Part shown: piece after piece, positions 1 to 64,000 of the stretch
Layout: every line of letters starts with the position of its first letter
How positions within the stretch are numbered: the stretch's first letter is position 1
NCBI GenBank assembly: GCA_964641245.1
Contig: CAZXML010000004.1
Location: 5,418-69,417 of the forward strand
From: an uncultured Gammaproteobacteria bacterium
Lineage (GTDB): Bacteria > Patescibacteriota > Patescibacteriia > Magasanikbacterales > GWA2-37-8
DNA length: 64,000 nucleotides
Direction: 5' to 3'
Notes under the pieces: model-generated
What the model was told of the DNA's origin: nothing
Seen by the model: the letters and a program-made list of their open reading frames with translations, nothing else
The model's database searches: none
Program-made: the position numbers and the translations under genes

Positions 1-566
1 TTTCCAATCGGGTGGCTATTATTGCCACTATTCAACCTGAAGGCTACGAGCCAATCGAAGTGGCTTGTACTCATCTGTCTACGTGGACACAGGTTCCACC
101 AAATCATCCCGATTTTTACAGTTGGGAGGATGAGATGATTGCTCAAGTTGACGCTATTTCCAAACGGCTCAAGAAAAGAGCCAAAGATAACCGGCCGTCG
201 CTTTTTCTTGGTGACATGAATGCAGGGCCGGAAATTGGCGATAATATCAGCGAAGAGATGCCGATGGTTTGGAAGCGGATTATGGAACTTGGTTTTTCGA
301 GTCCAGTAACGGAAGTCAAGGAGCCGTTTTGCACCATGTGCAGAACCAACACCTTGCGGCCCAAATCCTCTACGGATACCCTTATTGATCATGTGTTGGT
401 TAGGGACCCGGCCGGAGGTACGGAGCTGGAAACGGAGTCGGTGTATAAGTTTTTTGACCAGCCCCGCAAGTTCGCAGGTTACAACGGCGAGCCGGTCAAA
501 AAACATTTGTCGGATCACTACGGCGTAGTTGTTATCTTTCGTCTGCGAACTGAAAAAGGGGAGTAA
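1..566 (+). CDS. Endonuclease/exonuclease/phosphatase (EEP) family protein, C-terminal part; 5' end lies outside window
   Basis: Frame is open to the window edge (track start at 12 is a GTG). C-terminal motifs LIDHVLV and LSDHYGVV are typical of the EEP-fold catalytic region. Confidence 0.5.
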   Translation, partial: SNRVAIIATIQPEGYEPIEVACTHLSTWTQVPPNHPDFYSWEDEMIAQVDAISKRLKKRAKDNRPSLFLGDMNAGPEIGDNISEEMPMVWKRIMELGFSSPVTEVKEPFCTMCRTNTLRPKSSTDTLIDHVLVRDPAGGTELETESVYKFFDQPRKFAGYNGEPVKKHLSDHYGVVVIFRLRTEKGE

Positions 567-644
567 TATTATTAGTTGCCAGCCCGCCTGGATTAATTTT
601 CGGCGGGCTTTGTTTTTTTCCGCGGAATACGGTATAGTAATTTC

Positions 645-1754
645 ATGCAAAGCGAATTTTCATATAAATTTTATAATACCACCGTTTTGGCCTGGGAGGG
701 GATGCGCCAGGCTCTTTTGGATGCAAAAAAATCAATTTATTGGGAAATTTACACTCTCAACGATGATTTGGCGGGCAGGCCGTTTATAGATATTTTGTGC
801 GCCAAAGCCAAAGCCGGTCTGGACGTAAAATTAATCACCGACGCCATCGGCAGTTTTTATTTATCTAAAGAGGCGATTGGGCGGATAAAAAATGCGGGTA
901 TTAAATTTCTGACTTTTAATCATCTTCGTCCGGATTTTATGGTACAAAATTGGTGGCGGCGCGTCTGGCACCGCACGCACCGCAAAGTTTTAATCATAGA
1001 CGAAGATCTGGCGTTTATAGGCGGGGTAAATATTTCGGATGCTTCTAAAGATTGGTATGATTTACATTTAAAACTTTCCGGAAAAATAGTGCGCCCGATT
1101 TTATTTGGTTTTGCCAAGTCTTATGTGCGGGCCGGAGGAAATAAAAAAGATGTGGAACATTTACTGCACCCTAAATTACTTGCTGGATTAGATGATTTGC
1201 GGGAAAAAGTCAGTTTTATTTTTCATTCGCCGTTGCGCACAACCAACCGTTCTCCTTTTAAAAAAATTTATAAACAAGCCCTGAATACGGCCAAAGAAAG
1301 TTTCAACCTGCTCACGCCGTATTATGTGCCGGACAGGCAATTTTTATCGCTGGTGTCGCAGGCCAAACGCCGGGGAGTGAAAATCAATATTATTTTGCCG
1401 TGGAAAACCGATATCCGCTTAATGCAATATATGGCCACTATGTTTTACGGAATTTCCGCCAAGGCCGGAGCGGCGTTTTATTTTTTAAGAAAAATGAATC
1501 ATGGCAAAGCTTTAAGCCGGGATAATAATCTGGGAATGGTGGGAAGCGCCAATTTAACCCCGCGGAGTTTTTATGTAAACCAGGAAGCGGGCGTAACTTT
1601 CACCCACGAACAGATGGTGGAGGAGTTAAACCATATTTTAGACGACTGGAAAAGTGAAGCCGTGCCTTTAACCGATTTGGGGTTCGGCAATAAGCGCGGT
1701 TGGTACGGAAAATTTAAGGACTGGTGGCTGAATAAATTACATGATTATGTTTAA
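645..1754 (+). CDS. cls: Phospholipase D family protein, cardiolipin synthase-like
   Basis: Two HKD motifs are present: HRKVLIIDEDLAFIGGVNISD and HGKALSRDNNLGMVGSANLTPRSF. Confidence 0.7.
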   Translation: MQSEFSYKFYNTTVLAWEGMRQALLDAKKSIYWEIYTLNDDLAGRPFIDILCAKAKAGLDVKLITDAIGSFYLSKEAIGRIKNAGIKFLTFNHLRPDFMVQNWWRRVWHRTHRKVLIIDEDLAFIGGVNISDASKDWYDLHLKLSGKIVRPILFGFAKSYVRAGGNKKDVEHLLHPKLLAGLDDLREKVSFIFHSPLRTTNRSPFKKIYKQALNTAKESFNLLTPYYVPDRQFLSLVSQAKRRGVKINIILPWKTDIRLMQYMATMFYGISAKAGAAFYFLRKMNHGKALSRDNNLGMVGSANLTPRSFYVNQEAGVTFTHEQMVEELNHILDDWKSEAVPLTDLGFGNKRGWYGKFKDWWLNKLHDYV

Positions 1755-1760
1755 TAAAAG

Positions 1761-1805
1761 AGCCCTCTCCGTTCGCCTAGGCGAACAGAGAGGGCTTATT
1801 TTGTT
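1761..1805. terminator. Bidirectional rho-independent terminator between convergent genes
   Basis: Hairpin AGCCCTCTC...GAGAGGGCT is followed by TATTTTGTT. It sits between the cls stop codon and the stop of the minus-strand protease gene. Confidence 0.55.
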
Positions 1806-1815
1806 ATGGCGCATG

Positions 1816-2775
1816 CTATTGGCGCGGCATGGGCAATCTTTCCGGCTTGGACTGATGAAGTTCTGACATGTTGGGGTAATGATTATTGATCTGTTCGATT
1901 AGTTTTTCGGTAGAGGGGCCGTTAGTATCGCCATTTTTTGTTTCTTTTACAGACGACGCACTCATCTTGTGCGGGTACGTATCGGCGCGAATTTGCGCCC
2001 AAACTGATTTTGCTCGGCTGACCGGAATTGTTACTACGCTCGGCGAATTGCTCAATCGGCCAACGACAATGGCCACGATGGCTTTTTGCCGAACACTGGC
2101 GACAGATGAGCCGGACGAGCCTGGCCCGACTTCGCCCTGGAGAAACATGTTGTTTGTCCAGTTGATGTCGTTGAAAACAAGATTGCGAAGCACTTTTGTC
2201 AGGCTGACACTGCCGCGAAAGAGCTGTTTGCCGTAGCCGCCCGGACAGGCGACATTGGTGATATTTTCTCCAAGCGTGGCATCGTTTTCTGCCAGGGGGA
2301 TGATTTCAATATCACGATCCAATTCTGCCGCCAGGAACAACAGGTCATCTCCCGCGTGCTGGTAGCCGGCACCGACGATTGTGATTGGGTAGTAAGGCCC
2401 GGCTTGAAGATCGTCATTGAAGTTGATGAAAAAATCTTCTTTGCTTATGTTCACGTGGCCGGACAGAGCGTCGTCTTCTGCTGCGCAATGAGCGGCGCTG
2501 ATAAGGTAGGTAATCTTACCCTCCTTGGCAAACACTGTGGCTGTGCACAAAAATCTTTTATCACCGTCTTCATTGACAAAGAGCTGGGCCGTTGCCTGGT
2601 AAAACTTTTTTTCCAGGGGGCTCATTTCTGTTGCCACTGAAATTGTAGCGGTGTCGTGGTTTGACCCTTTTACAGCTGCACAGGCCGCCACCAAGACGAA
2701 CGCCAGGGACATCAGAACTACACCCATTGAGACGCCGATCTTTTTCATCGCACTTCTCCTTCGTGTTGTGGTCAA
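1816..2775 (-). CDS. Secreted trypsin-like (S1) serine protease, probable lipoprotein
   Basis: Signal peptide with an LVAAC lipobox-like end. His-motif LISAAHCA and a Ser-rich GPGSSGSS region are present. Codon usage and GC are visibly richer than the flanks. Confidence 0.5.
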   Translation of the reverse strand: MTTTRRRSAMKKIGVSMGVVLMSLAFVLVAACAAVKGSNHDTATISVATEMSPLEKKFYQATAQLFVNEDGDKRFLCTATVFAKEGKITYLISAAHCAAEDDALSGHVNISKEDFFINFNDDLQAGPYYPITIVGAGYQHAGDDLLFLAAELDRDIEIIPLAENDATLGENITNVACPGGYGKQLFRGSVSLTKVLRNLVFNDINWTNNMFLQGEVGPGSSGSSVASVRQKAIVAIVVGRLSNSPSVVTIPVSRAKSVWAQIRADTYPHKMSASSVKETKNGDTNGPSTEKLIEQINNHYPNMSELHQSKPERLPMPRQ

Positions 2776-2844
2776 ATATGGCCACAGAGTATTATCTTAG
2801 CACGTATATTAAAAAGACACAATTTTTATAGACTAATTAAAGTA

Positions 2845-3639
2845 TTGATGCTAATATTATACAGGAGGGAATTAAATTTTATCACAGCAACTATTATGCG
2901 ACTAACATTTCTCGGCACAAACGGCTGGTATGATTCCGGCACCGGCAATACGCCATCGGCATTACTCGAGACGGAAAAATATTATATTATTTTTGATGCC
3001 GGTTTTGGGTTGGCAAAGGTGGGAGATTACATCAAAGACGACAAGCCAATTTTTTTATTTCTTAGCCATTTTCATATAGACCATATTTGCGGTTTGCATG
3101 CCTTGCCGAAATTTAATTTTAAACAGGGGCTGACCATTTTTGGCCGGAAGGATTTAAAAAAACTTTTCAAAACAGTGATTAATCATCCTTTTTCCGCGCC
3201 GTTGGAATATCTGCGGTATAAAGTAAACCTGGTTCCTCTTAAAGAGGGCAGTTATACACAACCGTTTGATTTTTCCTGTAAGCAATTAAAACACATGGAT
3301 TCCGCCATGGGTTACCGCCTGAATGTTGACGGCAAAATCATTGTTTATTGTTCGGACACAGCCATTTGCGATAATGACCGGCTGTTGGCGCAAGATGCCG
3401 ACTTGCTTATTCATGAGTGCACCTTTGTGCCTGGCGAGGTTTCCGATTGGGGTCATTCCAGACCAGAGGAAGTGGCCGAATTGGCCTTAAAAGCCAATGT
3501 AAAGCAACTGGCCCTAACTCATTTTGGCGCCGCCGGGTATAACAGTTTAGCAGTACGGCAAAACGCTGAAGACGTAGCCAAACAGATTTTTCCAAATACT
3601 ACAGCCACTACCGACGGCCTTGAAATCGTGATATACTAG
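2845..3639 (+). CDS. MBL-fold metallo-hydrolase (RNase Z-like)
   Basis: FLSHFHIDHICGL zinc-binding motif and a downstream His/Asp pattern. The true start may be the internal Met at 2896 (MRLTFLGTNG). Confidence 0.65.
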   Translation: MMLILYRRELNFITATIMRLTFLGTNGWYDSGTGNTPSALLETEKYYIIFDAGFGLAKVGDYIKDDKPIFLFLSHFHIDHICGLHALPKFNFKQGLTIFGRKDLKKLFKTVINHPFSAPLEYLRYKVNLVPLKEGSYTQPFDFSCKQLKHMDSAMGYRLNVDGKIIVYCSDTAICDNDRLLAQDADLLIHECTFVPGEVSDWGHSRPEEVAELALKANVKQLALTHFGAAGYNSLAVRQNAEDVAKQIFPNTTATTDGLEIVIY

Positions 3640-3646
3640 ATTTTGT

Positions 3647-4357
3647 ATGTTAACCTACTTTTGGACGAGTTATCTATATCAGCCGGTATTTAACGCGCTA
3701 ATTTGGATTTACCTTAATATCGCCGAGCGTAATTTGGGCTGGTCCGTGGTTTGGCTCACTATTTTTTTACGTATCATTCTTTTACCGCTCACTTTAATTT
3801 CCGAACGCGATGCCGTTAGGCAAGAAAACGTGGAAGAAGAAGCCCGCCATGCGGCCAAAGCGTTTAAGAACGATGCCGTGGCGCAAAAAGAAGAAATCAG
3901 AAAAATAATGAAGAAAAACCGGGTTTCTCCATGGGCCAAGGTCATGTCCATTGGTCTTCAGTTATTGGTCTTAATACTTTTATACCAGGTTTTCGTCCGG
4001 GGTATAACCGGAGACCGGGTAATCAAGTTTTTATATCTGTGGATAGATTTTCCCGGTAAAATGAACGTTGATTTTTACGGTTTCAACATCGGCAACCGCC
4101 ACGACAGTCTTTGGGCCGGAGCAACCGCATTGTATCTTTTCTTTTCAATTTATTTAGGAGAAGGCCCTAGCCGTAAAAAAGACCAGTCCAGAACCACCTT
4201 CATGTTCCTTTTCCCGCTTTTTACCTTTTTGGCCCTGTGGCTATTACCCATGGTAAAATCCCTCTTCATTTTGACTTCCATGATATTTTCTGATACTATT
4301 ACTTTAATCAGAATGATGATTTTCCCCAAGAAAAAAGAGGTTTTAAAAAAGAAATAA
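3647..4357 (+). CDS. yidC: YidC/Oxa1-family membrane protein insertase (short form), tentative
   Basis: Pattern IFLRIILLPLT ... charged linker ... SPWAKVMSIGLQLLVLILLYQ parallels the conserved YidC core (LLPLT ... NPLGGCLPLLIQMPILIALYQ). Multiple transmembrane segments. Confidence 0.45.
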   Translation: MLTYFWTSYLYQPVFNALIWIYLNIAERNLGWSVVWLTIFLRIILLPLTLISERDAVRQENVEEEARHAAKAFKNDAVAQKEEIRKIMKKNRVSPWAKVMSIGLQLLVLILLYQVFVRGITGDRVIKFLYLWIDFPGKMNVDFYGFNIGNRHDSLWAGATALYLFFSIYLGEGPSRKKDQSRTTFMFLFPLFTFLALWLLPMVKSLFILTSMIFSDTITLIRMMIFPKKKEVLKKK

Positions 4358-4362
4358 TCATT

Positions 4363-4424
4363 GTCATCCTGAACTTGTTTCAGGATCTACACGATAAAGA
4401 TGCTGAAATAAATTCAGCATGACA
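4363..4424. repeat. Family A palindromic element (hairpin pair TGTCATCCTGAACTTGTTTCAGGATC ... GATGCTGAAATAAATTCAGCATGACA)
   Basis: Two inverted hairpin units separated by about 10 bp. Termini are TGTCAT/ATGACA. Same family as 12889, 30926, 37734, 39325 and 40899. Confidence 0.75.
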
Positions 4425-4440
4425 GCTAAATTTAAATTCT

Positions 4441-5007
4441 ATGTCCGGAGATTCCTTCGACAAATTAATGTATTCATTTGTAATGGATGATGTTTTAAAG
4501 GGGATTTTTATAAGCGTTCCTCCCGGATACGTGGCTTGTGTTTACGATTTGGGCAGAGGCGTATTAAAAAAGGTTTTAACACCCGGTCTTCATTTAAAAA
4601 TTCCGTTTTGGCAAAAAGCCAAATTATTCAATACGCAAACCTTGGAATACAGTATTTCCCGCCAATTTAATCCGGAACACGAAAAAGCCTTGGGCGACAT
4701 TCCAATTGCCGCCGGCACCAAAGACGGCCAGCGCTGTGGGGTGGAAGGAACAATTTTATTGCGTCTGGATGTGCATCAGGTGCCGTCTATCTGGCAAACA
4801 ATCGGGGAAGACTTTGTGGCCAAAATTGTGCGCCCCACTATCCGCAGCCGCATACGCATGGTATTCTCCAAATTTGATTACCAAGACATAGTTGGCGCCA
4901 AAAGAGACGCGGTAGAAATGGAATTAAAGAATGAGCTGGAAAGAATTTTCTATGCCCGCGGAATCTATGTAGAAAATGTTTTGTTAAGCGAAATCGCCAA
5001 AATTTAA
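4441..5007 (+). CDS. SPFH/band-7 (prohibitin/HflC-like) domain protein, short
   Basis: PGLHLKIPFWQKA and downstream SPFH-core pattern. It lacks an N-terminal transmembrane segment and the C-terminal extension of typical family members. Confidence 0.55.
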   Translation: MSGDSFDKLMYSFVMDDVLKGIFISVPPGYVACVYDLGRGVLKKVLTPGLHLKIPFWQKAKLFNTQTLEYSISRQFNPEHEKALGDIPIAAGTKDGQRCGVEGTILLRLDVHQVPSIWQTIGEDFVAKIVRPTIRSRIRMVFSKFDYQDIVGAKRDAVEMELKNELERIFYARGIYVENVLLSEIAKI

Positions 5008-5025
5008 CAGGCACAGTACAAGACA

Positions 5026-5051
5026 AAAAGCCCCTCTTGACGGGGCTTTTT
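5026..5051 (+). terminator. Rho-independent terminator
   Basis: AAAAGCCCC TCTTGAC GGGGCTTTTT hairpin plus T-run, directly after the SPFH gene. Confidence 0.7.
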
Positions 5052-5063
5052 AAGTGTGGTATA

Positions 5064-5090
5064 TTATCACTCGTAAGGTTGGAGTGATAA
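5064..5090. promoter_or_regulatory. CIRCE-like HrcA operator (TTATCACTC-N9-GAGTGATAA)
   Basis: Perfect 9-bp inverted repeat with a 9-bp spacer, 10 bp upstream of hrcA. It differs from the canonical TTAGCACTC-N9-GAGTGCTAA at one position per half-site. Confidence 0.7.
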
Positions 5091-5099
5091 TAACACCCT

Positions 5100-5780
5100 A
5101 TGAATAGTCGTGGTGAAAAAATCTTAAATTTAGTCATTGAAAGCTATATTGCCAACGCCGAACCCGTGGGTTCCAAGTTTTTGGTTTCTGTGGGTGGTTT
5201 GGATTTGGGCGAAGCTACTATTCGCAATGAATTGCGTGCGCTAGAAGAAGAGGGCTTTTTAACTCATCCGCACACTTCGGCCGGAAGAATTCCCACGGAA
5301 AAAGGCTATAAACACTATATTAAAAATCTAAATTTAGCCAAAAGCCACATCTCCAAAAACGACGGTAAAATCCTATCAAATTCCTTGGAAAAAGACACCG
5401 ACCACGAATCATCTTTTAAAAATATGGCCAAAACAATGGTGGAGTTATCCAACGAAACCGTGGTCATTGCTTTTTCACCGGAAAATATATACTATACCGG
5501 TTTATCCAATCTTTTTAACAAGCCGGAATTTACCGAACTAAGTTTGGTAGCCGGCATCTCCGAAATGTTTGACCACTGCGAAGAAAGTCTGGAAGGTTTT
5601 TTTGATAAAGTAGACGTTAACCCGCAATATTTTATCGGCGACGAACATCCTTTCGGCGAAATGCTTAGCGTGGTGTCCATGCGCTTTGGAAAAGACGGAT
5701 TGGTGGCGCTATTGGGACCGAAACGAATGGATTACAAATACAATTTTGGTTTAATGAAAAAATTGTTAGAATTAATTTAA
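5100..5780 (+). CDS. hrcA: Heat-inducible transcription repressor HrcA (short form)
   Basis: N-terminal wHTH EPVGSKFLV...ATIRNELRALEEEGFLTHPHTSAGRIPTEKGY. Sits upstream of grpE. Confidence 0.85.
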   Translation: MNSRGEKILNLVIESYIANAEPVGSKFLVSVGGLDLGEATIRNELRALEEEGFLTHPHTSAGRIPTEKGYKHYIKNLNLAKSHISKNDGKILSNSLEKDTDHESSFKNMAKTMVELSNETVVIAFSPENIYYTGLSNLFNKPEFTELSLVAGISEMFDHCEESLEGFFDKVDVNPQYFIGDEHPFGEMLSVVSMRFGKDGLVALLGPKRMDYKYNFGLMKKLLELI

Positions 5781-5833
5781 CCTCCCCATCAATTCTCTCC
5801 CCTTTTAGGGGAGAGACAGAGAGAGGGGTATCG
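5781..5833. repeat. Family F palindromic repeat (CTCTCCCCTTTTAGGGGAGAGACAGAGAGAGGGGTAT)
   Basis: Single copy between hrcA and grpE. Same family as the clusters at 6684-6834, 7214-7394, 28648-28761 and 57836-57880. Confidence 0.8.
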
Positions 5834-5863
5834 TAAGTAATACTTTAATAATACAAAATATTT

Positions 5864-6343
5864 ATGTCAGACGAAGAAATAAAAGAAGAAAATTTAGAAA
5901 ATTCTGAACCTGTTAAATCCGAAGCCGAAGAATACAAAGCCAATTGGCAACGGGCTTTGGCGGATTACCGGAATCTGCAAAAAGAAACCATGGCCATGCG
6001 GTCGCAGTGGGCCAAAATGAGTGAAGAAAATATTTTGCAGAATTTTATTCCGGTTTATGAGTACCTGAAATTAGCAATTAACAACGAACAACTAGCAAAT
6101 GATAAAAACCCTTGGTTGGAAGGTGTTAGACACGTTATACGTCAGTTTGCAGGGGTTTTGAAATCTTACGGGGTAGAAGAAATAAAAACAGTGGGCGAAA
6201 AGTTTGACCCCCATTGGCACGAAGCGATTGGTGAAGAAGAAGCCGAAGACCGCGAGGCCGGGTTCATCCTAAAAGAAGTGGAAAGCGGATATAAAATGGG
6301 TGACAAAGTAATAAAACCAGCCAGGGTAATAATTTCTAAATAA
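5864..6343 (+). CDS. grpE: Nucleotide exchange factor GrpE
   Basis: EYKANWQRALADYRNLQKE and the GrpE C-terminal beta domain. Position is between hrcA and dnaK. Confidence 0.85.
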   Translation: MSDEEIKEENLENSEPVKSEAEEYKANWQRALADYRNLQKETMAMRSQWAKMSEENILQNFIPVYEYLKLAINNEQLANDKNPWLEGVRHVIRQFAGVLKSYGVEEIKTVGEKFDPHWHEAIGEEEAEDREAGFILKEVESGYKMGDKVIKPARVIISK

Positions 6344-6348
6344 TAAGT

Positions 6349-6672
6349 ATGGCACCAGAAAAAGGCGAGGAAGATTTTTTTGGGCAAATAGAACCCAAAG
6401 AAAGCAGGAAAGCAGGCAGAGAAATAGCCGTTAATGTTCCGCTGTTTTCAACGGATAGAACACAAAGTTTTAAAGAATATAGCCGGGTGATAACGGAAGC
6501 GGAAAAAATGGCTCAAAATGCCGATTTAATACAAATGGTTAACGATAAAAAATTGCACTTTACCGTATTATATCGTCTTAGCGATGAGTATGAAATTAAC
6601 GGCCGGCCAGACCCAAAAAATCTAAAAGAAAAAGTTAAAACCGCCATTTTACAGCTAATGTCGCGGATGTAA
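6349..6672 (+). CDS. Hypothetical protein
   Basis: 107-aa ORF immediately after grpE. No recognisable motif. Confidence 0.35.
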   Translation: MAPEKGEEDFFGQIEPKESRKAGREIAVNVPLFSTDRTQSFKEYSRVITEAEKMAQNADLIQMVNDKKLHFTVLYRLSDEYEINGRPDPKNLKEKVKTAILQLMSRM

Positions 6673-6683
6673 AAAAATAATTT

Positions 6684-6834
6684 CCTCTTTCGTCCCTCCC
6701 CCTTTTAGGGGGAGGACAGAGGAAGGGGTATCTCGGCGGGTTCTCTCCCTATTAGGGGAGAGATAAAGAGAGGGGTATTTCACTCAATCACTCTCTCCCC
6801 TTTTAGGGGAGAGACAGAGAGATGGGTATTCGGT
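6684..6834. repeat. Family F palindromic repeats, three tandem copies
   Basis: Three ~45-50 bp units, each with core CCCCTTTTAGGGG/CCCTATTAGGGG and tail AGAGAGGGGTAT. They abut the start of the DUF559 gene. Confidence 0.8.
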
Positions 6835-6841
6835 AATCGCG

Positions 6842-7231
6842 TTGAGTATGATCAAAAAATACATCTACAAAAATGCCCACAAACTAAAAGACATACGCCA
6901 ATCACTCCGCGCCAACCCCACCAAGGCCGAAGAGATTCTCTGGCAACACTTAAGACGCAATCAATTAGGTTTTAAATTTCGCAGACAATTCAGCATAAAT
7001 AGTGTAGTCGTGGATTTTTGTAGCGAGCAATTAAAGCTGGTTATAGAAATCGACGGCTGGACGCATGATTTTGAGAAAACACAATTAAAGGATGCACGGA
7101 AACAGAAAATGTTAGAGGAGAATGGGTATAAAGTTGTGCGGTATACAAATGAACAGGTTTATGGGGATATCGGAGTGTTGGTTGGTGGTATAAAGAAAAT
7201 TTGCGACAGCAGGGCTTCCTTCCCCTTTTAG
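6842..7231 (+). CDS. DUF559 endonuclease-domain protein (Vsr-like fold family)
   Basis: AEEILWQHLRRNQLGFKFRRQFSINSVVVDFCSEQLKLVIEIDGWTHD...GYKVVRYTNEQV matches the DUF559 signature. The last seven codons lie inside a family F repeat. Confidence 0.7.
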   Translation: MSMIKKYIYKNAHKLKDIRQSLRANPTKAEEILWQHLRRNQLGFKFRRQFSINSVVVDFCSEQLKLVIEIDGWTHDFEKTQLKDARKQKMLEENGYKVVRYTNEQVYGDIGVLVGGIKKICDSRASFPF

Positions 7232-7394
7232 GGGAAGGACAGAGGATGGGGTATCTGTAGAACAATGTTTACGAACGAATACCCCCACCCTGCCCTCCCC
7301 CTAAAAGGGGGAGGAACGAGACAACGACAAATAGTAGTCAGTACGCTCAATCGCTCCCGCCCCTTTTAGGGGAGGGATAGAGGGAGGGGTATTT
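7214..7394. repeat. Family F palindromic repeats, three copies (middle copy inverted)
   Basis: GCTTCCTTCCCCTTTTAGGGGAAGG..., then ATACCCCCACCCTGCCCTCCCCCTAAAAGGGGGAGGAACGA, then CTCCCGCCCCTTTTAGGGGAGGGATAGAGGGAGGGGTAT. The middle unit is near-identical to 28727-28761. Confidence 0.8.
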
Positions 7395-7420
7395 GTTCGT
7401 TTGAGATAAAAAAATAAATT

Positions 7421-7918
7421 ATGAATGTAGAAATTAGAGAATATATAGAAAGTGATTTTCAAGAATTAGTAAATTGTATAAATAGTTTTGAGGATTACTA
7501 TGCTTTTTTGAGTGGAAATCAAAGAAAAAGTCGCTCGCCAGATTTTGGCGAAAAATTTACACCATTCCTTATTCAAAAAACAAAAAGTCAAAATGGTCAG
7601 ATATTGGTGGCGAAGCAAGGCAGTACCATAATTGGTTTTGCCGCAGGGATTATATTAGAGCAGGACGCGTTTGATAGGGTTGCAAATGGAGAGAATAAAT
7701 ATGGCGTGGTACAAGAGTTGTTTGTGAAAGAGGATTATAGAAATAATAGTATTGGAAAACAGTTACTTGAAAAATTAGAAAATCATTTTAAAGAGCAAGA
7801 TTGTACTGCAATTAAAATAGAAATAGATTATATAAATAAAGAGGTCGAACATTTTTATCAAAAAGTCGGATATAAACCAAGAAGCACAATCGTATATAAA
7901 TCAATAATAAAACAATAA
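7421..7918 (+). CDS. GNAT family N-acetyltransferase
   Basis: Acetyl-CoA-binding segment [23 protein letters not shown]. Size is 165 aa. Confidence 0.7.
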
Positions 7919-7919
7919 T

Positions 7920-9830
7920 ATGAGTAAAGTTCTCGGAATCGACCTCGGTACTACAAACAGTTGCATGGCAGTTATCGAAGGCGGACAGCCAAAGGTGATG
8001 GAAAACAAAGAAGGCGCGCGCACCACTCCTTCTATTGTGGCTATTTCTAAAACCGGTGAGCGGTTGGTGGGGCAATTGGCCAAACGTCAATCCATTACCA
8101 ATTCGCAAAATACTTTGTATTCCATCAAACGTTTAATCGGCCGACGCTGGGAAGACCAAGAAGTTCAGCGCGACTTGGCTCTTTTACCGTACAAGATAGT
8201 AAAGAGCGGTGATGGAGTAAAAATAGAAATGTCCGGCAAGGAATATACTCCGCAGGAAATTTCGGCTATGATTTTGGGAAAAATGAAAGCGGATGCCGAA
8301 GAAAAATTGGGTGAAAAAATTACCGAAGCGGTTATTACCGTGCCAGCTTATTTTGATGATGCTCAACGCCAGGCCACCAAAGACGCGGGCGCGATTGCCG
8401 GATTAAATGTTTTGCGTATTATCAACGAACCTACGGCCGCGGCTTTGGCTTATGGTTTTGATAAAAAGAAAGATCAAAAAATTGCGGTGTACGATTTGGG
8501 CGGCGGGACTTTTGATATTTCTATTTTGGAAGTTAGCGCCGACACCGTGCAGGTTTTGTCCACTAACGGCGATACTCATTTGGGTGGAGATGACTTTGAT
8601 AATGTTATTATAAATTGGATTAACGAAGAGTTTAAAAGAGACAGCGGGATAGACTTAAGCAAGGATCTTTTGTCTAAACAACGCATAAAAGAGGCTGCCG
8701 AGAAGGCCAAGATAGAGTTATCCACAGCCCAGGAAACCGAAATTAACCAGCCGTTTATCACCTCCGATTCCACCGGGCCAAAACACTTAGTAATGAAATT
8801 AACGAGAGCCAAACTGGAAGAATTGGTAGGGGAGTTGGTGGACAAAACCATGGCTCCGGTGCGCAAAGCTTTGGAAGATGCCAAACTTAAGGCCGGAGAT
8901 TTAAACGAAGTGGTAATGGTTGGGGGTATGACTCGCATGCCTTTGGTTCTGCAAACAGTAGAAAAGTTTTTTGGTAAAAAACCAAATATCAGTGTTAACC
9001 CGGACGAAGTGGTGGCGGTTGGCGCGGCGGTGCAGGCAGGCGTCTTAAAAGGCGAAGTGCACGATGTACTTTTGCTGGATGTTATTCCTTTGTCTTTCGG
9101 TTTAGAAACATTAGGCGGAGTGATGACCAAGTTAATTGAACGCAACACCACGATCCCGACTTCCAAGAGCCAGGTATTTTCTACCGCGGCCGATAATCAG
9201 CCGGCTGTAGAAATTAACGTGCTTCAAGGTGAACGTCCGATGGCCACAGACAATAAAAATTTGGGCAGATTTATTCTGGACGGTATTCCACCGGCTCCGC
9301 GCGGAGTTCCGCAGGTGGAAGTTACATTTGATATAGATGCCAACGGAATTTTAAACGTCAAGGCAAAAGATAAAGCCACCAACAAAGAACAATCTATCCG
9401 CATTGAAGCAAGTACCGGTTTGTCTAAAGAAGAAGTGGAGAAAATGAAAAAAGACGCCGAGACTCATGCGGTTGAAGACAAGCAAAAACAAGAATTAATT
9501 GAAATAAAAAATATCGCCGACACCATGGCTTACACCACCGAAAAAATGATGAAGGAAGTGGAAGAGAAAAAAGTTAATGTCAGCGATGAGGAAAAAAATA
9601 AAGTAAATGAGGCGTTGAAAGCTCTCAAAGAAGTAAAAGACAAAGACGATGTGGAGGCTATTAAAAAGGCTTCGGAAGAATTATCCAAAGTTGCTCAAGT
9701 AATCGGCGCTAAGATGTACGAACAAGCAAAAGCCGCTGAAGCCAAACCTGGAGCCGAAGAACAAAAAGCCGGCGAATCTGGCGCTCCGGAAAATCCAATT
9801 GAAGGGGAAGTGGTTGATGATAAAAAATAA
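7920..9830 (+). CDS. dnaK: Molecular chaperone DnaK (Hsp70)
   Basis: [26 protein letters not shown] and [12 protein letters not shown] motifs. Full-length at 636 aa. Confidence 0.95.
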
Positions 9831-9853
9831 TCTTAATTATCTTAATTATATTT

Positions 9854-10285
9854 ATGTCGGAAATTGAAAATAAAGAAGCGGCCCTGCAAAATTTTAGAGC
9901 GGAAATAAAAAAGATTAAGGAAAATTTTCCGTCACTTTTTGCTGTAGAAAATGTAGACGAGCTTCAAGCGGAAGAAGGCGAAGTTTGGGAAGAATTTAAA
10001 TTGTTATTCAAAAAAATTGAGACGGAGTTGTCGAAATATGATATGCAAAATAAAGACGTTCCGGCCGGTTTAATAAACGAAATAAAAAAGATGGCCATAA
10101 CTGTTGGCGGGAATCTATCAATGATAACAAATCCTAATAGAACGGAATTTTTGGCGTGGATAAATAATCGTTTGGCGGTTTTATCTATTAATTTACAGTT
10201 TCTCAAAAACAGCAAAGCAAACGAATCAACGTTAATGAAAAGCAGGGAAAGTTTGTTGGTGGAAAAGAAAGGTTTATTATTATAA
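9854..10285 (+). CDS. Hypothetical protein (between dnaK and dnaJ)
   Basis: 143-aa ORF with no recognisable motif. Confidence 0.35.
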   Translation: MSEIENKEAALQNFRAEIKKIKENFPSLFAVENVDELQAEEGEVWEEFKLLFKKIETELSKYDMQNKDVPAGLINEIKKMAITVGGNLSMITNPNRTEFLAWINNRLAVLSINLQFLKNSKANESTLMKSRESLLVEKKGLLL

Positions 10286-10292
10286 GCAAACC

Positions 10293-11369
10293 ATGTCCAA
10301 AGACTATTACAAAATCCTTGGTATAGATAAAAACGCTTCGGCGGAGGATGTTAAAAAGGCTTTTAAAAAAGCGGCCATGCAACATCATCCGGACCGGCCG
10401 GGCGGAAATGAGGCTAAATTTAAGGAGGTAAATGAAGCTCACCAGGTTTTAAGCGATGCGGAAAAACGCAAGCGCTATGATTCATATGGTTCGGATTTTG
10501 AACAGCAGGGCGGATTTGGCGGGGGAATGAATTGGGAAGATGTGATGCGCCAGGCTCGGGGCCAGGGTGGTCAGAGTCAGGATTTTGGTTTCGATTTTGG
10601 AGACTTGGGTGATTTATTCGGAGGCGGACGAAACCGCGGTCCAGCCAGAGGCAGAGATATTCAGGTTGATGTGGAAATTGAATTTAAGGAAGCGGCTTTT
10701 GGCGTAGAAAGAGAAATGTCTTTACGCAAACAAAGCAAATGTGATGTTTGTGGCGGTACGGGCGGGGAGCCGGGTACAAAAATGGAAACCTGCGCCACCT
10801 GTAAAGGTCAGGGAAAAGTGGTGCAAATGCAGCGGACTATTTTGGGTTCCATGCAAACGGTAAACACCTGTTCTGATTGCTATGGCGCCGGGAAAAAACC
10901 CGCCAAAAAATGCAAGCATTGCGACGGCAGCGGTGTAGCCACAAAAACTTCCAGTATAAAAATAAAAATTCCGGCCGGTATTGATAACGACCAGTCCATC
11001 AGACTGGAAGGCCACGGCGAGGCGGCCCCGCACGGTGGTGGCAGCGGTGATTTGTATGTGCGCGTGCACGTTAAACCCTTAAAAGGTTTTGCCCGCTCCG
11101 GTTATGATGTTTACACGGAAAAAGAAATTAGCTATCCGCAGGCCGTGCTTGGCGATCACATCGAAGTGGAAACTCTGGATGGAGAAGTAAAATTGGTTGT
11201 TCCCGAAGGTACGGAATCCGGCCAGCAAATCCGGATAAAAGGCAGAGGCACAAAATATCTGGACCGGAATGCCCGCGGCGATCATTATGTAAAAATAAAA
11301 ATCAGAGTTCCTAAAAAACTAGACAGAGAGACAAGAAAAAAATTGGAAGAACTCAAAAAGGAACTCTAA
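10293..11369 (+). CDS. dnaJ: Molecular chaperone DnaJ
   Basis: J-domain DYYKILGIDKNAS...HPDR, a G/F-rich linker and four CxxCxGxG zinc-finger repeats. Confidence 0.9.
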   Translation: MSKDYYKILGIDKNASAEDVKKAFKKAAMQHHPDRPGGNEAKFKEVNEAHQVLSDAEKRKRYDSYGSDFEQQGGFGGGMNWEDVMRQARGQGGQSQDFGFDFGDLGDLFGGGRNRGPARGRDIQVDVEIEFKEAAFGVEREMSLRKQSKCDVCGGTGGEPGTKMETCATCKGQGKVVQMQRTILGSMQTVNTCSDCYGAGKKPAKKCKHCDGSGVATKTSSIKIKIPAGIDNDQSIRLEGHGEAAPHGGGSGDLYVRVHVKPLKGFARSGYDVYTEKEISYPQAVLGDHIEVETLDGEVKLVVPEGTESGQQIRIKGRGTKYLDRNARGDHYVKIKIRVPKKLDRETRKKLEELKKEL

Positions 11370-11383
11370 CTCACAGTTATTGT

Positions 11384-11893
11384 ATGTTGGATAAAATACG
11401 GCTCAAAAAAGAATTTGAAAAATTTTATAATACCCACATAGACAAAGTTTATCGCTTTGTATTTTTTCGCACCGGAGGGAATAAAGACTTGGCTCAGGAT
11501 TTGGTATCGGAAATATTTATCAAAGCTCTGGAACATTTTGCCGATTACGACCAGAAAAAAAGCAATTCCGCCTGGATTTTCACCATCGCAAAAAACCACC
11601 TGGCTAACTACTGGAGGGACAAAAAACCGGTTGGCTCGCTCCCCGAAGATGAGGAAGAGGCGAATGATGATTTTTGGCTAAAGTCAGCGGTAAATTCCTT
11701 TAAAAAGGAGGCAACCAAGAGGCAGGTCACCGATATCCTGGAAAAGCTTGATGAGAGTAGCCGGGAAATTGTAACTTTTCACTACATTTTAGGGTATAAC
11801 TACGCAGAGATAGCGGCTATGAAAAACATGTCCGAAACGGCCGTAAAAGTTGCCGCCCACCGGGCGATTAAAAAACTATCCGCACACATCTAA
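11384..11893 (+). CDS. ECF-type RNA polymerase sigma factor (sigma-70 family)
   Basis: Region 2 (YRFVFFRTGGNKDLAQDLVSEIF) and region 4 HTH (YNYAEIAAMKNMSETAVKVAAHRAIKKL). Confidence 0.75.
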   Translation: MLDKIRLKKEFEKFYNTHIDKVYRFVFFRTGGNKDLAQDLVSEIFIKALEHFADYDQKKSNSAWIFTIAKNHLANYWRDKKPVGSLPEDEEEANDDFWLKSAVNSFKKEATKRQVTDILEKLDESSREIVTFHYILGYNYAEIAAMKNMSETAVKVAAHRAIKKLSAHI

Positions 11894-11894
11894 T

Positions 11895-12506
11895 ATGTCC
11901 TTAAAGACCAGATACAATTTATTTAAAGCCAAGAGAAGCCTGTCACCGGACAGTCATTTTAAGGCTAAATTGCAGAAACAATTAAGCGCTGTTTGGGACA
12001 ATACTTACAATACTAAATATGTCTGGTATCAAACAGTATTCTTCAAGCATGCTACCGGTTTTGCTACTATGGTTTTAATGGCCGGAAGTTTGGGAACTGG
12101 CGCTTATGCTTATACGAGTCCGGAAGTCACCGAAGGTTCGGTTTTATACCCGATCAAAGAGAAATTGGAAAGCATTGAGGAGATAGCGCAAATTACTCCG
12201 GAAGCAAAGGCAAAGTTTTATTTAAAAAAAATTGAACGCCGTGAGGAAGAAAAAGTTGTTCTTAAGAAAAAAAATGTTGAGTTGAAAAAAATAGAAAAAG
12301 TTGAGCAATTAATAGAGAAGACCGAAGATAAACTGGATCAGACAGATAAAATTATTGAAAAAACTACCCACGATGTTAAATTACGCGAACAGGTTAGAGA
12401 GCGTCTTGAAGTAAGGTTTGAGAAAAGACGAGAAAAATTAGAGAAACAACAGGAAAGATTGAAAAAAATAGAATCTTCTAGGTTTGATCGTCCAGAGTCC
12501 GATTAA
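11895..12506 (+). CDS. Putative anti-sigma factor / membrane protein with K/E-rich C-terminal coiled coil
   Basis: ATG lies immediately after the sigma-factor stop codon. One transmembrane helix (ATGFATMVLMAGSLGTGAYAY). The track start at 11850 overlaps the sigma gene and is probably spurious. Confidence 0.4.
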   Translation: MSLKTRYNLFKAKRSLSPDSHFKAKLQKQLSAVWDNTYNTKYVWYQTVFFKHATGFATMVLMAGSLGTGAYAYTSPEVTEGSVLYPIKEKLESIEEIAQITPEAKAKFYLKKIERREEEKVVLKKKNVELKKIEKVEQLIEKTEDKLDQTDKIIEKTTHDVKLREQVRERLEVRFEKRREKLEKQQERLKKIESSRFDRPESD

Positions 12507-12879
12507 CCCACCAGTCGGCTTCTTTGTTTCCCTCGCGCAGAATATGCCGGTAGGTTACTTTCTTAAAAGTGGTTGCCAAATTGTATGTTTGGATAAATAA
12601 TTTTTGCAAATTCGGTTCTTTTACTTTGTATTGCCGGTTCATTTGTTTTGTCACCAGTTCGCTGTCTAAAACACATTCCACTTCCGTTGCCCCCAATTCT
12701 TTGGCTTTTTTTAAACCGGAAATCAGGGCCGAATATTCGGCGTAGTTATTTGTTTGCTTGCCCAGGTACTCGCCATAACCGGCCAGTTTTTTTCCGGCCG
12801 CGTCTTTTATAATAACGCCGGCCGCGGCCGGACCCGGATTTCCGCGCGCTCCGCCGTCGGTAAAGATAATTACTTTCAT
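12478..12879 (-). CDS. rnhA: Ribonuclease HI
   Basis: MKVIIFTDGGARGNPGPAAAGVII and downstream RNase H motifs. The track start at 12894 (MTNKL) uses an ATG inside a family A repeat terminus. The likely real start is the Met at 12879. Confidence 0.8.
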   Translation of the reverse strand: MKVIIFTDGGARGNPGPAAAGVIIKDAAGKKLAGYGEYLGKQTNNYAEYSALISGLKKAKELGATEVECVLDSELVTKQMNRQYKVKEPNLQKLFIQTYNLATTFKKVTYRHILREGNKEADWWVNRTLDDQT

Positions 12880-12888
12880 AAGTTTATT

Positions 12889-12965
12889 TGTCATCCTGAA
12901 CTTGTTTCAGGATCTAGGTATTTAAAATAGTTATCAAGAGATCCTGAAACATGTTCAGGATGACA
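12889..12965. repeat. Family A palindromic element (hairpin pair with 28-bp spacer)
   Basis: TGTCATCCTGAACTTGTTTCAGGATC ... GATCCTGAAACATGTTCAGGATGACA. Confidence 0.8.
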
Positions 12966-14333
12966 TTAGTAGGACAATTTCCAAATTCCTTCTTTATTTT
13001 TATCTTGATTGATATAGTACAAGATTTTATTTTCGGTGTCAGTGGAAGGATTTATTATTTTTTCATTAATAAAATCGTGGCTTACCAAATAATAGGGGAA
13101 CAGCACCGTGGTTTTGTTTGCCCATCCCAGCGCCAGCGTATTATATTTATCTATCGGCATAACCGCCTGCAAATGTTCTCCGGAGCGATTTAAGAGATAT
13201 GGATCTTCGCCTTCGCTGTATGTCCACACTTCCCACTGCGACCACATTAACCACCAATTATTATATTTAGAAATAAGAAATTTATCCGCGGATATTTTGA
13301 ATTTATTGGAATTAGTAAGAAGGATCATTTCCGAGCCATTAAGATTTTTTAACAAAACCGTATTTTGATGCGCGGCCAGAATTTGCAAATTCTCCGTTTC
13401 TGTTTGGCCGGTAGCCAAATTTATATCCACGGCATCCAGACGGTTAAGAACGGAGTTAAAACCCAGAGTGTCTTTGGTAATTTTGAATTGTTTTGTGGAG
13501 GTTTCCGCCTGCATGGTCCACAACTGGCCGTTTTCCATATACCAATCTATATAGATGTTCTTGGTTATGATTTGAGACTTGGCGGTGGCTGGAGAATATA
13601 AAAAAATGTTTTCCTTGGTGCTGAAATATAGTTGCGGGTCGGCTGTGTTTGCCCATTCAATTTTTTTGATGGGCGCATTATTTTTAACAAGGTCTGTTTG
13701 TTTTGACGGATTTTCCGCGTTAATAATTAAAAGCTTGGAGTAGGGAAAAGCGGCATCTCCGATTAGCGCATAATTATTTTTTTCAGCCCAACGGATGGCG
13801 ATTGGTTCGGCGCTGTTTAAACGGAATATGATGGAAGATTTTCCGGTATTATTGTCCCGCAACCAAACATCGGAAGCGGTCTTATTTTGGATAGTATATA
13901 TTATAAATCTGCCGTCAAAAGAAACGGCGTATCCGGTTATTTTTTCATTGATAAAAATTTCCGGTTTATTTTTTTTAATGAGGCTTAGTTCTTTTGTATA
14001 GTTGGTTTGTTTATTTTTTACTTCAATTTCCTTTAGCCAGTCGTAATACCCGGGCATAGTAATGCGCAAACTGTATTTGGCGGGGGCGATGTTATTTAAA
14101 CGAATAGGCATTTTATCCTCTAGTTTTATGCCGTTTAAATACACAACGGCATCGGCCGGTTCAACATCTATGCTAATGGCGCCTGTTTCCTTCAGCAAAC
14201 CACTCTGCCAATCATAACGGTAGCCGGCCGTATAAAGTATGATAATTGGTGAAATTACAAAAAAAGCGGCTAAAAAAACAATTAGCATTATTAGACGTAC
14301 TAAGTGGGTAAATTTTGTTCCGGGATATTCCAT
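12966..14333 (-). CDS. PEGA-domain membrane-anchored protein with probable beta-propeller C-terminal region
   Basis: N-terminal transmembrane helix. PEGA-like segment AISIDVEPADAVVYLNGIKLEDKMPIRLNNIAPAKYSLRITMPGYYDW. Confidence 0.5.
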   Translation of the reverse strand: MEYPGTKFTHLVRLIMLIVFLAAFFVISPIIILYTAGYRYDWQSGLLKETGAISIDVEPADAVVYLNGIKLEDKMPIRLNNIAPAKYSLRITMPGYYDWLKEIEVKNKQTNYTKELSLIKKNKPEIFINEKITGYAVSFDGRFIIYTIQNKTASDVWLRDNNTGKSSIIFRLNSAEPIAIRWAEKNNYALIGDAAFPYSKLLIINAENPSKQTDLVKNNAPIKKIEWANTADPQLYFSTKENIFLYSPATAKSQIITKNIYIDWYMENGQLWTMQAETSTKQFKITKDTLGFNSVLNRLDAVDINLATGQTETENLQILAAHQNTVLLKNLNGSEMILLTNSNKFKISADKFLISKYNNWWLMWSQWEVWTYSEGEDPYLLNRSGEHLQAVMPIDKYNTLALGWANKTTVLFPYYLVSHDFINEKIINPSTDTENKILYYINQDKNKEGIWKLSY

Positions 14334-14410
14334 CTTGCAAATTATGCTAAATTTTAGTATACTTATATTAGTCTAAAATAGCAGTGAAGTCAAAGGCTAA
14401 ATCGAGGATT

Positions 14411-14468
14411 GGCAATTAACAATTAACAAAAAGCAATCGATTGTTAATTGTTAATTGTTAATTGTTTT
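14411..14468. repeat. Family D palindrome (CAATTAACAATTAACAA-N-TTGTTAATTGTTAATTG) upstream of murA
   Basis: Inverted repeat ending 17 bp before the murA ATG. Relatives at 24026-24095 and 43594-43668. Confidence 0.75.
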
Positions 14469-14484
14469 TTGTTAGTTATATTGT

Positions 14485-15789
14485 ATGTCCTATTTAGTTG
14501 TAAATGGAGGTAGAAAACTCAACGGAGAAATCGTTAATCAGTCTTCCAAAAATTCGGCCGAAGCCTTGCTTTGCGCCTCTTTAATGATAAAAGGGCCGGT
14601 TACTTTAACCGACGTGCCTCAAATTGAGGGTGTAAACAGAATTCTGGAGTTACTATCCAGTATTGGTGTAAAAATTGATCGTTCGGGAACAACGGTTCAT
14701 TTGGATGCGTCTGGAGAATTAAATTTAGATAAAATGGATCAGCATGCGGCTGAAGTCACCCGTACCTCTTTATTGCTTTTGGGAGCATTGGCGGCCCGGG
14801 AAAAAAAATACTTGCTTTACAAGTCCGGCGGCTGTCATTTAGGAGAGCGCACTGTTCGTCCGCACTTGTACGCGTTGCAAAAATTAGGAGTAAGTGTTGT
14901 TTCCAAGGATTGTTATTATGAAGTAAAAAATAGTCAGCCTCTTCACGCATCGCATGTTATTTTATATGAGTCTGGTGATACTACCACTGAAAATGTAATT
15001 ATGGCCGCAGTTTTGGCGCCTGGCGTCACCACTTTAAAAATGGCTTCGGCAAATTATCAGGTTCAGGATCTTTGTTATTTTTTAAATAGCGTTGGGGCAA
15101 ATATTGTCGGTATTGGCAACACCACTCTAACTATTACCGGTGTAGCAAAACTGAAGGCATCGGCAGAATATCCAATTATGCCGGATCCGATAGTGGCCAT
15201 GACATATATTTCTGTAGCTATCACTACTGCCTCAAATTTAACAATTAAAAATTGTCCGCTAGAATTTTTGGAACTGGAATTATATAAACTGGAAATAATG
15301 GGGCAGAAGTTTGTGGTTAAAAACGAAAGACTTTCCAAAAACGGGAAATTTCAAATCGTGGATGTGGAAATTATCCCAAGTAAATTAACAGCATTGCCCG
15401 ATAAAATTTACGGGCGTCCGTTTCCCGGATTGAACATAGACAATTTGCCTTTATTTATTCCGCTTTTAACGCAGGCGCGCGGCCGCACCATGGTTCATGA
15501 TTGGGCTTACGAAAACCGGGCCACTTATAGTTTGGAATTGCAAAAGCTCGGGGCAAAAATTACTTTGCTGGATCCGCATCGTATTTGGGTGGAAGGGCCG
15601 ACAGAACTTACGTCGGCGGAAATCACCTGTCCGCCCGCGCTTCGGCCCGCAGTCAATATATTAATCGCCATGCTGTCCGCCAAAGGCAAATCAGTTTTGC
15701 GAGACACCAATGTTATAGATCGCGGCTATGAAAACCTGTATGATACCCTTAACAAAGTCGGAGCAGATATTAAAGAAGTAAGCGAATAA
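14485..15789 (+). CDS. murA: UDP-N-acetylglucosamine 1-carboxyvinyltransferase
   Basis: EPT-family pattern over 434 aa. Active-site Cys context GGCHLGERTVRPH. Confidence 0.8.
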   Translation: MSYLVVNGGRKLNGEIVNQSSKNSAEALLCASLMIKGPVTLTDVPQIEGVNRILELLSSIGVKIDRSGTTVHLDASGELNLDKMDQHAAEVTRTSLLLLGALAAREKKYLLYKSGGCHLGERTVRPHLYALQKLGVSVVSKDCYYEVKNSQPLHASHVILYESGDTTTENVIMAAVLAPGVTTLKMASANYQVQDLCYFLNSVGANIVGIGNTTLTITGVAKLKASAEYPIMPDPIVAMTYISVAITTASNLTIKNCPLEFLELELYKLEIMGQKFVVKNERLSKNGKFQIVDVEIIPSKLTALPDKIYGRPFPGLNIDNLPLFIPLLTQARGRTMVHDWAYENRATYSLELQKLGAKITLLDPHRIWVEGPTELTSAEITCPPALRPAVNILIAMLSAKGKSVLRDTNVIDRGYENLYDTLNKVGADIKEVSE

Positions 15790-15820
15790 TTATTTAATTG
15801 TCATCCTGAACATTTTAACT

Positions 15821-15899
15821 ATAGGGGCTAAAGCCCATATATTCTCATTAACTCGAAAATATTTTAGCAAGCTAAATATTTTACTCATTCATTTCGAAT
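15821..15899 (+). promoter_or_regulatory. Repeated ~80-bp leader module ending ...CAAGCTAAATATTTTACTCATTCATTTCGAAT-ATG
   Basis: Near-identical module at 26116-26192. The 3' portion also occurs at 46020-46066 and 53989-54020, each ending at a start codon. It contains a TAAATAT -10-like box and no Shine-Dalgarno sequence. Confidence 0.5.
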
Positions 15900-17159
15900 A
15901 TGGATATGTCGCCTATAAAACTTAGAGCAAAAAAATACGCGGGAGTTTATTTATCGGTAATACTTTTTATCGTATCTTTTGGCATGGGCATGATGGTGGA
16001 AAAAACATGGAATGTAAAAAAACAAAATGCTAATGATAACGAAGCTCTGCGGTTGGAGAAGCTTATGGCTTCTAACCGTGAAACCAACCATTCAGATTTG
16101 GACTTCTCGCAGTTTTGGGATGTTTGGGACAAGGTAAAGTCCAAGTATGTAAAAGAACCTGCAAAAGACAAGGAAATGTTTTATGGAGCAATTCAAGGCA
16201 TGGTGGCTTCTTTAGGAGATCCATATTCACTGTATTTTCCTCCCGCCGCCGCCGATGAGTTTGCTAAGGATTTATCTGGGGAATTGGAAGGTATCGGCGC
16301 CGAGATAGGCGTAAAAAATAATCAATTGCTTGTAGTTTCACCGCTACCGAATTCTCCAGCCGAAAAAGCAGGATTAAGGCCCGGAGATAGGATTTTGGAT
16401 ATTGATAACACGAGCACATTTGGCATGGATGTTAGTACGGCTGTCAGTAAAATCAGAGGTCCGGCCAATACAAAAGTAGTGCTTACCATCACCAGAGACG
16501 GTTTAACCAAGGCTATGGAAGTGACTATTACCAGATTAAAAATAAACGTTCCCTCGATATTATTTTCGATAAAACCCGGCAATATTGCCTATCTAAGAAT
16601 AATGCAATTTAACGGCGATACTACCGATCAGCTTAATAAATATATAAAACAAATTCAAACCAGGGGCAGTAAAGGTATTGTTTTGGATATGAGAAACAAC
16701 CCCGGAGGTTATTTGAGCGCGGCTATAGATATGGCCAGCGAGTGGGTAACCAGCGGTGCGGTGGTAAGTGAAAAAGGCAGGGACGGTCAAGGTAATGATC
16801 ACCTTACTCAAGGCACCCACCGTTTGTCAGGAATCAAAACCATAGCATTGGTAAATAAGGGTTCGGCTTCGGCGTCAGAAATTGTGGCCGGCGCTTTGCA
16901 GGATACCAAACATGTGATTTTAATCGGCGAGCAAACTTACGGCAAAGGTTCAGTGCAGGATTTTGAAACTTTTCCTGATGGTTCGGCGCTCAAGTTAACC
17001 GTAGCCGAATGGTTCACGCCGAACGGAAAAAATATAAATAAAGAGGGGATTAAGCCCGATATAGAAATAAAACAAGACTGGGAGAAAGAAAAAATAGGTG
17101 AAGATGTTGTTTTAAGCAAAGCTTTGGAATTAATGGCTTCAAGCACTTTCAAATGGTAA
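15900..17159 (+). CDS. ctpA: S41 family C-terminal processing peptidase with PDZ domain
   Basis: N-terminal transmembrane helix, a PDZ region (GDRILDIDN) and catalytic-region GSASASEIVAGAL...KGSVQ. Confidence 0.8.
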   Translation: MDMSPIKLRAKKYAGVYLSVILFIVSFGMGMMVEKTWNVKKQNANDNEALRLEKLMASNRETNHSDLDFSQFWDVWDKVKSKYVKEPAKDKEMFYGAIQGMVASLGDPYSLYFPPAAADEFAKDLSGELEGIGAEIGVKNNQLLVVSPLPNSPAEKAGLRPGDRILDIDNTSTFGMDVSTAVSKIRGPANTKVVLTITRDGLTKAMEVTITRLKINVPSILFSIKPGNIAYLRIMQFNGDTTDQLNKYIKQIQTRGSKGIVLDMRNNPGGYLSAAIDMASEWVTSGAVVSEKGRDGQGNDHLTQGTHRLSGIKTIALVNKGSASASEIVAGALQDTKHVILIGEQTYGKGSVQDFETFPDGSALKLTVAEWFTPNGKNINKEGIKPDIEIKQDWEKEKIGEDVVLSKALELMASSTFKW

Positions 17160-17167
17160 TGTAAAAT

Positions 17168-17230
17168 ACTAAGGTATTTTCTAGGCACACTCGGAAATGA
17201 AAACGAATTTTCATTTCTCTCGCTTTGCCC
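17168..17230. repeat. Family C hairpin repeat immediately after stop codon (ACTAAGGTATTTT..GGCACACTCGGAAATGAAAACGAATTTTCATTTCTCTCGCTTTGCCC)
   Basis: Near-identical 64-bp copy at 20985-21048 after pyrG. Internal inverted repeat GAAATGAAAAC/GTTTTCATTTC. Confidence 0.8.
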
Positions 17231-17241
17231 GAAGATAAAAT

Positions 17242-17273
17242 CACCCCAGTCGCTTTTATGGCTGACTGGGGTG
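17242..17273 (-). terminator. Rho-independent terminator for minus-strand ORF 17293-17838
   Basis: CACCCCAGTC...GACTGGGGTG 10-bp stem with a T-run on the minus strand. Confidence 0.6.
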
Positions 17274-17292
17274 TGTTGCGTCCGGACAGTTT

Positions 17293-17838
17293 TCACTTCC
17301 GGTTTTTTTTCTCTTTCAAAGAATTCACATAAGCGGCGAGTTCGGCCAAGCACTTTGCGCTTGCCTGGGTGGGAATGCCGCCGAGGCGTAGGCCATTGTG
17401 AGCCTTATCAAGCTCCTTTTGCGCGGCCTGCAAGTTATCTTCGCCAGCTTTTTGCACTCGGCGAATCCAGTATTTATCATAGTCTAAATCGAAGAGGATT
17501 TCACGGATTTTAACATCCGTGCCCATTCCTTCATAAATACGAATTATTTGTTCTACCTCTTTCGCCTCAAAACTGGACTTGTTGATCACCAATTTGTGTT
17601 CTAACCACACGTCTTGTGGCAAACTGAGCAAAGCGCGTAAGAATTTATCCCAGAGATCAGTGTCCCGAAAGATGGTTATCATGCGCCAAAGATCATCTTT
17701 GGTCGCATCGGTAAGAAGCCGACCCAAAAATGGAGGGTCTTTTTTAACCAAATCATGGACGTATAGCCTGCCCCCGTCAAGATATATCGTTACCCGCAGT
17801 CTGGTTTTTTTCACTTCTTTTTTCATGGGCTCTCCCAT
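17293..17838 (-). CDS. Hypothetical protein (GC-elevated, terminator-flanked)
   Basis: 181 aa with no recognisable motif. Composition is noticeably GC-richer than the neighbours. Confidence 0.4.
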   Translation of the reverse strand: MGEPMKKEVKKTRLRVTIYLDGGRLYVHDLVKKDPPFLGRLLTDATKDDLWRMITIFRDTDLWDKFLRALLSLPQDVWLEHKLVINKSSFEAKEVEQIIRIYEGMGTDVKIREILFDLDYDKYWIRRVQKAGEDNLQAAQKELDKAHNGLRLGGIPTQASAKCLAELAAYVNSLKEKKNRK

Positions 17839-17901
17839 CGGTTTGGTTGTGAAAAAGCAGACAACACTAAATTAACCTTATCATAAGGTTAAAAAATGTC
17901 A

Positions 17902-17928
17902 ACCCCGCCCTTCGCGAAGGGCGGGGTC
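17902..17928 (-). terminator. Rho-independent terminator after era
   Basis: ACCCCGCCC TTCGCGAA GGGCGGGGT hairpin with a T-run on the minus strand. Confidence 0.7.
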
Positions 17929-17933
17929 AATCC

Positions 17934-18815
17934 CTAAATCTTCTCTTCCCAGCGCCGGTCGGTTTCAACCTCTAACTGAAGAAATACTTTTTTACCAAGA
18001 GCCGCTTCCAGTTCCTTGCGCGCGGCTATGCCGATTTCCTTTATGGAACGGCCTCCGGAGCCGATAATCATTTTTTTATAACGGCTGTCGTATGTATAAA
18101 TAATGGCGTTGATTACAAAAACATCCGGTTTGTCTGTTATTTCCGAAACCTCCACATGAGTAGTATACGGTACTTCCTGGCGTAAGGCTTTAAAAATTTT
18201 CTCTCTGATTAATTCCGCCACCCAAAATTTTTCATCCATATTTGTAAGCTGGGTAGGAGGGTAAGTGGCTTCACCAACCGGTAAAAGTTCAAAAACTTTA
18301 TCGCGCAACGGTTGCACATCTCTATTTTGTTCCGCCGATAATTCAAAAACCGCGGTAAATTCATCGCTCAAAGCTTTATAGTCATCTAAAAAAACCTTTT
18401 CTTTTGTAGGCAGGTCGGATTTATTAATAACCAATAATTTCGGTATTTCCAAGCCTCTTATCATGGCCAAAGTCGCGCGTTCTTCGGCGCCTAAAGACTT
18501 AGTGGGGTCAACCACATAAATTACCATATCTATGGCCTGTAAAGATTCGTGCACGCGCTGGATTAATCTTCCGGAGAGAGGGTTGCCCTTATCCTTAAAA
18601 ACTCCGGGAGTATCCACAAAGATTGCCTGCCCTTGCGCGGTGTTTAATACTCCGTGTATAATGTTTCTGGTTGTTTGCGGTTTGTCGGTGACAGCGGCCA
18701 GTTTGGTGCCAACCAGCGTGTTCAACAAAGCAGACTTCCCTACGTTAGAGCGTCCGACAAGAGTTATAAAACCGGTTTTAAATTCGCTTTTAGGTTGTTC
18801 GGCGGGTAAAATCAT
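17934..18815 (-). CDS. era: GTPase Era
   Basis: G1 GRSNVGKSALLN, G2/G3 motifs and a C-terminal KH domain. Size is 293 aa. Confidence 0.9.
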   Translation of the reverse strand: MILPAEQPKSEFKTGFITLVGRSNVGKSALLNTLVGTKLAAVTDKPQTTRNIIHGVLNTAQGQAIFVDTPGVFKDKGNPLSGRLIQRVHESLQAIDMVIYVVDPTKSLGAEERATLAMIRGLEIPKLLVINKSDLPTKEKVFLDDYKALSDEFTAVFELSAEQNRDVQPLRDKVFELLPVGEATYPPTQLTNMDEKFWVAELIREKIFKALRQEVPYTTHVEVSEITDKPDVFVINAIIYTYDSRYKKMIIGSGGRSIKEIGIAARKELEAALGKKVFLQLEVETDRRWEEKI

Positions 18816-18890
18816 ACGATTTGCCTTTGTCTCTTATTTAAGAGTATAATAATCTTGACTATACATTAAATTACCAATTAAAGCAAGGCT

Positions 18891-19337
18891 TTGAGTATGC
18901 AGGTGATTTTGATACAAAATGTACCCGGAATGGGCAAGATAGACGATATAAAAGAAGCCAGCGAAGGTTACGCCCGTAATTTTCTGTTTGCCCGGAATTT
19001 AGCCATCCCCGTAACCCTAAAAGTGCTGGCGGATTTAAAAATTCGTAAAAATAAAAAAGCCAAAGACTATGAAGTTGAATTACGTGGTGAGCAGAGTATC
19101 GCCGACAAATTGGACGGCTGGGAGTTGGTTTTAAAAGAAAAAGTCAGCACAGGAGGCTTGCTTTACGCCGCTGTTGGTCCGCAAAAAGTAGCTACCGAGC
19201 TGGTGAAAGCCGGTTTTGAAATTAGTAAAGACCAGATTATTTTAAAACCAATAAAAGAAACAGGGGAGTACAAAGCCAAAATTAAATTCCCTCACGGGTT
19301 GGAGGCGGAAATAAGAGTAATTGTTTCAAAATCTTAA
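18891..19337 (+). CDS. rplI: 50S ribosomal protein L9
   Basis: MQVILIQNVPGMGKIDDIKEASEGYARNFL matches the conserved bL9 N-terminus. Confidence 0.85.
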   Translation: MSMQVILIQNVPGMGKIDDIKEASEGYARNFLFARNLAIPVTLKVLADLKIRKNKKAKDYEVELRGEQSIADKLDGWELVLKEKVSTGGLLYAAVGPQKVATELVKAGFEISKDQIILKPIKETGEYKAKIKFPHGLEAEIRVIVSKS

Positions 19338-19346
19338 TTTAATAGC

Positions 19347-20990
19347 ATGAAAAAAACAAAATTTATATTCGTCATCGGCGGAGTGCTTAGCGGGGTGGGC
19401 AAGGGAGTCACAGCCGCATCCATCGGGCGTATTCTAAAAAACCGGGGCTTTAACGTCTCGGTTATTAAAATTGATCCATATATTAATATTGACGCCGGCA
19501 CTATGAATCCGCTGGAACACGGGGAGGTGTTTGTAACTGAAGACGGAGATGAAACCGACCAGGATTTGGGTAATTACGAGAGATTCTTGGAGGATAACAT
19601 TTATTCGTACAATTACATGACCACCGGCCGAGTGTATATGAGCGTGATTGAAAAAGAACGGAGTATGTTTTATAAAGGGCGCTGTGTGCAGGTGGTGCCT
19701 CATATTCCCATGGAAGTAATTTCGCGGATAAAAAACGCGGTAGAAAAAACCAAGGCGGAGGTAATGGTGATAGAAGTGGGTGGCACGGTAGGTGAATACG
19801 AAAATATATTATTTTTGGAAGCGGCGCGCATGATGAAGCTGGACGCCCCGGATGACGTAGCTTTTGTGTTGGTAAGTTATATGCCGGTGCCCGCTCATTT
19901 GGGAGAAATGAAAACCAAACCTACCCAGCACGCGGCCCGTACCTTGAACAATTCCGGTATTCAAGCGGATTTCATCGTGGCCAGAGGGAAAGACGAACTG
20001 GACAAGCCCAGACGCGAAAAGCTGGCGTTTTTTTGTTGGCTTCGTTCACAAGATGATGTAATTGCCGCTCCAGATGTGGCCAGTATTTATGAAATTCCCT
20101 TGGTTTTGGAAAAACAAAAATTCGCCGGTTTGCTCATGAAAAGATTAAAAATCAAACCGCGTCCGTTAGCAGACAAGCGCTGGGATGAATTTGTGGTCAA
20201 AATGAACAATGTAAAAAAACCGCTCAAGATTGCGTTGGTGGGCAAGTATTTTGCCACGGGCGGATATACTTTGGCTGATTCATATATTTCTGTAATCAAT
20301 GCCATAAAACATGCGGCTTGGCACAACGATGTTAAACCCGAACTAACATGGATTGATTCCGAAGATTATGAAAAAAATCCGGAAAAAGTAAAGGATCTTG
20401 GCGGTTATGATGCCTTGATTGTGCCCGGTGGATTTGGCACCAGAGGTATTGAAGGAATTATCAAAGCAATTAAATATGCCAGAGAAAACAATTTGCCGTA
20501 TTTGGGTTTATGTTATGGCATGCAACTTGCAACTGTAGAATTTGCGCGCAATGTTTTGGGTTATAAAGACGCGCACACTGTGGAATGCGATCCGAAAAGT
20601 AAAGAACTGATAATTAATATCAATCCAGCGCAAGCCGAGAATGTTAAAAAGGAACGTTTTGGCGGAACCATGCGCTTGGGCGCTTATGACTGCGTTCTTT
20701 CACCCGGAAGTTTGTCGCGCCAACTTTACGGCGCTGAAAAAATCAGTGAACGCCACCGCCACCGTTATGAGTTTGATAATAAATATAAATCAGAAATGGA
20801 AAAACACGGTCTCCTCGTCGCCGGGGTAAATCCGCAATCCGATCTGGTGGAAATTGTAGAATTAAAAAAACACCCATTTTTTGTGGGCGTTCAATTTCAT
20901 CCTGAATTTAAATCCCGATTTTTACAGCCGCACCCGCTTTTTGTGGGGCTGGTAAAAGCGGCCCTCAAAAAACCACATAAGAAGTACTAA
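19347..20990 (+). CDS. pyrG: CTP synthase
   Basis: N-terminal synthetase domain (KFIFVIGGVLSGVGKG) and a C-terminal glutamine amidotransferase (GLCYGMQL, HPEF). Confidence 0.95.
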   Translation: MKKTKFIFVIGGVLSGVGKGVTAASIGRILKNRGFNVSVIKIDPYINIDAGTMNPLEHGEVFVTEDGDETDQDLGNYERFLEDNIYSYNYMTTGRVYMSVIEKERSMFYKGRCVQVVPHIPMEVISRIKNAVEKTKAEVMVIEVGGTVGEYENILFLEAARMMKLDAPDDVAFVLVSYMPVPAHLGEMKTKPTQHAARTLNNSGIQADFIVARGKDELDKPRREKLAFFCWLRSQDDVIAAPDVASIYEIPLVLEKQKFAGLLMKRLKIKPRPLADKRWDEFVVKMNNVKKPLKIALVGKYFATGGYTLADSYISVINAIKHAAWHNDVKPELTWIDSEDYEKNPEKVKDLGGYDALIVPGGFGTRGIEGIIKAIKYARENNLPYLGLCYGMQLATVEFARNVLGYKDAHTVECDPKSKELIININPAQAENVKKERFGGTMRLGAYDCVLSPGSLSRQLYGAEKISERHRHRYEFDNKYKSEMEKHGLLVAGVNPQSDLVEIVELKKHPFFVGVQFHPEFKSRFLQPHPLFVGLVKAALKKPHKKY

Positions 20991-21048
20991 GGTATTTTTT
21001 AGGCACGCTCGGAAATGAAAACAAGTTTTCATTTCTCTCACTTTGCCC
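20985..21048. repeat. Family C hairpin repeat after pyrG stop
   Basis: ACTAAGGTATTTTTTAGGCACGCTCGGAAATGAAAACAAGTTTTCATTTCTCTCACTTTGCCC. About 90% identical to 17168-17230. Confidence 0.8.
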
Positions 21049-21059
21049 AAAAATAGTTA

Positions 21060-22451
21060 TTACCTTCCCGCCAACCTTAAAACCGTATTAATGGTTCTTA
21101 GGATTATAGAAATATCCAGAGTAAGACCGCGATTTTTAATATAAAATAAATCGTACTCCAGTTTTTGCAGGTTTTCTTCTATGGTGCCGTAGTAGGCATT
21201 ATGAATCTGGGCCCAGCCGGTTAGCCCCGGTTTAATTAAGTGTCTTAAAGAGTAATAGGGCATTTTTTCTGTTAATTGGGCGACAAATTCCGGGCGTTCG
21301 GGGCGGGGACCGATAACGGACATTTCGCCTTTTAGAATATTAATAAATTGCGGTACTTCGTCCAGGCGGGTGAGGCGTAAAAATTTTCCGACGGCGGTAA
21401 TTCGGGCATCTTTGTTGGATGCATATTGCGGTCCGCCGGTTTCGGCGCTACCGTCCGCAGACAGCGACACCATGGTGCGGTATTTATAGACTTTAAAAAT
21501 TATGCCCTGTCTGCCCATGCGGTTTTGAGAAAAAAATACGCGGCCTTTGGAGTTTAATTTAATGGCCAAAGCAACGAATGGGAGGGTGAATACAAAAAAT
21601 ATTCCCAGTACGCCCGCCAGAATATAATCGGTTAAAATGCGGAAACGGTCGTAGATTTTTTTCTGTTGTTCGTGCAAGTTCGTCACAAACCAGCTTTCAG
21701 AAAAAGTGAACGGGGGAATGCGGTGCATGATTGATTCATAAAAATCGGCTAGGTTAATAATACTAACCTGCTGAAAAAGACCCTGGTATAATTCTTTGAG
21801 CAATCCCGCGTCCGCAGTCATGTGAGGTGAAAGTACGATAATATTTGCGAAATTTTTAGTTTGATTATTTATATCGGCAATCGATTTACCAAAGACTATG
21901 TTTTGGAATTGACCGGCTGATTCATCGCCACCAATCACACCGGTAACAAAATATCCCAACCGCGGTTCCTTTTGGATGTTGTTTATCAATTCTTTAACTT
22001 CGGCGGTAACTCCGGCAAAGATTATGTTATATTTTAAGGAAGTAGAAATAAATTTATTGTAAAAATAGCGCCACAAGGAAATTAGGCCGAAGCCAATTAT
22101 GGCGGTAAGAACCAGGATTGTTTTTGGCGTGATGGCGGTTTTGGGGTTTATGTAAAAATAAATTATACCAAAGACAGTCCATGCCAGGGAGCTGAGGATA
22201 ATTTTTTGAAAAAAAGACCATGAGTTTTTGGTTTTACTGATATCGTAAAGGCCGGCAATAAAGAGAATAACGGCCGCCAAAATGAATAGTTGGGTCATGG
22301 GTGAGAGTAATTCCTGAAAATTTTGCCCAGGCGTTTTAAGGTATCTTAAATACAGAGCAAGATATAGCCCCGCATACAGAACGATTAAATCACCGGCCAA
22401 GAGGGTTAGTTGTTTAAAGCGATACATAGTAAATGTGGTATAATATGGCAA
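21060..22451 (-). CDS. Polyprenyl-phosphate sugar phosphotransferase (bacterial sugar transferase, WbaP-like)
   Basis: Transmembrane N-terminus. C-terminal catalytic domain has GPRPERPEF...KPGLTGWAQI. Confidence 0.8.
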   Translation of the reverse strand: MPYYTTFTMYRFKQLTLLAGDLIVLYAGLYLALYLRYLKTPGQNFQELLSPMTQLFILAAVILFIAGLYDISKTKNSWSFFQKIILSSLAWTVFGIIYFYINPKTAITPKTILVLTAIIGFGLISLWRYFYNKFISTSLKYNIIFAGVTAEVKELINNIQKEPRLGYFVTGVIGGDESAGQFQNIVFGKSIADINNQTKNFANIIVLSPHMTADAGLLKELYQGLFQQVSIINLADFYESIMHRIPPFTFSESWFVTNLHEQQKKIYDRFRILTDYILAGVLGIFFVFTLPFVALAIKLNSKGRVFFSQNRMGRQGIIFKVYKYRTMVSLSADGSAETGGPQYASNKDARITAVGKFLRLTRLDEVPQFINILKGEMSVIGPRPERPEFVAQLTEKMPYYSLRHLIKPGLTGWAQIHNAYYGTIEENLQKLEYDLFYIKNRGLTLDISIILRTINTVLRLAGR

Positions 22452-23980
22452 TGTTCGGATTATATCCTATGTTTATGCAAAAATCAAGCTTTATCACGTT
22501 TTTTCTTGCCACGGTAGTATTGTTGTATCCAAGCGTTTTTGTCTTAGCTGAAGTCCCTAACGATCCTAAATATTTGTTGCAGGAGTCTTTTTATAAGCAA
22601 ATAAACGCGCTCGCGGCCTGGGATATTACAACCGGCACCAGCAGTGTGGTGGTGGCGGTCATAGATACGGGCGTGGATATATTAAATGATGATTTAAAAA
22701 CCAATGTCTGGCAAAATTTAAAAGAGATTCCCGCCAATAATGTAGATGATGATGTAAATGGTTTCGTGGACGATGTGAATGGTTGGAATTTTGTGGAAAA
22801 CGACAACGATGTCCGTCTTTCAGTAATTAACGATTATGATGATTCCGGAGCGGTGAGTCACGGAACAATTTTGGCCGGACTGATTGGCGCTGTCGGAAAT
22901 AATAATTTACTGGGGACCGGATTAAATTGGCGTATAAAAATTATGCCTTTACGCGCCATTAGCAGCGGAGGCGGGGGATCATTGGAAAATGTGGCCCACG
23001 CAATTAATTACGCGGTTAATAACGGAGCCGATATTATAAACATAAGTTTTGTCGGCGATTCTAAAAGTTTTGGTTTGCAGGAAAGTTTATTTAACGCCAG
23101 AAATAAAGGAGTGCTGATAGTGGCGGCGTCCGGAAATAACAGAAATGACGGAACCGGAAATGATAACTCCACCAAAAATAAACAATATCCGATTTGTTCG
23201 GACTTCGAAGATTCGGAGAATTGGATATTGGGTGTGACTTCAGTGGGCAAAAATGATAAGTTAAGCGATTTTAGCAATTTTGGCATTTGTGTAGATTTGT
23301 CCGCTCCGGGTGAATACATTTATAGTACACAAAGATACGCCCCGCAATATATCGGTTATGCCAAAAATTTTGACGGCCCGTGGTTTGGTTCTTCATTTTC
23401 CGCGCCACTCGTAGCCGGCGCCGCGGCGTTGGTAAAGTCGGCGCGTCCGGATTGGAAAGCCAAGGAAATAATTTTGAACTTGCTTGCTACCGCGGATGAC
23501 ATAGACGGATTGAATCCCGGTTACGCCGGACAAGTTGGTTATGGACGTTTGAATGTGGGCAGGGCGGTGGCTAGGGCTATAGAATTAAAACCGACAGCGC
23601 TGGTTTTTGAGTCAAAATTAATAAGGAAAAATATAAACTATTTTGTTCGTATTACATCCGGAGGCAAGGTTTTGCGCGACCTGCCTTTGCCCGGTTATAA
23701 CCCAAAAACCACCAAATGGGCTGTGGTAGAAGATTTGCTGGTGTCTGCCAATTTAAGCAAAGGTAAAATGACGGTGAATGCCTGGGATTGGGCCGGTAAT
23801 AAAAAATTAACAAATTGGGTTTTGGCAGGAGTAAGCAAGATAGATGATTTAAAAATTGATACGGTGTGGGGTGATAGTCCGAATGCGATTTTATTTGTTA
23901 AGCGAGCTGGCGAGACCTGGCGGTTTATAATAGATTTGCCGAGTCAGAGCTGGAAAACAGATATTCTGGATGGGGTTTAA
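22433..23980 (+). CDS. Secreted S8 (subtilisin-like) serine peptidase
   Basis: Catalytic triad motifs VAVIDTGVD, HGTILAG and GSSFSAPLVAGAAAL. Signal peptide present. The start is probably an internal Met near 22470. Confidence 0.8.
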   Translation: MWYNMAMFGLYPMFMQKSSFITFFLATVVLLYPSVFVLAEVPNDPKYLLQESFYKQINALAAWDITTGTSSVVVAVIDTGVDILNDDLKTNVWQNLKEIPANNVDDDVNGFVDDVNGWNFVENDNDVRLSVINDYDDSGAVSHGTILAGLIGAVGNNNLLGTGLNWRIKIMPLRAISSGGGGSLENVAHAINYAVNNGADIINISFVGDSKSFGLQESLFNARNKGVLIVAASGNNRNDGTGNDNSTKNKQYPICSDFEDSENWILGVTSVGKNDKLSDFSNFGICVDLSAPGEYIYSTQRYAPQYIGYAKNFDGPWFGSSFSAPLVAGAAALVKSARPDWKAKEIILNLLATADDIDGLNPGYAGQVGYGRLNVGRAVARAIELKPTALVFESKLIRKNINYFVRITSGGKVLRDLPLPGYNPKTTKWAVVEDLLVSANLSKGKMTVNAWDWAGNKKLTNWVLAGVSKIDDLKIDTVWGDSPNAILFVKRAGETWRFIIDLPSQSWKTDILDGV

Positions 23981-24025
23981 TTATATATTGTCAATTAAGG
24001 CTAATAATGGTACAATATGATTGAA

Positions 24026-24095
24026 TAATTAACAATTAGCAATGAGCAAAAAGCAAGTTGTTTGTTAATTGTTGTTTGTTAATTGTTATTTATTA
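24026..24095. repeat. Family D palindrome upstream of epimerase gene
   Basis: AATTAACAATTAGCAATGAGCAAAAAGCAAGTTGTTTGTTAATTGTTGTTTGTTAATTG. Confidence 0.7.
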
Positions 24096-24098
24096 TCT

Positions 24099-25121
24099 AT
24101 GGACACTCCTATTTTTGAGAAAAAAAACGTTTTAGTAACCGGTGGCGCCGGTTTTATCGGATCCCATCTTTGCGAACGGCTTTTAAAAGAAGCCAAGGTA
24201 ATTTGTTTAGACGATTTTTCTAATTCCTCTCCGGCTAATATAAAACACCTGTTGCAGTATCCTGATTTTGAATTTATAAAATACGATGTTAATCAGCCGA
24301 TTGATTTGGATAAATTTGAGGAGTTGGATAAGTTTAAAGTAAAATTTCAGGGTATCCAGGAAGTTTATCATTTGGCTTGCCCCACCAGCCCGCTTAACTT
24401 TGAAAAATTAAAAATGCAATCATTGTGGGCCAATTCGTCTGCCATGATTAATACTTTAGATTTGGCGGTAAAACATAAGGCCAAATATATTTTTACATCC
24501 AGTTCGGTTGTTTACGGCAACGCCAGTGAAACAAAATCTGTTTTTAAGGAAACCGATCAGGGAGTTGTCGACCATTTATCTCTACGCGCCTGCTATGACG
24601 AAGGCAAGCGTTTTGCCGAGACCTGTGTGGCCACTTACCGCCAAGTTTACGGCATAGACGCCAAAATCGCCCGCGTCTTTACCACTTACGGTCCGCACAT
24701 GAAATTATTTGAAGGCCAGATGATTCCGGATTTTATTATCAACGCATTAGAAGGAAAAAATCTTACCATTCACGGAGATGAAACATTTTCCACCTCGCTT
24801 TGTTATGTTACCGATATGGTAGACGGCTTGGTGCGTTTAATGTCCAGCGCGCCGGAAGTTCAGATTGTTAATCTTGGTGATGACAAAATTGTTAAAATGG
24901 TAGATGTCACGGAAACAATAATTAAACTGACAAATTCCGCATCCCAGGTTGTGTTTGAAAAGCCGTTGGTATTTTTAACCAAAAAAGGCGCGCCAGATTT
25001 GGCTTACGCAAAAGACGTATTGGGTTGGATGCCTTTGGTACGTCTTCAAGACGGATTGGAAAAAACAATTGATTATACTATCGCCAATAAGGAGGCGTTA
25101 ATGTTTAATCACAGATATTAG
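24099..25121 (+). CDS. NAD-dependent epimerase/dehydratase, UDP-glucuronate decarboxylase (UXS)-like
   Basis: VLVTGGAGFIGSHL Rossmann motif. YDEGKRFAETC catalytic YxxxK context. The track start at 24069 lies inside the repeat. Confidence 0.8.
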   Translation: MDTPIFEKKNVLVTGGAGFIGSHLCERLLKEAKVICLDDFSNSSPANIKHLLQYPDFEFIKYDVNQPIDLDKFEELDKFKVKFQGIQEVYHLACPTSPLNFEKLKMQSLWANSSAMINTLDLAVKHKAKYIFTSSSVVYGNASETKSVFKETDQGVVDHLSLRACYDEGKRFAETCVATYRQVYGIDAKIARVFTTYGPHMKLFEGQMIPDFIINALEGKNLTIHGDETFSTSLCYVTDMVDGLVRLMSSAPEVQIVNLGDDKIVKMVDVTETIIKLTNSASQVVFEKPLVFLTKKGAPDLAYAKDVLGWMPLVRLQDGLEKTIDYTIANKEALMFNHRY

Positions 25122-25123
25122 TT

Positions 25124-25786
25124 ATGCTGTTCGTCATAGTTCCCGCCTACAACGAAGAGAAAAAAATCGGTCGCGTCATTAGCGGCCTTTTTAGTCAGGG
25201 GTTAAAAAATATTGTGGTGGTTGATGACGGGTCTGGCGATAATACTGTGTCGGAGGCGCAATCGGCCGGAGCGGTTGTTTTAAAGCATGAAGTAAACAGG
25301 GGTCAGGGAGCGGCTCTGCAAACTGGTAATGAGTATACTGTGGCCAACGGAGCCAGCGTGGTGGTTCATTTTGACGCAGACGGGCAGTTTAATCCGGCGG
25401 ATATTGCCAAGGCGCTGGTGACGATGAAAGATAAAAACATAGATGTGATTTTGGGTTCGCGTTTTTTGGACAATCGTTCGCAAATGCCGTGGACGAAAAA
25501 AAATATATTATTACCGGTTGCCAGATTAATAAATTGGTTTCTAACCGGATTAAAATTAACGGACGTACATAACGGTTTCAGAATATTGTCGCGGCGGGCG
25601 CTGGAGAAAATAAAAATTACGCAAGATCGGATGGCGCATAATTCCGAGATTATAAAACAGATAAAACAGAATAATCTATCGTATCTTGAATATCCGGTGG
25701 AGGTTACATATAATGAATATGGCCAGGGGGTAGGCGGAGGTTTTAAAATAATTATGGAAATTTTACAAGGACGTTTAATAAAATGA
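25124..25786 (+). CDS. Family 2 glycosyltransferase (dolichyl/polyprenyl-phosphate sugar synthase-like)
   Basis: VIVPAYNEE...VVVDDGSGDNT and the DAD region. Confidence 0.8.
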   Translation: MLFVIVPAYNEEKKIGRVISGLFSQGLKNIVVVDDGSGDNTVSEAQSAGAVVLKHEVNRGQGAALQTGNEYTVANGASVVVHFDADGQFNPADIAKALVTMKDKNIDVILGSRFLDNRSQMPWTKKNILLPVARLINWFLTGLKLTDVHNGFRILSRRALEKIKITQDRMAHNSEIIKQIKQNNLSYLEYPVEVTYNEYGQGVGGGFKIIMEILQGRLIK

Positions 25787-25787
25787 T

Positions 25788-26117
25788 ATGTTTGTAATTC
25801 AAATTCTACTAACGATTTTTTTTCTGTTCGCTCTAGTAAAAGTTATCGGCCGTTGGCGGGCCGGTGATTTAAGTTTGGTCGGCATGGTTTGGTGGTCAAT
25901 ATTTTGGATTTCGGCCACTGTGGTGGTCTTGTTGCCAAACTCGACTGCTACGCTGGCAAAATTAGTAGGAATTGGCCGTGGCGCGGATTTGGTGGTGTAT
26001 GTGGCGCTGGCCGGCATATTTTTTATAATATTCAGGCTGATGATAAAAATTGAATTGTTGAATAAAGATATAACTAAACTTACCAGAAAAATTGCATTGA
26101 AGGATAAAGATCTATAG
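25788..26117 (+). CDS. DUF2304-like small membrane protein
   Basis: Two transmembrane helices plus a C-terminal coiled coil. Typical partner of GT2 genes. Confidence 0.55.
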   Translation: MFVIQILLTIFFLFALVKVIGRWRAGDLSLVGMVWWSIFWISATVVVLLPNSTATLAKLVGIGRGADLVVYVALAGIFFIIFRLMIKIELLNKDITKLTRKIALKDKDL

Positions 26118-26192
26118 GGGCTAAAGCCCATATAATCTCATTCGCTCGGAAATAAATTTGTAAACAATTTATTTCTCTCACTTATTTCGATT
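26116..26192 (+). promoter_or_regulatory. Second copy of the ~80-bp leader module (CTATAGGGGCTAAAGCCCATATAATCTCATTCGCTCGGAAATAAA...TTATTTCGATT-ATG)
   Basis: Homologous to 15821-15899. Its internal hairpin GGAAATAAATTTGTAAACAATTTATTTC relates it to family C. Confidence 0.5.
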
Positions 26193-27278
26193 ATGAAAAT
26201 CGCCCACATAGTTTCAACTTTCTCGCCGCATATCGGTGGTATGGGGGCTGTTTGTTATAATGAAGCAAAACGATTATCAGAGATTGGGCACGACGTGACA
26301 GTCTTTACATTAAAATATCCGGGTAACGTATACGACGATACAAAATTTCCTTTTAAAGTTGTTCGCTTAAAGCCCTTGGTGAGGCTGGGGGACGCAGGGC
26401 TTGTGCCACAAGTATTAAAATATCTGAAGGGTTTTGATTTGGTTCATTTGCATTACCCGTTTTACGGGGGAGCGGAATGGCTTTGTTTTTCTGATATCCC
26501 ATTAGTTATTACCTACCATATGGACGCGCAGGCGAGGGGTCTTAAATTTATTATTCAAAAAATCTACGATTTAGTTTGGCCAAAATTTTTATTTGCCAAA
26601 GCCAAAAAAATCATTGCGGTTGATTCCGAGCATTTTAAAAATACCAAATTTGGAAAATTATATTCCGGCAAGGTTGTTGAAATAAAAAATGGGGTGGATA
26701 CTAACGTTTTTAATTCACATCCGGTTGATTTGGAAAAACTGGGGCTGGATAATTTAAAAAATAAAAAAATTATTCTTTTTGTCGGTAATTTAATGCCATT
26801 AAAACGTCTGGACCTTTTATTGAATGCATTGAAATTGTTGGCAGACGACAATTTGGCTTTGGTGATAGTCGGTGGAGGTTATGAATTGGAAAAATACAAG
26901 CAAAAGGCGAAAAATTTAAGCAATGTATTCATTGCCGGCCAGTGCAACGACCCGCAAAAACTTTCCGATTATTATAACATAGCTACGTGTGTGGTGGTGC
27001 CGTCGGATTACGAATCTTTTTCGTTGGTGGCCATAGAAGCCATGGCTTGTGGCAAGCCATTAGTGCTTAGCGATTTGCCTGTGCTAAAGAATAATTTCGG
27101 TGGATCAATTTTCTTTGAGAAAGGGTCGGTGGAGAGTCTGAAGGGCGCGTTAAAACAAGTCTTGTCATTGTCGGACGAAGAAAGGAAAAAAAATGGCGAG
27201 CTGGAAATAGAAAAAGCCGTTGGAGAGTATTCTTGGGACAAACATATGGTAAAGTTAACGCAAGTATATGACATTTGA
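26193..27278 (+). CDS. Family 4 (GT-B) glycosyltransferase
   Basis: C-terminal ESFSLVAIEAMACGKPLVLSD motif. N-terminal LVHLHYPFYGG. Confidence 0.8.
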   Translation: MKIAHIVSTFSPHIGGMGAVCYNEAKRLSEIGHDVTVFTLKYPGNVYDDTKFPFKVVRLKPLVRLGDAGLVPQVLKYLKGFDLVHLHYPFYGGAEWLCFSDIPLVITYHMDAQARGLKFIIQKIYDLVWPKFLFAKAKKIIAVDSEHFKNTKFGKLYSGKVVEIKNGVDTNVFNSHPVDLEKLGLDNLKNKKIILFVGNLMPLKRLDLLLNALKLLADDNLALVIVGGGYELEKYKQKAKNLSNVFIAGQCNDPQKLSDYYNIATCVVVPSDYESFSLVAIEAMACGKPLVLSDLPVLKNNFGGSIFFEKGSVESLKGALKQVLSLSDEERKKNGELEIEKAVGEYSWDKHMVKLTQVYDI

Positions 27279-28086
27279 TTACGAGAAGTCTATCTGGGGG
27301 CACGGCAATGCAAGTCTGAAACTTAGTTCTCCGACCAGTTTTCGGTTGCGCCAGAGTTTAAAATCAATAGCCGAGTTAAAAAACGGGGCCAAAGTGTTGG
27401 AATTGGGCTGTGGGGCCGGTCAATTTATTCGTGAAATAAAAAAAATAAGGCCGGAATTAAATTGTTATGGTTGTGATATCAGCCAGCACGCCATCGCCAT
27501 AGCCAAGCAGGCAAATGACGGAGTGGTTTATGATTTGAGCGCGGAAAATAAATCCGTGTACGAAGATAATTTTTTTGATGCCGTTCTTATCTATGATGTG
27601 TTAGAACACGTAGCCAATCCGGGTTTAATTTTAGCCGAAGTGAGCCGTGTTTTAAAAAACGGGGGAGTATTTTATTGTTTTGTGCCTTGCGAAGCCGACG
27701 CTTTATCTTTTTGGAACTTATTGCACAAGCTGGGTTTGAAAAAAGAACTGACAAAAATGTACGCCGGGCATATCAATAAATTTTCCCGAAAGAGTTTAGT
27801 GGGCTTGGTACAATCATTCGGTTTTGTAGTTACACGCATCCGATACAGCGAACAGGTGTTGGGCCAGCTTCTTGGTCTAGCCGCATTTTTTTCTATGGAC
27901 AGGTTTGCCAGAAAAAATAATTTGTATCAGGTAAATAACGAGCAGTATTTTTACGACTTGAATCAAAAAGGCGGGGGAGTTTTGCGAATAATAAAAAATA
28001 TCATAAATAGCCTGGTCACTCTGGAGTCAATTATTTTTTCCAGAATCCCGTCGCCGAACGTGCATTTAACGGTGGTTAAAAAGTAA
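27268..28086 (+). CDS. Class I SAM-dependent methyltransferase
   Basis: VLELGCGAGQF motif I and downstream motifs. Confidence 0.75.
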   Translation: MTFDYEKSIWGHGNASLKLSSPTSFRLRQSLKSIAELKNGAKVLELGCGAGQFIREIKKIRPELNCYGCDISQHAIAIAKQANDGVVYDLSAENKSVYEDNFFDAVLIYDVLEHVANPGLILAEVSRVLKNGGVFYCFVPCEADALSFWNLLHKLGLKKELTKMYAGHINKFSRKSLVGLVQSFGFVVTRIRYSEQVLGQLLGLAAFFSMDRFARKNNLYQVNNEQYFYDLNQKGGGVLRIIKNIINSLVTLESIIFSRIPSPNVHLTVVKK

Positions 28087-28092
28087 TTAGCT

Positions 28093-28128
28093 GTCATCCC
28101 GAGCGAGCCGTAGCGACGAGGGATGACA
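28093..28128. repeat. Family B palindromic element (TGTCATCCCGAGCGAGCCGTAGCGACGAGGGATGACA)
   Basis: Compact 36-bp palindrome with TGTCATCC/GGATGACA termini. Relatives at 46627-46670 and 54675-54768, and as an inverted pair inside secA. Confidence 0.8.
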
Positions 28129-28143
28129 ATTACGTTTGTCTAT

Positions 28144-28644
28144 ATGAAAGTTATCCACATCATCCCATCCGCCTTTGATTATTTTGATGACATCAGATCG
28201 GAAGCTTTTAAGTTGTTGGAGGAATTACACAAGGGGGGTGTGGAATCGGAGGCTTTTACTTTGCAATACGGGTCAACCGGAAAGGCGCTAAAAGCCAGCA
28301 TAAAAAAGGTTTCGCCCTCGGTTCATGATTATATCGGTAATTTTGATATGGACAATGCCATAGCCAGTTTTTCGGATTTTGATATCGTTCACCTGCACTG
28401 CCCGTTTTTTGGCGCGGCCGGGAAAATCTTGCGTTGGAAAAAACTCAATTCAAACATCCCTTTGGTAATTACTTATTACCGCGCAGTTCGGGTTTTGGAT
28501 CTCATGAGCCTGTTTATAAGATTTTATAACGCTTATTATTTGCCGAAATTTTTTAAATTGGCGGATAGCGCCAGTCAATTTAACCCCGAAGAATCCCAGC
28601 AGTCTATTGCGGACAGGACATTGTTGATGTATAATAACTTGTAA
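28144..28644 (+). pseudogene. Stand-alone N-terminal half of a GT4 glycosyltransferase (paralog of 26193-27278); possible gene remnant
   Basis: MKVIHIIPSAF...IVHLHCPFFGAAG...IPLVITYY parallels the N-terminal domain of the upstream GT4. It lacks the C-terminal catalytic EX7E domain. The track start at 28123 uses an ATG in the repeat. Confidence 0.45.
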
Positions 28645-28647
28645 GTT

Positions 28648-28761
28648 CACTCTCAATCGCTCTCTCCCTCTATTAGGGGAGAGACAGAGAGAGGGGTATC
28701 GCGGCCTTTGGACAACGAATACCCCCACCCTGCCCTCCCCCTAAAAGCGGGGAGGAACGAA
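28648..28761. repeat. Family F palindromic repeats, two copies (second inverted)
   Basis: CAATCGCTCTCTCCCTCTATTAGGGGAGAGACAGAGAGAGGGGTATCG and ATACCCCCACCCTGCCCTCCCCCTAAAAGCGGGGAGGAACGA. Confidence 0.8.
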
Positions 28762-28815
28762 AAGAGTTAAGGTTCGATTTGTATCGCATTATTCATAATT
28801 CTTAATTCAACATAT

Positions 28816-29124
28816 ATGGGCATGTTTAAAAAAGGACTTTTTCTAGGCGGTTTAATAGGCGCGGCGGCAATGTGGTTAAACGCCACTCCAAAAGGTAAAG
28901 AAATGCGGGAAAAGCTTGTGGGTCAAGCCAATGACCTATATTCTCAACTCAAAGAAAGCATAAAACAACTGGAAGGCCCAACCAAAGAAATGTATGACGC
29001 GCTGGTAGAAAGAGCCGTAGAAGAATACGCCGCCAAAGTAGAAATGGCCATGGATATGAAAGTTCAATTGGTCAGAGAGTTAAAGAAGAGATGGAAGCAT
29101 TTGGAGAAAGAAATAAAAAAGTAA
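28816..29124 (+). CDS. YtxH-like (DUF948) small membrane-associated protein
   Basis: GLFLGGLIGAAAMWLNATPKGKEMREKL N-terminus and a helical C-terminus. Confidence 0.55.
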   Translation: MGMFKKGLFLGGLIGAAAMWLNATPKGKEMREKLVGQANDLYSQLKESIKQLEGPTKEMYDALVERAVEEYAAKVEMAMDMKVQLVRELKKRWKHLEKEIKK

Positions 29125-29125
29125 T

Positions 29126-29158
29126 TAAAAAAATCCCCTTTAGGGGATTTTTTTAATG
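29126..29158. terminator. Bidirectional rho-independent terminator
   Basis: AAAAAAATCCCC TTTA GGGGATTTTTTTAA. It lies between convergent genes, and the recJ stop lies in the stem. Confidence 0.7.
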
Positions 29159-30918
29159 TCTTCTATTGTCAGTTGCAGTTCTCTATTTCCATTCCACTCG
29201 TTCACTCCGATAGAATAAACCATATCTATTTTATCTCCGGGTTTTAGGCATTCTTTCCAATTTTCGGAACAGCGGTTTACATCGCCCAGGCCAAAGCCAA
29301 TAGTTTTTTTAATTAATTGGGAATTGTGTTTCACCATTAGGCGCAAATGTTTGCCGTCCTGGCCCACGGGTTCTATGGCGGTAACGGTTAGTGAGCGGGA
29401 AACATATTTTGGTTCTTCGTTGGCTTGGCCGAAGGGTTCAAATTTTTGTAGTAAGTCGTAAAATTTCCAGTTCACTTCGTCCAGTTCCACTTCCGCGTCT
29501 ATGTTAATTTGCGGAACTAAATCTATGGTGGCAGTTTGCTCCGCGGCCTTGGCGATTAGTTTGGTTTTAAATTCTTCCAATTTGTCTTTGGTTTTTAAAG
29601 TAAAACCGCAGGCTTGCGGGTGGCCGCCGAATTTGTAAAATACTTCCGGCATGGCTTGCATGGCGCCGATTAAACTGAATTCTTTTATACTTCGGCCGGA
29701 ACCGTTTATTTCATTGGCAGTTTCTCCCATTACAATGGACGGTTTGTAGTAGTCATCTTTTAATTTTCCGGAAATTAATCCCAAAATGCCGGTGGGCCAG
29801 TCTTTGCCCAGCACAAATAAAACCGGATTATTTTCCTGGTTGGTTTCTTTTATCTGTTTGCGCGCTTCGTTTACGTATTGTTCAGTAAGTTTTCGGCGGT
29901 CAACATTATTTTGGTCCAGTTGCGCGGCTAAACTGGTGGCTTCTTTTTCGTCTGTGGCCATCAGTAACGCGTAAGCGGTGTTGGCATGATCCATGCGTCC
30001 GGCGGCGTTTAGACGGGGAACAATTTGAAAACTCATGGTATAAGAATCATAAGCCCCATGTTTCGGCTGTCCTTTTTCGTCGGTTAGGCCGGCTACGGCG
30101 AAAAGTTTTTTTAAACCAATATTTCTGGTTTTGTTGATTACGGTTAATCCGTATTTGGTAATAGTGCGCGATTCGCCAACCAACGGCACCATATCGCCGA
30201 TAGAAGCAATGGCCGCCAGATCCAGCATCCATTTTTCAAATCCCTCAAAGGTTTGTCCGTCCGGTAGAGCGTTGTGTGAACGGCCGTATTTTTTTAAAAG
30301 TCCCTGCACCAATTTAAAAGCTACGGCTCCGCCGCATAATCCTTTATCTGGATACGGTTCGCCCTTCACCAGCGGGTGAATAATGGCATTGGCCTTGGGC
30401 AGTTTGGCCGGTACGGTATGATGGTCGGTCACGATTACTTTCATTTTATATTTTCTGGCCAAAGCAATTTCCGGCGCGTTGCTTACTCCGCAATCGCAGG
30501 TAATTATTAAATCTGTTTTTTGCGTATGGAGAAGTTCGATGGTGCGTAAATTTAATCCATAACCGTCGGTTTCGCGGTGGGGGATAAATACATTTACATT
30601 TTTTGCTCCTAATTTCCGTAGTCCGGTAATAATAATAGCCGAGGAACAAACACCGTCCGCGTCATAATCTCCGTGCACCACAATGTTTTCCTGTTTGTCT
30701 ATTGCTTTAAAAATAATATCCGTGGCTTTTTCCATGTCTTGAAATAAAAAAGGATCATGAATATCCTGCGAATAATCCGGATTTAAAAATTCATCAATTT
30801 GCGCTTGAGTGCGCAGATTTCTATTCCACAACAATTGCGCCACCGCCACAGGCAGTTCCGGATGAGAGCCGGTGAATTCCGGCGGTGGCAAGGGTAAAAC
30901 ATTCCACTTCTTAGGCAT
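29140..30918 (-). CDS. recJ: Single-stranded-DNA-specific exonuclease RecJ
   Basis: DHH motifs (VVHGDYDADGV, VIVTDHH) and a DHHA1 domain over 592 aa. Confidence 0.9.
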   Translation of the reverse strand: MPKKWNVLPLPPPEFTGSHPELPVAVAQLLWNRNLRTQAQIDEFLNPDYSQDIHDPFLFQDMEKATDIIFKAIDKQENIVVHGDYDADGVCSSAIIITGLRKLGAKNVNVFIPHRETDGYGLNLRTIELLHTQKTDLIITCDCGVSNAPEIALARKYKMKVIVTDHHTVPAKLPKANAIIHPLVKGEPYPDKGLCGGAVAFKLVQGLLKKYGRSHNALPDGQTFEGFEKWMLDLAAIASIGDMVPLVGESRTITKYGLTVINKTRNIGLKKLFAVAGLTDEKGQPKHGAYDSYTMSFQIVPRLNAAGRMDHANTAYALLMATDEKEATSLAAQLDQNNVDRRKLTEQYVNEARKQIKETNQENNPVLFVLGKDWPTGILGLISGKLKDDYYKPSIVMGETANEINGSGRSIKEFSLIGAMQAMPEVFYKFGGHPQACGFTLKTKDKLEEFKTKLIAKAAEQTATIDLVPQINIDAEVELDEVNWKFYDLLQKFEPFGQANEEPKYVSRSLTVTAIEPVGQDGKHLRLMVKHNSQLIKKTIGFGLGDVNRCSENWKECLKPGDKIDMVYSIGVNEWNGNRELQLTIEDIKKIP

Positions 30919-30925
30919 ACTAGCA

Positions 30926-31004
30926 TGTCATCCTGAATTTATTTCAGGATCTTACGGTTATATTAAAATTGCACGAGAGATTCTGAAACAAGTTCAGAAT
31001 GACA
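30926..31004. repeat. Family A palindromic element
   Basis: TGTCATCCTGAATTTATTTCAGGATC ... GATTCTGAAACAAGTTCAGAATGACA. Confidence 0.8.
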
Positions 31005-31008
31005 AAGG

Positions 31009-31410
31009 TTATAGTTCTTTTTTGTCTCGAAAACTGTTTAACGTAATTTTTTTAAAATCCCAGTACGAATCGGCCAGGAGCAGAGTGAAGATAATAAAAA
31101 ATATATTTACCGTGGTGTATTCTTCCGCGGAAATAGGGTTGTTGAAGTTTAAAAAAAGAATAATGCCCAGCGCAATCCAATAAATTAATGTTTTGCTTGT
31201 CACGCCTCTTCTTTCCGCAATATTTATTTTACTTCTTATTTCCCAAACGTAAATAAAATACAGAAAAATTAGCGGTCCGGCTGTAAACCATTCGTAATTA
31301 TGCGGGTCTTCGCCGTAATAAGACAAGCCAAAAAAAAGCAGACCAATAATTAAAATTAAAGCAAAGAAAAGAAAGATTATATCCAGCTGGTATTTGCGGA
31401 GAACTTTCAT
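31009..31410 (-). CDS. Hypothetical integral membrane protein
   Basis: Four predicted transmembrane helices. No motif. Confidence 0.4.
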   Translation of the reverse strand: MKVLRKYQLDIIFLFFALILIIGLLFFGLSYYGEDPHNYEWFTAGPLIFLYFIYVWEIRSKINIAERRGVTSKTLIYWIALGIILFLNFNNPISAEEYTTVNIFFIIFTLLLADSYWDFKKITLNSFRDKKEL

Positions 31411-31558
31411 AGGGCAGTGTTGAGCGCTAAGTACTAAGCGCTAAGTACTAAGTTATTGGAGGGCGGGTAGAAAAGAAAAGACCAGCATCGCCAGAATACC
31501 CACAAAAGAAACCACAATCCAAAGTTTTTTTATGGTTTTTCGTTTCATAGAATGATGT

Positions 31559-32560
31559 TTATTTTTTCCGTATATTTAACAATTTATCAATTTCTTCTTC
31601 GGTGGTTGGCAGTTTGATTCCCATTTCTTCTATTTTTTTTCTTAACAAGTCGTTATGCTCTTTTTGGTTTAAGGCTTCCGTCATGTCTCCTAATGAGCCG
31701 CCAATATTCTTTGAAAAGGCGCGTATTTGATCTGTGGATAAATTAACCACTAACTTCCTGATAGCCCAGCTCATTTTGTTGTTGTCTTTGGTAACACCCC
31801 ACAGTATGACACCCATAGCGCCCTCCATCAGATCTCTGGCGTAAACATCATCATTTATAATCTCCTGCGGATTTTTAATCAACCTCCTCTGAATTTCATT
31901 GCTTGTGGGAAAGACAATAGTGTCTCTACCCAGCATCATTTTGGAAGACTGTAATTCTGTCTTCAACTTTTTATGCAGCGAGGTGTGTACAGCCCCAATA
32001 CTAATTAGCACCCGAATATTTTTTTTATTTTTTAGTTGGGGAAATTTTTGAGTCAATGTTTTTAATTTATTTTTTAGTTGATTGGCAATAAAATCTTCCC
32101 TTCTTCTTATGCTAGAGGCGAAGTCCACCGTTCCTTTTTTTAGGTTTTCCATGGCTTTATCAAAATTACCAATTTCAAAATCATCATAAGCTCCCGTTAT
32201 TTCTTTTATGGCGTCTATTGTTTCTTTGATTTCGGGATGTTCTGCGGGTAAATCCACAAAAATAATTGGTATTTTGGAGTTATAAATTAAATGCAATGGT
32301 GTTTCAAAGCCGGGATGGCCATCTATTCGTGGAGGTTCTATTTTACCTTGAGATACTGCGTTAAAACCTTGCTCATCTATATTTTCCCAGCCCACAAATT
32401 CCGGAACATAAACATCGGCATTTTTTAAAGCTTCCGGCAAACGACTAAAATCCTCGGCTGTTCCATGATATGAAAAAAAGAAATCAACCGTAATTTTTGG
32501 TTCTGTTTCTTTGCTTTCTTTATTGCTCTCTGGAGCGTGCCCGGGTTTTATTTCCGACAT
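31559..32560 (-). CDS. Hypothetical protein
   Basis: 333-aa ORF with consistent coding composition. No motif recognised. Confidence 0.4.
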   Translation of the reverse strand: MSEIKPGHAPESNKESKETEPKITVDFFFSYHGTAEDFSRLPEALKNADVYVPEFVGWENIDEQGFNAVSQGKIEPPRIDGHPGFETPLHLIYNSKIPIIFVDLPAEHPEIKETIDAIKEITGAYDDFEIGNFDKAMENLKKGTVDFASSIRRREDFIANQLKNKLKTLTQKFPQLKNKKNIRVLISIGAVHTSLHKKLKTELQSSKMMLGRDTIVFPTSNEIQRRLIKNPQEIINDDVYARDLMEGAMGVILWGVTKDNNKMSWAIRKLVVNLSTDQIRAFSKNIGGSLGDMTEALNQKEHNDLLRKKIEEMGIKLPTTEEEIDKLLNIRKK

Positions 32561-32562
32561 AA

Positions 32563-34380
32563 CTATCTTTTTAATACGGCCAGATAAGTCTCCGGCGGAA
32601 TATCTATTTTTCCGTGAGTCAACATGCGTTTCTTGCCTTTTTTCTGTTTTTGCAATAATTTTTGTTTGCGGGTGTAATCGCCGCCGCTCATGGTGGCCAG
32701 CACATCTTTGCGCAGAGCGGATAGGCGGTCCGAGGCAATTACTTTTCCGCCAATGGTGGCTTGAATTTTTAGCACAAATTGTTGTCTAGGCAGGGATTCT
32801 TTTAGGGATTCCACTATAGTTTTGCCGGCTTTATAGGCTTGGTCTTCCCAAACCAGCGTGGAAAGAGCTTCCACCGGTTCTTCGGCTACCATTATATCCA
32901 GCCTTACCACCTTGGTTGGCTGGTAATCCATAAATTCGTAGTTCATGGACGCGTAGCCCGAGCTGACGGTTTTTAGTTTATCATAAAAATCGGTAACAAG
33001 CGAGGCAAGTGGAATTTCGTAGTGTAGCATAGCCCGCTGGTCGGTGTCCGTGCTTAAATATTCGGTATTTATATATTTTCCTTTGCGTTCGGAAACTAAG
33101 CCCATCACATTACCTGTAAAACTTTTGGGAGTAATAATATCCAGCTTCATCCACGGTTCCAAAATCTCCAGCAGATGATTGGGGTCGGGCATTTCCTGCG
33201 GACTGTGAATAGTTTTTTGTACGCCGGCTTGAGTGGTAATTTTGTAGGCCACGCTGGGTACGGTAATAATAATTTCCAAATTGTATTCGCGTTGTAATCT
33301 TTCCTGAAAAATATCCAGGTGTAATAAACCTAAAAATCCACAGCGAAAACCAAAACCCAGAGCCAAAGAATGTTCCGGTTCGTAAAAAAGGGAGGCGTCG
33401 TTTAATTTTAATTTATCTATGGCGTCGCGAAGCACCTGATAATTGTCGCCCTCTTTGGGAAAGATGCCGGCATACACCATTGGCTTTACTTCTTTATATC
33501 CGGGCAGAGCCAAAGTATGAATATCTTTTTCTTCTTCGTCTGTAAAAGTGGTAATGGTGTCGCCAACCCGGCATTCTTTGAGATCTTTTAGGCCGGTGAC
33601 AACATAACCGATTTCGCCGTTGAATAATTTAGGCGTAGATTGGAATTTCGGTTTATAATATCCCACTTCTAAAATATCCGCCGGCGTTCTGGTGCCAATT
33701 AAAAATATTTTGTCGCCTTTTTTTAATTCGCCGTCCACAATTCTTACCGATGCAATAACACCTTTGTAATCGTTATAAACAGAATCAAAAATTAAAGCGC
33801 GGGTGGGTTGGGTGCTTGTGTCCGGCGGAGGAGTCACTCTCTCAATAATCGCTTTTAAAATATCCTCCACGCCTTGCCCGGTTTTGCCCGAGGCCAGAAT
33901 GATTTCTTCCGGCTTGCATCCCAGCAAATGCAAAATTTCCGCTTTGGTTTTTTCCACATTGGCGGCCGGCATGTCTATTTTATTTATCACCGGAATAATT
34001 TTTAAATTTTGTTCAATCGCCAGATACAAATTGCCGATAGTTTGCGCCTGCACGCCCTGGCTGGCATCTACCAATAAAATAGCGCCTTCCACCGCGGCCA
34101 GAGAACGGGAAACTTCATAGTTAAAATCCACATGGCCGGGAGTGTCGATTAAATTTAGGATGTAGCTTGTAGCTTGTAGCTTGTAGTCCATGCGGACGGG
34201 CGTTAACTTAATAGTAATTCCTCTTTCCCGCTCTAAGTCCATGGAATCAAGGAGTTGATCCTGCATGTCCCGGTGCGCCACTGTGCCTGTAAATTCCAAA
34301 AGACGATCGGCCATGGTGCTTTTACCGTGGTCAATATGGGCAATGATACAGAAGTTTCGGATGTTGTTGTTGGTTGACAT
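32563..34380 (-). CDS. lepA: Elongation factor 4 (LepA)
   Basis: NFCIIAHIDHGKSTMADRLLE G-domain and the LepA-specific C-terminal domain over 605 aa. Confidence 0.95.
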   Translation of the reverse strand: MSTNNNIRNFCIIAHIDHGKSTMADRLLEFTGTVAHRDMQDQLLDSMDLERERGITIKLTPVRMDYKLQATSYILNLIDTPGHVDFNYEVSRSLAAVEGAILLVDASQGVQAQTIGNLYLAIEQNLKIIPVINKIDMPAANVEKTKAEILHLLGCKPEEIILASGKTGQGVEDILKAIIERVTPPPDTSTQPTRALIFDSVYNDYKGVIASVRIVDGELKKGDKIFLIGTRTPADILEVGYYKPKFQSTPKLFNGEIGYVVTGLKDLKECRVGDTITTFTDEEEKDIHTLALPGYKEVKPMVYAGIFPKEGDNYQVLRDAIDKLKLNDASLFYEPEHSLALGFGFRCGFLGLLHLDIFQERLQREYNLEIIITVPSVAYKITTQAGVQKTIHSPQEMPDPNHLLEILEPWMKLDIITPKSFTGNVMGLVSERKGKYINTEYLSTDTDQRAMLHYEIPLASLVTDFYDKLKTVSSGYASMNYEFMDYQPTKVVRLDIMVAEEPVEALSTLVWEDQAYKAGKTIVESLKESLPRQQFVLKIQATIGGKVIASDRLSALRKDVLATMSGGDYTRKQKLLQKQKKGKKRMLTHGKIDIPPETYLAVLKR

Positions 34381-34382
34381 TT

Positions 34383-35999
34383 TTACTCGTTATTACTGAT
34401 GGGTTCCGCAGTCGGCAAATTTTTGGTTTGCAACCAGCGACGGGTTAAGCTTTCCTTTAATTGCATTAACTCCGGCACCCTCAAAAGGTAGCATATCAGC
34501 AGATAAATTGCCAGACCCAGCAGGCTGGCGATTAAGCCTTGCCCGAGGATACCAAAAAAGCGGGTTTGGTCAAAAATTGCGGCCAGTGGGTATTTGGAAA
34601 ATTGGATAACTAAAGCCATGGGAATGGCGGCCAGCATGATGCGGAAGAAGGATGACAGTATTTTTTCTCCGTCTATGCTTTTTAAATGACTGCGTAGAGC
34701 GATGGTTAAAATAAAAAAGTTTAAAATGGAGCCGATGGAAAACGCCAGAGCCAAACCGGCCACGCCCAGCGGTTTCATTAATAATAAAGCGGCGATGATG
34801 CTGAACAGTTCGGAAATTACACCGACAATAAACGGAGTTTTGGTGTTGGCCAGCGCGTAGAAGGCGCGGGCAATTACCGGAATTAATGCTTGGGCGAATA
34901 AGCTTAACGAGAACAAAGCCAAAGTGTCAGCGGTGTTTATGGTGGCAGTCCAGTCAAATTTTCCGGTTCCCAAAACCACGCGCACAATCTGCGCCCGGAG
35001 CAACATAATTATAATAGAGAAGGGGATAATTAAAAATAAAATCTGGCGGATGGTTGCGGATAGATTTTTTATAAACTCCCTCATGTTATTTTGCGATGCG
35101 GCCATAGACAGCACCGGGAAAACGGCGAGCGCGAACGGAATACCGATAATGCCGATGGGTACGGCCTGTAAATTGTTGGCAAAATGAAAAATCGCCACAC
35201 TTCCCACGGGGAGTAAAGACGCAATCATGGTGATGATGACCATATTTAATTGGCTGATAGCCAATCCCATGGTGCGCGGAATCATTAGTCTGCCAATTAG
35301 TTTAGTTTCTTTGTCGCGCCAGTTTAAGTGCCAGCGCCAGCGGTAGCCGTTGGTATAGGCGCTGTAAGTTTGTAAACTAAAATGCAGAAACGCGCCCAGC
35401 ACCACGCCCCAGGCCAAACCGGTTACGCCCCAGATTGGCACGAGTACAGTGGCGCCGATTATAATGCCGACGTTATAAAAAATCGGCGCCAGGGAATAGA
35501 GGAAAAAAGTACGCAAAGATTGTAAAACCCCGCCGATGACCATGGACAGGCCGAGCAGAATAGTGGAGCCAAACATTATTCTGGTGAAACTTATTACCAA
35601 CTCTTTGGATGCGGGGATAAAACCAGGGGCAATGAGGGGAGCGAGGGCCGGGGTGAAAATTATGCCGAGAAAACTGACTACACCCAAAGAAACAGCGGTA
35701 ATATTTAAAACATTGTTGGCCAATTTCCAGGCCGGAGATTTGTCTTCGCCGGAATTAAATAATTTTGTGAAGGCGGGAATAAAAGCCGCCGAAAGCGCGC
35801 CGATAATTAAAAGATTATAAACCAAATCCGGAATTTTAAAGGCAGCATAGTAAGCATCCATAATTGGCCCGGCGCCAAAATTATGGGCAAAAATCCGGTC
35901 GCGCAACAATCCAACTAAACGGCTAACCAAAGTAGCGCCGGAAATAATAATCGCGGCGCCAGTTATGGATTTGGATTGGCCGTTGAGAATTTTTAACAT
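34383..35999 (-). CDS. murJ: Lipid II flippase MurJ (MviN)
   Basis: N-terminal SRLVGLLRDRIFAHNFGAGPIMDAYYAAFKIPD. About 14 transmembrane helices. Confidence 0.85.
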   Translation of the reverse strand: MLKILNGQSKSITGAAIIISGATLVSRLVGLLRDRIFAHNFGAGPIMDAYYAAFKIPDLVYNLLIIGALSAAFIPAFTKLFNSGEDKSPAWKLANNVLNITAVSLGVVSFLGIIFTPALAPLIAPGFIPASKELVISFTRIMFGSTILLGLSMVIGGVLQSLRTFFLYSLAPIFYNVGIIIGATVLVPIWGVTGLAWGVVLGAFLHFSLQTYSAYTNGYRWRWHLNWRDKETKLIGRLMIPRTMGLAISQLNMVIITMIASLLPVGSVAIFHFANNLQAVPIGIIGIPFALAVFPVLSMAASQNNMREFIKNLSATIRQILFLIIPFSIIIMLLRAQIVRVVLGTGKFDWTATINTADTLALFSLSLFAQALIPVIARAFYALANTKTPFIVGVISELFSIIAALLLMKPLGVAGLALAFSIGSILNFFILTIALRSHLKSIDGEKILSSFFRIMLAAIPMALVIQFSKYPLAAIFDQTRFFGILGQGLIASLLGLAIYLLICYLLRVPELMQLKESLTRRWLQTKNLPTAEPISNNE

Positions 36000-36001
36000 A
36001 A

Positions 36002-36709
36002 TTACTGGTTACCAAACGGGTCTTCTTCCGGAATTGGATTTTCCAGACCAAGGTTCACCGTCAGCACCACATAATCCGTGCCCGGCTTTACAGTGTTGTC
36101 GCCTTCTACATATATAGAACCGGTAATAGTGTCTTGGCTGAATGAAAATTGCCGTACGGCCTGCCCTTCGCTTTCCACATCTATTTTATAACCTCTTTTT
36201 TGCAGTTCGGTTTTGTAATAATTTATTATAAACGTCGGCTCGGCATCAAGATTTCTCCATTCAATTTGTACAGTGTCGCGATGGTCGCTTACCGGCGTGC
36301 TGATTATTTTCCACAAATTTTTTACGGAAGCCAATTTTCCGGTGTCTTCCGCGCTTTGTTCGCTTTTATTTAAAGTAAGAAAAAGCGGAGATAAAATTAT
36401 TTTAGGAAAAAAAGCGGCAATTTCTATGCCCCGGTTTTTATATTTTCCGGAAACAAAAGTTATTTGTTCGATATTGTCTTCGTCGTAAATTGTAATATCT
36501 TTGGGGAAATTTTCGGGAATATTTTTTAATGTTTGGGGGCCGCTTCCCAAGGCCAGACGGAGAAAAATGGCAATGCCGATAAGAAACACAACCAAACAAC
36601 CGCACCCGGTAAAACAGGTGCGTTTAATAGAGGAAAATGCCGAGTATCTTTTGGTTAGTTCGCCAATTGGCGGTTCTACTATTTCAACATTGTTTATGTT
36701 GCGTCGCAT
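36002..36709 (-). CDS. Hypothetical membrane-anchored protein
   Basis: N-terminal transmembrane helix. No motif. Confidence 0.4.
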   Translation of the reverse strand: MRRNINNVEIVEPPIGELTKRYSAFSSIKRTCFTGCGCLVVFLIGIAIFLRLALGSGPQTLKNIPENFPKDITIYDEDNIEQITFVSGKYKNRGIEIAAFFPKIILSPLFLTLNKSEQSAEDTGKLASVKNLWKIISTPVSDHRDTVQIEWRNLDAEPTFIINYYKTELQKRGYKIDVESEGQAVRQFSFSQDTITGSIYVEGDNTVKPGTDYVVLTVNLGLENPIPEEDPFGNQ

Positions 36710-36908
36710 ACCAGAATATTATAGCAGAAAATAACATATTTGTGAATATTGTGTATTGTTGAATTTTATTTCGTAATAAAATTCACTTCAGAGTGAGCCA
36801 CAGCGAGTGAAGGAGAGTCCTAATTATGTTTGTGAACTGTCTTGTCGCCCGCAATTGTGTGTGTTACAGTTTAGTTAGCACATTGAACAACCAACCGGGA
36901 GAAGGAAC

Positions 36909-37571
36909 ATGAATTTCGGCTTCTTTTTAATCATGATGTTTGTGGTTTTGGTGATTGCTGTCGTAGCTGTGATGAATATGAGAAAGCCCGCCTCAAAAAA
37001 AGGCGACGCAAACAATGTGGATCAATGGCTTTTCATTGAATATGCGCCCACAAAAATGAGCGGATTGGAAATCAGAGGATTTACGGCTGCGTCTTCGGTG
37101 CAAGATGAATTGCTGGTGGCGGGACGTGAGTTGCTGAAAAAACTGCCACCCGATATCGGTGCCGATCTGAAGTCTCCGGTTTCCGGTAATCTGGCGACGT
37201 TGTTTTCGCAAAGTTCCAACCCAAACAATCTTGCGCCTGATGAAGTTGTGGCTGCCGTCGCGGTGGCAGAAGCCTCGCTGGCTCTTTGGGCATTGATGTC
37301 GCGGTTTGATTGCAGAGTGAAGCCTCCTCATCCGCATCCGGTAATTTTTGATGAGAGCGCCGGCAACTTTATTGTCAGTCAAAAGTCATATAGCGTTTGC
37401 TATGTTATTGGGCGAATCAGCTTCAGCGCCGGCGTAAGCCTGGCCATGGCCACTTTCATGTGGGAAGGTATCGCGCAAATACTGAAGGAAGGCAAAGTGC
37501 CCATTCCCGGTTTGAAGGTAAATAAGGATATTCTAATCGTTTCCAAAGTCGATGTAACTGAAAAAAAGTAA
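36909..37571 (+). CDS. Hypothetical membrane-anchored protein (GC-elevated)
   Basis: N-terminal transmembrane helix. Compositionally distinct from its neighbours. Confidence 0.4.
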   Translation: MNFGFFLIMMFVVLVIAVVAVMNMRKPASKKGDANNVDQWLFIEYAPTKMSGLEIRGFTAASSVQDELLVAGRELLKKLPPDIGADLKSPVSGNLATLFSQSSNPNNLAPDEVVAAVAVAEASLALWALMSRFDCRVKPPHPHPVIFDESAGNFIVSQKSYSVCYVIGRISFSAGVSLAMATFMWEGIAQILKEGKVPIPGLKVNKDILIVSKVDVTEKK

Positions 37572-37733
37572 TAACAGAGTTGTGCTACAGCGCCCGGTTC
37601 ACCCCGCGCGCTTTTTTTATTGTCCGCATCCGTCTTTTTGAAGCAAAGCTTTGCAATTACGTCGGGCTTCAAAAGAAAAAAAATTTACTTTCTTCTTTAT
37701 TCAGCCCTAGCAATTGTGGTATACTTGTTCTAT

Positions 37734-37801
37734 GTCATGCTGAATTTATTTCAGCATCTAAACGGATGGCGATAGATCCTGAAACAAGTTCAGGATGACA
37801 A
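37734..37801. repeat. Family A palindromic element
   Basis: TGTCATGCTGAATTTATTTCAGCATC ... GATCCTGAAACAAGTTCAGGATGACA. Confidence 0.8.
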
Positions 37802-37814
37802 TTATAAAACATCT

Positions 37815-39170
37815 ATGCAACTTTCATTTTTCGGCGCGGCGGGAGAAGTAACCGGTTCGTGCAATATGTTCACGACCGGCGGGAAAAAGTTTTTGGTTGA
37901 CTGCGGGATGTTCCAGGGCAGTCAATTTAACGAAGACAAAAATAATGATCCGTTTGGTTTTGAACCTAAAGAAATTTCCGGAGTAATAATAACGCACGCG
38001 CATTTAGACCATGTGGGACGTTTGCCGTTGCTGGTAAAAAACGGATACGAGGGTAAATTTTTTGCCACACCTCCCACCGTAGAATTAACCGAATTAATTT
38101 TAGACGATGCTTTGCAAATCATGCTTTACAATCAGCGCCATTTTGGCAAGCCGGTTTTATATAACAGTACTGACATCGCTAAAGTTGTGGAGCGTTTTAA
38201 GGCAGTGGATTATCATCAAAAATATTCGCTTACTCCGGATGTGGCTTTTACTTTTTATGATGCCGGGCATATTTTTGGTTCGGCTTTTGTAAAAATAGAG
38301 GCCGAAGGAAAAAAAATAATTTTCTCCGGTGATATCGGCAACATTAACGTGCCAATCTTGCGCGACACCGACACCTTGCCTGGCGGCGTGGATGTTTTGG
38401 TTTGTGAATCAACTTACGGCGACCGTTTGCATGAGTCCGCTATGCAACGCCAGGAAATTTTAGAAAAATTAATTTCTACGGCTATTAGTAAAGGCGGCAC
38501 ATTAATGATCCCGTCTTTTTCTTTGGAACGGACTCAAGAATTAATTTATGATTTAAACGATTTGGTGGCGCGCAAACACAAACTTCCGCATGTGCCGATT
38601 TTTTTGGATAGTCCGCTGGCCATCAAAGCCACCAAAGTTTATTTAAAATATCCAAAATATTACGACGCCGAAGCCACGCGTTTAACCAAAAGCGGAGATG
38701 AGTTATTTAAATTTCCCGGATTGGTAATGACTGCCACAAAAGAAGAATCCAAAAAAATAAATCAGATGCCGGGAACAAAAATAATTATTGCCGGCGCGGG
38801 CATGATGAACGGCGGCCGCATTGTGCATCACGCTATGCGTTATTTATCCGACGCCAGAAATACTTTGCTCATCATCGGCTATCAGGCGCAAAATACTTTA
38901 GGCCGAAAAATTTTAGACGGACACTCGCCGGTAGAAATTATGGGAGAAAAAATTCCCGTCCACTGCCACGTCAAAGCCATCGGCGCTTTATCCGCCCACG
39001 GCGATCAAGATAAACTTTTAGATTGGATAGGCGGCGGATTGTCCGTTCCCAAACAAGTAATACTTACTCATGGCGAACCGGCCGCGTCTTCCGCCTTGGC
39101 CAAAAGATTGGTGGGGGATTTAGGAGTAAAAGCAACGCCAGCCAGTTTTGGATTAACAATTGAGGTATAA
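37815..39170 (+). CDS. MBL-fold beta-CASP family ribonuclease (RNA-metabolising metallo-beta-lactamase)
   Basis: HAHLDHVGRLP motif and beta-CASP motifs over 451 aa. Confidence 0.7.
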   Translation: MQLSFFGAAGEVTGSCNMFTTGGKKFLVDCGMFQGSQFNEDKNNDPFGFEPKEISGVIITHAHLDHVGRLPLLVKNGYEGKFFATPPTVELTELILDDALQIMLYNQRHFGKPVLYNSTDIAKVVERFKAVDYHQKYSLTPDVAFTFYDAGHIFGSAFVKIEAEGKKIIFSGDIGNINVPILRDTDTLPGGVDVLVCESTYGDRLHESAMQRQEILEKLISTAISKGGTLMIPSFSLERTQELIYDLNDLVARKHKLPHVPIFLDSPLAIKATKVYLKYPKYYDAEATRLTKSGDELFKFPGLVMTATKEESKKINQMPGTKIIIAGAGMMNGGRIVHHAMRYLSDARNTLLIIGYQAQNTLGRKILDGHSPVEIMGEKIPVHCHVKAIGALSAHGDQDKLLDWIGGGLSVPKQVILTHGEPAASSALAKRLVGDLGVKATPASFGLTIEV

Positions 39171-39191
39171 TTAAACTAAACTTATCCACAG

Positions 39192-39216
39192 CCCTCGCAA
39201 GTGCGGGGGTTTTTGT
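39192..39216 (+). terminator. Rho-independent terminator
   Basis: CCCTCGC AAGT GCGGGGG followed by TTTTTGTTTT. Confidence 0.55.
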
Positions 39217-39324
39217 TTTATATTAGCCAAATAAATCGATGTTAAAAATGGATTTAAATGTTGACGAGTGTTTTTAAGTGGAGTAAAATGGATACAGGTG
39301 GGAAGAAGTGGGGACCACAGCAAA

Positions 39325-39387
39325 TGTCATGCTGAACTTGTTTCAGCATCTTTCGACGACAGATCCTGAAACAAGTTCAGGATGACA
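39325..39387. repeat. Family A palindromic element
   Basis: TGTCATGCTGAACTTGTTTCAGCATC ... GATCCTGAAACAAGTTCAGGATGACA. The 3' terminus supplies an in-frame ATG upstream of mraZ. Confidence 0.8.
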
Positions 39388-39399
39388 AATAAAAAATAT

Positions 39400-39831
39400 A
39401 TGTTCATCGGTGAATATAGCCATAGCATTGACGAAAAAGGAAGAATGGCCATACCGGTCAAATTTAGGCACGACCTAAAAAACGGCGCGGTTGTCACCCG
39501 CGGTTTGGATAATTGTTTATTTATCTACACCAAAAGCGAGTGGGCAAAGGTGGCAGAAAAATACGCCAACTTGCCAATCGCGCAAGCCAACAGCCGGGCG
39601 TTTTCCCGTTTAATGCTGGCCGGCGCCATGGATGTAGAATTGGACAAACAAGGAAGAATAATGTTGCCGGAATATTTGCGCGAGTTTGCGACTGTAAAAA
39701 AGAATGTGGTAATCGCCGGACTTTATAGCCGATTAGAAATTTGGGATGAGGAAGTTTGGAATAAGTATAAAGGTCAAACCGAAGCCGAAAGCGGCGCGAT
39801 TGCGGAGAAGATGTCAGAGCTCGGTGTATAG
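39400..39831 (+). CDS. mraZ: Transcriptional regulator MraZ
   Basis: MFIGEYSHSIDEKGRMAIPVKFR closely parallels the canonical MraZ N-terminus, so the real start is probably 39400. The track start at 39382 is the repeat-borne ATG. Confidence 0.85.
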   Translation: MFIGEYSHSIDEKGRMAIPVKFRHDLKNGAVVTRGLDNCLFIYTKSEWAKVAEKYANLPIAQANSRAFSRLMLAGAMDVELDKQGRIMLPEYLREFATVKKNVVIAGLYSRLEIWDEEVWNKYKGQTEAESGAIAEKMSELGV

Positions 39832-39927
39832 AAATTACGAAATAAAGAAATTAAGAAATTAATTTCCGTGAGATCACTCAAGAGACCGAACAAATTTCCC
39901 AATTTCTTAATTTCATTATCATGCATT

Positions 39928-40896
39928 ATGCGTCACGAACCTGTGTTGCTGAAAGAAATTCTAGAATTGTTTGATCTTAAACCCAATGATAATGTTGTTG
40001 ATTGTACTTTGGGTGATGCGGGACACAGTGAAGCGATGCTGGAAAAAATTGCGCCTAAAGGAAAATTGTTGGGTATAGATCTGGATATGGAAGCGGTGTT
40101 GCGGGCGAAAAGATTTTTGTATCGTTTCGGAGATAAAGCCATAATTGTCAGAAATAATTTTACTAATTTAAAAAAAATAACAGATGAATCAAATTTCGGT
40201 CCGGTAAACGCAATTCTGATGGACTTGGGCTGGTCGTCTCCACAATTCGCAGAGAGGGGGAGAGGATTCAGTTTTCAGACGGACGAGCCACTAGACATGC
40301 GATATGACGCCTCTTGTCATTCTGAACGAAGTGAAGAATCCCTTAACAACGGAGAGGGATCCTTCGTTCCACTCAGGATGACAACACAAACGGCCGCCGA
40401 CGTTGTGAACATTTACAGCGAACAGGAATTGGCGGGAATTTTAAAAAACTTTGGCGAGGAAAATTTGAGTAAAGAGATAGCCGAAGCAATTGTTGGTTTC
40501 AGGAAGAATAAAAAATTGGAAAAAACAGGGGAGTTGGCGGAAATAATTTTACAGGTTTATCGGACAAAATTACATTCCGATAAAGCCATTCCCTGGATAG
40601 GCGGTTTGCATCCGGCCACAAAAGTTTTTCAAGCGCTACGAATGGAAGTAAATCACGAATTGGATAATTTAAAATTGGCGTTGCCTCAAGCCGTAGATGT
40701 ATTGGCAACAGGCGGGCGCCTCGCGGTCATTACATTTCATTCGTTAGAAGACAGAATCGTAAAACATTTTTTTCAATCAATCGCGGGTAAAACAATTAAA
40801 TTAATAAATAAAAAACCAATCAGCGCGACCGATGAAGAAATAAAATTAAATCCCCGCAGTCGTAGCGCCAAATTACGGGTAGTGGAGAAAATTTAA
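39928..40896 (+). CDS. rsmH: 16S rRNA (cytosine1402-N4)-methyltransferase RsmH, carrying an in-frame 23-codon palindromic insert
   Basis: MRHEPVLLKEILE start, GFSFQTDEPLDMRYD ... TAADVVN and the C-terminal domain. The track start at 39868 is upstream and probably spurious. Confidence 0.85.
   Translation: MRHEPVLLKEILELFDLKPNDNVVDCTLGDAGHSEAMLEKIAPKGKLLGIDLDMEAVLRAKRFLYRFGDKAIIVRNNFTNLKKITDESNFGPVNAILMDLGWSSPQFAERGRGFSFQTDEPLDMRYDASCHSERSEESLNNGEGSFVPLRMTTQTAADVVNIYSEQELAGILKNFGEENLSKEIAEAIVGFRKNKKLEKTGELAEIILQVYRTKLHSDKAIPWIGGLHPATKVFQALRMEVNHELDNLKLALPQAVDVLATGGRLAVITFHSLEDRIVKHFFQSIAGKTIKLINKKPISATDEEIKLNPRSRSAKLRVVEKI
40315..40383 (+). mobile_element. 69-bp palindromic element inserted in frame in rsmH (TGTCATTCTGAACGAAG ... 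CTTCGTTCCACTCAGGATGACA)
   Basis: Terminal inverted repeats of the family A/B type. Length is 69 bp, exactly 23 codons. It encodes CHSERSEESLNNGEGSFVPLRMT between the conserved DMRxD and TAADVVN segments. Confidence 0.7.
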
Positions 40897-40898
40897 AC

Positions 40899-40962
40899 TG
40901 TCATGCTGAATTTATTTCAGCATCTATGTCGTGACAGATCCTGAAACAAGTTCAGGATGACA
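40899..40962. repeat. Family A palindromic element
   Basis: TGTCATGCTGAATTTATTTCAGCATC ... GATCCTGAAACAAGTTCAGGATGACA. Confidence 0.8.
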
Positions 40963-41000
40963 ATCAATATTCATCATTCTTAATTCATAATTCAACCGTT

Positions 41001-41396
41001 GTGTCCCTAAAACGCCAAATCCAATTCCGTTACCAAGGCATGGTTCGCTCTCTGCAAACCATCTCTTTGCCTAAACAACTCACTTCCCACCGCCACGGCG
41101 GGGCCCCGCTTCATAGCGGTGGCAAAACCACCCGTTTGGCTTTATTTTCTATTATATTTTTATTTAGTTTCGCCTATATAATCAAAACCACCGCATCCGC
41201 CACCAGCGGTTACCAAATGCATGAACTGGAAAAACAAACTTCAGCCCTGGAAACCGAGGTACAAAAATTGCAGGTAGAAATTGCGGACAACAGTTCCATG
41301 AACAACATCCAATCCAGATTGGCCAAATTAAACATGATTGAGGCAAGCGGTATCAAATACTTCACGGTCAAGAATACAGAGGTTGCAAAGAAATAA
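41001..41396 (+). CDS. FtsL/DivIC-like cell-division protein, tentative
   Basis: Follows mraZ-rsmH as in dcw clusters. Has a transmembrane helix followed by a coiled coil (LEKQTSALETEVQKLQVEIADN). Confidence 0.45.
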   Translation: MSLKRQIQFRYQGMVRSLQTISLPKQLTSHRHGGAPLHSGGKTTRLALFSIIFLFSFAYIIKTTASATSGYQMHELEKQTSALETEVQKLQVEIADNSSMNNIQSRLAKLNMIEASGIKYFTVKNTEVAKK

Positions 41397-41544
41397 ATTT
41401 AATAATGTCAAAACTCTCCCGATCGGGGGAGCGTAGGTATAGACAAATAAAATAACCTGTGGTACCATTACAACGTCGCGTTTCAATGGTCGTTACGCTG
41501 CGTCATTTAGTCAAATCAAATTTAATTAATTTAATAAACAATTT

Positions 41545-41799
41545 ATGCCGAAAGCCAATTCCGCATTTATGAAGCCGATGACCATCAGCGACGAACTCGC
41601 TGTCGTCGTTGGTAAAGGTCCTATGCCACGTTCAGAGGTGGTAAAAAAACTCTGGGTTTATATCAAAAGCAAGAATTTGCAAGACCCAAACAAGAAACGG
41701 AACATCGTTGCTGACGAAGCATTGAAGGTTGTGTTTGGTGGTAAGGCTGTAGTAGACATGTTTGAAATGACAAAGCTCGTTTCCAAACACCTTTCCTAA
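41545..41799 (+). CDS. SWIB/MDM2-domain protein
   Basis: SDELAVVVGKGPMPRSEVVKKLWVYIKSKNLQDP...VFGGKAVVDMFEMTKLVSKHL matches the SWIB signature across its length. Confidence 0.8.
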   Translation: MPKANSAFMKPMTISDELAVVVGKGPMPRSEVVKKLWVYIKSKNLQDPNKKRNIVADEALKVVFGGKAVVDMFEMTKLVSKHLS

Positions 41800-41812
41800 T
41801 TTTAAATCATAA

Positions 41813-41843
41813 AAAGCATGCTCTAGTGGCGTGCTTTTTAGTT
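41813..41843 (+). terminator. Rho-independent terminator
   Basis: AAGCATGC TCTAGTG GCGTGCTT stem with one G-U pair, followed by TTTAGTTT. Confidence 0.6.
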
Positions 41844-41850
41844 TCTGCCC

Positions 41851-41879
41851 TTGACAGCAGGGCCTTTCTCTGCTATACT
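41851..41879 (+). promoter_or_regulatory. Sigma-70-type promoter (TTGACA-N17-TATACT) for the DEAD-box helicase gene
   Basis: Consensus -35 and near-consensus -10 with 17-bp spacing. Followed by a ~145-nt leader containing a long hairpin. Confidence 0.6.
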
Positions 41880-42026
41880 GACCAGTCTTAACAACTAGCC
41901 CCCAATTAAGGGCGGCTACGGACTCGCCCAGGTCATTCGACCGGGCGTCAGGTCGAATGACCTGACGAACCTCATTGTGTCATATTTAAGTGGCCTAGTA
42001 GGAATCGGGTCACTAAAATTTAACGT

Positions 42027-43316
42027 ATGACACCAAACATCCCATCCCAAGCCCGCTTTAGCGATCTTGGCATCTCGCCGAAACTTTTAGACAACCTGGA
42101 AAGGTTGAAATTTGTCGTTCCTACGCCTATTCAGCATCAGTGTATTCCCCAGGCTTTGCAAGGCAAAGACATTGTCGGTATTGCCCAAACCGGCACCGGC
42201 AAAACTTTGGCTTTCGGCATCCCAATGATACAAATTTTGTCTCAAATGCCGGGCAACGCCCAGGGTTTAATCTTGCTTCCTACCCGCGAATTGGCTTTGC
42301 AGGTAGATCAGGTTTTGCAAACAATCGGCCGTCCAATCGGTCTGCGCACCGCTGTGTTAATCGGTGGCGCTTCCGGTTTCGCGCAAAAACAAATGTTGCG
42401 TCGCGGTCCGCATATTATTGTGTCCACTCCTGGCAGATTAATGGATCACGTTGATCAAAAAAATCTTTCTTTAACCAACATGAAAATTGTGGTGCTGGAC
42501 GAAGCCGACCGCATGTTTGACATCGGTTTTATGCCGCAAATCAAACAAATTCTCGGGATGATTTCCCGTGACAGACAAACTTTAATGTTTTCCGCCACCA
42601 TGCCAAAAGCAATCGCGGAAATCGCCACCCGCTACATGAAAATTCCGCTTCGTATAGAAGTGGCTCCATCCGGAACATCCGCCAAAAACGTGGAACAGGA
42701 AATCTTTATTGTAAATAAGGATGCCAAGATGCAACTTCTGGATAAAATTTTAGCGGATAATCACGGTTCTGTTTTGCTTTTTTCACGCACAAAACACGGC
42801 GCCAAAAGAATCGCCAGCGGCATTCGCGCCATGGGCCACACCGCTTCCGAAATTCATTCCAACAAATCTTTGTCTCAACGCAAAATGGCTTTGGAAGGAT
42901 TTAAAACCGGCAAGCACCGCGTTCTTGTGGCTACGGATATCGCATCCCGCGGTATAGACGTCACCGGAATTTCTTTGGTAATAAATTATGATTTACCGGA
43001 TAACACCGAAGATTACGTTCACCGCATCGGCCGCACCGGCCGGGCCGAAAGTTTTGGCAAGGCAATCTCGTTTGCCACTCCGCAAGAATGGGTAGACATC
43101 CGCCACATAGAAAAACTAATCAAAAAATCAATTCCGGTACGACCATTACCCGTCTTACCGCCACGCCGGACAAATGTCGCCGAACACTATGAAGAAACTT
43201 CCGGGTATCAAGGTGGAGGCAGGGGCAGAAGCGGTGGCAAAGGCGGTTATCAAGGAGCAAGAAAACCTTATGGAGGTTCATCCGGAGGCAACAAAAATTT
43301 CCGCAGACGATATTAA
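42027..43316 (+). CDS. DEAD-box ATP-dependent RNA helicase with RGG-rich C-terminal tail
   Basis: Q-motif, AQTGTGKT, VLDEADRMFDIGF, SAT and HRIGRTGRA motifs. C-terminal GGGRGRSGGKGGYQG repeats. Confidence 0.9.
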   Translation: MTPNIPSQARFSDLGISPKLLDNLERLKFVVPTPIQHQCIPQALQGKDIVGIAQTGTGKTLAFGIPMIQILSQMPGNAQGLILLPTRELALQVDQVLQTIGRPIGLRTAVLIGGASGFAQKQMLRRGPHIIVSTPGRLMDHVDQKNLSLTNMKIVVLDEADRMFDIGFMPQIKQILGMISRDRQTLMFSATMPKAIAEIATRYMKIPLRIEVAPSGTSAKNVEQEIFIVNKDAKMQLLDKILADNHGSVLLFSRTKHGAKRIASGIRAMGHTASEIHSNKSLSQRKMALEGFKTGKHRVLVATDIASRGIDVTGISLVINYDLPDNTEDYVHRIGRTGRAESFGKAISFATPQEWVDIRHIEKLIKKSIPVRPLPVLPPRRTNVAEHYEETSGYQGGGRGRSGGKGGYQGARKPYGGSSGGNKNFRRRY

Positions 43317-43327
43317 AAAATAAAAAA

Positions 43328-43359
43328 ATGATCGCCCAAAAGGCGGTCATTTTTTGTTG
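43328..43359 (+). terminator. Rho-independent terminator
   Basis: ATGATCGCC CAAAA GGCGGTCAT followed by TTTTTGTTG. Confidence 0.7.
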
Positions 43360-43437
43360 TTTTAGGCCATTTTATTTGATATTGACATAAGCCGTAATTT
43401 CACATACAATATGAGCATAATTTTCTAATCGAAATAT

Positions 43438-43590
43438 ATGCCAGAAACTACCTCCGCATTTGAAGCCTATTTAAAGGATTTACAAAATAATACATTGCCT
43501 AAAAAAGGCAGGGTCGGCAAGCTGGCCACAGCGTTGGATGAATTGGCGGAAAAAGAAGAAGAGGAGCCGGAAGTTGATATCGCGGCTTAA
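43438..43590 (+). CDS. Possible small acidic protein (50 aa)
   Basis: ORF MPETTSAFEAYLKDLQNNTLPKKGRVGKLATALDELAEKEEEEPEVDIAA is below the track cutoff. Supported by coding-like composition only. Confidence 0.25.
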   Translation: MPETTSAFEAYLKDLQNNTLPKKGRVGKLATALDELAEKEEEEPEVDIAA

Positions 43591-43593
43591 GAA

Positions 43594-43668
43594 TAATTAG
43601 CAATTAGCAACTAACAATTAACAAGTTGGTTGTCGATTGCTATTTGTTTATTGTTAGTTGCTAATTAA
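43594..43668. repeat. Family D palindrome upstream of gdhA
   Basis: AATTAGCAATTAGCAACTAACAATTAACAA ... TTGTTTATTGTTAGTTGCTAATTAATT. Ends 5 bp before the gdhA ATG. Confidence 0.75.
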
Positions 43669-43672
43669 TTTT

Positions 43673-44908
43673 ATGCAAAATTCAGATCCGTTTTCTATTG
43701 CGCTGGAACAATTAGAAAAAGTAAAAAAATTTATCAGCGTAGAGGAAAACATTTCTGAACAGCTTCAGGCCCCGCAAAAATTTTTGGAAGTATCAATTCC
43801 GGTCCGCATGGACAATGGCCATATTAAAGTATTTAAAGGTTTTCGTTCGCAATTTAATAATGCCCGAGGGCCATACAAAGGCGGCATCAGATTTCATCCT
43901 GGGGTAAACGAATCCGAAGTAAAAGCTCTAAGCATGTGGATGACCTGGAAAACCGCCGTGGTAGATATCCCGCTTGGCGGAGGCAAGGGCGGAGTGATTG
44001 TTAATCCCAAAGAATTAAGCGTTCCAGAATTGGAAAGATTATCCAGAGGTTATATTCAGGCAATATATAAATTTATCGGTCCGGAAAACGACGTGCCGGC
44101 GCCGGATGTTTACACCGACCCGCGCATAATGGGTTGGATGCTGGATGAATACGAAAAATTGGTCGGTCATCACGCGCCGGGTGTAATTACCGGAAAACCA
44201 TTAAGCATTGGCGGGTCAAAAGCCCGCGGTTATTCTACCGCGCAAGGCGGATTTTATGTGCTCGCAGACGCGGTAAAAAAATTAAACATTTCCAGTAAGA
44301 GAGTGGTCGTGCAGGGTTTTGGAAACGCGGGCGCGAATATGGCGGAAATTTTAAGTAAGAACAGTTATGCAATTATTGCCGTCAGTGATTCCAAGGGCGC
44401 CATCCAAAATCCAAACGGACTAGACATAACCGAACTTTTACAGCATAAAAATACCACCGGTTCAGTTTTAAATTTCAACGGCTCGCAAAATCTGGCCGAA
44501 AATATTCTGGAAATGGAAACCGACATTCTGGTTTTGGCGGCTTTAGAAAATTCCGTTACCGCAGACAACGCCGGAAAAATAAAAGCCAAATTAATTATAG
44601 AATTGGCCAACGGTCCCATCACTCCCGAAGCCGATAGTATTCTGGCAAACAATAAAATAGAAGTTGTGCCGGATATTTTAGCCAACGCCGGCGGAGTGGC
44701 CGTCAGTTATTTTGAACAAGTACAAAACGCCTATTCATATTACTGGACGGAAAAAGATGTTTTAGAAAAATTACAAACTTTAATGACATCCGCTTTTACC
44801 GAAGTCTGGAACAGAAAAGAAAAATACAATTGTGACATTAGAACCTCCGCTTATATTTTAGCCGTAGAAAGAGTCGCGAAGGCAATGCGGGATCGAGGGT
44901 GGAATTAA
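43673..44908 (+). CDS. gdhA: NAD(P)-specific glutamate dehydrogenase (Glu/Leu/Phe/Val dehydrogenase family)
   Basis: KGGIRFHPGVNESEVKALSMWMTWKTAVVDIPLGGGKGG and a GFGNAGAN Rossmann motif. The track start at 43658 lies in the repeat. Confidence 0.9.
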   Translation: MQNSDPFSIALEQLEKVKKFISVEENISEQLQAPQKFLEVSIPVRMDNGHIKVFKGFRSQFNNARGPYKGGIRFHPGVNESEVKALSMWMTWKTAVVDIPLGGGKGGVIVNPKELSVPELERLSRGYIQAIYKFIGPENDVPAPDVYTDPRIMGWMLDEYEKLVGHHAPGVITGKPLSIGGSKARGYSTAQGGFYVLADAVKKLNISSKRVVVQGFGNAGANMAEILSKNSYAIIAVSDSKGAIQNPNGLDITELLQHKNTTGSVLNFNGSQNLAENILEMETDILVLAALENSVTADNAGKIKAKLIIELANGPITPEADSILANNKIEVVPDILANAGGVAVSYFEQVQNAYSYYWTEKDVLEKLQTLMTSAFTEVWNRKEKYNCDIRTSAYILAVERVAKAMRDRGWN

Positions 44909-45067
44909 CGAAACGATGATTAAGAAATAAAAAGATGATTAGGAAATTAACGACAATGATTGGGAAATTAATTTCTTAATCATTTTTTTATTTCCTAATT
45001 ATTGTTGTTGGTAAGTTTGACATAAACCCCATACCAGTTTAAGCTAAATACTAGGAGGATAGTCGTC

Positions 45068-45904
45068 ATGAAAAATCGTGGTTTGGCAATGTTTTTTGTT
45101 GTCGCAGTTATTGGGCTGTGCGCAACCCAAGCTTCTGCCAAAAAGGCGAAGAAACATCGCGCTAGGAAGCCTGCCGGTTCGTGCGGTTTGTATCTTGATT
45201 GGAGATACCTGACCGGCAATTTCAGCAGCGAAAGCAGTAGCGATGAGTTTTATCGGCAGGGCTGGGGTTTTGGAGCAAAATGCAGCTACAATAACTACAG
45301 CAGACTAACTTTTGGGGTTGGCGCAGAAATCTACTCCGGAAGCCTTCAGCTCAATCACGCGAATGAATCCCTTGAAGGTTCTGTGTCGTATGTTGAGCTT
45401 GGTTTTAAGGAGTGGGTACGGGCGGTCTACGACTTTAACCATGTAAAAGTCGGCGCATTGGCCGGTATACAAAATGTCAACGGCGGTAGGTTCAAGATAA
45501 ATAGGATGCAAGTGGATTTTAGCGACAGGTGGTTTGACATTACCAAACTTGCTTCCGAGCACTTGACCAGCGTTGGCAGATTGGGAATCCTGGAAGCAGG
45601 ACTGGATGTGGAGTTCCCGCTTCCAAAAAGGCTTTCCATTACCTTTGGCGTGTTGTGGCAGAGGTACAACGTTTTCATGAGCATAAAAATTGACGATGAG
45701 GGTAAAGACATTCTTAATGCTCTGAATTATGACGTTGCGAATGTGGAAAGAGAACTGAAGAGTTCGCCAAACTTCTTCTATCTCAACCCTGGAGTGAAGT
45801 GGTGTGGCAAGCATTTTTGCTCATCACTGGTTGTTCCTTGGGGAGTATTTCAAGAGAAAAAATGGTCATGGGGACTCGCTCTCGGGACCGAGGTAAGATT
45901 TTAA
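45068..45904 (+). CDS. Secreted protein with outer-membrane beta-barrel-like features
   Basis: Signal peptide. Alternating hydrophobic strands. C-terminal ...GTEVRF ends in Phe, as in OMP beta-barrel signatures. Strong AGGAGG Shine-Dalgarno sequence 9 nt upstream and higher GC than the flanks. Confidence 0.4.
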   Translation: MKNRGLAMFFVVAVIGLCATQASAKKAKKHRARKPAGSCGLYLDWRYLTGNFSSESSSDEFYRQGWGFGAKCSYNNYSRLTFGVGAEIYSGSLQLNHANESLEGSVSYVELGFKEWVRAVYDFNHVKVGALAGIQNVNGGRFKINRMQVDFSDRWFDITKLASEHLTSVGRLGILEAGLDVEFPLPKRLSITFGVLWQRYNVFMSIKIDDEGKDILNALNYDVANVERELKSSPNFFYLNPGVKWCGKHFCSSLVVPWGVFQEKKWSWGLALGTEVRF

Positions 45905-46019
45905 TTTTGGAATGGAAATTCTAATTTTCAAAAGCACATCAGCATGAACCGTACTTGACTTGACAAGACGGTTCTTTTTTATTTTATATGTGTTATAATA
46001 TTTTTGAAATTTCATTGGA

Positions 46020-46066
46020 AATTTCAAAAAATATTTCACTGTTTATTTCACTCACTCATTTCGAAT
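46020..46066 (+). promoter_or_regulatory. Partial copy of conserved leader motif (...TTTCACTCACTCATTTCGAAT-ATG)
   Basis: Shares its 3' ~25 nt with the leaders at 15868-15899, 26170-26192 and 53989-54020. Confidence 0.45.
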
Positions 46067-46615
46067 ATGGACCTAACTTTAATCCTCGGGCCGATGAAAA
46101 GCGGAAAATCTTTTGACTTAATAAGTTATTTTGCGCCGTTAAAATTCACCGATATCCCGCACATACTTTATCAGTCTAAACGCAATGTCCGCGACGAACA
46201 TATTTCTTCCCGCAACGGAGTAGTAATAGAAGCCAAAAAAGTTAGCGCCTTAAGCGAAGCTTTAGAAAACAATTTTACTATTGTCGGCATAGACGAACTG
46301 CATATGTTTGATCCCAAAGATGTGGCGGTCGTGGCCGAGTTATTAAAAAGGGGAGTAAAAGTGGTAGCCGCCGGACTGGATTTGGATTATCGGGGAAAAA
46401 TGTTTGATGTGGTAAAAGGACTTTTAGAGCTTGGTCCCAAAGAAGTTCGTTATAAAAGGGCTGTTTGCGAACTCTGCCGTCAACCCTCCGCTGTTTATTC
46501 CCAAGTATTTAGCAAAGGACTTCCTCTTACCGAAGGCATGCCCCCGGTAATTCCGGACGATGGCACCTTCACTTACCAGCCTGTCTGCCGCAATTGTTTT
46601 GTCACCGCCTCGTAG
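46067..46615 (+). CDS. tdk: Thymidine kinase
   Basis: MDLTLILGPMKSGKS P-loop start and a C-terminal zinc ribbon (CELC...CRNC). The track ORF start at 46004 is upstream of the conserved N-terminus. Confidence 0.85.
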   Translation: MDLTLILGPMKSGKSFDLISYFAPLKFTDIPHILYQSKRNVRDEHISSRNGVVIEAKKVSALSEALENNFTIVGIDELHMFDPKDVAVVAELLKRGVKVVAAGLDLDYRGKMFDVVKGLLELGPKEVRYKRAVCELCRQPSAVYSQVFSKGLPLTEGMPPVIPDDGTFTYQPVCRNCFVTAS

Positions 46616-46626
46616 TGGTGAATTGG

Positions 46627-46670
46627 CATCCCTCGTCGTCCCGCTATGGCGGGCTTCGCTCGGGATGACA
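46627..46670. repeat. Family B palindromic element directly after the tdk stop
   Basis: CATCCCTCGTCGTCCCGCTATGGCGGGCTTCGCTCGGGATGACA. Confidence 0.75.
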
Positions 46671-46759
46671 ATATACAAACACAACATATCCACAGTGCTG
46701 TTATCTGTAAATCATGGTATAATTTAGCGTAGAGAAGACAGGAAAAAACTTGAACCTTT

Positions 46760-49021
46760 ATGGTTTTAGGAGGAAAAATTGCGAAGTTAATATTGTTAAT
46801 AGTAGCAACACTTTTTTTGGTGAAGCCGGTTTTTGCGTCCACCACCGACGGCACTATCAGTACAGGAAACGCCTGGAGCGCAAAAATTGGCTGGATAAAT
46901 TTTGCCGCCGCCAACGGCAACGCGCATGTCACAGATTCACAATTAACCGGTTATGTTTGGAACAGTCTTTATGGCTGGATTAAATTAAACCCCGCCAACA
47001 GCGGAGTTACAAATAACTCCGAAGGCGCCTTGTCGGGAAGCGCCTGGGGAGAAAATATCGGCTGGATAGATTTTTCCGGAGTAACTATTCTTGCCAGCGG
47101 AGTTTTTTCCGGCGCGGCCAGCGGCGACAATACCGGGTCTGTAAATTTTAGCTGCGCAAATTGTTTGGTGCAAACCGATTGGCGTCCGGCCAGTTCGCGA
47201 GTCGTCCCTGTCGGCGGCGCCACTCTGCCTCCCGCCGCCGGTTCTCCGCCAGTGGCGCCTTATTTAATTATTTTAAATAACGGCGCGCCGCAAACCAACT
47301 CAAGTACCATAATTATTACTCTGCGCGGAAGCGCGGACACCTCTTATGCCTGGGTGGCGGAGGATTCTTTGTTTACCAATAATCCTACGCGGGTAGATTT
47401 TAGTCCCGCAGTCATGGAAGTAAACATTCCGTTTGTTTTAAGTTCCGGCGAAGGTCAAAAAACTATCTACGCGAAATTTTGCAATCAGTGGGGGACATGC
47501 AGCGGTTTAATTTCCAATTCCATTTTATATACAGTTGTAATCGCTCCGCCGCCACCGGTAATTTCCCCAATTTCTCCAATTTCCTTACCATCCACAACCG
47601 TCGGCCAAATCATAGACCAGGTCAAAGGCGTAGTCGGGCAAATTTTATCCAGAATATTTCCGGTTAAAGTAATAACGGCTCCGCTTGCAAAATTATATTC
47701 CGAAGCCAAGCTTTGGTTCCCGTACTGGTTTAAAGCGCCGCCGGTGGAACAAATTCCGATTGAGCGTTTTGTATCCAAGAAAACCCCTTTTGCTTTTAGA
47801 GGCAAATGGAATTACCTTGACCCCAAGCCAATCAATAGATTCGTATTCGCTCCTTTGCCAAAAGAATTTTTGGCTTTAACCAACAAATTTCCGCAGTTAA
47901 AAAATATTTTACAGCAGGTTGGTATTGATCGTCTAAGCGATATAGAAAAATTAAAATCCGTCCAAATGTATTTGCCCAGTTTAACGCGCGCCATTACTTT
48001 TAGCGCGCCAAAAATAATCCCCGGTCAAATTGACGGGCAAACAACCACGCTTCCTTCAGGCCAAATATTAGCCGGCCAATTTGCCGAAGAAAAAGCCATT
48101 CCTATCGGCGATTTAACTCCGAATCTTAAAGATAAAATACCAACCGACGTAGTGTTCGCGCGCGCGTCCGGCCAGCTGGTAGATTTCAAAATAGCCTTGT
48201 CATTAACTGCCAAAAACCGGCCCGAGCAAAAAATTTCTACCATCTCCGGAAAGACTCTGTCGCTTACCGTTAGGCCGGAATTCCCGGCTAAACGCGTCCG
48301 CGGTTTTTTGGTGTTTAGATCAAAATCACCGCAGGCCAGAGCGGAAATGCCGCTGGCTAATTTAATAAATTCATTAATTTTTGCCCAACCGGCCTTTGCC
48401 TACACCCAAGAACAGCCGGTAGAAGTAGAAGAAAAGCTGGTTTTGTTGGAATTTGAATATACCGATCCGGATGGCGATGGTATTTATAACGCCGAAATTC
48501 AAGCGCCAATCCCGACCGGAGAATACGAAATTATTACGGTTATAGATTATGTGGATCCGGAAATGGGAATAAAACAAATCCGATTAATTACCGTGATTGA
48601 TCCGGAAGGTTATGTCTTTGAAAAAGTAGGTGATAAAGAATTGCGCATCCCCGGAGCCGTTGCTACTCTTTATCATTTTAATCCGGAAACAAAAGCCTAC
48701 GAAGTCTGGCCGGCCAAAGATTTCCAGCAAGACAACCCGCAAGTTACCGGCTTAAGCGGCAGTTATTCATTCCTGGTACCGGGCGGAACCTACTCTATAA
48801 AAATAGAGGCTCCCGGTTATCTTACCTACGAAGGCAAGCCGTTTATAGTAGAAGAGGGAAGCGGTGTTCATGCCAACATAGAATTAAAAGCCCAGTATTG
48901 GTGGTTAAAAGTCCTAGATTGGAAAACCGCGCTCCTAATTTTGGTGGCCATGTTATTGTTATGGAATTTTTATAAAGACAGGCGGAGGGAGAAAGCTGAA
49001 ATTAAGAAATTGGGAAATTAG
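46760..49021 (+). CDS. Large type-I membrane-anchored surface protein with GW-containing N-terminal repeats
   Basis: Signal peptide. Repeats GWINF/GWIKL/GWIDF. Pro-rich linker. Ig-like or carboxypeptidase-regulatory-like C-terminal region. C-terminal transmembrane helix plus a basic tail. Confidence 0.5.
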   Translation: MVLGGKIAKLILLIVATLFLVKPVFASTTDGTISTGNAWSAKIGWINFAAANGNAHVTDSQLTGYVWNSLYGWIKLNPANSGVTNNSEGALSGSAWGENIGWIDFSGVTILASGVFSGAASGDNTGSVNFSCANCLVQTDWRPASSRVVPVGGATLPPAAGSPPVAPYLIILNNGAPQTNSSTIIITLRGSADTSYAWVAEDSLFTNNPTRVDFSPAVMEVNIPFVLSSGEGQKTIYAKFCNQWGTCSGLISNSILYTVVIAPPPPVISPISPISLPSTTVGQIIDQVKGVVGQILSRIFPVKVITAPLAKLYSEAKLWFPYWFKAPPVEQIPIERFVSKKTPFAFRGKWNYLDPKPINRFVFAPLPKEFLALTNKFPQLKNILQQVGIDRLSDIEKLKSVQMYLPSLTRAITFSAPKIIPGQIDGQTTTLPSGQILAGQFAEEKAIPIGDLTPNLKDKIPTDVVFARASGQLVDFKIALSLTAKNRPEQKISTISGKTLSLTVRPEFPAKRVRGFLVFRSKSPQARAEMPLANLINSLIFAQPAFAYTQEQPVEVEEKLVLLEFEYTDPDGDGIYNAEIQAPIPTGEYEIITVIDYVDPEMGIKQIRLITVIDPEGYVFEKVGDKELRIPGAVATLYHFNPETKAYEVWPAKDFQQDNPQVTGLSGSYSFLVPGGTYSIKIEAPGYLTYEGKPFIVEEGSGVHANIELKAQYWWLKVLDWKTALLILVAMLLLWNFYKDRRREKAEIKKLGN

Positions 49022-49027
49022 GAAATT

Positions 49028-49411
49028 ATGAATAGTACTGTTTATGTAATGTTGGAGAATCTGGATGTTTATAAATTAGCGCGTGATTATTCCAGAAGAG
49101 GCTGGGAAATGTACGAAAAATTTGATTGGCAGCAAAGAAAAGTTATTGGTGATCAGGCTATTACAAGTATTGATTCGGTTGGCGCAAACATCGCGGAAGG
49201 CTATGGCAGATTCCACTACTTGGATAAAAATAAGTTTTATTACATTGCCCGCGGTTCATTATTCGAATCAAAGCATTGGTTGGAATTGCTAAAAGAAAGA
49301 AAACTTGTATCCGAAGAGAAATATGCGGAAATGCTGGAAGTACATAAGAATATATTGTTAAAACTTAATTTATTAATTAAATCACAATTAAATCAAAAAA
49401 GTATTTCTTAA
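49028..49411 (+). CDS. Four-helix-bundle protein (TIGR02436-type; Avd-like fold)
   Basis: LDVYKLARDY...SVGANIAEGYGRF...FYYIARGSLFESKHWLELL matches the signature of this family, which includes DGR accessory Avd proteins. Confidence 0.75.
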   Translation: MNSTVYVMLENLDVYKLARDYSRRGWEMYEKFDWQQRKVIGDQAITSIDSVGANIAEGYGRFHYLDKNKFYYIARGSLFESKHWLELLKERKLVSEEKYAEMLEVHKNILLKLNLLIKSQLNQKSIS

Positions 49412-49498
49412 TTTCCAAATCATCGACTTGTTTATTTCGCAATCATTAATTTCATAATTTCTTAATCATTTTTAATTATTTCTTAATTTCAAACGCGT

Positions 49499-49873
49499 AT
49501 GAAATCAAAAGCATATTGGGTGGTAATATTTCTGGTCATGTTTGGAACCAGCGTACTTTTTGGCCTGCTGTATTTTCAAACCAACAAAGAATTGCAAGGC
49601 ACAAAAATAGCGCTGTCTACCCAGCGTTATAACGCCAAGTACCTGGATTTTCTAAAAATGTTTATCAGACTGGTTATAAAATCCGACAAAGAAGTGGATT
49701 TTGAAACGCGTTTGAAATTGGAAAACAACATCCGCGAGCTTTCCGCCGAATATAATGACCCGGAAATTTTGCTCCAATGGCAAAAGTTTGTGGCCTCTAC
49801 CAACGAATTCGAAGCGCAAAAAAACGTCAAAGATTTACTGGCCATGCTGGTGGATAAGACATATCTTAAATAA
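49499..49873 (+). CDS. Hypothetical membrane-anchored protein
   Basis: N-terminal transmembrane helix and a helical C-terminus. Confidence 0.4.
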   Translation: MKSKAYWVVIFLVMFGTSVLFGLLYFQTNKELQGTKIALSTQRYNAKYLDFLKMFIRLVIKSDKEVDFETRLKLENNIRELSAEYNDPEILLQWQKFVASTNEFEAQKNVKDLLAMLVDKTYLK

Positions 49874-49962
49874 ATTTGATATTAATACACAGCTACTGGG
49901 GATAAGTCTGTTTGACTAAAGAAAAAACATGAAATTTGTGGTATAATAATGGAGACAGTTAT

Positions 49963-52900
49963 ATGCTAACCTTAGGAAAAAGAAAACTTTTTAAAATTTT
50001 AGAAATATCCTCTATTTTTGTCGGTGTCATCATGGCGCTTTATTATTTTTATCCGGTTTTTGCCGCTCCTCCTACTACTCCATACGCGCCCGGCGAAACC
50101 ACCGATCCCGCTTGTACTCCCGGCAGTACTAATTGTACAGTTTACCCGCCTCTCACCACCACCCTCACCACTTCCACGGCCATTACTATGGCCACATCTG
50201 CTTTACGGTTTGCTTACGACTCTACAAATTATACCGCCCTCACAGTGGCCGCAGATGGCGCGCTCACGGTCAGTTCCACCGGCGGTGTCACCACTACTTT
50301 TGCCAATAAAATTTCGGTTTTAGCCAATTCATATTTCTCCACTATTTCCAGTGGCACCTGGAATGGTAGTGTTATTGGCGTTGCTTATGGCGGCACCAAC
50401 AGTTCCACCATTGGCCCAGCCGGCTCTGTCGCATATTCTAACGCCAGCAGTTACTTGTTTACCGCCGCCGGTACAGCCGGACAAATTTTGCAGGCCAATG
50501 GCACCGGCGCTCCTACTTGGATAAATACCAGCACCATGGGATTTGTTAATCTGCAGGGCGTTACGTCCGGTACGCAACAAACTGGAAATTTTAATATTAG
50601 CGGCACTGGCCTTATCGGCGCCGCTCTGGGCATCAACACCACTAGCCCCATCGCAAGTTTATCAGTGCAAGGAACGGGAACAAAAAACCCTTTCACTATC
50701 GTTTCTTCAACCAATGGGTCAATGTTGACTGTTTTGACGAACGGGAATGTTGGGATTGGCACTTCCACCCCTTCTGAAAAACTTCAGGTGGTGGGAAATA
50801 TTTCGAATGTGATTGATTCTAACACCACTTTTTCATCTTCCATCGCCACTGTAGGCACAAGTCCTTATGATATCTTTGTTTCCGGCCGCTACGCCTACGT
50901 GACAAATTATGGCGGAGGTACCCTTTCAATCGTAGATGTAACCGACCCTTTAAGACCTTCAGAAATCTCAACTGTTAGTGTAGGCACAAGCCCTTATTCG
51001 GTTTATGTCTCCGGTCACTATGCTTATACAGCAAATTATAACGCTGGTACTATTTCCGTCGTTGATGTTTCTAATCACGCTGTTCCTAAAATAGCTGCTA
51101 CTTTTAGTATATCTAAACCTGCGGGAATTTATGTCTCCGGTCGCTATGCTTATGTGACTAATTTTGATTCCAGTACCATTTCAGTTGTAGATGTATCCAA
51201 CCCCCTTAGCCTTGCTTTTGTTGCGAGCACTACCGCAGGAACGAACCCTCTTCAGATTTATGTGCAAGGAAATTATGCGTATGTGGCTAATAGGGGTAGC
51301 AGTTACATCTCAATAATAGATATTTCTAATCCTTCTGCCCCTCGCAACGTTGCCAATCCGGTTGTGGGTATATCCCCTCACGATATACACGTTTCTGGCC
51401 GTTATGCTTATGTTTCAGTATTGGAAAATGATAATTTTGCAGTTGTAGATATTTCTAATCCAAACGTTCCTGTGGTGGTAACTAGCACCCCTGCAAGCAG
51501 TGGACTGGGCGGTTATGCTTTGTACGTTTCTGGCCGTTACGCTTATGTGACCAGGAGCGCTTCAAGCACTTTAGCTGTTATAGATATTTCTAATTCATCC
51601 ACCCCCGTTTTAGCCGCCACAATTCCTGTATCCCCAGGCCCTGGCGGTGTTTATGTTTCCGGTCGCTACGCCTATGTGACAAATTATAGCGGCAGCAGTA
51701 TTACCGTCATCGACATCTCCGGCACCGAGGTCACTTCACTCATCGCCCACAGCGCCGAGGTGGGGAATCTGCAATCCCGAAACGACATTTTTGCCGAAGG
51801 AAATATAATGGCCGGCACTTCGCTGTCGGTTGGTGCTGGAGGTATTATGTCCCAAGGCGCATTGTCTGTCTTTGCTTCTTCTACCGATGCCACATCTTCT
51901 ATTTTCAATGTTTCATCCGCCCAGACATCAAATATATTTAATGTTTTTGCGAATGGAAAAATTGGTATTGGTAGTTCCACTCCGTCAACACTATTGGTCG
52001 TAAATGGAACTTCTACGATGAACGGATTACAGATTTTAAATAGGGGTTCAGCGGCTGTTCCTGCTCTGGCTATTGGCACAGCTACAGATGGTATTTATCA
52101 GCGAACCGCTACCACTTTGAACATTACCACCAATGGCGCGATTACAGCCGAATTTTATAACGGTTCAATATCAACAAACGACTTAAAAGTAAGTGCGATA
52201 TACAATGGAAGTACTGCGGGAAGCAGTGGTGGAGGTGTCATTGATTTAACCACAGTAGGATTAACTCTGGGGATTGATGGGAACGCTGCAATTTTGAATA
52301 TTAAAAATAATGTGGTCGGCATAAATACTACCACCATAAACTCCACCCTCACAGTGCAGGGCACGGATAGCATCAATCCATTTTCTATCCTTTCCTCCAC
52401 CACAGCTTCTCTGCTCACCGTTCTCACCAACGGCAATATTGGCGTCAACTCATCTAGTCCTATTGCAACTTTGGCAGTACAAGGAAATTACGGAACAAAT
52501 CCTTTTTCTATAAACTCCTCAACTGGAGCAACTATGTTAAACGTTCAAACTAATGGAACAGTTAATGTGGGAATGGGAGCTCTTTCTATTAGACACAACA
52601 ACGCTGTTACTAACAACGCAGTTTTTACTGCTGGTTCATCTGGTAGTGGGTACTTCAATGTTTGTAATGACGGCTGGTGTACTGGATTTGGAGGTGACGC
52701 GCCTGTTGCAGTCACCACTGGGTTTCAGCTTTATGGCGCGGCTCCCATCATTTTTGAGGGGAGTACTGACAATTCATTTGAAACTCGTTTGAATGTTGTC
52801 GAACCTACAGCCGACCGAACTGTTCTACTTCAAAATTTAAGCGGGACGGTTGTTATCACTGAATTAACTACCAATAATGTCGGCCTCGGCACCACCACCC

Positions 52901-53940
52901 CGCAAGCAAAACTAACTATCCAAAGCACCAGCTCCAATCCTTTTTCCATCGTAACTTCAACTGCAGGGGCCGAATCTATGTTCATTGTTTTGACGAATGG
53001 GAATGTTGGTATCGGAAGTTCCACCCCTTCCTATAACTTTGTTTCTACTGGTACGGCTGCTTTAGCAAATCTCCCCTCCGGCGCTCTTTCTGATATTCTT
53101 GTTTGCTGGACTACAGACGGACAATTAACCAGGCAAGCCACCAACTGCACTGTTTCATCTGCTCGTTTCAAAGAAAATATCCAATCTCTATCATCGGATA
53201 AACTAATGGAAAAAGTTCAAAAACTAAGAGTGGTTAGTTTTGATTACAAGTCTAATGGACAACCGAGCGAGGGTTTTATCGCCGAAGAAATTGCCCTAAT
53301 AGACCCAATGCTGGTTGTTTATACCGATAGTTACACTCCGGAAGATCTGGCTTTTGAACAGGCTAATTATCCAAGTTCAACCTTATATAAAGACGGTAAA
53401 ATATTAATTCCGCAAACAGTTGATTATTCCCGAATCTCGGTTCTTCTTACCGGCGCATTGCAAGATATAGATGCCAGATTGACCGCTTATGTTGCTTCAG
53501 CAGAGTTAATGTCTTCGGTATTCAGTATTGATGTAGCGGATATTAGCAACGACATGCCAAACTTTGCCACTGTAATTTTGGACAAATTTACTTTGGCTGT
53601 AAAAAATAGCTTAAGAAAATTGGGCCTGCTGATAAAAGATGGCGTGGCCATGGTAAAAGAATTGGTGGCGGATAAAGTGAAGACTAACCAGTTGTGCGTC
53701 GGCCAGACTTGTATAAACGAACAGCAATTGCAAGATATTTTGAGTAAAACTCAAACTCAAGCCACTCCGGTACCTGTCATCCCGAGCGAGGTCGTAGCCG
53801 ACGAGGGATTTTTGTCCACCACAACACAGGATTCTAACGTACCTGACACAACTCCAGCAACTGTCTCTGAAGAAACTCTAAGCTCTACGCTTCCAACCGT
53901 TCCCGATGAATCAGCTGATATAGTCACTTCAACTCCATAG
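49963..53940 (+). CDS. Giant surface protein: LVIVD-repeat beta-propeller, phage-tail-fibre-like G(N)(V/I)GIG(T/S)S(T/S)P repeats, C-terminal S74-type intramolecular chaperone domain
   Basis: TATAAT box at 49942, GGAGA Shine-Dalgarno sequence, then ATG at 49963. About eight SGRYAYVTNY...ISVVDVSNP units. Five LTVLTNGNVGIGTSTPS-like units. C-terminal SSARFKENIQSLSSDKLMEKVQKLRVVSFDYK matches the endosialidase-chaperone consensus. Confidence 0.6.
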   Translation: MLTLGKRKLFKILEISSIFVGVIMALYYFYPVFAAPPTTPYAPGETTDPACTPGSTNCTVYPPLTTTLTTSTAITMATSALRFAYDSTNYTALTVAADGALTVSSTGGVTTTFANKISVLANSYFSTISSGTWNGSVIGVAYGGTNSSTIGPAGSVAYSNASSYLFTAAGTAGQILQANGTGAPTWINTSTMGFVNLQGVTSGTQQTGNFNISGTGLIGAALGINTTSPIASLSVQGTGTKNPFTIVSSTNGSMLTVLTNGNVGIGTSTPSEKLQVVGNISNVIDSNTTFSSSIATVGTSPYDIFVSGRYAYVTNYGGGTLSIVDVTDPLRPSEISTVSVGTSPYSVYVSGHYAYTANYNAGTISVVDVSNHAVPKIAATFSISKPAGIYVSGRYAYVTNFDSSTISVVDVSNPLSLAFVASTTAGTNPLQIYVQGNYAYVANRGSSYISIIDISNPSAPRNVANPVVGISPHDIHVSGRYAYVSVLENDNFAVVDISNPNVPVVVTSTPASSGLGGYALYVSGRYAYVTRSASSTLAVIDISNSSTPVLAATIPVSPGPGGVYVSGRYAYVTNYSGSSITVIDISGTEVTSLIAHSAEVGNLQSRNDIFAEGNIMAGTSLSVGAGGIMSQGALSVFASSTDATSSIFNVSSAQTSNIFNVFANGKIGIGSSTPSTLLVVNGTSTMNGLQILNRGSAAVPALAIGTATDGIYQRTATTLNITTNGAITAEFYNGSISTNDLKVSAIYNGSTAGSSGGGVIDLTTVGLTLGIDGNAAILNIKNNVVGINTTTINSTLTVQGTDSINPFSILSSTTASLLTVLTNGNIGVNSSSPIATLAVQGNYGTNPFSINSSTGATMLNVQTNGTVNVGMGALSIRHNNAVTNNAVFTAGSSGSGYFNVCNDGWCTGFGGDAPVAVTTGFQLYGAAPIIFEGSTDNSFETRLNVVEPTADRTVLLQNLSGTVVITELTTNNVGLGTTTPQAKLTIQSTSSNPFSIVTSTAGAESMFIVLTNGNVGIGSSTPSYNFVSTGTAALANLPSGALSDILVCWTTDGQLTRQATNCTVSSARFKENIQSLSSDKLMEKVQKLRVVSFDYKSNGQPSEGFIAEEIALIDPMLVVYTDSYTPEDLAFEQANYPSSTLYKDGKILIPQTVDYSRISVLLTGALQDIDARLTAYVASAELMSSVFSIDVADISNDMPNFATVILDKFTLAVKNSLRKLGLLIKDGVAMVKELVADKVKTNQLCVGQTCINEQQLQDILSKTQTQATPVPVIPSEVVADEGFLSTTTQDSNVPDTTPATVSEETLSSTLPTVPDESADIVTSTP

Positions 53941-53988
53941 TTATTACGGATTTGCTATCGCAAAATGGTTGTGATAAAATAACGAAAT

Positions 53989-54020
53989 CAAGCTAAATAT
54001 TTTATTCACTCATTTCGATT
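53989..54020 (+). promoter_or_regulatory. Conserved leader motif CAAGCTAAATATTTTATTCACTCATTTCGATT-ATG
   Basis: About 90% identical to 15868-15899 upstream of ctpA. Confidence 0.5.
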
Positions 54021-54386
54021 ATGGAAAAAGAGAAAGAGCCAACCATACAAGATGTCCTTGACGCCATGCATGCTTTTGCGGGCAATACGCAAGAGAGATT
54101 TGAGAAAATAGACGAGAGATTTGAGAATATAGATGAAAGATTTGATAAAATAGACGAGAGATTTGATAATCTGGAAAAAAATCTGCGTTTAGAAATCGGC
54201 AAAGCAAGAGATGAGGCGTTCGTGCATGCAGACAGAAAATCGGAAGAAGTAATTGTGGAGGTGGGTAAAATAATAAATAGACGCGCCGAACATGAAAATA
54301 AATTTAAGCATGAATTAGTTTCCGTCATGAAACGTAATTCTTTGTTAGGCGCCAAAGAGCTGAAACATCTGGAGCGGGCGATCTAA
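54021..54386 (+). CDS. Hypothetical coiled-coil protein with tandem ERFxxID heptad repeats
   Basis: Four 21-bp DNA repeats at 54097-54180 encode ERFEKIDERFENIDERFDKIDERFDNL. Confidence 0.45.
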   Translation: MEKEKEPTIQDVLDAMHAFAGNTQERFEKIDERFENIDERFDKIDERFDNLEKNLRLEIGKARDEAFVHADRKSEEVIVEVGKIINRRAEHENKFKHELVSVMKRNSLLGAKELKHLERAI

Positions 54387-54391
54387 TTGGT

Positions 54392-54694
54392 ATGCAAATC
54401 AAATTTAAAAAAGATCAAGTGCCTGATCCGGAAAAATTTATCCGCCGTTGCGGTTATGGCAAAATTATAGACCGCCGTATGAACAAAACCAGCTATGCCA
54501 AACGCATTCATCGCGATTTTTATCCGCGTTTTCACGTGTATATAAAAGTAGACGAAGAAAATGTTATTTTTGACTTGCATCTGGACCAAAAACGCCCTAT
54601 TTACGAAGGCGTCACCGCTCATTCCGGGGAATACGACGGCGAGGTGGTGGAAAGAGAAGGGGAGAGGATACGTTTGTCATTGCGACCCGCCTAG
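54392..54694 (+). CDS. Hypothetical small basic protein
   Basis: 100 aa. The final codons and the stop lie inside the palindromic element at 54675-54768. Confidence 0.35.
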   Translation: MQIKFKKDQVPDPEKFIRRCGYGKIIDRRMNKTSYAKRIHRDFYPRFHVYIKVDEENVIFDLHLDQKRPIYEGVTAHSGEYDGEVVEREGERIRLSLRPA

Positions 54695-54768
54695 GCGGGG
54701 AAGCAATCCCCAAGTATGGCAGTGCTAACCATGGAATTGCCGCGTCGCTACTACTCCTCGCAATGACA
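54675..54768. repeat. Family B-like palindromic element (TGTCATTGCGACCCGCC ... CTCCTCGCAATGACA)
   Basis: 94-bp element with 11-bp perfect terminal inverted repeats. Overlaps the 3' end of ORF 54392-54694. Confidence 0.7.
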
Positions 54769-54850
54769 CCGAACATCCTTGATTATTTGCGTAGATAATG
54801 ATAAAATAAGCAGGCTTAAAGGGGGCTTGTTTTTTTGTAATAAACTATAT

Positions 54851-54942
54851 AAGTATCAAGTATTACGTATTAAGTATTAAGCGCCAATTGTCTGGTCGTA
54901 CGATACCTAATACCTGATACCTAATACTTGATACCTAATACT
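54851..54942. repeat. Long imperfect palindrome of TAATAC(T/C)TGATAC units upstream of secA
   Basis: AGTATCAAGTATTACGTATTAAGTATTAAG ... CCTAATACCTGATACCTAATACTTGATACCTAATACT. Confidence 0.65.
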
Positions 54943-54947
54943 GATTT

Positions 54948-57821
54948 ATGTCATTTCTCACTAAAATTTTCGGTGATCCGAACGCCAAAGTAATCCAAAG
55001 CATTCAGCCTATAATTGCCAAAATAAATTCCCTAGAGCCGGAAATGGCCAAATTAAGCATGGCCGATTTGCGCGCCAAAACAGGTGAGTTTAGAACTCGT
55101 TTGGCAAAAAATGAAACCTTGGACGACATTTTGCCCGAGGCTTTTGCCGTCGTCCGCGAAACTTCCAAACGCTTAACCGGTATGCGTCATTTTGATGTGC
55201 AACTAATCGGCGGTGTGGTTTTGCATCGCGGCAGTATTGCCGAAATGGGCACTGGAGAAGGTAAAACTCTGGTGGGAACATTGCCTGTGTACTTAAATGC
55301 TCTGGCCGGCAAGGGTGTGCATGTTGTTACCGTAAACGATTATCTGGCCAAACGCGACGCCGTGTGGATGGGTCAAATTTACGATGCGCTGGGATTAAGC
55401 ATTGGTATTATTCAACAGCAATTAACATCATACAAATACAACGCCAATTCTGTCATTTCGCCCGCCACGTCTGTCATTCCGAGCGAGCGAAGCGACGAGG
55501 AATCTATACCGATGAAAGAAAATAAATCTTTATTAAACGGAATAGATCCCTCGTCGTCTACGGCCTCGCTCGGGATGACAGGTGAGGACCTCTCCGAAGG
55601 CAGCGTCGCCGACAAAGAACGCGACGTTAAAGGAATGTTCAAAGTAGAAGCCGAATATCTGGAACCGTGCGCCCGCCAAGAAGCGTATCGCTGTGATATC
55701 ACTTACGGAACCAACAATGAATTTGGCTTTGATTATTTGCGCGACAACATGGTGCAGAATAAACACGAAATGTCGCAGAGGCCTTTTTATTTTGCGATTG
55801 TGGACGAAGTCGATTCTATTTTAATAGACGAAGCGCGCACTCCGCTTATTATTTCCGCGCCCGCCCAGGAATCTTCCGACAAATATATTAAATTTGCCGC
55901 GCTTGTCCGCCAGTTAAAAGAAAATGAAGATTACAACGTAGACGAAAAAATGCGTTCATCCACTCTTACCGATGTTGGTTTAAATAAAATGGAAAAGTGG
56001 TTGGGGGTAGATAATATTTACGCTGAAGGCGGCATGTCTATGGTTCACCATTTAGAGCAGGCGTTGCGCGCGTACGCGCTATTCAAAAGAGACCGCGATT
56101 ATATTGTGGATAACGGCGAAGTAATAATCGTAGACGAATTTACCGGCCGGAAAATGCCGGGACGTCGTTATAGCGAAGGTTTGCATCAGGCCATAGAAGC
56201 GCAGGAAGGCGTAAAAATTCAACAGGAAAGCCAAACAATGGCTACTATTACGTTTCAAAATTATTTCCGTCTTTACGAAAAACTTTCCGGCATGACCGGA
56301 ACAGCCGTCACCGAAGCGGAAGAATTCGGAAAAATTTATAAATTGGAAGTGGTGGTAATTCCAGCCAACAAAAAAAATCAGCGTCATAATTTACCGGACA
56401 GAATTTACAAAACCGAAGAGATAAAATATAAAGCTATCGCCCAAACCGTAAAAGAACTTCAGGAAAAAGGCCAGCCGGTTTTAATCGGCACCGTGGCCGT
56501 AGACAGAAACGAAGCTCTCTCACTTTATTTGCAAAGAGAGGGGATTGCGCACGAAATTTTAAACGCCAAGAATCACGAACGTGAAGGTGAAATTATTGCT
56601 CAAGCCGGACGCGCCGGAGCGGTCACTTTAGCTACCAATATGGCCGGCCGCGGTGTGGACATTATTTTAGGAGGAAACCCGCCGGATTCTGCCGAAGCCG
56701 AAAAAGTGCGCGCCGCCGGCGGTTTGTTTGTTATCGGTACCGAACGCCACGAAAGCCGTCGCATAGACAATCAGTTGCGCGGTCGGGCCGGCCGTCAGGG
56801 AGATCCGGGTGAATCTCAGTTTTATCTTTCCACCGAAGATGATTTAATGCGTATTTTTGCCGGCGAACGCATCCGTTCGGTAATGGAAACTCTAAAAGTT
56901 CCGGATGATATGCCGATAGAACAAGGAATGATTTCCCGCATTATAGAATCTGCCCAAAAAAAAGTGGAAGGCATTCATTTTGATACCCGCAAACATTTAT
57001 TGGAATATGATGATGTGCTTAATCGCCACCGCGAAGTTATCTACGGTAAACGCCGGGAAATTTTAGACGCGTTTGAAGCGGAGAAAAATAAGACCGTAGC
57101 CGAAGGCGCTAAAACAATGCGCGAAATGATTCTGGAAATGGTGGAGCAGGAAATAGAACAGGTAATTTCTTTTCATACCAACACCGAAGACAGAAAAGAC
57201 TGGAACGTAACCGAAATCATTCAAACCGTCACCACCATATTCCCACTATCCGATGCCGAGAAAAAAACCATCACCGAATTATCCGAAAATAAGCACGAAC
57301 AAAAAATGGAAGATGCGGCCATCAGAACCGGCTTTATTGAATATTTATTAAAACTAGCCAACCAGAAATACGAAACCCTGCTGGAAAAAACCGTGCCTGA
57401 TCCGGAAATGCTGTTAGAAATAGAAAAACAGGTATTACTCCGGGCCATAGATAATTTATGGGTAGAACATTTAGTGGCCGTAGATTATTTACGCACCGGC
57501 ATTGGTTTGCGCGGTTACGGTCAGCACGACCCGCTGGTAGAATACAAAAAAGAAACCTACCGCATGTTCAACGAACTGATGAATCTTATCCAAAAAGAGG
57601 TTGTTTATTTAATTTACAAAGTTAATCTGGGAATTCAATTGGCCCCGTCGGTAATGAACAGCAATGCTTTAAATTTTAGCGGCGCCGCTAAGACGGCTGA
57701 TAGCGAAGAGTATATAGCCAATAGCGGAAAGGAAAAAGATGGCGAAGGAAAAGTTATTGGCCGCAATGACCCGTGTCCGTGTGGTTCTGGAAAGAAATTT
57801 AAGCGCTGCCATGGAGCGTAA
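54948..57821 (+). CDS. secA: Preprotein translocase ATPase SecA, carrying an in-frame palindromic insert in NBD1
   Basis: Walker A GEGKTLV, DITYGTNNEFGFDYLRDNM, DEVDSILIDEARTPLIIS and C-terminal zinc site CPCGSGKKFKRCHG. At 957 aa it is larger than typical because of the insert. Confidence 0.95.
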   Translation: MSFLTKIFGDPNAKVIQSIQPIIAKINSLEPEMAKLSMADLRAKTGEFRTRLAKNETLDDILPEAFAVVRETSKRLTGMRHFDVQLIGGVVLHRGSIAEMGTGEGKTLVGTLPVYLNALAGKGVHVVTVNDYLAKRDAVWMGQIYDALGLSIGIIQQQLTSYKYNANSVISPATSVIPSERSDEESIPMKENKSLLNGIDPSSSTASLGMTGEDLSEGSVADKERDVKGMFKVEAEYLEPCARQEAYRCDITYGTNNEFGFDYLRDNMVQNKHEMSQRPFYFAIVDEVDSILIDEARTPLIISAPAQESSDKYIKFAALVRQLKENEDYNVDEKMRSSTLTDVGLNKMEKWLGVDNIYAEGGMSMVHHLEQALRAYALFKRDRDYIVDNGEVIIVDEFTGRKMPGRRYSEGLHQAIEAQEGVKIQQESQTMATITFQNYFRLYEKLSGMTGTAVTEAEEFGKIYKLEVVVIPANKKNQRHNLPDRIYKTEEIKYKAIAQTVKELQEKGQPVLIGTVAVDRNEALSLYLQREGIAHEILNAKNHEREGEIIAQAGRAGAVTLATNMAGRGVDIILGGNPPDSAEAEKVRAAGGLFVIGTERHESRRIDNQLRGRAGRQGDPGESQFYLSTEDDLMRIFAGERIRSVMETLKVPDDMPIEQGMISRIIESAQKKVEGIHFDTRKHLLEYDDVLNRHREVIYGKRREILDAFEAEKNKTVAEGAKTMREMILEMVEQEIEQVISFHTNTEDRKDWNVTEIIQTVTTIFPLSDAEKKTITELSENKHEQKMEDAAIRTGFIEYLLKLANQKYETLLEKTVPDPEMLLEIEKQVLLRAIDNLWVEHLVAVDYLRTGIGLRGYGQHDPLVEYKKETYRMFNELMNLIQKEVVYLIYKVNLGIQLAPSVMNSNALNFSGAAKTADSEEYIANSGKEKDGEGKVIGRNDPCPCGSGKKFKRCHGA
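55451..55580 (+). mobile_element. Composite palindromic element (two inverted family B units) inside secA
   Basis: TGTCATTCCGAGCGAGCGAAGCGACGAGGAA...[50 bp]...GATCCCTCGTCGTCTACGGCCTCGCTCGGGATGACA, plus an extra TGTCATTTCG at 55451. It is translated in frame. Confidence 0.7.
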
Positions 57822-57835
57822 ACAATTCATCCAAT

Positions 57836-57880
57836 CGTTCTCTCCCCTTTTAGGGAGAGATAAAGAGAGGTGTATTACTT
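57836..57880. repeat. Family F palindromic repeat after secA
   Basis: CGTTCTCTCCCCTTTTAGGGAGAGATAAAGAGAGGTGTAT. Confidence 0.75.
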
Positions 57881-57922
57881 GTGCGTTAAGCCGGTAAAAT
57901 AAAACAGAAAGGAGGGAAACCC

Positions 57923-58036
57923 ATGTTGACTATCGTTGTGGCATTGATCGTTGACGCCATTCTTGCGGCGCTGGTTATGCTGGCTTGGCCGGTGACTTTC
58001 CCGCTGTGGGTTCTTTATCTCACAGCTCGGCAGTAG
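57923..58036 (+). CDS. Possible 37-aa hydrophobic peptide
   Basis: Strong Shine-Dalgarno sequence AAAGGAGGG 7 nt upstream. Single transmembrane helix (MLTIVVALIVDAILAALVMLAWPVTFPLWVLYLTARQ). Followed by a terminator. Confidence 0.3.
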   Translation: MLTIVVALIVDAILAALVMLAWPVTFPLWVLYLTARQ

Positions 58037-58070
58037 GCCTGCAAAGTTCTTTGTAAAGGAAAATAATCAT

Positions 58071-58103
58071 GAGAGCGGGTTTAATACCCGCTCTCTTTTT
58101 TAT
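58071..58103 (+). terminator. Rho-independent terminator
   Basis: GAGAGCGGGT TTAAT ACCCGCTCTC followed by TTTTTTA. Confidence 0.75.
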
Positions 58104-58145
58104 ATTGACCAATCAAGTTATTTAGTTTACAATAAGGACGTAAAT

Positions 58146-58220
58146 TCCCAGGTAGCGCAGCGGTAGCGCAGCTCGCTGTTAACGAGTTGGTCGTCGGTTC
58201 GAATCCGACCCTGGGAGCCA
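58146..58220 (+). tRNA. tRNA-Asn (anticodon GTT), with encoded CCA
   Basis: Manual cloverleaf. Acceptor stem TCCCAGG/CCTGGGA, D-arm GCGCAGCGGTAGCGC, anticodon loop CTGTTAA and T-arm GTCGGTTCGAATCCGAC, ending GCCA. Confidence 0.9.
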
Positions 58221-58413
58221 AATGGAATAGGGCGCAATTTCGGCGACCGTTCGCCAGCCCCTTTTCGCTAAGTAATCGAATTTTTTGTCTTTCAACACAA
58301 AGTTCGAGCCGACATTTTTTAGAAATGTACGGATTTCCGCTAAATCGCCTGTCTGGGTGACTTTTGTTATTTGTAATGGAAAATGATATAATTATAGAAA
58401 TAATTTAATAACT

Positions 58414-58893
58414 ATGAAAATAAACAACACTTTCAAACTCGTCATCGCCATATTCGTCTCTGAGTTTGCCGGCATCATCGGTTCGGTGTTTACCATGCCA
58501 TCTATCACTGGCTGGTACGCCGGTATCGTCAAACCAGCCATTAATCCTCCGGCGTGGATATTTGGACCGGTTTGGACGACGCTGTTTGTGTTTATGGGTA
58601 TCGCGGCGTTCCTAGTCTGGAAGAAAGGTTTAGAGCGTCAGGACGTAAAGATTGCCCTTAGCATCTTTGCTGGCCAGCTAGTCTTGAACACACTTTGGTC
58701 AATTATCTTTTTCGGTTTGCACAGTCCGGGTGGTGCATTGATTGAGATTGTTTTTCTCTGGCTCGCTATTCTCGCCACGATCATTGCCTTTGCGAAAATC
58801 TCCAAACCAGCCGCGTGGTTGCTCTTGCCCTACATCCTTTGGGTCAGCTTTGCCGGGTATCTCAACTATTCGCTCTGGATATTAAACTCATGA
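58414..58893 (+). CDS. tspO: TspO/MBR family tryptophan-rich sensory protein
   Basis: Five transmembrane helices with conserved Trp/Pro pattern ([23 protein letters not shown]). Confidence 0.8.
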
Positions 58894-58906
58894 GAAAAAA
58901 GATTTT

Positions 58907-59269
58907 ATGGAATTAAACAAACTAACTCCCGAAGAAAAGCGAGTGATAATTGACAAGGGCACGGAGGCGCCGTTTACGGGTGGGTATGTGAACAATACCG
59001 CTCATGGCGTGTATGTTTGTCGGCAGTGCAATGCTCCGCTTTATAATTCCAAAGACAAATTTGAAAGCACTTGTGGTTGGCCGAGCTTTGATGATGAGAT
59101 AGATGGTGCGGTGAAGCGCACTCTTGATGCCGATGGAATCAGAACCGAAATTACCTGCGCTCGCTGTGGCGGACATTTGGGACATATATTTAAAGGCGAA
59201 TATCTGACCGACAAAAACATCCGTCACTGCGTCAATTCCATCTCATTAAAATTTATTGAAGGAAAATAA
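58907..59269 (+). CDS. msrB: Peptide-methionine (R)-S-oxide reductase
   Basis: Two CxxC zinc pairs ([18 protein letters not shown]) and the catalytic RxCxN-type region. Confidence 0.9.
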
Positions 59270-59273
59270 TAAT

Positions 59274-59762
59274 ATGTCTAAAAAAATAGTTTTAGCCGGG
59301 GGTTGCTTTTGGGGATTGGAAGATTTGATTAGAAAACAGCCTGGGGCAATAAACACAGAGGTTGGCTATACCGGAGGCGAGGTGCCAAATCCAACTTATG
59401 AAAACCACGAAGGCCATGCCGAAGCGGTTGAGATTGAATATGATGAAAACATAACTTCCTATAAAAAGCTTTTGGATTTTTTCTTTCAAATCCACAATCC
59501 GACTACGTTGAACCAGCAAGGAAATGATGTTGGCACATCTTATCGCTCGGCGATTTTTTATGGAAACGAAGATGAAAGGAAAGAAGCGGAAAATTTTATT
59601 GGCATAGTCAACAAATCCAAACGCTGGCAAGATCGGGTAGTGACTTCTTTGGAGCCTTTGGGGGTATTTTATCCGGCGGAAGATTATCATCAGGATTATT
59701 TACAAAAAAATCCGGGCGGATATACTTGCCACGCCATATATTTTGATAGTTACCTAAAATAA
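59274..59762 (+). CDS. msrA: Peptide-methionine (S)-S-oxide reductase
   Basis: [12 protein letters not shown] active-site motif. Probable start [10 protein letters not shown] at 59274. The track start at 59256 overlaps msrB. Confidence 0.9.
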
Positions 59763-59778
59763 GTAATTTAATAATCCT

Positions 59779-60369
59779 ATGAAAAAAATTATGTACATAA
59801 TACTTTTGGTCATCGTCGCCATACTTCTCGTGTGGACAGCGATTAGTTATTTTTTAAATCGCTCAATAAAAACACCTGAATATACTGTCGTAGAGAAGAG
59901 TGAAGGGTACGAAATACGTTCGTATAAACCATACCTCACAGCTCAAGTTGAAGTATCCGGTACTTATGATGAAGCAATAAGCCAGGGCTTTCGTATTCTG
60001 GCTGATTATATTTTCGGCAATAACACGAAACAGACCGGTATTGCCATGACTGCGCCAGTAGTTGAAACCGGGGATAATAAAAAAAGAATTATTTCATTTG
60101 TTATGCCATTTGAATATACGCTTGAGACGCTTCCGAAACCAAATAATCCTGAAGTGAAGATTGTCCCGCAAAAGGCAAGAAAAGTAGCGGTACTTAGGTT
60201 TTCGTGGTTTAGAAACGCTCTACGTGTCGCAGGTAAAAAACAAGGATTGTTCAAACTGTTAGAACGAGATTCCATTAAACCGAAAGGATTACCTGAATAT
60301 GCCGGATACAATGCGCCATTTACCGCCCCGTGGCTGAATAGAAACGAAGTGATGATTGAGATTGAATAA
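59779..60369 (+). CDS. SOUL/HBP heme-binding family protein, membrane-anchored
   Basis: N-terminal transmembrane helix. YE(I/V)RxY...GFRILADYIFGNN...IAMTAPV pattern typical of the SOUL family. Confidence 0.65.
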   Translation: MKKIMYIILLVIVAILLVWTAISYFLNRSIKTPEYTVVEKSEGYEIRSYKPYLTAQVEVSGTYDEAISQGFRILADYIFGNNTKQTGIAMTAPVVETGDNKKRIISFVMPFEYTLETLPKPNNPEVKIVPQKARKVAVLRFSWFRNALRVAGKKQGLFKLLERDSIKPKGLPEYAGYNAPFTAPWLNRNEVMIEIE

Positions 60370-60374
60370 CAACA

Positions 60375-60416
60375 AAAAACCGCTCATTCAAGAGGCGGTT
60401 TCTTGTTTGATTTTTA
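60375..60416. terminator. Bidirectional rho-independent terminator
   Basis: AAACCGC...GCGGTTT stem followed by CTTGTTTGATTTTT. Lies between convergent genes. Confidence 0.55.
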
Positions 60417-60432
60417 TTCAAATAAAAAAAGC

Positions 60433-60639
60433 TTACTGTTTGGCAAGCTTCATGGACATAGCGGCGAGGTAGACTGCGGCAAGGCCAACAAGGGCGTACA
60501 CGACCCTTGAGAGCACGGACATATCACCGAAGATAGTAGCCACAAGGTCAAATTTTAACAAACCGACTAACCCCCAATTTAAACCGCCGACAATTACCAA
60601 AACCAAAGAGATCCAATCTAAAGCATTTAGTTTGTTCAT
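60433..60639 (-). CDS. DUF378-family small membrane protein
   Basis: ALDWISLVLVIVGGLNWGLVGLLKFDLVATIFG matches the DUF378 signature. Confidence 0.6.
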   Translation of the reverse strand: MNKLNALDWISLVLVIVGGLNWGLVGLLKFDLVATIFGDMSVLSRVVYALVGLAAVYLAAMSMKLAKQ

Positions 60640-60780
60640 AAATTATATTTATTTATTTAAAATTGCTTAGTTTGCGTTTCGACCTTAACGCATTAACATA
60701 ATTATACCACAAATCGCGTAAAAATGTTATACTTAGTGTAGATCATGACTTCAAAAACTAAATTACAAAAATAAAATCGT

Positions 60781-61236
60781 ATGACAGCGCTATTGATTGA
60801 TACGATCGGACTGTTTCTATTCCTCGCCGGTTTTGTGATCGGCCTTGGAGCTGTAACGGTCATAGATATTCACGGCTTTCTTGGACGAAAGTCATCATAC
60901 TGGACCGAAGCTACGACGCGCACACACAAAGTGACAAAACCCATGATCTGGGCCGGCATTATACTTGCCATTATCGGCGGTTTAATTTTCTACCGAGAGC
61001 AAAGCTTTGCCGGCATTCCACTCATCCATGCGGTGATCGCGCTGACACTTATCTTGAACGGCTATTTTCTGTCTTTCAAAGTCAGTCCTTTTTTATTGAA
61101 GCGCGAGAAAGATGGCCTGTCCGGAGAACTCCTGCCTGCTTCCTGGCAAAAGAAAATCATGGCAGGCCTCATTGTCTCCGACATCGGCTGGTGGGGCGGA
61201 CTACTTCTCTTGGTGGTGTATCTTGTAGGCCGATAA
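60781..61236 (+). CDS. Hypothetical integral membrane protein
   Basis: Four transmembrane helices. No motif. Confidence 0.4.
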   Translation: MTALLIDTIGLFLFLAGFVIGLGAVTVIDIHGFLGRKSSYWTEATTRTHKVTKPMIWAGIILAIIGGLIFYREQSFAGIPLIHAVIALTLILNGYFLSFKVSPFLLKREKDGLSGELLPASWQKKIMAGLIVSDIGWWGGLLLLVVYLVGR

Positions 61237-61245
61237 CAAATATTT

Positions 61246-61758
61246 ATGAGAAAAAAGACTGTCAAAGTAAATGATAAATTCCAGAAGAATTACAAATACC
61301 AACTTACCGAACCAATGGGACGCAATTTTTATCCGGACTTCAAGCCGGAGCTCACACCAAAACAGATGCTCGCGCTCGGCGTCTTCGGCGGCAAGTACAT
61401 GACCGATTGCAAAAAGGAATTCCCCAAAGACTGGTTTACGCGAGCCAAACTTTCGCCTGAACATCACGACGATACGCTCAACTTTTTCCATAGGCATGCC
61501 AGCCAGCCACTCAAAGTCTGGCAGGAAAAAGGCTGGATCAACGAAGAACATGACCCTCGCGGCTGGTTCCAGTGGTATTGCCGCTACTATATAGGCAGAC
61601 GGCTCCCGGGCGAAGACGAACGGCAGATCAAGCGTTGGAAAGCCATTCGCCGGCATATATCGCAGATCAAGAAGAATTGCCGGCCAAAAGATTTAACTTG
61701 CCGGCCGACGCAAAGGCAGGCGGTCCTGCACTGGGCATATGACAGCCGGAAGATATGA
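61246..61758 (+). CDS. Hypothetical Trp/Arg-rich protein
   Basis: 170 aa. No motif recognised. Confidence 0.4.
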   Translation: MRKKTVKVNDKFQKNYKYQLTEPMGRNFYPDFKPELTPKQMLALGVFGGKYMTDCKKEFPKDWFTRAKLSPEHHDDTLNFFHRHASQPLKVWQEKGWINEEHDPRGWFQWYCRYYIGRRLPGEDERQIKRWKAIRRHISQIKKNCRPKDLTCRPTQRQAVLHWAYDSRKI

Positions 61759-61998
61759 AGAATGTGAGTGTGTAACGGGGGCGGGCAACTGGTTATTTTT
61801 TGGTGCCGGGATCTTTCTATTTGCCGTATATATCCTTAATTTTTAATATATTAGTTCGAACGTCGTCCGTGACCCCGAGCAAAAATTTTTATAGAAAAAT
61901 TGCCTAAAATAAGGTAATTTTTTTTATTGTTCCTTGTTGGTTTTTGTGGTATAATTAATTTATGGTCGATACACTTAATTTATTTAATTTATAAAAAT

Positions 61999-62667
61999 AT
62001 GAAAAACATCAAAAATAGCACATTGTTTGTGGCGTCCTTAGTAATGGCGTTCACATTTTTTTCTTCAGCCGCCTTTGCCAAGGCAGAAAACATTAATCAA
62101 GCCGATGTCAACGACAGTCAGGCTAGTGTCAATGCCAACCAAGCCAATATTAACGCAAATCAGGCAAAAATAAATGCTACTCAAGCTAAGGTTAACGAAG
62201 ATCAAGCCGATGTGAATGAGAAGCAGGGGAAAAGCAATGAGCTTAGCGGTGAGGAACACCGCAGCGGCGTGGCAACATTTGTTCAGAGTCTTTTAAATGT
62301 GGCCGACAGGGAACGGGGAGGAATCGGCGACCAGGTCAGAGAAATTGCTAACGCTCAGAATGACAGCAAGGAAGCTATAGCTGATGCAATTGATGCAGTT
62401 AAAAACAGAAGCGGCCTTAAAACATTTTTTATCGGGACTGATTATAAAAATATCGGTCAATTACGAAGCGAGATGGTAAAAACTGAGAATCAAATTAAAC
62501 AGCTAACTGAATTGTTGGGCCAAATGACAGTCGCCGAAGATAAAACAAGTCTTCAGGCGCAAATTCAATCCTTAGAACAAGGACAGCAGAAAATTAATGA
62601 TTTTGTAAAAGTAAACGAAGATAAATTTAGTCTTTTTGGATGGTTTGTGAAGTTGTTCAATAAATAA
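61999..62667 (+). CDS. Secreted protein with tandem 7-residue (21-bp) repeats
   Basis: Signal peptide (MKNIKNSTLFVASLVMAFTFFSSAAFA). Repeats (A/D)(N/D)QA(N/D)(V/I)N occur six times at 62095-62225. The track start at 61927 is probably too far upstream. Confidence 0.5.
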   Translation: MKNIKNSTLFVASLVMAFTFFSSAAFAKAENINQADVNDSQASVNANQANINANQAKINATQAKVNEDQADVNEKQGKSNELSGEEHRSGVATFVQSLLNVADRERGGIGDQVREIANAQNDSKEAIADAIDAVKNRSGLKTFFIGTDYKNIGQLRSEMVKTENQIKQLTELLGQMTVAEDKTSLQAQIQSLEQGQQKINDFVKVNEDKFSLFGWFVKLFNK

Positions 62668-62688
62668 AGCAAAAAGTAAATCTAAGAT

Positions 62689-62722
62689 AAACGGAGAACA
62701 ATTGGTTCTCCGTTTATTTTTA
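62689..62722 (+). terminator. Rho-independent terminator
   Basis: AAACGGAGAAC AATT GGTTCTCCGTTT followed by ATTTTTAA. Confidence 0.75.
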
Positions 62723-62756
62723 ATTCGGAAAGATTTGTAGATGGCATTTTTTTAAA

Positions 62757-63440
62757 AATTAAAAAGGCCCCGGCGAATGCGGGGCCTGTAGGCGGGGCGG
62801 GCGGGAAAGAGCGGGGGTGTGGCGGGGTGAGCTGTGACTTACTGGCCGCAGCCCGGGTGGACGACGTGGATGGTCTGCGTCACCGAGAACAGCAGATTCG
62901 CGGTGGCGTTGTTGCCCTTGACCGTACCGGTGAGAGTCACCGTATGGTCGCCGGCGCCGAGATCGGCTCCGACGGGATCCATCAGCGCGGCAGCGAGAGC
63001 GGAACCGTCCGCGCCGCCGTTGTCGTTGCCGGCGAACCAATCCGTGTTGAGGATCGTCCGCGCGTCGCCATCCGTGAGCAACGAGGTGTTTCCGTTCGAA
63101 CCGGCATTGGTCGTGTAGGCGAAGTCGATCGGGTAGACGACGGTTGAAGTAGCCGGAATGGCAACTGTGCCGTCGACTGACACCGCCAAATTCACCACGC
63201 GGCTCACCATGACCGGAAGTCCGGTCGTAGGATCGGTGCCGGGCTCCTCGAGCGAGAACGAGTACTTCCTCGGCCAGTTGGCCTTGCTCACAGCGGACTC
63301 GCCGGCGATGAGCGCCGAAATGTCCACATGAGCCGTCTCGCCGTCGCTGGTTTCACTCACCATCTCCCAGGCCGTGAATGGCCCGACAGTGGCAGTGTCC
63401 GGGTTCGGCGCGACTGCGTAGGTGTTCTGTCAAGGCTTGG
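62757..63440. other. Compositionally foreign GC-rich island (about 65% GC by eye)
   Basis: Abrupt shift from AT-rich flanks. Bounded on the left by hairpin GGCCCCG GCGAATG CGGGGCC (62767-62790), with an A-run on the plus strand acting as a minus-strand terminator. Confidence 0.6.
62839..63363 (-). CDS. Hypothetical Gly/Thr/Ala-rich protein encoded in the GC-rich island (possibly a fragment)
   Basis: 174-aa minus-strand ORF with high-GC codon usage (third positions mostly G/C). Overlapping ORFs in other frames are typical high-GC artefacts. Confidence 0.3.
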   Translation of the reverse strand: MVSETSDGETAHVDISALIAGESAVSKANWPRKYSFSLEEPGTDPTTGLPVMVSRVVNLAVSVDGTVAIPATSTVVYPIDFAYTTNAGSNGNTSLLTDGDARTILNTDWFAGNDNGGADGSALAAALMDPVGADLGAGDHTVTLTGTVKGNNATANLLFSVTQTIHVVHPGCGQ

Positions 63441-63710
63441 CCTGTATAAAAACACATTGCAAAAAGCTTTGTTTAGTGATATAGTTAAATTTACAGTCGA
63501 ACTCATTTCGCTTATATGAGCTTCGTCTCATATATTTTCATTCATTCGTCCCGACTTAGTTGGGATATAATCTATTTATCGTATGGCAAAAAGACCCACA
63601 GGCTACATAAAAAGAACAAAGTCAAAGCATTCTCCAAAAACAAAAAAGCGTTTGGAAGTAAAAAGACAAATGCTTGCCAAAAAAGCTTCTAAAAAAAGAC
63701 GTTAGTAAGC

Positions 63711-64000
63711 TTATTCTATCTTGATAATTTTATAGGCGACTTCATGGTCGCCTATTTTAATTTTTATGTTTTCGCCGATTTTACGGCCAATCAGCGCCAT
63801 GCCAATAGGGGAGCTGTAGGAAATAATTCCTTTGTGCGGATTGGTTTCCGAAGAACCGAGGATTTGATATGTTTTTTGCTTGCCCGCACTTTCCACAGTC
63901 ACCTTATGACCCAGTTGAACCGTGTCAATTTGTTTTTGCGGGCTGATGATGACCGCGTGTTTGAGTTGGTTTTCTGTTTTGGTAATAGCGTCATTAATTC
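63711..64000 (-). CDS. greA: Transcription elongation factor GreA, C-terminal part (N-terminus beyond window)
   Basis: ISYSSPIGMALIGRKIGENIKIKIGDHEVAYKIIKIE matches the GreA FKBP-like C-terminal domain. The minus-strand frame stays open to the window end. Confidence 0.7.
   Translation of the reverse strand, partial: INDAITKTENQLKHAVIISPQKQIDTVQLGHKVTVESAGKQKTYQILGSSETNPHKGIISYSSPIGMALIGRKIGENIKIKIGDHEVAYKIIKIE

Follow-up and report, generated by a model that had tools for sequence, protein, structure and literature searches.

The window, that is, the whole 64-kb stretch of DNA analysed here, carries six short elements, each built from two inverted hairpins, together with a truncated arm and a related but distinct palindrome (Table 1). 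All six elements had been predicted from the sequence and were found in place with coordinates offset by at most 1 nt, and the predicted truncated copy, which lacks its 3' half, was also recovered. Three of the six elements lie inside 3.2 kb around mraZ-rsmH, where n = 6 is insufficient to test clustering. The only terminator listed over dimer 5, at 39318-39334, is a 5-bp stem across its left end that is weak and due to chance rather than an element hairpin. The scan also placed a canonical terminator, distinct from the elements, at 39190-39211.

Table 1. Repeat features of the window and the genes next to them
Feature	Coordinates	Strand	Arms or structure	Surroundings
Head-to-head dimer 1	4362..4424		10-nt spacer between arms; left arm TGTC-ATCCTGAA-CTTGT-TTCAGGAT-CT; right arm (opposite strand) TGTC-ATGCTGAA-TTTAT-TTCAGCAT-CT	4 nt past stop codon at 4357; 16 nt ahead of ATG at 4441
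Head-to-head dimer 2	12889..12965		both arms C-type (ATCCTGAA)	touches TAA stop (12966-12968) of minus-strand gene 12966-14333
Head-to-head dimer 3	30926..31004		ATCCTGAA/TTTAT and ATTCTGAA/CTTGT	flanked by minus-strand genes 31009-31410 and 29140-30918
Head-to-head dimer 4	37733..37800		G-type ATGCTGAA/TTTAT and C-type ATCCTGAA/CTTGT	ends 14 nt before ATG (37815) of MBL/beta-CASP gene
Head-to-head dimer 5	39325..39387		G-type and C-type arm	mraZ leader, between conserved promoter/GTGGG-repeat block (39261-39320) and true mraZ ATG (39400)
Head-to-head dimer 6	40899..40962		G-type and C-type arm	begins 2 nt past rsmH stop (40896)
Truncated arm	15799..15811	+	tag and 5' stem half only (TGTCATCCTGAAC)	begins 9 nt past stop codon at 15789
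Related but distinct palindrome	28092..28128		TGTCATCCC-(19 nt)-GGGATGACA	

The predicted build of two inverted hairpins held in every copy: the 8-bp stem is perfect in each of the 12 arms, which follow T-GTC-AT[C/G/T]CTGAA-(5 nt)-TTCAG[G/C/A]AT-CT, with a loop of CTTGT, TTTAT or CATGT and an invariable CT tail. The six dimers are all head-to-head with their tags outside, and in five of them the stems differ between the two arms. The order of G-type and C-type arms in dimer 1 is inverted relative to dimers 4-6. The arms are far more conserved than the spacers, which measure 10-27 nt and are only weakly alike among the six copies. The 26-mer GATCCTGAAACAAGTTCAGGATGACA matched nine times with up to three mismatches, against 0.00 matches expected from 100 dinucleotide shuffles, and the core CTGAANNNNTTTCAG matched 25 times against 1.3 expected. 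The palindrome at 28092-28128 has only the TGTCAT/ATGACA ends in common with the dimers and may be a collapsed dimer or a separate sub-family.

Arm structure and distribution

The hairpins are kept between copies by compensatory changes, which is the structural conservation that the original prediction had named as a check. Intra-arm pairing holds in 96 of 96 cells across the 12 window arms, including GC<->CG and CG<->UA swaps. In a long arm-to-arm helix, those variable positions are unpaired in five and four of the six copies. It is the single arms, not an arm-to-arm helix, that are under selection. The same pattern was seen across phyla in partner arms picked by the tag alone (n = 55), where 80% of cells were paired compared to 27-47% with the partner slid, and where 53 double-change cells contrasted with 22+/-4 in shuffles (none of 500 shuffles was as high).

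Further copies, also proposed as a check, proved to be numerous. The identical 26-mer was found in at least 120 genome stretches from more than 10 phyla. Of 257 AT-stem units in the 120 loci listed, 214 have a T directly ahead of GTC and 35 have a C. The dimers across all loci comprise 79 head-to-head (HH), 25 TT and 11 HT pairs; 76 of the 79 HH pairs are heterodimers, and the commonest HH pair across phyla is ATCCTGAA+ATGCTGAA (24/79). Solitary single arms are present in many genomes, and in one locus (L027) the 26-mer lies inside coding sequence.

Gene context and false start codons

Every one of the six copies sits between co-directional ORFs. Four follow the stop codon of the upstream ORF by 0-4 nt, and the next start codon comes 7-38 nt after the copies. 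The proximity to starts that had been described as regular placement results largely from how short the intergenic spacers are: the rsmH-ftsL spacer of a relative without the element is ~30 nt long.

In-frame ATGs at 39382 (mraZ), 12894 (rnhA) and 28123 (a GT4 fragment) were all found as predicted. The first comes from the end of dimer 5 and the second from the TGTCAT end of dimer 2. The ATG at 28123 is also repeat-borne, but its donor is the distinct palindrome and not the dimer family; the true start of the GT4 fragment is likely 28144. Reading of the sequence gave no in-frame extension from dimers 1, 3, 4 or 6. In the long mraZ ORF, position 1 of the Pfam MraZ profile falls on residue 7, and the RNase_H profile likewise begins at residue 7. 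MraZ is 143 aa long in four of five relative loci and 152 aa in the fifth (L204). The public JGI call on the window sequence gives a MraZ of 149 aa, so the false ATG was used, in line with the expectation that gene callers misplace these starts. The repeats thereby lead gene callers to add 5-7 spurious codons to MraZ, RNase H and other proteins.

All three mraZ-region copies are absent across syntenic stretches of 5-9 kb in relatives whose RsmH is 76-92% identical. The 92%-identical relative (L202) lacks dimers 4 and 5 at the corresponding places, and L204 has a clean empty site for dimer 6 followed by the same downstream sequence. Comparison of filled and empty sites revealed no duplication. 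Since copies are missing at 92% RsmH identity, we argue for recent gain or loss, and the empty sites in syntenic relatives make the MITE-like mobility of the original prediction plausible. The host is probably a bacterium of the Patescibacteria, or candidate phyla radiation (CPR).

Some E. coli REPs have demonstrated RNA-level effects, and the elements might be host-selected RNA elements that make the mRNA upstream of them more stable, attenuate read-through or affect how the next gene is translated. Their placement just past stop codons and shortly before starts fits such a role, as do the position of dimer 5, 12 nt from the mraZ ATG, the strong folding of the elements as RNA (-26 to -40 kcal/mol, z-scores of -5 to -10) and the argument that many REPs are transcribed (Di Nocera 2013, PMC3733652). 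The ~30-nt intergenic spacers, however, already account for the placement. No T-run or U-tract follows any of the six copies, and a terminator scan of 30000-41500 called none of the four copies in that interval. Relative to the direction of transcription, the G-type and C-type arms have no fixed order, as dimer 1 shows. The GTC tag and the 3' C, both conserved, sit on opposite strands in the two arms, an arrangement that makes sense in DNA but not in a single transcript. The 26-mer within coding sequence and the dispensability of the elements in syntenic relatives also speak against this role, as does the finding that SsnA, the hairpin nuclease discussed below, does not bind RNA (Chenal 2025). 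We consider an RNA-level role quite unlikely and do not favour it.

Association with ssn-like GIY-YIG genes

According to Chenal 2025 (Nat Commun 16:2388), a ~95-aa GIY-YIG nuclease binds such a hairpin as ssDNA and cuts just upstream of it. Cutting by SsnA of N. meningitidis reportedly depends critically on the 3 nt that precede the palindrome, and binding on the C directly after it. These determinants, GTC 5' and C 3' of the palindrome, are invariant in all 12 window arms.

The 120 loci listed for the 26-mer contain six GIY-YIG ORFs (PF01541), and for five of these the nearest hairpin is no more than ~110 nt away. In the converse direction, 80 metagenome loci were picked from the protein alone as containing ssn-like genes, and hairpins were then counted. 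Up to 200 nt from the gene, tagged hairpins reached 4.7-5.5 per kb, compared to 0.1-0.9 per kb farther away, an enrichment of 10-40-fold. At least one lay within 200 nt in 70 of the 80 loci, and 45 had a hairpin on both sides of the gene with the tags outward. When only the tag was used, a hairpin was found at 55% of nearby tags and at 4.7% of distant ones.

The flanking proteins match PF01541 over a single domain and are 95-104 aa long. Loop-4 arms were present in 32 of the 80 loci, and because some of these are identical to the published NTS, the nearby proteins can be tied to the Ssn family. Homologues at 51-72% identity have canonical NTS-like arms on their flanks in several loci (e.g. L142 and L157). 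We infer that the proteins belong to cd10448, the Ssn clade; NCBIfam gave no model or specific match for them, and a PDB search gave no solved relative. Protein clade tracks arm type.

CTGAA-type arms adjoin the gene in 26 of the 80 loci. Three of these loci (L137, L166 and L186) have exactly ATCCTGAA upstream of the gene and ATGCTGAA/TTTAT downstream. In the L166 cassette, the left arm (27 nt) is identical to window positions 4362-4388 and the right arm (26 nt) to 4399-4424, and a 96-aa ssn ORF takes the place of the 10-nt spacer of dimer 1. Levybacteria and Microgenomates are the named sources of close homologues of this nuclease (70-79% identity), which shows that the enzyme is encoded in CPR bacteria. 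Neither the 64-kb window nor a further 5.5 kb of contig contains an ssn/GIY-YIG ORF.

The gene found between such arms, a GIY-YIG nuclease, also bears on two other sources of mobility. Movement of the elements as REPINs by a RAYT, an IS200-like Y1 transposase, would match the architecture of two inverted REP hairpins and a spacer. We consider it very improbable: the tag is GTC and not GTAG, Di Nocera 2013 (PMC3733652) found no RAYT with CGTC-type repeats on its flanks, and the 120 loci listed contain no recurrent Y1-transposase-like family, whereas GIY-YIG recurs and abuts the hairpins. Ordinary TIR-MITEs moved by a DDE transposase are less credible still. The near-perfect inverted repeats in the outer 26-27 nt and the element length of 63-79 bp would suit them, but the flanks of all six copies are free of target-site duplications, compensatory changes maintain a palindrome within each "TIR", many genomes have single arms without a partner, and the gene between such arms encodes a GIY-YIG nuclease.

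We suggest that the elements are likely head-to-head TGTC-tagged REP hairpin pairs of the class formed by CGTC-REPs and Ssn-related motifs (SRMs) and non-autonomous derivatives of an arm-ssn-arm cassette. This reading draws on observed anatomy, compensation within arms, the link of arm type to ssn-like genes, the identity of the cassette arms, and presence or absence in relatives. Each arm would fold alone on ssDNA into an 8-bp hairpin with GTC directly 5' and C directly 3', and would serve as the recognition site of a ~95-aa single-domain Ssn nuclease. In the tested cases, only the single-stranded form was bound and the nick fell a few nt upstream of the tag. An element would then represent both ends of the cassette with the gene lost; as the arm pair matches cassette ends with the gene missing, it would be a non-autonomous, MITE-like derivative. 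Such derivatives would have landed in the very short spacers of co-directional genes, with strong RNA hairpins in operon transcripts and a spurious in-frame ATG in the terminal ...GGATGACA as probable side effects. An Ssn enzyme of this organism would bind and cut the arms, and we infer that such activity moves them. The original prediction was right about the repeat family, the hairpins and the false starts, but missed the described CGTC-REP/SRM family and its protein partner.

Against this explanation stand the lack of an ssn ORF in the window and the additional contig, which leaves a partner enzyme in this genome putative, and the failure of the arms to fit the published SRM pattern. The spacers are also weakly alike, unlike the prediction of a simple copy-and-paste of one master dimer. 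An IS200/IS605-like "peel and paste" is not a direct consequence either, because the head-to-head dimer puts the cleavable strands opposite each other, and Ssn enzymes are not known to carry out transposition.

The arms could instead be domesticated Ssn-binding sites, spread long ago and now immobile, at which cuts on incoming or displaced single strands tune transformation or recombination. NTS/SsnA modulates transformation in N. meningitidis (Chenal 2025), the arms are far better conserved than the spacers, and the recurrence of one and the same 26-mer in many phyla suggests that a conserved enzyme constrains it. The functional evidence is, however, confined to Neisseria, the ssn gene was not found in the window or the additional contig, and the three mraZ-region copies are missing in relatives with 92% identical RsmH. 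We regard domestication as rather unlikely.

Known repeat systems and a possible mobile cassette

The repeat class has already been described; the elements here are a gene-less AT-rich variant in a probable CPR host. Neisseria dRS3 and Rickettsia RPE-4/RPE-6 belong to the CGTC-tagged REP superfamily (Di Nocera, De Gregorio and Rocco 2013, BMC Genomics 14:522). Members of this superfamily have an unpaired CGTC tag, often TGTC and in some cases CCTC, a stem of 8-9 bp that is nearly always AT-initial, a loop of 4-5 nt and a short tail, most commonly CCA; they are mostly head-to-head dimers, often heterodimers, they lie between co-directional or convergent genes near where the upstream ORF ends, and no transposase was known for them in 2013 (Di Nocera 2013, PMC3733652). 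The window arms share the unpaired (C/T)GTC tag, an 8-bp AT-initial stem, a 5-nt loop and a short tail, and the elements share the head-to-head arrangement with tags outside, the frequent heterodimers, the location past stop codons between co-directional genes, the spurious N-terminal extensions and, for the 26-mer, occasional intragenic copies. They differ in their AT-rich stem (ATCCTGAA) as opposed to GC-rich stems, in a CT rather than CCA tail, in spacers of 10-27 nt rather than the usual 20-100, and in a probable patescibacterial host outside the five phyla reported.

The NTS/SRM system and the CTGAA-type arms are alike in having GTC-AT-palindrome-ATC hairpins on both sides of a ~95-aa single-domain GIY-YIG gene, and NTS/SRM repeats are similarly dispersed and mostly outside genes. 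Most copies here are gene-less heterodimers whose arm types are those of the cassette ends, a point absent from the accessible part of Chenal 2025. The published SRM pattern, HGTCWYN(0-2)YYVSBRHN(0-5)WNVSBRGN(0-2)RNCYNB, has no matches in the window: it accepts the canonical NTS, but the arms fail at its GC-rich stem positions. Because the pattern misses these arms, surveys that look for Ssn target sites find too few of them in AT-rich and CPR genomes.

The REPIN-RAYT system (Bertels and Rainey 2011) shares the non-autonomous unit of two inverted REP hairpins and, with Ssn-type repeats, the tie to one small gene, for a nuclease or a transposase, that has the repeats on its flanks. It has a GTAG tag and an HUH Y1 transposase where a GTC tag and GIY-YIG are found here, and REPINs are lineage-specific and vertically inherited, whereas the 26-mer is identical in more than 10 phyla. 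IS200/IS605 elements resemble the window elements in having sub-terminal hairpin ends recognised as ssDNA and in lacking target-site duplications and classical terminal inverted repeats. Their cleavages are both on one strand, while the recognisable strands of the window arms are opposite and the enzyme is unrelated.

More tentatively, arm-ssn-arm cassettes may be mobile elements driven by GIY-YIG, with gene-less heterodimers as MITE-like passengers and horizontal spread in more than 10 phyla, including CPR. Such cassettes would have unlike ends, usually with a C/T-type arm on the 5' side of the gene and a G-type arm on its 3' side. If this holds, horizontal spread and enzyme specificity would together explain the identical 26-mer everywhere. 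That gene-less dimers retain precisely the pair of arm types found around ssn genes, that close relatives show empty sites and that arm type follows protein clade all bear on how CGTC-type REPs spread, and these three observations make that question directly testable with one enzyme and two oligonucleotides. If the mobile cassettes are real, Ssn would be the mobilising enzyme that has been missing for the CGTC REP superfamily, and the elements would be the first bacterial hairpin-end transposon family run by a GIY-YIG nuclease.

Anatomy of the hairpin elements

The hairpin repeat family proposed in the original prediction is real. Its six elements were read in the window sequence at the predicted positions to within 1 nt, and the truncated copy was found as well. 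The 26-mer GATCCTGAAACAAGTTCAGGATGACA had nine matches at up to three mismatches in the window, against none expected, and the core CTGAANNNNTTTCAG had 25 against 1.3 expected. A structural scan of the window for GTC followed by two complementary stem halves of 8-9 nt around a 3-7-nt loop returned 12 arms at the six places, all with perfect 8-bp stems.

All 12 arms fit the consensus T-GTC-AT[C/G/T]CTGAA-(CTTGT, TTTAT or CATGT)-TTCAG[G/C/A]AT-CT and are classified by the variable stem base. The G-type arm is ATGCTGAA and the C-type arm ATCCTGAA. Four copies combine a G- with a C-type arm, one a C- with a T-type arm and one two C-type arms. The TGTC tags are outermost and the arms face each other across a poorly conserved spacer of 10-27 nt. 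These spacers are unlike between window copies and conserved elsewhere (locus L193, Mucilaginibacter group).

The minimum-energy fold of the whole element is one long hairpin, as DNA or RNA. In that arm-to-arm helix, however, the variable positions are unpaired in five and four of the six copies, whereas in separate arm hairpins 96 of 96 cells are paired, with GC to CG and CG to UA double changes. We therefore rejected the long hairpin as the selected structure; the variable positions pair within arms only, and the single arm is the unit under selection.

Rfam at gathering thresholds matched only a tRNA in the whole window, and permissive E-values over 37600-41100 gave nothing credible (best 29 bits against a 97-bit cutoff). 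A full-text literature search with 15-mers of the repeat found no paper containing these sequences.

Empty sites, start codons and neighboring features

The nearest named homologs of the window's RsmH belong to Patescibacteria and Magasanikbacteria MAGs (76-77% identity), and a T4SS_pilin gene lies directly upstream of the window (contig L207). Judged by these sequences, the host is therefore probably a candidate-phyla-radiation (CPR) bacterium rather than a member of the Bacteroidota (Sphingobacteriia). Twelve arms per 64 kb is a high repeat density for such small genomes.

Syntenic contigs encoding RsmH proteins 92, 80, 77 and 76% identical to that of the window have the same gene order, and none carries the copies at 37733, 39325 or 40899. 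Between rsmH and ftsL in one relative (L204), the sequence found downstream in the window (…ATTCTTAATTC.TAATTCAACCGTTGTGTCCCTAAAACGCC) directly follows the stop codon; the site is cleanly empty and shows no target duplication. At mraZ, the 92% relative (L202) has 37 unrelated nt in the element's place, after a conserved block of promoter and GTGGG repeats. These repeats are likely MraZ operator boxes. Copy 5 is inserted between the candidate boxes and the mraZ ATG.

The prediction that the repeats donate false start codons to mraZ, rnhA and the GT4 gene was also right, with profile alignment supporting the first two. The long ORFs begin MTNKKY-MFIGEYSHSIDEKGR (mraZ), MTNKL-MKVIIFTDGG (rnhA) and MTITFVY-MKVIHIIPS (GT4). 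Position 1 of the Pfam MraZ profile aligns with residue 7 of the long ORF, and the RNase_H profile likewise starts at residue 7. MraZ is 143 aa long in four of five relative loci and 152 aa in L204, while the JGI gene call on the window sequence gives 149 aa. In the other four elements, the ATGs are out of frame or soon followed by a stop.

A role in transcripts had been proposed too, and the hairpins possibly act at the RNA level as side effects, being strong and, in copy 5, only 12 nt from the mraZ ATG. However, a terminator scan found no terminator signature at the elements, their orientation relative to transcription varies, and relatives do without them.

Several other features lie in the window (table). 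A second family of hairpin repeats, (T/C)CTCCCCTTTTAGGGGAG(A/G)GACAGAGrGrGGGGTAT, also has TGTC before it on the other strand. Six of its copies flank a 129-aa DUF559/MTES_1575 (Vsr-like endonuclease) ORF (Pfam E-value 1.6e-29), which may be another small nuclease gene bracketed by its own hairpins. Hairpins of a similar form, CCCTCCC...GGGAGGG, adjoin the 26-mer in five loci from elsewhere (L018, L088, L089, L095 and L111). A palindrome, GGTCATTCGACC(G/T)G(G/A)CG(T/C)C(A/C)GGTCGAATGACC, lies in the DEAD-box helicase leader, which has no Rfam match and may be either a small RNA or a structured leader. Genes of the PF05635 family, one of which is present, are often multi-copy and repeat-associated. 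One of the AT-rich inverted repeats is in the mraZ-rsmH spacer, which in L202 is only 9 nt long.

Features of the window, with coordinates in nt
Feature	Coordinates	Description
Hairpin-pair elements, copies 1-6 (starts)	4362, 12889, 30926, 37733, 39325, 40899	
Truncated copy	15799-15811	
Palindrome	28092-28128	different from the six elements; only TGTCAT/ATGACA ends in common
Second hairpin family	5796-5830, 6690-6735, 6745-6777, 6793-6830, 7217-7252, 7282-7316, 7351-7390	
DUF559/MTES_1575 ORF	6842-7231	
mraZ promoter-like block	39261-39320	TTGACG-17-TAAAAT, then GTGGA / TGGAT / GTGGGA / GTGGGGA repeats ~10 nt apart; conserved with L202
Strong promoter-like sequence and leader	41852-42026	TTGACA-17-TATACT, then ~140-nt leader; upstream of DEAD-box helicase gene
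Leader palindrome	41932-41961	
23S rRNA-intervening-sequence protein (PF05635) ORF and neighbor	49028-49411 and 49499-49873	neighbor ORF of similar size, no Pfam match
AT-rich inverted repeats, AATTAACAATTAGCAA-like and AAGAAATTAAGAAAT-like units	14408-14471, 24014-24094, 43585-43676; 39834-39919, 44911-45006	intergenic

Distribution and the link to ssn-like genes

An exact 26-mer search over one genome per species returned at least 120 stretches. The matches listed include Patescibacteria (many classes), Gracilibacteria, Melainabacteria, Elusimicrobia, Dependentiae, Spirochaetes, Alpha-, Gamma- and Deltaproteobacteria, Rickettsiales, Bacteroidota, Balneolaceae and one MAG labeled Heliobacteriaceae. 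Choosing partner arms by the GTCAT tag alone gave 55 distinct arms among the matches listed, in which 80% of positions were paired, against 27-47% for slid partners. Both sides of the stem had changed in 53 cells, chiefly at stem positions 3 and 5, against 22+/-4 in shuffles, with none of 500 shuffles reaching 53. Compensatory change has thus preserved the hairpin across very wide phylogenetic distances. Dimers without a gene most commonly combine ATCCTGAA and ATGCTGAA across phyla (24 of 79 among the matches listed).

The exact 26-mer also occurs in 12 predicted viral contigs (IMG/VR, L210-L221), where in several cases it forms dimers with arms of other types. No ssn gene, encoding the single-domain GIY-YIG nuclease described below, was found in the examined stretches of these contigs, and nothing firm on phage transfer follows. 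A Gammaproteobacteria MAG (L027) carries the 26-mer in frame within the coding sequence of a RarA/MgsA-like AAA ATPase (1031-1056; …DLQKILKQVQDDKKQGRKAILFVDE…). At the 26-mer, this protein apparently shows no obvious length change relative to E. coli RarA, which resembles a replacement more than a simple insertion.

Among the ORFs of the 120 matches listed, a GIY-YIG family of ~100 aa recurred in six hairpin loci, within ~110 nt of the hairpin in five; all six ORFs match PF01541. A metagenome search that used only the GIY-YIG protein as its starting point returned 80 loci. Within 200 nt of the gene, these had 4.7 (upstream) and 5.5 (downstream) tagged hairpins per kb, against 0.1-0.9 farther away. 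At least one hairpin was near the gene in 70 of the 80 loci, and hairpins were on both sides in 45. Of GTCA[TC] tags, 55% near the gene were followed by a hairpin (at least 7/8 pairs), compared with 4.7% more than 500 nt away. Typically, the upstream unit shares the strand of the gene and the downstream unit has the opposite one, so the ssn-like gene sits inside a head-to-head dimer.

CTGAA-type arms occur in 26 of the 80 loci and loop-4 arms resembling NTS, the Neisseria hairpin cut by SsnA, in 32, several being letter-for-letter the published NTS (e.g. L142, L157). These NTS-like and NTS-identical arms place the metagenomic GIY-YIG proteins, as putative members, in the Ssn family. NCBIfam and PDB sequence searches with the protein returned no specific family and no solved relative. 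Proteins and their nearest relatives shared an arm type in 52 of 58 cases (permutation mean 29, maximum 43), which fits enzyme-site co-evolution or shared descent.

One cassette (L166) consists of TGTCATCCTGAACTTGTTTCAGGATCT, 23 nt, a 96-aa ssn ORF, 5 nt and GATGCTGAAATAAATTCAGCATGACA. Copy 1 of the window has 27-nt and 26-nt arms identical to these, separated by a 10-nt spacer, and L137 and L186 carry the same arm pair. By this comparison, the window dimers resemble cassettes that lack the gene. Arms with 5-nt loops flank the gene on either side in 19 cassettes; 14 of these pair one G-type with one pyrimidine-type arm, and the pyrimidine-type arm is 5' of the gene in 11 against 3. This is a trend and does not establish that the left and right ends differ. 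The 64-kb window and 5.5 kb of extra contig on one side contained no ssn gene, and a tblastn search of the ssn loci found none from a close relative of this organism. Close homologs of the L166 nuclease (70-79% identity) are named Levybacteria and Microgenomates.

Relation to described hairpin repeats

CGTC-tagged REPs often have TGTC as their tag, a stem of 8-9 bp that almost always starts with AT, a 4-5-nt loop and a short tail. Most occur as head-to-head dimers, with heterodimers frequent; they lie beside the 3' end of the preceding ORF and are at times intragenic (Di Nocera et al. 2013, PMC3733652). The authors found no transposase associated with them and consider REPs within predicted N-termini probable annotation errors (PMC3733652). 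In Neisseria, the 94-aa single-domain GIY-YIG nuclease SsnA binds NTS, which contains dRS3, only as single-stranded DNA and cuts a few nt upstream of it (Chenal et al. 2025, PMC11893778). Cutting depends on the GTC upstream of the palindrome and binding on the C directly after it; ssn homologs usually have such motifs on their flanks, an arrangement the authors compare to an insertion sequence (PMC11893778).

The window arms resemble CGTC REPs and NTS in their tag, AT-starting 8-bp stem, 5-nt loop and 3' C, but do not match the published degenerate pattern of the Ssn-related motif (SRM) because their stems are AT-rich. IS200/IS605 elements excise as single strands; in the window dimers, however, the recognizable strands of the two arms are on opposite strands, so similar excision does not follow. 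The window elements are a sequence variant or a further member of the described hairpin repeats, not a separate kind. What our analysis adds is the connection between this AT-rich arm type and ssn cassettes, the finding of such arms in a probable CPR genome, and empty-site evidence.

Follow-up and report, generated by a model that had tools for sequence, protein, structure and literature searches.

Knowledge of short repeats of the BoxC, PIT and TM type dates back to the 1990s, and more than 260 proteobacterial genomes are reported to contain one form of them. These repeats fold into triplexes in vitro and are markers of unstable loci; we know of no function, origin or partner protein that has been assigned to them. 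DUF559, represented in E. coli by YcjD, is an orphan domain with a very wide distribution. The repeats were described by Bachellier in the 1990s, by Hoyne and Maher (2000, 2002) and by Holder et al. 2015 (PMC4666352), who gave the TM-ECO pattern as CCCTCNCCC N3-6 GGGNGAGGG N3 GGGNGAGGG, used CD and NMR to demonstrate that the triplex forms in vitro, and saw no stable triplex by in-vivo DMS footprinting of E. coli. The same study described inverted pairs of TM-ECO types A and B, associated no enzyme with the repeats and stated that mobility functions are absent nearby; its Table S2 includes ycjD, uncommented.

The window, that is, the whole 64-kb stretch of Patescibacteria DNA analyzed here, contains eight occurrences of CCCCTTTTAGGGG (at most one mismatch), compared to 0.16 expected from shuffles. 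A structure-based detector finds in these 64 kb exactly ten units of this repeat, family F, and no other match, so that the family is over-represented relative to shuffled sequence, where the expected number is ~0 (Table 1). Every copy listed in the original prediction, made from the sequence of the window, is among them, as are the two triple clusters said to flank the DUF559 ORF directly (three units on either side, 6693-6829 and 7215-7392); six of the ten units bracket the DUF559 gene.

All ten units have the same order of elements on a single strand, namely, a pyrimidine arm, a loop, a purine arm, a spacer and a third segment, with arms of 8-10 nt, loops of 4-6 nt and a spacer of 3 nt. The sequence is CTCTCCCC/TTTTA/GGGGAGAG/CAG with variants, framed by TCG at the 5' edge and TAT at the 3' edge; these edges are conserved, and no target-site duplications have been found at them. 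Both orientations occur, all units except the one overlapping the DUF559 3' end are intergenic, and eight of the ten lie on the coding strand directly 3' of stop codons. Units 7215-7254 and 7279-7316 constitute a (+,-) doublet, and its gene-less counterpart is the commonest form of the family in metagenome loci, accounting for most units there. Segments 7274-7320 and 28714-28760 match save for one extra base (37/38 identical in the ungapped stretch), which supports the recent copying proposed earlier for 7277-7320 and 28727-28761.

Table 1. Family F units and associated genes in the 64-kb window.
Feature	Position	Strand	Description
Solo F unit	5793-5831	+	hrcA/grpE gap; TCTCTCCCC / TTTTA / GGGGAGAGA / CAG / AGAGAGGGG / TAT
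F unit, upstream cluster, first	6693-6731	+	GGGGGAGGA / AGGAAGGGG; in L001-L003, the outermost unit upstream is aligned with it
F unit, upstream cluster	6741-6778	+	Loop TATTA, spacer TAA
F unit, upstream cluster	6791-6829	+	18 nt 5' of the DUF559 ATG
DUF559 gene	6848-7231	+	127 aa from ATG; alternative TTG start at 6842; predicted Vsr-like PD-(D/E)xK nuclease
F unit, GAAGGA/GGATGGGG type	7215-7254	+	Contains the final DUF559 codons and TAG stop
F unit, GGGGGAGGG/GGTGGGGG type, inverted	7279-7316	-	Position kept in L001-L004
F unit, downstream cluster, last	7351-7392	+	One stem mismatch
GNAT acetyltransferase gene	7421-7918	+	Within the inserted block; absent from L128-L131
Gene-less (+,-) doublet	28660-28757		28660-28699 (+), spacer of 19 nt, 28719-28757 (-)
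Solo F unit, slightly degenerate	57839-57876	+	17 nt 3' of the secA stop

The unit had been described as a palindrome with a tail; the tail, which follows CAG, proved to be a mirror repeat of the 3' (purine) stem arm, and this makes the whole unit a candidate triplex motif. The table of triplets, compiled from 187 distinct units with leave-one-out choice of register, shows three-way covariation. In particular, the third-strand base opposite the purine-arm G is G in 90.5% of cases, while the purine-arm A is faced by A in 53% of cases, by T in 39% and by G in 5%, and a shift of the register by one base abolishes the pattern. The third segment follows the rules of the purine-motif triplex, with G facing G:C and either A or T facing A:T, and, as judged by its sequences, family F belongs to the class II intrastrand triplex motifs, as do BoxC, PIT and TM-ECO. 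We know of no template-copying process that generates mirror repeats, and therefore selection on the folded structure likely stands behind them.

In single-stranded DNA the pyrimidine and purine arms would form a hairpin of 9-10 bp, and the 3' mirror segment would occupy its major groove, running antiparallel to the purine arm and yielding G.G-C, A.A-T and T.A-T triplets. Folded as DNA, as had been suggested for these repeats, the units form hairpins of -7 to -10 kcal/mol with the purine tail unpaired; ViennaRNA predicts the hairpin alone, the triplex in vitro being known for E. coli TM-ECO only (PMC4666352). Two other constraints were considered: a G-quadruplex, rejected as the main constraint, as there are only two G-runs per unit and the covariation at mirrored A positions would not be required, and a pyrimidine-motif triplex on the complementary strand, which is disfavoured since 39% of A:T positions would read A there (T in the third segment).

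The resemblance to BoxC, PIT and TM-ECO includes the class II architecture with the 3-nt spacer and a reverse-Hoogsteen purine segment (G.GC, A.AT and T.AT triplets), the length of about 35-40 nt, intergenic location in both orientations, frequent inverted pairs of two unit types, and loci that vary among relatives. Family F differs from TM-ECO in the arm, loop and edge sequences and in its Patescibacteria host, and no unit of the window matches the TM-ECO pattern; the architecture is the same, while the sequence family is different. Moreover, unlike in the published work on these repeats, a DUF559 gene is a consistent neighbour, E. coli ycjD included.

The gene order at the DUF559 locus of the window, hrcA, grpE, hyp, DUF559, GNAT, dnaK, had been read correctly, with repeats on both sides of DUF559, and interpreted as an insertion cassette in a heat-shock operon. 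We compared it with the four relatives that have the closest GrpE (68-71% identity; L128-L131, 8.5 kb examined). The synteny is kept in all of them (MBL, yidC, band7, hrcA, grpE, (hyp), dnaK, dnaJ), with a unit-free gap of 4 nt between hrcA and grpE and gaps of 16-108 nt between hyp or grpE and dnaK; neither DUF559 nor GNAT is present at the grpE-dnaK site, and no unit has been found in the 8.5 kb. Because these relatives share the operon and lack DUF559, GNAT and the units, the DUF559-unit block of the window is an insertion, as predicted. GNAT was rejected as a cargo of the module, since the GNAT of the L002 locus is unrelated (25% identity) and there is no general adjacency of DUF559 and GNAT. 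DUF559 is found between grpE and dnaK in three genomes (the window, L003 and L008), and part of this distribution could be due to vertical inheritance.

The product of the window ORF matches Pfam PF04480 (DUF559) with E = 1.6e-29 (102.4 bits vs the cutoff of 20.6). A profile search against PDB retrieves 3HRL (E = 1.5e-25) and 3R3P, the catalytic domain of I-Bth0305I (E = 1e-4). The AF2 model (pLDDT 86.5) is matched by Foldseek to 3HRL (TM 0.92, rmsd 1.5 A), to 3R3P (TM 0.82-0.84), and also to 1CW0 and 1VSR, and on this model a Vsr-like fold is predicted with confidence. Residues D56, E67, D69 and H73 are invariant across 19 DUF559 homologues and, by analogy, are probably catalytic. Vsr proper is not the match (TIGR00632, 21 bits vs the cutoff of 97.85), and no methyltransferase gene adjoins DUF559.

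The TAG stop codon of the DUF559 gene (7229-7231) coincides with the TTTTAG loop of unit 7215-7254, and thus about five last codons are repeat-encoded together with the stop; seven had been proposed originally. A unit of the same type overlaps the 3' end of DUF559 in four other loci, L001-L004, as well. Two general readings of the gene were tried and rejected. As a defence system, it yields in PADLOC only weak domain-level matches (DpdF, 23.6 bits; mREase_II, 15 bits), and as for a phage origin, a search of 2.9 million viral contigs produced one weak DUF559 relative.

Since 6848-7231 is the sole DUF559 gene of the window, the association of the units with DUF559 paralogues was studied in other genomes. 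We picked 80 DUF559 loci from Patescibacteria, Bacteroidota, Planctomycetota, Alphaproteobacteria and other groups by the protein motif only, and counted nearby units with six perfect triplets required. A unit is present within 250 bp of DUF559 in 63 of the 80 loci and on both sides in 40, the flanking units of two-sided loci being inverted in 32 cases out of 40. The density of units is 3.1 per kb near DUF559 vs 0.096 per kb at distances above 500 bp (about 30-fold); shuffled sequences contain no units, and most detector-negative loci carry variant units on inspection. Conversely, when the unit alone served as the seed, five of 40 metagenome loci contain DUF559, in all five cases with units immediately on both sides. 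Most of the loci with F units come from the Hainich groundwater metagenomes.

The gene and its units are co-inherited. DUF559 pairs with at least 70% identity almost always have unit arms in common, whereas in pairs below 60% identity arms are shared at the 12% background. DUF559 paralogues within one genome have differing unit variants, while L013 and L014, from different genomes, have identical unit types upstream and downstream. Thus, the units go with DUF559 paralogues, as anticipated, each paralogue having its own variants. Among the predicted targets of programmed inversion, which are genes with inverted repeats on either side, DUF559 has been reported as 14-fold enriched (PMC9881135). 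In the literature (open-access papers and bioRxiv) we found no statement joining DUF559 or ycjD to intrastrand triplex repeats, and the link appears to be new.

In E. coli, TM-ECO no. 9 lies at 167 nt from ycjD (chance ~0.002), and in K-12 it is the only unit near this gene. Phylogroups A, B1 and C have ycjD, while B2 and others have the eef operon instead at the fabI-sapF site (PMC12817139; 3378/5426 complete genomes). The published TM-ECO counts are 19-30 in A/B1/C vs 1-2 in B2; phylogroups D, E and F have 6-15 units, with ycjD mostly absent, although within D and E it is present in lineages such as ST69 and ST182. The relationship between ycjD and the number of TM-ECO units in E. coli is confounded by phylogeny.

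Close homologues of the window DUF559 (82-87% identity) with the same flanking units occur in three settings: among Laminin_G genes (L001), after secA (L002), and between grpE and dnaK with neither hyp nor GNAT (L003). DUF559 of the window and of L003 are 81% identical, compared to 49% for the neighbouring GrpE and 61% for HrcA. The post-secA site of L002 holds a full unit-DUF559-unit module, while the same site in the window has only the solo unit 57839-57876, the SecA C-termini being 91% identical. These context changes support the mobile module that the original prediction had considered possible.

We lean towards the view that the family F units and DUF559 form a nuclease-repeat partnership built like RAYT/REPIN and inserted into the hrcA-grpE-dnaK operon of this Patescibacteria genome, which, going by the names of homologues, probably belongs to Magasanikbacteria. 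As in REPIN/RAYT systems (PMC3116915, PMC3337134), inverted cognate structured repeats flank the gene, gene-less inverted doublets and singlets are dispersed in intergenic DNA, the repeat variant is specific to each gene lineage, and the repeat is constrained by its single-strand fold. The enzyme is a predicted Vsr-like PD-(D/E)xK nuclease instead of an HUH/Y1 (IS200/IS605-like) transposase, and therefore the system would work like REPIN/RAYT without being a member. Further differences are the fold, which by the triplet rules would be a triple helix rather than a plain hairpin, and the gene, which may be present in multiple copies and seems to move from genome to genome. In the proposed mechanism, DUF559 would recognize and bind its folded cognate unit and nick or cut at or near the unit edge (TCG...TAT), and the break would be repaired by copying or recombination. 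Copying in the course of repair would spread units, doublets and sometimes the gene, and unit-bearing sites would become hotspots for insertion, deletion and inversion. A nuclease of about 120 aa with the PD-(D/E)xK motif is incapable of strand transfer alone, and thus the copying step would need host functions.

More tentatively, DUF559 proteins may be the missing cognate enzymes of the BoxC/PIT/TM repeats in bacteria as far apart as E. coli and the candidate phyla radiation, the gene and the units together being an unrecognised class of mobile or domesticated elements with a DNA triple helix as the recognition structure and a Vsr-like nuclease as the enzyme. The specific cross-phylum link makes both puzzles, the triplex repeats and DUF559, experimentally tractable in E. 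coli K-12. If DUF559 acts on folded units, this would be the first natural system with a genetic element that has a DNA triple helix for its recognition element, and the REPIN/RAYT lifestyle would have been invented twice independently. The units account for insertions within operons and for breaks of synteny in the small genomes of Patescibacteria, and for repeat-encoded C-termini in DUF559 annotations.

An unlikely alternative, albeit the best of the remaining ones, is homing, also raised in the original prediction, in which a free-standing DUF559 would cut empty (+,-) doublets, recombinational repair would copy it into them, and the units would arise and spread by an unrelated process. Indeed, DUF559 lies in the spacer between the two units of a (+,-) doublet, doublets that lack the gene but have the same outer unit types are common, and the closest characterised relative by the modelled fold is the homing endonuclease I-Bth0305I (PMC3239194; 3R3P, with Vsr as 1CW0), a selfish-gene precedent for this type of nuclease. 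The empty sites diverge in this respect: the hisA|hisF site of Mucilaginibacter retains a solo unit, as expected from homing, whereas the reciprocal hisB|hisH site in L030 has no unit at all. As this site and those of L128-L131 are unit-free, the gene and the units arrived there together. Moreover, the units around DUF559 form threes and arrays (ten units in L038) instead of one split doublet, the homology arms of 35-40 nt would be short, and both the origin of the units and the triplex constraint are left unexplained. DUF559 also differs from I-Bth0305I in being free-standing, with about 127 aa, and in lacking an intron, an intein and a large DNA-binding domain; it is essentially absent from viral contigs, and, unlike Vsr, it has no paired cytosine methyltransferase. 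The partnership reading shares with IS elements and MITEs a gene between inverted terminal sequences and gene-less derivatives with two ends; here the two ends are of different unit types, DDE, HUH and serine/tyrosine recombinases are absent, as are target-site duplications, and the units also multiply singly and in arrays.

Rather improbable is a purely host function, with structural or regulatory units, DUF559 as a protein of the host engaged in their binding or processing (e.g. to clear triplex-stalled forks), nothing itself mobile, and gene-adjacent units serving autoregulation. It would agree with the single copy, fixed locus and vertical inheritance of ycjD within E. coli phylogroups, with the block of DNA polymerase by PIT elements in vitro (PMC4666352), and with purifying selection on DUF559 and its invariant putative catalytic residues. 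It hardly explains why close homologues reside in differing contexts, with DUF559 far more conserved than its neighbours, why several paralogues can coexist in one genome, the unit variant being particular to each, and why near relatives lack both the gene and the units at the grpE-dnaK locus; in addition, earlier work assigned no promoter, terminator or regulatory role to the E. coli units (PMC4666352).

Action at the RNA level, where the units would serve as terminators, small RNAs or stabilisers of mRNA and the adjacency to DUF559 would be incidental, is very improbable. The stem is stable, and the location of most units just 3' of stops on the coding strand fits this reading, as do weak sub-threshold matches to Rfam whalefall-1; these score 16-18 bits vs the gathering threshold of 37, along with generic hairpin (miRNA) models in the permissive search, while at gathering thresholds Rfam reports only one tRNA in the window. 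The units have no T-run, the terminator scan is negative at them, they occur in both orientations, and the interchange of A and T in the third strand is characteristic of the DNA purine motif, which does not form in RNA (literature cited in PMC4666352); the cross-phylum tie to one nuclease family would remain unexplained. The possibility that the units adjoin DUF559 by chance, or that they are an artefact of composition in G/C-rich low-complexity DNA, to which only their purine/pyrimidine richness could point, is practically negligible, given the unit-free shuffled sequences, the register-specific mirror relation, and the enrichment beside DUF559 in several phyla.

The core CCCCTTTTAGGGG of the family F units, repeats of about 45 bp, occurs eight times in 64 kb if at most one mismatch is allowed, versus 0.16 occurrences expected from dinucleotide shuffles. 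A repeat finder grouped together eight plus-strand and two minus-strand copies, and a custom structure-based detector found the same ten units, and no others, in the whole 64-kb window. In agreement with the original prediction, unit clusters lie on both sides of a gene for DUF559, a Vsr-like PD-(D/E)xK nuclease domain, which is the only one in the window and has HrcA, GrpE, a 107-aa protein, GNAT and DnaK as neighbours. The end of this ORF is indeed repeat-encoded, its TAG stop being supplied by the loop of the unit at 7215-7254, and the near-identity noticed for the copies at 7277-7320 and 28727-28761 was also observed, as one extra base is the sole difference between 7274-7320 and 28714-28760. 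The CIRCE-like inverted repeat TTATCACTC-N9-GAGTGATAA in the same region is the expected HrcA operator.

Positions of the DUF559 gene, the F units and other repeats in the window
Feature	Position	Remark
CIRCE-like inverted repeat	5064-5090	just upstream of hrcA
One solo unit	5793-5831	between hrcA and grpE
Three units	6693-6829	upstream of DUF559 ORF
DUF559 ORF	ATG 6848, stop 7231	Pfam E = 1.6e-29
Three units	7215-7392	downstream of DUF559 ORF
Unit pair	28660-28757	(+,-)
One unit	57839-57876	after secA
Second family TGTCATCCTGAACTTGTTTCAGGATCT	4344-4443, 12871-12984, 30925-31023, 37715-37819, 39307-39406, 40881-40981	
Third family, inverted doublet	55473-55579	in frame inside secA (54948-57821)
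Third family, related copy	53772-53809	
Conserved motif of ~89 nt	15819-15907, 26112-26200	upstream of genes
Conserved motif, partial copies	near 46035, 53989	
Tandem repeats of ~129 bp	50850-51716	in coding sequence

The reading of the unit as a palindrome plus a tail had to be revised, since the tail neither complements nor directly repeats the stem but mirrors its 3' (purine) arm, as in the unit TCTCTCCCC / TTTTA / GGGGAGAGA / CAG / AGAGAGGGG / TAT. The three segments covary between copies (GGGGGAGGA with AGGAAGGGG, GGGGAAGGA with AGGATGGGG, GGGGGAGGG with GGTGGGGG), and the family has sharp conservation edges, TCG at the 5' end and TAT at the 3' end. A triplet table was compiled from the window together with related loci, 187 distinct units in all; with the register chosen without the scored position, the purine-arm G is opposite the third-segment G in 90.5% of cases, while the purine-arm A is opposite A in 53%, T in 39%, and G in only 5%; the pattern disappears when the register is shifted by one base. 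Such pairing follows the rules of the antiparallel purine-motif triple helix. In the folding check proposed by the original prediction, done on single-stranded DNA, the units form a hairpin of 9-10 bp (-7 to -10 kcal/mol), leaving the purine tail free. Since we know of no template-copying process that produces mirror repeats, the mirror constraint most likely reflects selection on the folded three-stranded structure.

Holder et al. 2015 (PMC4666352) described repeats with the same architecture under the name class II intrastrand triplex motif; in E. coli they had originally been noticed as BoxC, and Hoyne and Maher later found them again as PIT elements (PMC4666352). These E. coli repeats, TM-ECO, have the pattern CCCTCNCCC N3-6 GGGNGAGGG N3 GGGNGAGGG, with 23 copies in K-12, and often form inverted pairs of two types, A and B; triplex formation was demonstrated in vitro by CD and NMR, while in vivo no stable triplex was seen by DMS footprinting (PMC4666352). 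Compared with control loci, TM-ECO loci are more rearranged between strains; a role as promoter, terminator or regulatory element was not found for them, and, according to the authors, mobility functions were never found near them (PMC4666352). The window units are similar to TM-ECO in architecture but differ in arm sequences; they therefore belong to a known kind of repeat, as a new sequence family distinct from TM-ECO itself. In 'double-tailed' units (loci L095 2797-2840, L106 652-700, L110 2186-2235, L001 5822-5867), one hairpin has a mirror third segment on each side, so that either strand could build a class II triplex on the same stem. The consensus of the Rfam whalefall-1 RNA (RF01762), CuCuCC-UUGG-GGaGaG ... 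24 nt ... AGgGuGAGG, itself resembles a triplex motif with a hairpin nested in loop 2, and F units match it at 16-18 bits versus the gathering score of 37 (window 5793-5828, 5779-5817, 6740-6815); what is listed there as a candidate sRNA family may in reality consist of triplex-motif DNA repeats.

The window DUF559 protein has profile matches to 3HRL (E = 1.5e-25) and to the catalytic domain of I-Bth0305I (E = 1e-4), an intron-encoded homing endonuclease (PMC3239194). Its confident AlphaFold model (pLDDT 86.5) superposes on 3HRL (TM 0.92), I-Bth0305I (0.82-0.84) and Vsr, and D56, E67, D69 and H73 are invariant. In a profile test it did not qualify as a Vsr equivalog, and none of its adjacent genes encodes a methyltransferase.

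Close homologues of this DUF559 are found in assemblies of Patescibacteria and Magasanikbacteria. The window and four loci with 82-87% identical DUF559 (L001-L004) share one layout, in which units lie upstream of the gene, a GAAGGA-type unit overlaps the stop codon and an inverted GGGGGAGGG-type unit follows. The association with DUF559 genes, proposed for checking in the original prediction, is general. In most of 80 DUF559 loci, picked from one-per-species genomes by protein motifs alone (Patescibacteria, Bacteroidota, Gemmatales, Alphaproteobacteria, Gastranaerophilaceae and others), units with 8-nt arms adjoin the gene; the arm sequences vary by lineage, with the three-way segment relation preserved. 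Under a stricter rule of six perfect triplets, a unit lies within 250 bp of DUF559 in 63 of the 80 loci and on each side in 40, the nearest pair being inverted in 32 of the latter (18 +/-, 14 -/+), and shuffled loci contain no units. The unit density is 3.1 per kb near DUF559 versus 0.096 per kb beyond 500 bp. On inspection, most detector-negative loci have variant units: several in Bacteroidota have G-only arms of 4-5 nt (CCCCC-TTTA-GGGGG-N-GGGGG), and in several from Patescibacteria the second loop holds a nested hairpin. In a Gemmatales locus (L038, 3509-3961), ten alternating +/- triplex-motif units with ~45-50 nt spacing lie directly upstream of DUF559, and an additional pair lies downstream.

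In the reverse test, metagenome contigs were scanned for the F unit alone, yielding 40 loci where gene-less (+,-) doublets make up the majority of units; DUF559 is present in five, in all of them with units immediately on both sides. The 14-fold enrichment of DUF559 genes among predicted targets in a programmed-inversion screen (PMC9881135) would follow from the inverted units surrounding the gene.

Comparison with related genomes bore out the proposed insertion cassette. Among relatives, the four whose GrpE is closest (68-71% identity) retain the gene order from an MBL-fold gene to dnaJ, with a 4-nt hrcA/grpE gap and gaps of 16-108 nt before dnaK; all four lack DUF559 and GNAT at this site, and no units occur in the 8.5 kb examined. 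The block 6673-7919 and the solo unit at 5793-5831, absent from these relatives, were therefore inserted. GNAT was rejected as a part of the module, that is, the DUF559 gene with its flanking units. Mobility of the module, as had been suggested, is supported by its differing contexts: L001 has it surrounded by Laminin_G genes, L003 and L008 have it between grpE and dnaK, and it follows secA in L002, whose SecA C-terminus is 91% identical to that of the window, where only a solo unit follows secA. The window and L003 share 81% identity in DUF559 versus 49% in GrpE, 61% in HrcA and 69% in DnaJ, which fits transfer between genomes better than co-divergence, the alternative being strong purifying selection on DUF559. 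In two Mucilaginibacter species (L030, L047) the element occupies different his operon junctions; a degenerate solo unit remains at one of the reciprocal empty sites, and no unit at the other. The DUF559 frame here reads through the downstream unit without a stop, into hisF (L030 3965-5101) and hisH (L047 3959-4960). Viral contigs contain essentially no members of the DUF559 family.

The gene and its units travel together. DUF559 pairs with at least 70% identity almost always have unit arms in common, while below 60% arm sharing is at the 12% background, and same-genome paralogues (45-63% identical) have different unit variants. L013 and L014, from different genomes and 76% identical, match fully in the types of their upstream and downstream units, including two different spacers. 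Doublets are apparently copied as units, since three of them in L002 have a similar spacer.

Thus, the repeat is structured DNA under a triplex constraint, the nuclease gene is embedded between inverted cognate units, gene-less doublets and singlets are dispersed, and the gene and units are jointly inherited, with insertion polymorphism present. We suggest that the nuclease would recognise the unit when it folds on DNA that is transiently single-stranded, and would cut at the unit edge; subsequent repair or copying would multiply units, sometimes with the gene, and the instability of unit sites would result from this cutting and copying. The main rival is homing, with the gene moving into pre-existing doublets, and a weaker one is a host-repair role of DUF559 and the units. 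RNA-level roles of the units and chance juxtaposition are disfavoured. The layout of the module matches REPIN/RAYT (PMC3116915, PMC3337134), but both its enzyme and its DNA fold are unrelated. The repeat type and the domain are each known; in the open-access and bioRxiv literature on DUF559, intrastrand triplexes and ycjD, no statement linking them was found, which falls short of proven absence.

With the link between them, two long-standing orphans, the repeat and the domain, become testable in E. coli K-12. Its ycjD is a DUF559 gene with a TM-ECO unit 167 nt past the 3' end (L085, NC_000913.3, 1351206-1351239), listed without comment as motif 9 between fabI and ycjD in Table S2 of Holder et al. 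(PMC4666352); given 23 motifs in 4.64 Mb, a particular gene would have one within 200 bp with a probability of about 0.002. Of 5426 complete genomes, 3378 have ycjD. A 2026 study places it in phylogroups A, B1 and C, while in B2 and most D and E its place between fabI and sapF is taken by the eefRABCD operon (PMC12817139). TM-ECO counts per strain are 19-30 in A/B1/C, 1-2 in B2, 11 in O157, 12-15 in D and 6-7 in F (PMC4666352), and tend to track ycjD presence, as a partner enzyme would predict, this trend comprising few independent events.

Other repeats also occur in the window. The second family, unrelated to the F units, is a plain palindrome, mostly in inverted doublets in intergenic DNA. 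The third palindromic family, GTCATTCCGAGCGAGCGAAGCGACGAGGAATC ... GATCCCTCGTCGTCTACGGCCTCGCTCGGGATGAC, forms a doublet coding for an extra stretch ..VIPSERSDEESIPMKENKSLLNGIDPSSSTASLGMT.. within secA, an essential gene. The motif CTATAGGGGCTAAAGCCCATATATTCTCATT...CATTTCGAATATGGA of about 89 nt may serve as a promoter or leader; in one closest-GrpE relative (L128, 4850-4925), a sequence resembling it lies before dnaK, at the position taken by the DUF559/GNAT insertion in the window. The tandem repeats of about 129 bp, with a VSGRYAYVTNY-like motif, are probably beta-propeller repeats of a surface protein.

Follow-up and report, generated by a model that had tools for sequence, protein, structure and literature searches.

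The window, i.e., the whole 64-kb stretch of DNA analysed here, carries three inverted repeats immediately upstream of murA (ATG at 14485; Pfam EPSP_synthase/MurA fold), a UXS-like epimerase gene (ATG at 24099; Pfam NAD-dependent epimerase/dehydratase) and gdhA (ATG at 43673; Pfam Glu/Leu/Phe/Val dehydrogenase). The preliminary description had reported these repeats, and both their positions and their membership of a single family were confirmed. Housekeeping core genes in conserved synteny flank the hairpins. The coordinates of the features are presented in Table 1.

Table 1. Features of the three loci and a related array in grpE (window positions).
Feature	Coordinates	Strand	Details
Single-arm array in grpE	6069..6098	+	AATTAGC AATTAAC AACGAAC AACTAGC
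Predicted murA promoter	14335..14363	+	sigma-70-like, TTGCAA-17-TATACT; predicted start near 14370
murA leader motif AGTCAAAGG	14388..14396	+	conserved in ortholog comparison
Hairpin 1 (murA)	14408..14474	+	inverted repeat, period-7 array, folding; arms 14408-14429/14441-14462 (91%)
Predicted epimerase-gene promoter	23988..24016	+	sigma-70-like, TTGTCA-17-TACAAT, extended TG; predicted start near 24023
Hairpin 2 (epimerase gene)	24024..24094	+	left array AATTAAC AATTAGC AATGAGC AAAAAGC, then inverted copy; arms 24024-24056/24062-24094 (76%)
Predicted promoter upstream of small ORF	43382..43410	+	sigma-70-like, TTGACA-17-TACAAT, 11/12; downstream of helicase terminator
Small ORF just 5' of gdhA	43438..43590	+	50 aa, conserved; homologues in relatives
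Hairpin 3 (gdhA)	43591..43670	+	core arms 43602-43624/43644-43666 (96%)

Each hairpin is made up of three to five tandem heptamers AATTA(A/G)C followed by a comparable run of their reverse complement. The arms are period-7 arrays, with CAATTAA/AATTAGC units on the left and TTGTTAA units on the right, and TRF assigned period 7 to 14413-14429, 14440-14474, 24027-24049, 24062-24088 and 43595-43624. They are heptanucleotide simple sequences (i.e., head-to-tail 7-nt units in at least about 2.5 copies), and both the number of copies per arm (2.4 to 5) and the spacing between arms (0, 5, 11 or 19 nt) vary. Hairpin 1, whose sequence is identical in two other assemblies, consists of a left arm (CAATTAA)2.4, the apex AAAAGCAATCGA and a right arm (TTGTTAA)5 that runs into a T-rich tail. 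The window copies are about 74% similar: the murA and epimerase copies both have the T-rich tail and, at the apex, the degenerate unit CAAAAAGCAA, and the murA and gdhA copies have in common an apex TCGATT(T)G that also occurs in L122, another copy from Magasanikbacteria. A further Magasanikbacteria copy, L044, has CCGATTTG at its apex and only the CAAGTC side in common with L122.

The half-site TTGTTAATTGTTAATT, with up to three mismatches allowed, has 30 matches in the window, most of which are overlapping registers inside the three sites, against 3.19 +/- 1.67 in 100 dinucleotide shuffles, none of which reached 30. Folded as sense-strand RNA, the murA, epimerase and gdhA hairpins yielded -26.6, -24.2 and -29.8 kcal/mol, with z-scores against shuffles of -5.56, -3.77 and -5.50, respectively, and covariance-model scores of 73.7, 85 and 92.2 bits. 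All three are more stable in the sense than in the antisense orientation, which could hint at selection at the RNA level. The palindrome or array ends 10-20 nt before the ATG of murA, 4 nt before that of the epimerase gene and 6 nt before that of gdhA; the position originally described as fixed is a nearly fixed short distance of 4-20 nt. A U-rich stretch follows each hairpin (GUUUUUUGUU, UUAUUUAUUAU and AAUUUUAU). Among Rfam covariance models, only a tRNA reached its gathering score in the window, and nothing but generic miRNA-precursor hairpins, at 15-23 bits and far under their thresholds, appeared at E <= 1.

The array inside grpE represents a fourth copy, overlooked by the preliminary description, so that three of four copies are intergenic. 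It has no inverted partner and lies in a part of GrpE that the relative L085 has not conserved.

Near-consensus sigma-70-type promoters are found upstream of all three hairpins, which places these in 5' leaders; their location in 5' untranslated regions is predicted from promoter consensus. The hairpins would begin at about +1 (epimerase gene), +40 (murA) and +180 (gdhA), the predicted epimerase start coinciding with the foot of hairpin 2. The -10 box of murA and the leader downstream of it are kept in murA orthologs, as is the epimerase promoter in most orthologous loci. Upstream of gdhA, a terminator scan found the GC-rich terminator of the helicase gene at 43323-43355, and the promoter beyond it would drive both the small ORF and gdhA. 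A shared 5'-UTR structure, as initially proposed, therefore stands insofar as the hairpins lie inside predicted 5' UTRs; as a conserved regulatory structure it does not, given its absence at orthologous sites.

This absence emerged from the comparison of upstream regions with close relatives (Candidatus Magasanikbacteria, CPR/Patescibacteria; 83-95% protein identity). At murA, AGTCAAAGG and the ATG are 1-8 nt apart in relatives, whereas in the window an 88-nt insert (14397-14484) separates the two. The hairpin is absent from 15 orthologous loci, where the ATG adjoins AGTCAAAG; the form AGTCAAAG(R)(T) stands next to the ATG in L087/88, L089, L090, L091/92, L132, L096, L129 and others. The filled site (AGTCAAAGG, insert, ATG) and the empty site (AGTCAAAGATATG) together reveal a clean insertion directly before the ATG. 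Only L085/L086 carry an insert at this site, and it is degenerate and folds no better than shuffles (z +0.5). Hairpin 3 is likewise a clean insertion, between the small-ORF stop codon (43588-43590) and the gdhA ATG. In relatives, the small-ORF homologues have 55-56 aa and stop 1-10 nt from the gdhA ATG, and the hairpin is absent from all five orthologous loci (L150-L154), which have a 1-10-nt spacer or a different insert instead.

At the epimerase gene, about 44 orthologous leaders were compared and all lack the hairpin; no relative has anything corresponding to its right arm. In L132 (91% identity), the same place holds a direct array only (TAGTAAT TAGCAAT TAGAAAT TAACAAT), and the L087/L094 leader holds (AATTAGN)3. 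The window leader has about 40 extra nt, which are the reverse complement of the direct array. The window hairpin looks like a direct array plus a local inverted duplication. No precursor array was seen in relatives at murA or gdhA; hence, growth in situ is supported at the epimerase site only.

Such turnover is common in the leaders of this lineage. Although promoters are kept, orthologs show a hypervariable stretch from the -10 box to the ATG, rich in fast-changing 7-8-nt tandem repeats, and their leaders have different units or none. Among 539 tandem arrays, period 7 is more frequent than any other (105), and 56 of these 105 fall in intergenic DNA, even though such DNA makes up only about 7% of the total. 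Where the spacer is co-directional (50 cases), the median distance of the array is 7 nt to the start codon and 41 nt to the stop codon; just 3 of 58 spacers are convergent. Shine-Dalgarno (SD) signal was not found, with a 4-nt SD core in 5.7% of 407 genes versus 6.5% in shuffles; position -1 of starts shows a strong T. Genes of unrelated function, such as secA, mraW, mraZ and recJ, have an unrelated heptamer hairpin or a palindrome of another family in the same pre-ATG position. The preliminary description had overlooked that hairpins built from other heptamer or octamer units stand before secA, mraW and further genes.

The CAATTA(A/G) foldback is not confined to this lineage. It was found in at least about 47 metagenome-assembled genomes (MAGs) whose records name about a dozen major groups, with 29-67% GC, and was not found in viral contigs. 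In other phyla it occupies all kinds of intergenic context, being equally present beside stop codons and in convergent spacers, and often lies 0-10 nt after a stop codon. Two MAGs, one labelled 'Rhizobium sp. Q54' and one of Rickettsiales, have most of their copies next to start codons. The Rickettsiales MAG has five copies, of which L054, L067, L068 and L078 end in GTTAACTG; two of these, L054 and L067, start with CAGTTAAC as well. Identical CAATTAA foldbacks occur in cyanobacterial MAGs, where the number of right-arm units differs between orthologous copies (L020 vs L053, L034 vs L036); this is slippage seen directly.

We consider the hairpins to be foldback repeats derived by slippage and template switching, i.e., an inverted-array variant of the known start-proximal heptamer repeats, transcribed into a stem-loop in the 5' UTR whose role is modulatory at most (probability roughly 0.6). 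On the best reading of the sequence, they are young, strain-specific additions to short, AT-rich, SD-less leaders, placed between promoter and start codon. Replication slippage would have built a direct heptamer array in a leader; a strand or template switch may then have produced an inverted copy of it (the AATT core of the unit is self-complementary), and the foldback would subsequently have been copied into other AT-rich pre-ATG spacers. Once transcribed, each copy would fold into an AU-rich stem-loop of 23-33 bp, at -24 to -30 kcal/mol, and leave a short U-rich single strand before the AUG. Such a copy is probably tolerated since ribosome loading here takes place on AU-rich leaders and needs no SD sequence. 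Any effect would be limited to modulating mRNA stability or initiation one gene at a time and would not amount to a shared signal. Besides the lack of precursor arrays at murA and gdhA and the greater sense-strand stability, two observations qualify this account: the apex motifs common to other Magasanikbacteria copies are more in keeping with an element that propagates than with several independent origins, and the same foldback in genomes of up to 67% GC is not explained by pure slippage drift.

The hairpins could instead be adaptive RNA elements of the 5' UTR, recruited in this strain to tune the downstream gene by acting as a 5'-terminal stabiliser against 5'-end-dependent decay, as an RNase III processing site, as a partial block to 30S loading or as a platform for S1 or cold-shock-type proteins. 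Their significant sense-strand stability, the start of hairpin 2 at the predicted +1, the position of all three just before the AUG in an SD-less genome and the predominance of start-adjacent copies in the 'Rhizobium sp. Q54'-labelled and Rickettsiales MAGs speak for such a role, and a modulating influence of heptamers near starts on translation or transcription has been proposed and in part tested (PMC4679880; bioRxiv 10.1101/2022.06.06.494920). Yet orthologous sites show no conservation even at 90-95% protein identity, the fold is lost in the one older insert (L085), and across phyla the foldback is as much at home beside stop codons and in convergent spacers. Moreover, the excess of G.U over A.C mismatches (6 vs 2) is not significant, and the trend is reversed in the window's other heptamer hairpins. 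We therefore regard recruitment of this kind as unlikely, if still worth weighing. A leader attenuator or weak intrinsic terminator, in which an AU-rich hairpin and U-rich tract halt some transcripts ahead of the gene, would account for the U-rich stretches and for the copies that follow stop codons in other phyla, convergent spacers included. However, the terminator scan gave no match at the three sites, the recognisable terminators of the genome have GC-rich stems, a strong terminator before the essential murA would be costly, and relatives lack the element; attenuation is very improbable.

Mobility raises the question of a MITE- or REPIN-like non-autonomous element, moved in trans by a transposase encoded elsewhere in the genome and preferring AT-rich spacers before starts. 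Presence/absence polymorphism at exact pre-ATG points of murA and gdhA points in that direction, as do the copy number (by covariance model, three in the 64-kb window vs one in about 600 kb of relatives), the apex motifs common to different Magasanikbacteria copies, the recurring ends among Rickettsiales copies and the tendency of the window's other palindrome families to hug start codons as well. Against this, filled and empty sites at murA and gdhA disclose no target-site duplication except a self-complementary TAATTA at gdhA, a Pfam scan of the 39 window ORFs found no transposase, RAYT or integrase domain and no Y1_Tnp match, the arms are tandem heptamers rather than unique REP sequences, the copies are only about 74% alike, the epimerase copy has its precursor array in relatives, and viral contigs lack the foldback. 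We judge such a transposase-driven element to be quite unlikely; the fallback proposal of a further palindrome family, dispersed and with a preference for starts, nevertheless comes close to the evidence. An integron attC site was also considered and discarded: on inspection, AATTAAC/GTTAATT is unlike the R'' RYYYAAC and R' GTTRRRY cores, no integrase was seen, and the flanks are housekeeping genes. The preliminary description had favoured joint control of the three genes by a dimeric transcription factor, with the repeats as its operator, and dyad symmetry with one half-site at all of them is indeed present. An operator is nonetheless scarcely credible given the variable half-site spacing and number of units per arm, the differing positions relative to the promoter, the lack of conservation in any ortholog examined, the different heptamer hairpins before unrelated genes and the foldback between convergent genes in other phyla. 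Co-regulation of cell-wall, nucleotide-sugar and nitrogen metabolism is not supported, given the same absence in relatives and the pre-ATG hairpins at unrelated genes.

Among known systems, long simple-sequence repeats are most often heptamers (Mrazek 2007, summarised in PMC4679880), and repeats lie near start codons both in Nostoc (heptamers; bioRxiv 10.1101/2022.06.06.494920) and, as TAACTGA just upstream of SD-less starts, in marine Beggiatoaceae, some Cyanobacteria and Bacteroidetes (MacGregor 2015, PMC4679880). The TAACTGA repeats resemble the present ones in their tandem 7-nt units (2-6 copies), their intergenic location a few nt 5' of starts of SD-less genes of unrelated functions (4-20 nt in the window, median 7 nt in the lineage) and their patchy phylogenetic distribution. 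They differ in that the unit here is AATTA(A/G)C, paired with its reverse complement to form hairpins, whereas the Beggiatoaceae genome has 169 direct sets and one indirect (PMC4679880). The host here also belongs to the CPR, and absence at orthologous sites is demonstrated directly. STRR/LSSR heptanucleotide repeats of cyanobacteria and other bacteria are similar in their dominant period of 7, intergenic location, quick copy-number turnover and frequent proximity to promoters or starts. STRR repeats were reportedly described in cyanobacteria by Mazel in 1990. Classical STRRs have different units and are usually described as direct arrays, unlike the inverted-paired AATTA(A/G)C.

REPs are usually GC-rich, carry a conserved 5' tetranucleotide, are found mainly 3' of genes and require a RAYT transposase. 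Like the window copies, REPINs (Bertels and Rainey 2011, PMC3116915) are hairpins of about 60-90 nt formed by two inverted short repeats, dispersed extragenically in within-genome bursts. Unlike REPs, the window copies are tandem heptamer arrays, and no RAYT was seen in the window. Correia/NEMIS elements of Neisseria are small palindromic repeats near gene starts that are co-transcribed into 5' UTRs, and their hairpin can be processed, altering expression. They span 100-150 bp, with terminal inverted repeats, a TA target duplication, and promoter and IHF sites. None of these defining features was seen in the window hairpins, yet Correia/NEMIS is a model for how a hairpin of this type could act. 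Template-switch (quasipalindrome) mutations, which create or perfect hairpins (PMC8794818, PMC7202029), would explain one-step inverted copying beside a direct array, as in the epimerase leader of the window vs L132; the former paper states that template switching can generate RNA hairpins. This is a mutational mechanism rather than an element family, and its action here is putative.

The recurrence of the foldback across phyla, GC-rich genomes included, may merit separate study. It is a long shot that CAATTA(A/G) foldbacks are a recurring pan-bacterial element, spread horizontally or by strong convergence and perhaps recognised by a conserved component (candidates being ribosomal protein S1, a cold-shock-type protein, a nucleoid protein or part of the replisome), which would serve as a portable module for SD-independent initiation or mRNA stability. 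If so, it could be dropped before any ATG in SD-less lineages such as Magasanikbacteria. For annotation, the interpretation as foldback repeats removes a tempting shared operator and regulon for murA, nucleotide-sugar metabolism and gdhA. More broadly, the lineage starts translation without SD sequences and tolerates fast-evolving heptamer repeats, including hairpin-formers, right before essential genes. The lineage hence offers a natural test system both for the way in which SD-independent ribosome loading copes with or exploits leader structure and for the conversion of simple repeats into RNA hairpins via template switching.

The three palindromes upstream of murA, the UXS-like epimerase gene and gdhA exist as the preliminary description reported. 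In the window, the half-site TTGTTAATTGTTAATT was matched 30 times with at most three mismatches, compared to 3.19 +/- 1.67 times in shuffled sequences; most of the matches are overlapping registers within the three sites, and a stretch inside grpE contains two more. An inverted-repeat finder gave arms of 22-33 nt with 76-96% complementarity, and Tandem Repeats Finder resolved every arm into a period-7 array of 2.4-5 copies (CAATTAA/AATTAGC on the left, TTGTTAA on the right). Hence, each "palindrome" consists of two heptamer arrays in opposite orientation. The identities of the three downstream genes are backed by Pfam, and the named MurA and GdhA homologues are from Candidatus Magasanikbacteria / Patescibacteria. 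Given that the MurA protein and its upstream DNA were found identical on a JGI metagenome contig and in a Logan assembly, the hairpin is not an assembly artefact. A four-unit, single-arm copy of the AATTA(A/G)C array also lies in-frame within grpE (6069-6098), and the GrpE segment it encodes (KLAINNEQLAN) is not conserved in the relative L085.

When folded as sense-strand RNA, hairpins 1, 2 and 3 (before murA, the epimerase gene and gdhA, respectively) yielded -26.6 (z -5.6), -24.2 (z -3.8) and -29.8 kcal/mol (z -5.5), and the sense strand folds better than the antisense strand at all three sites. No Rfam family matches the hairpins, and permissive thresholds yielded only sub-threshold matches to generic hairpins. 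Near-consensus sigma-70-type promoters are predicted upstream of each, with the hairpins starting at about +40 (murA), +1 (epimerase) and +180 (gdhA) relative to the predicted transcription starts. The hairpins would thus begin inside, and be part of, the 5' leaders; this placement follows from promoter consensus, and transcription of the hairpins is as much a prediction as the promoters themselves. A weak promoter-like site internal to hairpin 1 (TTGTTA-16-TATATT, 14455-14482) was rejected: transcription from it is predicted to start no earlier than the ATG, and conservation is seen for the promoter further upstream.

The genome does not use Shine-Dalgarno (SD) sequences: considering 407 ATG-start genes from the window and the related Magasanikbacteria loci L085-L154, a 4-nt SD core is present in 5.7%, versus 6.5% of shuffled leaders. 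A+T makes up about 80% of the 30 nt before these starts, and G close to 10%. T occupies position -1 at 78% of them, a pattern suggesting a Kozak-like start context for this CPR lineage.

Comparison with orthologous loci shows the hairpin to be absent at all three sites. For murA, 15 ortholog loci with 63-95% identity across the first 60 residues were considered; they share the window's synteny, with a minus-strand PEGA gene and a plus-strand murA, and have kept the -10 box, but the hairpin is found in 0/15. Before the ortholog ATG lies either the leader motif AGTCAAAG(R)(T), which is conserved, or another short leader; as (T)AGTCAAAG(R)T, the motif adjoins the ATG in L087-L092, L096, L129, L132 and L141. 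In the window it lies at 14388-14396, pushed 88 nt upstream by the hairpin insert, which separates AGTCAAAGG from the murA ATG. Among the orthologs, only L085/L086 (85%) have an insert at the same place, of 72 nt and with a similar T-rich tail. The L085 insert was rejected as a conserved hairpin, its folding being no better than that of shuffles (z +0.5).

Hairpin 3 lies between a 50-aa ORF (43438-43590) and gdhA, and is window-specific, being missing in L150-L154. The small ORF is conserved, with 55-56 aa in relatives (L152 2636-2806; L153 2279-2446), where its stop is 10 nt (L151), 9 nt (L152) or 1 nt (L153/L154) from the gdhA ATG, at 83-90% identity; in L150 (93%), gdhA is preceded by an unrelated GC-containing insert of 50 nt. 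The protein, of 50-56 aa with an acidic tail (MPE..T.AFE.YLK...GR.L..A.DE..EK..), has no Pfam match, and its ORF is probably translationally coupled to gdhA in the relatives.

For the epimerase gene, a metagenome scan provided 57 related loci, about 44 of which cover the gene's 5' end. The promoter is kept in most loci, while the leader is hypervariable and often consists of a 7-8-nt tandem array; none of the approximately 44 leaders contains the CAATTAR hairpin. A precursor array is present at this one site: in L132 (91% identity), the hairpin's position is taken by the direct array TAGTAAT TAGCAAT TAGAAAT TAACAAT, and the L087/L094 leaders contain (AATTAGN)3. When aligned, the window's leader presents about 40 extra nt without counterpart in any relative, and these correspond to the left array in reverse complement. 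The right arm thus has the signature that would be expected of a local inverted duplication, i.e., a template switch. Two relatives present hairpins of different heptamers at the same site, namely L122 (AGCTTAT) and L131 (TAGGAAT).

Across about 730 kb of Magasanikbacteria DNA, 105 of 539 tandem arrays have period 7, more than have any other period, and 56 of these 105 arrays are intergenic, though intergenic sequence accounts for only about 7%. In 50 co-directional spacers, the ends of the 7-, 8- and 14-nt arrays are separated from the downstream start by a median of 7 nt and from the upstream stop by a median of 41 nt; convergent spacers account for only 3 of 58 with such arrays. Start-codon proximity is therefore a property of all heptamer arrays in the lineage, not of the AATTA(A/G)C palindrome alone. 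A covariance model built from five Magasanikbacteria copies and run over 660 kb yielded only four strong members. Three belong to the window; the fourth, in L122, precedes a minus-strand ATG by 5 nt. This concentration in the window points to a burst within this genome. The murA and epimerase copies have in common a degenerate apex unit, CAAAAAGCAA, and a T-rich tail, and the murA, gdhA and L122 copies the apex motif TCGATT(T)G, while the L044 copy is like that of L122 on the opposite side of the apex (CAAGTC). These common motifs point to some copying between sites.

Hairpins, predicted promoters and other repeats of the window
Feature	Sequence	Coordinates	Position or context
Hairpin 1		ATG 14485	array end 10-20 nt 5' of murA ATG
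Hairpin 2		ATG 24099	array end 4 nt 5' of ATG of UXS-like NAD-dependent epimerase/dehydratase gene
Hairpin 3		ATG 43673	array end 6 nt 5' of gdhA ATG
Predicted promoter, murA	TTGCAA-17-TATACT	14335-14363	
Predicted promoter, epimerase gene	TTGTCA-17-TACAAT	23988-24016	
Predicted promoter, gdhA	TTGACA-17-TACAAT	43382-43410	directly past helicase terminator
Other-unit hairpins	units of 7, 8 or 19 nt	54850-54945; 39830-39919; 44911-45006	before secA; mraZ-mraW spacer; after gdhA
Second palindrome family	TGTCATSCTGAAC...GTTCAGGATGACA	4361-4425, 12889-12965, 30926-31004, 39325-39387, 40899-40962	
Third, GC-richer family	CTCTCCCCTTTTAGGGGAGAG hairpins, ...GAGGGGTAT tail	5781-5863, 6673-6841, 7232-7420, 28645-28780, 57822-57880	
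Fourth family	CGGAAATGAAAAC...TTTTCATTTCTCTCACT	17190-17222, 21008-21045, 26148-26192	
Fourth-family-related motif	ACTCATTTCGA(A/T)T	15880-15899, 26177-26192, 54005-54020	

Other repeats are also found in the window. The hairpins before secA, before mraW and after gdhA have the units TAAGTAT/ATACCTA, AGAAATTA and GATGATTAAGAAATAAAAA, with plus-strand z of -2.7 to -8.8 and minus-strand z of -4.1 to -7.9; at 54850 and 39830 the antisense strand folds better. Palindromes ending in GGATGACA adjoin start codons or even supply them: the terminal GGATGACA provides the start codon for RNase H (at 12894 on the minus strand) and for MraZ (39382), and the two genes start ATGACAAAT straight from the second-family repeat. 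In other copies of this family, 7-16 nt separate the repeat's end from the starts at 4441, 30918 (minus strand) and 37815, and partial copies lie near 15800 and 37770. Third-family copies often occur doubled or tripled in one spacer. The fourth-family-related motif directly precedes the ATGs of three unrelated genes (15900, 26193 and 54021), and is also found before the epimerase gene in the relative L100. ORF 54021-54386, with no Pfam match, contains 3.5 copies of a 21-nt tandem repeat, GAGAGATTTGAGAAAATAGAC (54093-54166). Finally, a 127-aa ORF (49028-49411) belonging to PF05635 ("23S rRNA-intervening sequence protein") has inverted octamer arrays on both sides, (GAAATTAG)n upstream (48998-49032) and (TAATTTCN)n downstream (49447-49491), and resembles a cassette enclosed by a long-range stem.

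Beyond the lineage, the exact CAATTA(A/G) foldback (i.e., a heptamer array followed by its reverse complement) is found in 82 stretches (L003-L084) from about 47 GTDB species-representative genomes, all of them MAGs, with no isolate genome. These are labelled Planctomycetota, Chloroflexota, Cyanobacteriota, Bacteroidota, Ignavibacteria, Victivallales, Gamma- and Betaproteobacteria, Rickettsiales, Nitrospira, Firmicutes, Patescibacteria and others, and locus GC ranges from 29 to 67%, exceeding 50% in 24 loci. According to rough ORF-based calls, 38 of the 82 contexts are co-directional, 14 divergent and 12 convergent, and the foldbacks fill small spacers, with medians of 5.5 nt to stops and 22 nt to starts. 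These rough medians led us to reject a general start-codon bias across phyla outside particular genomes: the foldback adjoins starts in a Rickettsiales MAG and in a MAG labelled "Rhizobium sp. Q54", and stops in cyanobacterial MAGs. Orthologous cyanobacterial foldbacks differ by whole heptamers (L020 vs L053, L034 vs L036). The loci are rich in heptamers, with 173 further period-7 arrays, most commonly of AACAATT (24) and AATTAGC (10), then of other AATT-core units. With regard to a phage origin, IMG/VR viral contigs gave 0 matches to the foldback pattern; two permuted-heptamer controls gave 1 and 0, so that these counts say nothing on whether this heptamer is special. A literature search for the exact repeat strings returned no paper.

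The preliminary description had proposed a dimeric transcription-factor operator or a shared 5'-UTR structure, or else a mobile palindrome family. The operator reading fails, given the variable arm spacing, the variable position relative to the promoter and the lack of conservation. Membership tests also led to the rejection of integron attC sites and intrinsic terminators. An adaptive, strain-specific function in the 5'-UTR is unlikely, and finds no support in conservation or in mismatch typing, which gave only 6 G.U to 2 A.C in the three hairpins; the other heptamer hairpins of the window gave 5 to 7, and two of these fold better antisense. The sense-strand advantage of the three hairpins is not counted either way with respect to RNA-level selection. 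More doubtful still is a transposase-driven MITE or REPIN, since no target duplication is present, a scan of 39 window ORFs detected no transposase, and the copies are only about 74% identical.

The closest described phenomenon is that of the TAACTGA heptamer repeats of Beggiatoaceae, cyanobacteria and Bacteroidetes, which lie shortly before start codons lacking an SD (PMC4679880). The hairpins resemble these in unit length, position, SD-less context and patchy distribution, yet differ in unit sequence, in their inverted, hairpin-forming arrangement and in their CPR host. More generally, they are like STRR/LSSR heptamer repeats, including Nostoc heptamers near start codons (bioRxiv 10.1101/2022.06.06.494920). 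We suggest that the hairpins probably originated by slippage and template switching, with later copying between sites. As stem-loops in the 5'-UTR, they would be tolerated or mildly modulatory.
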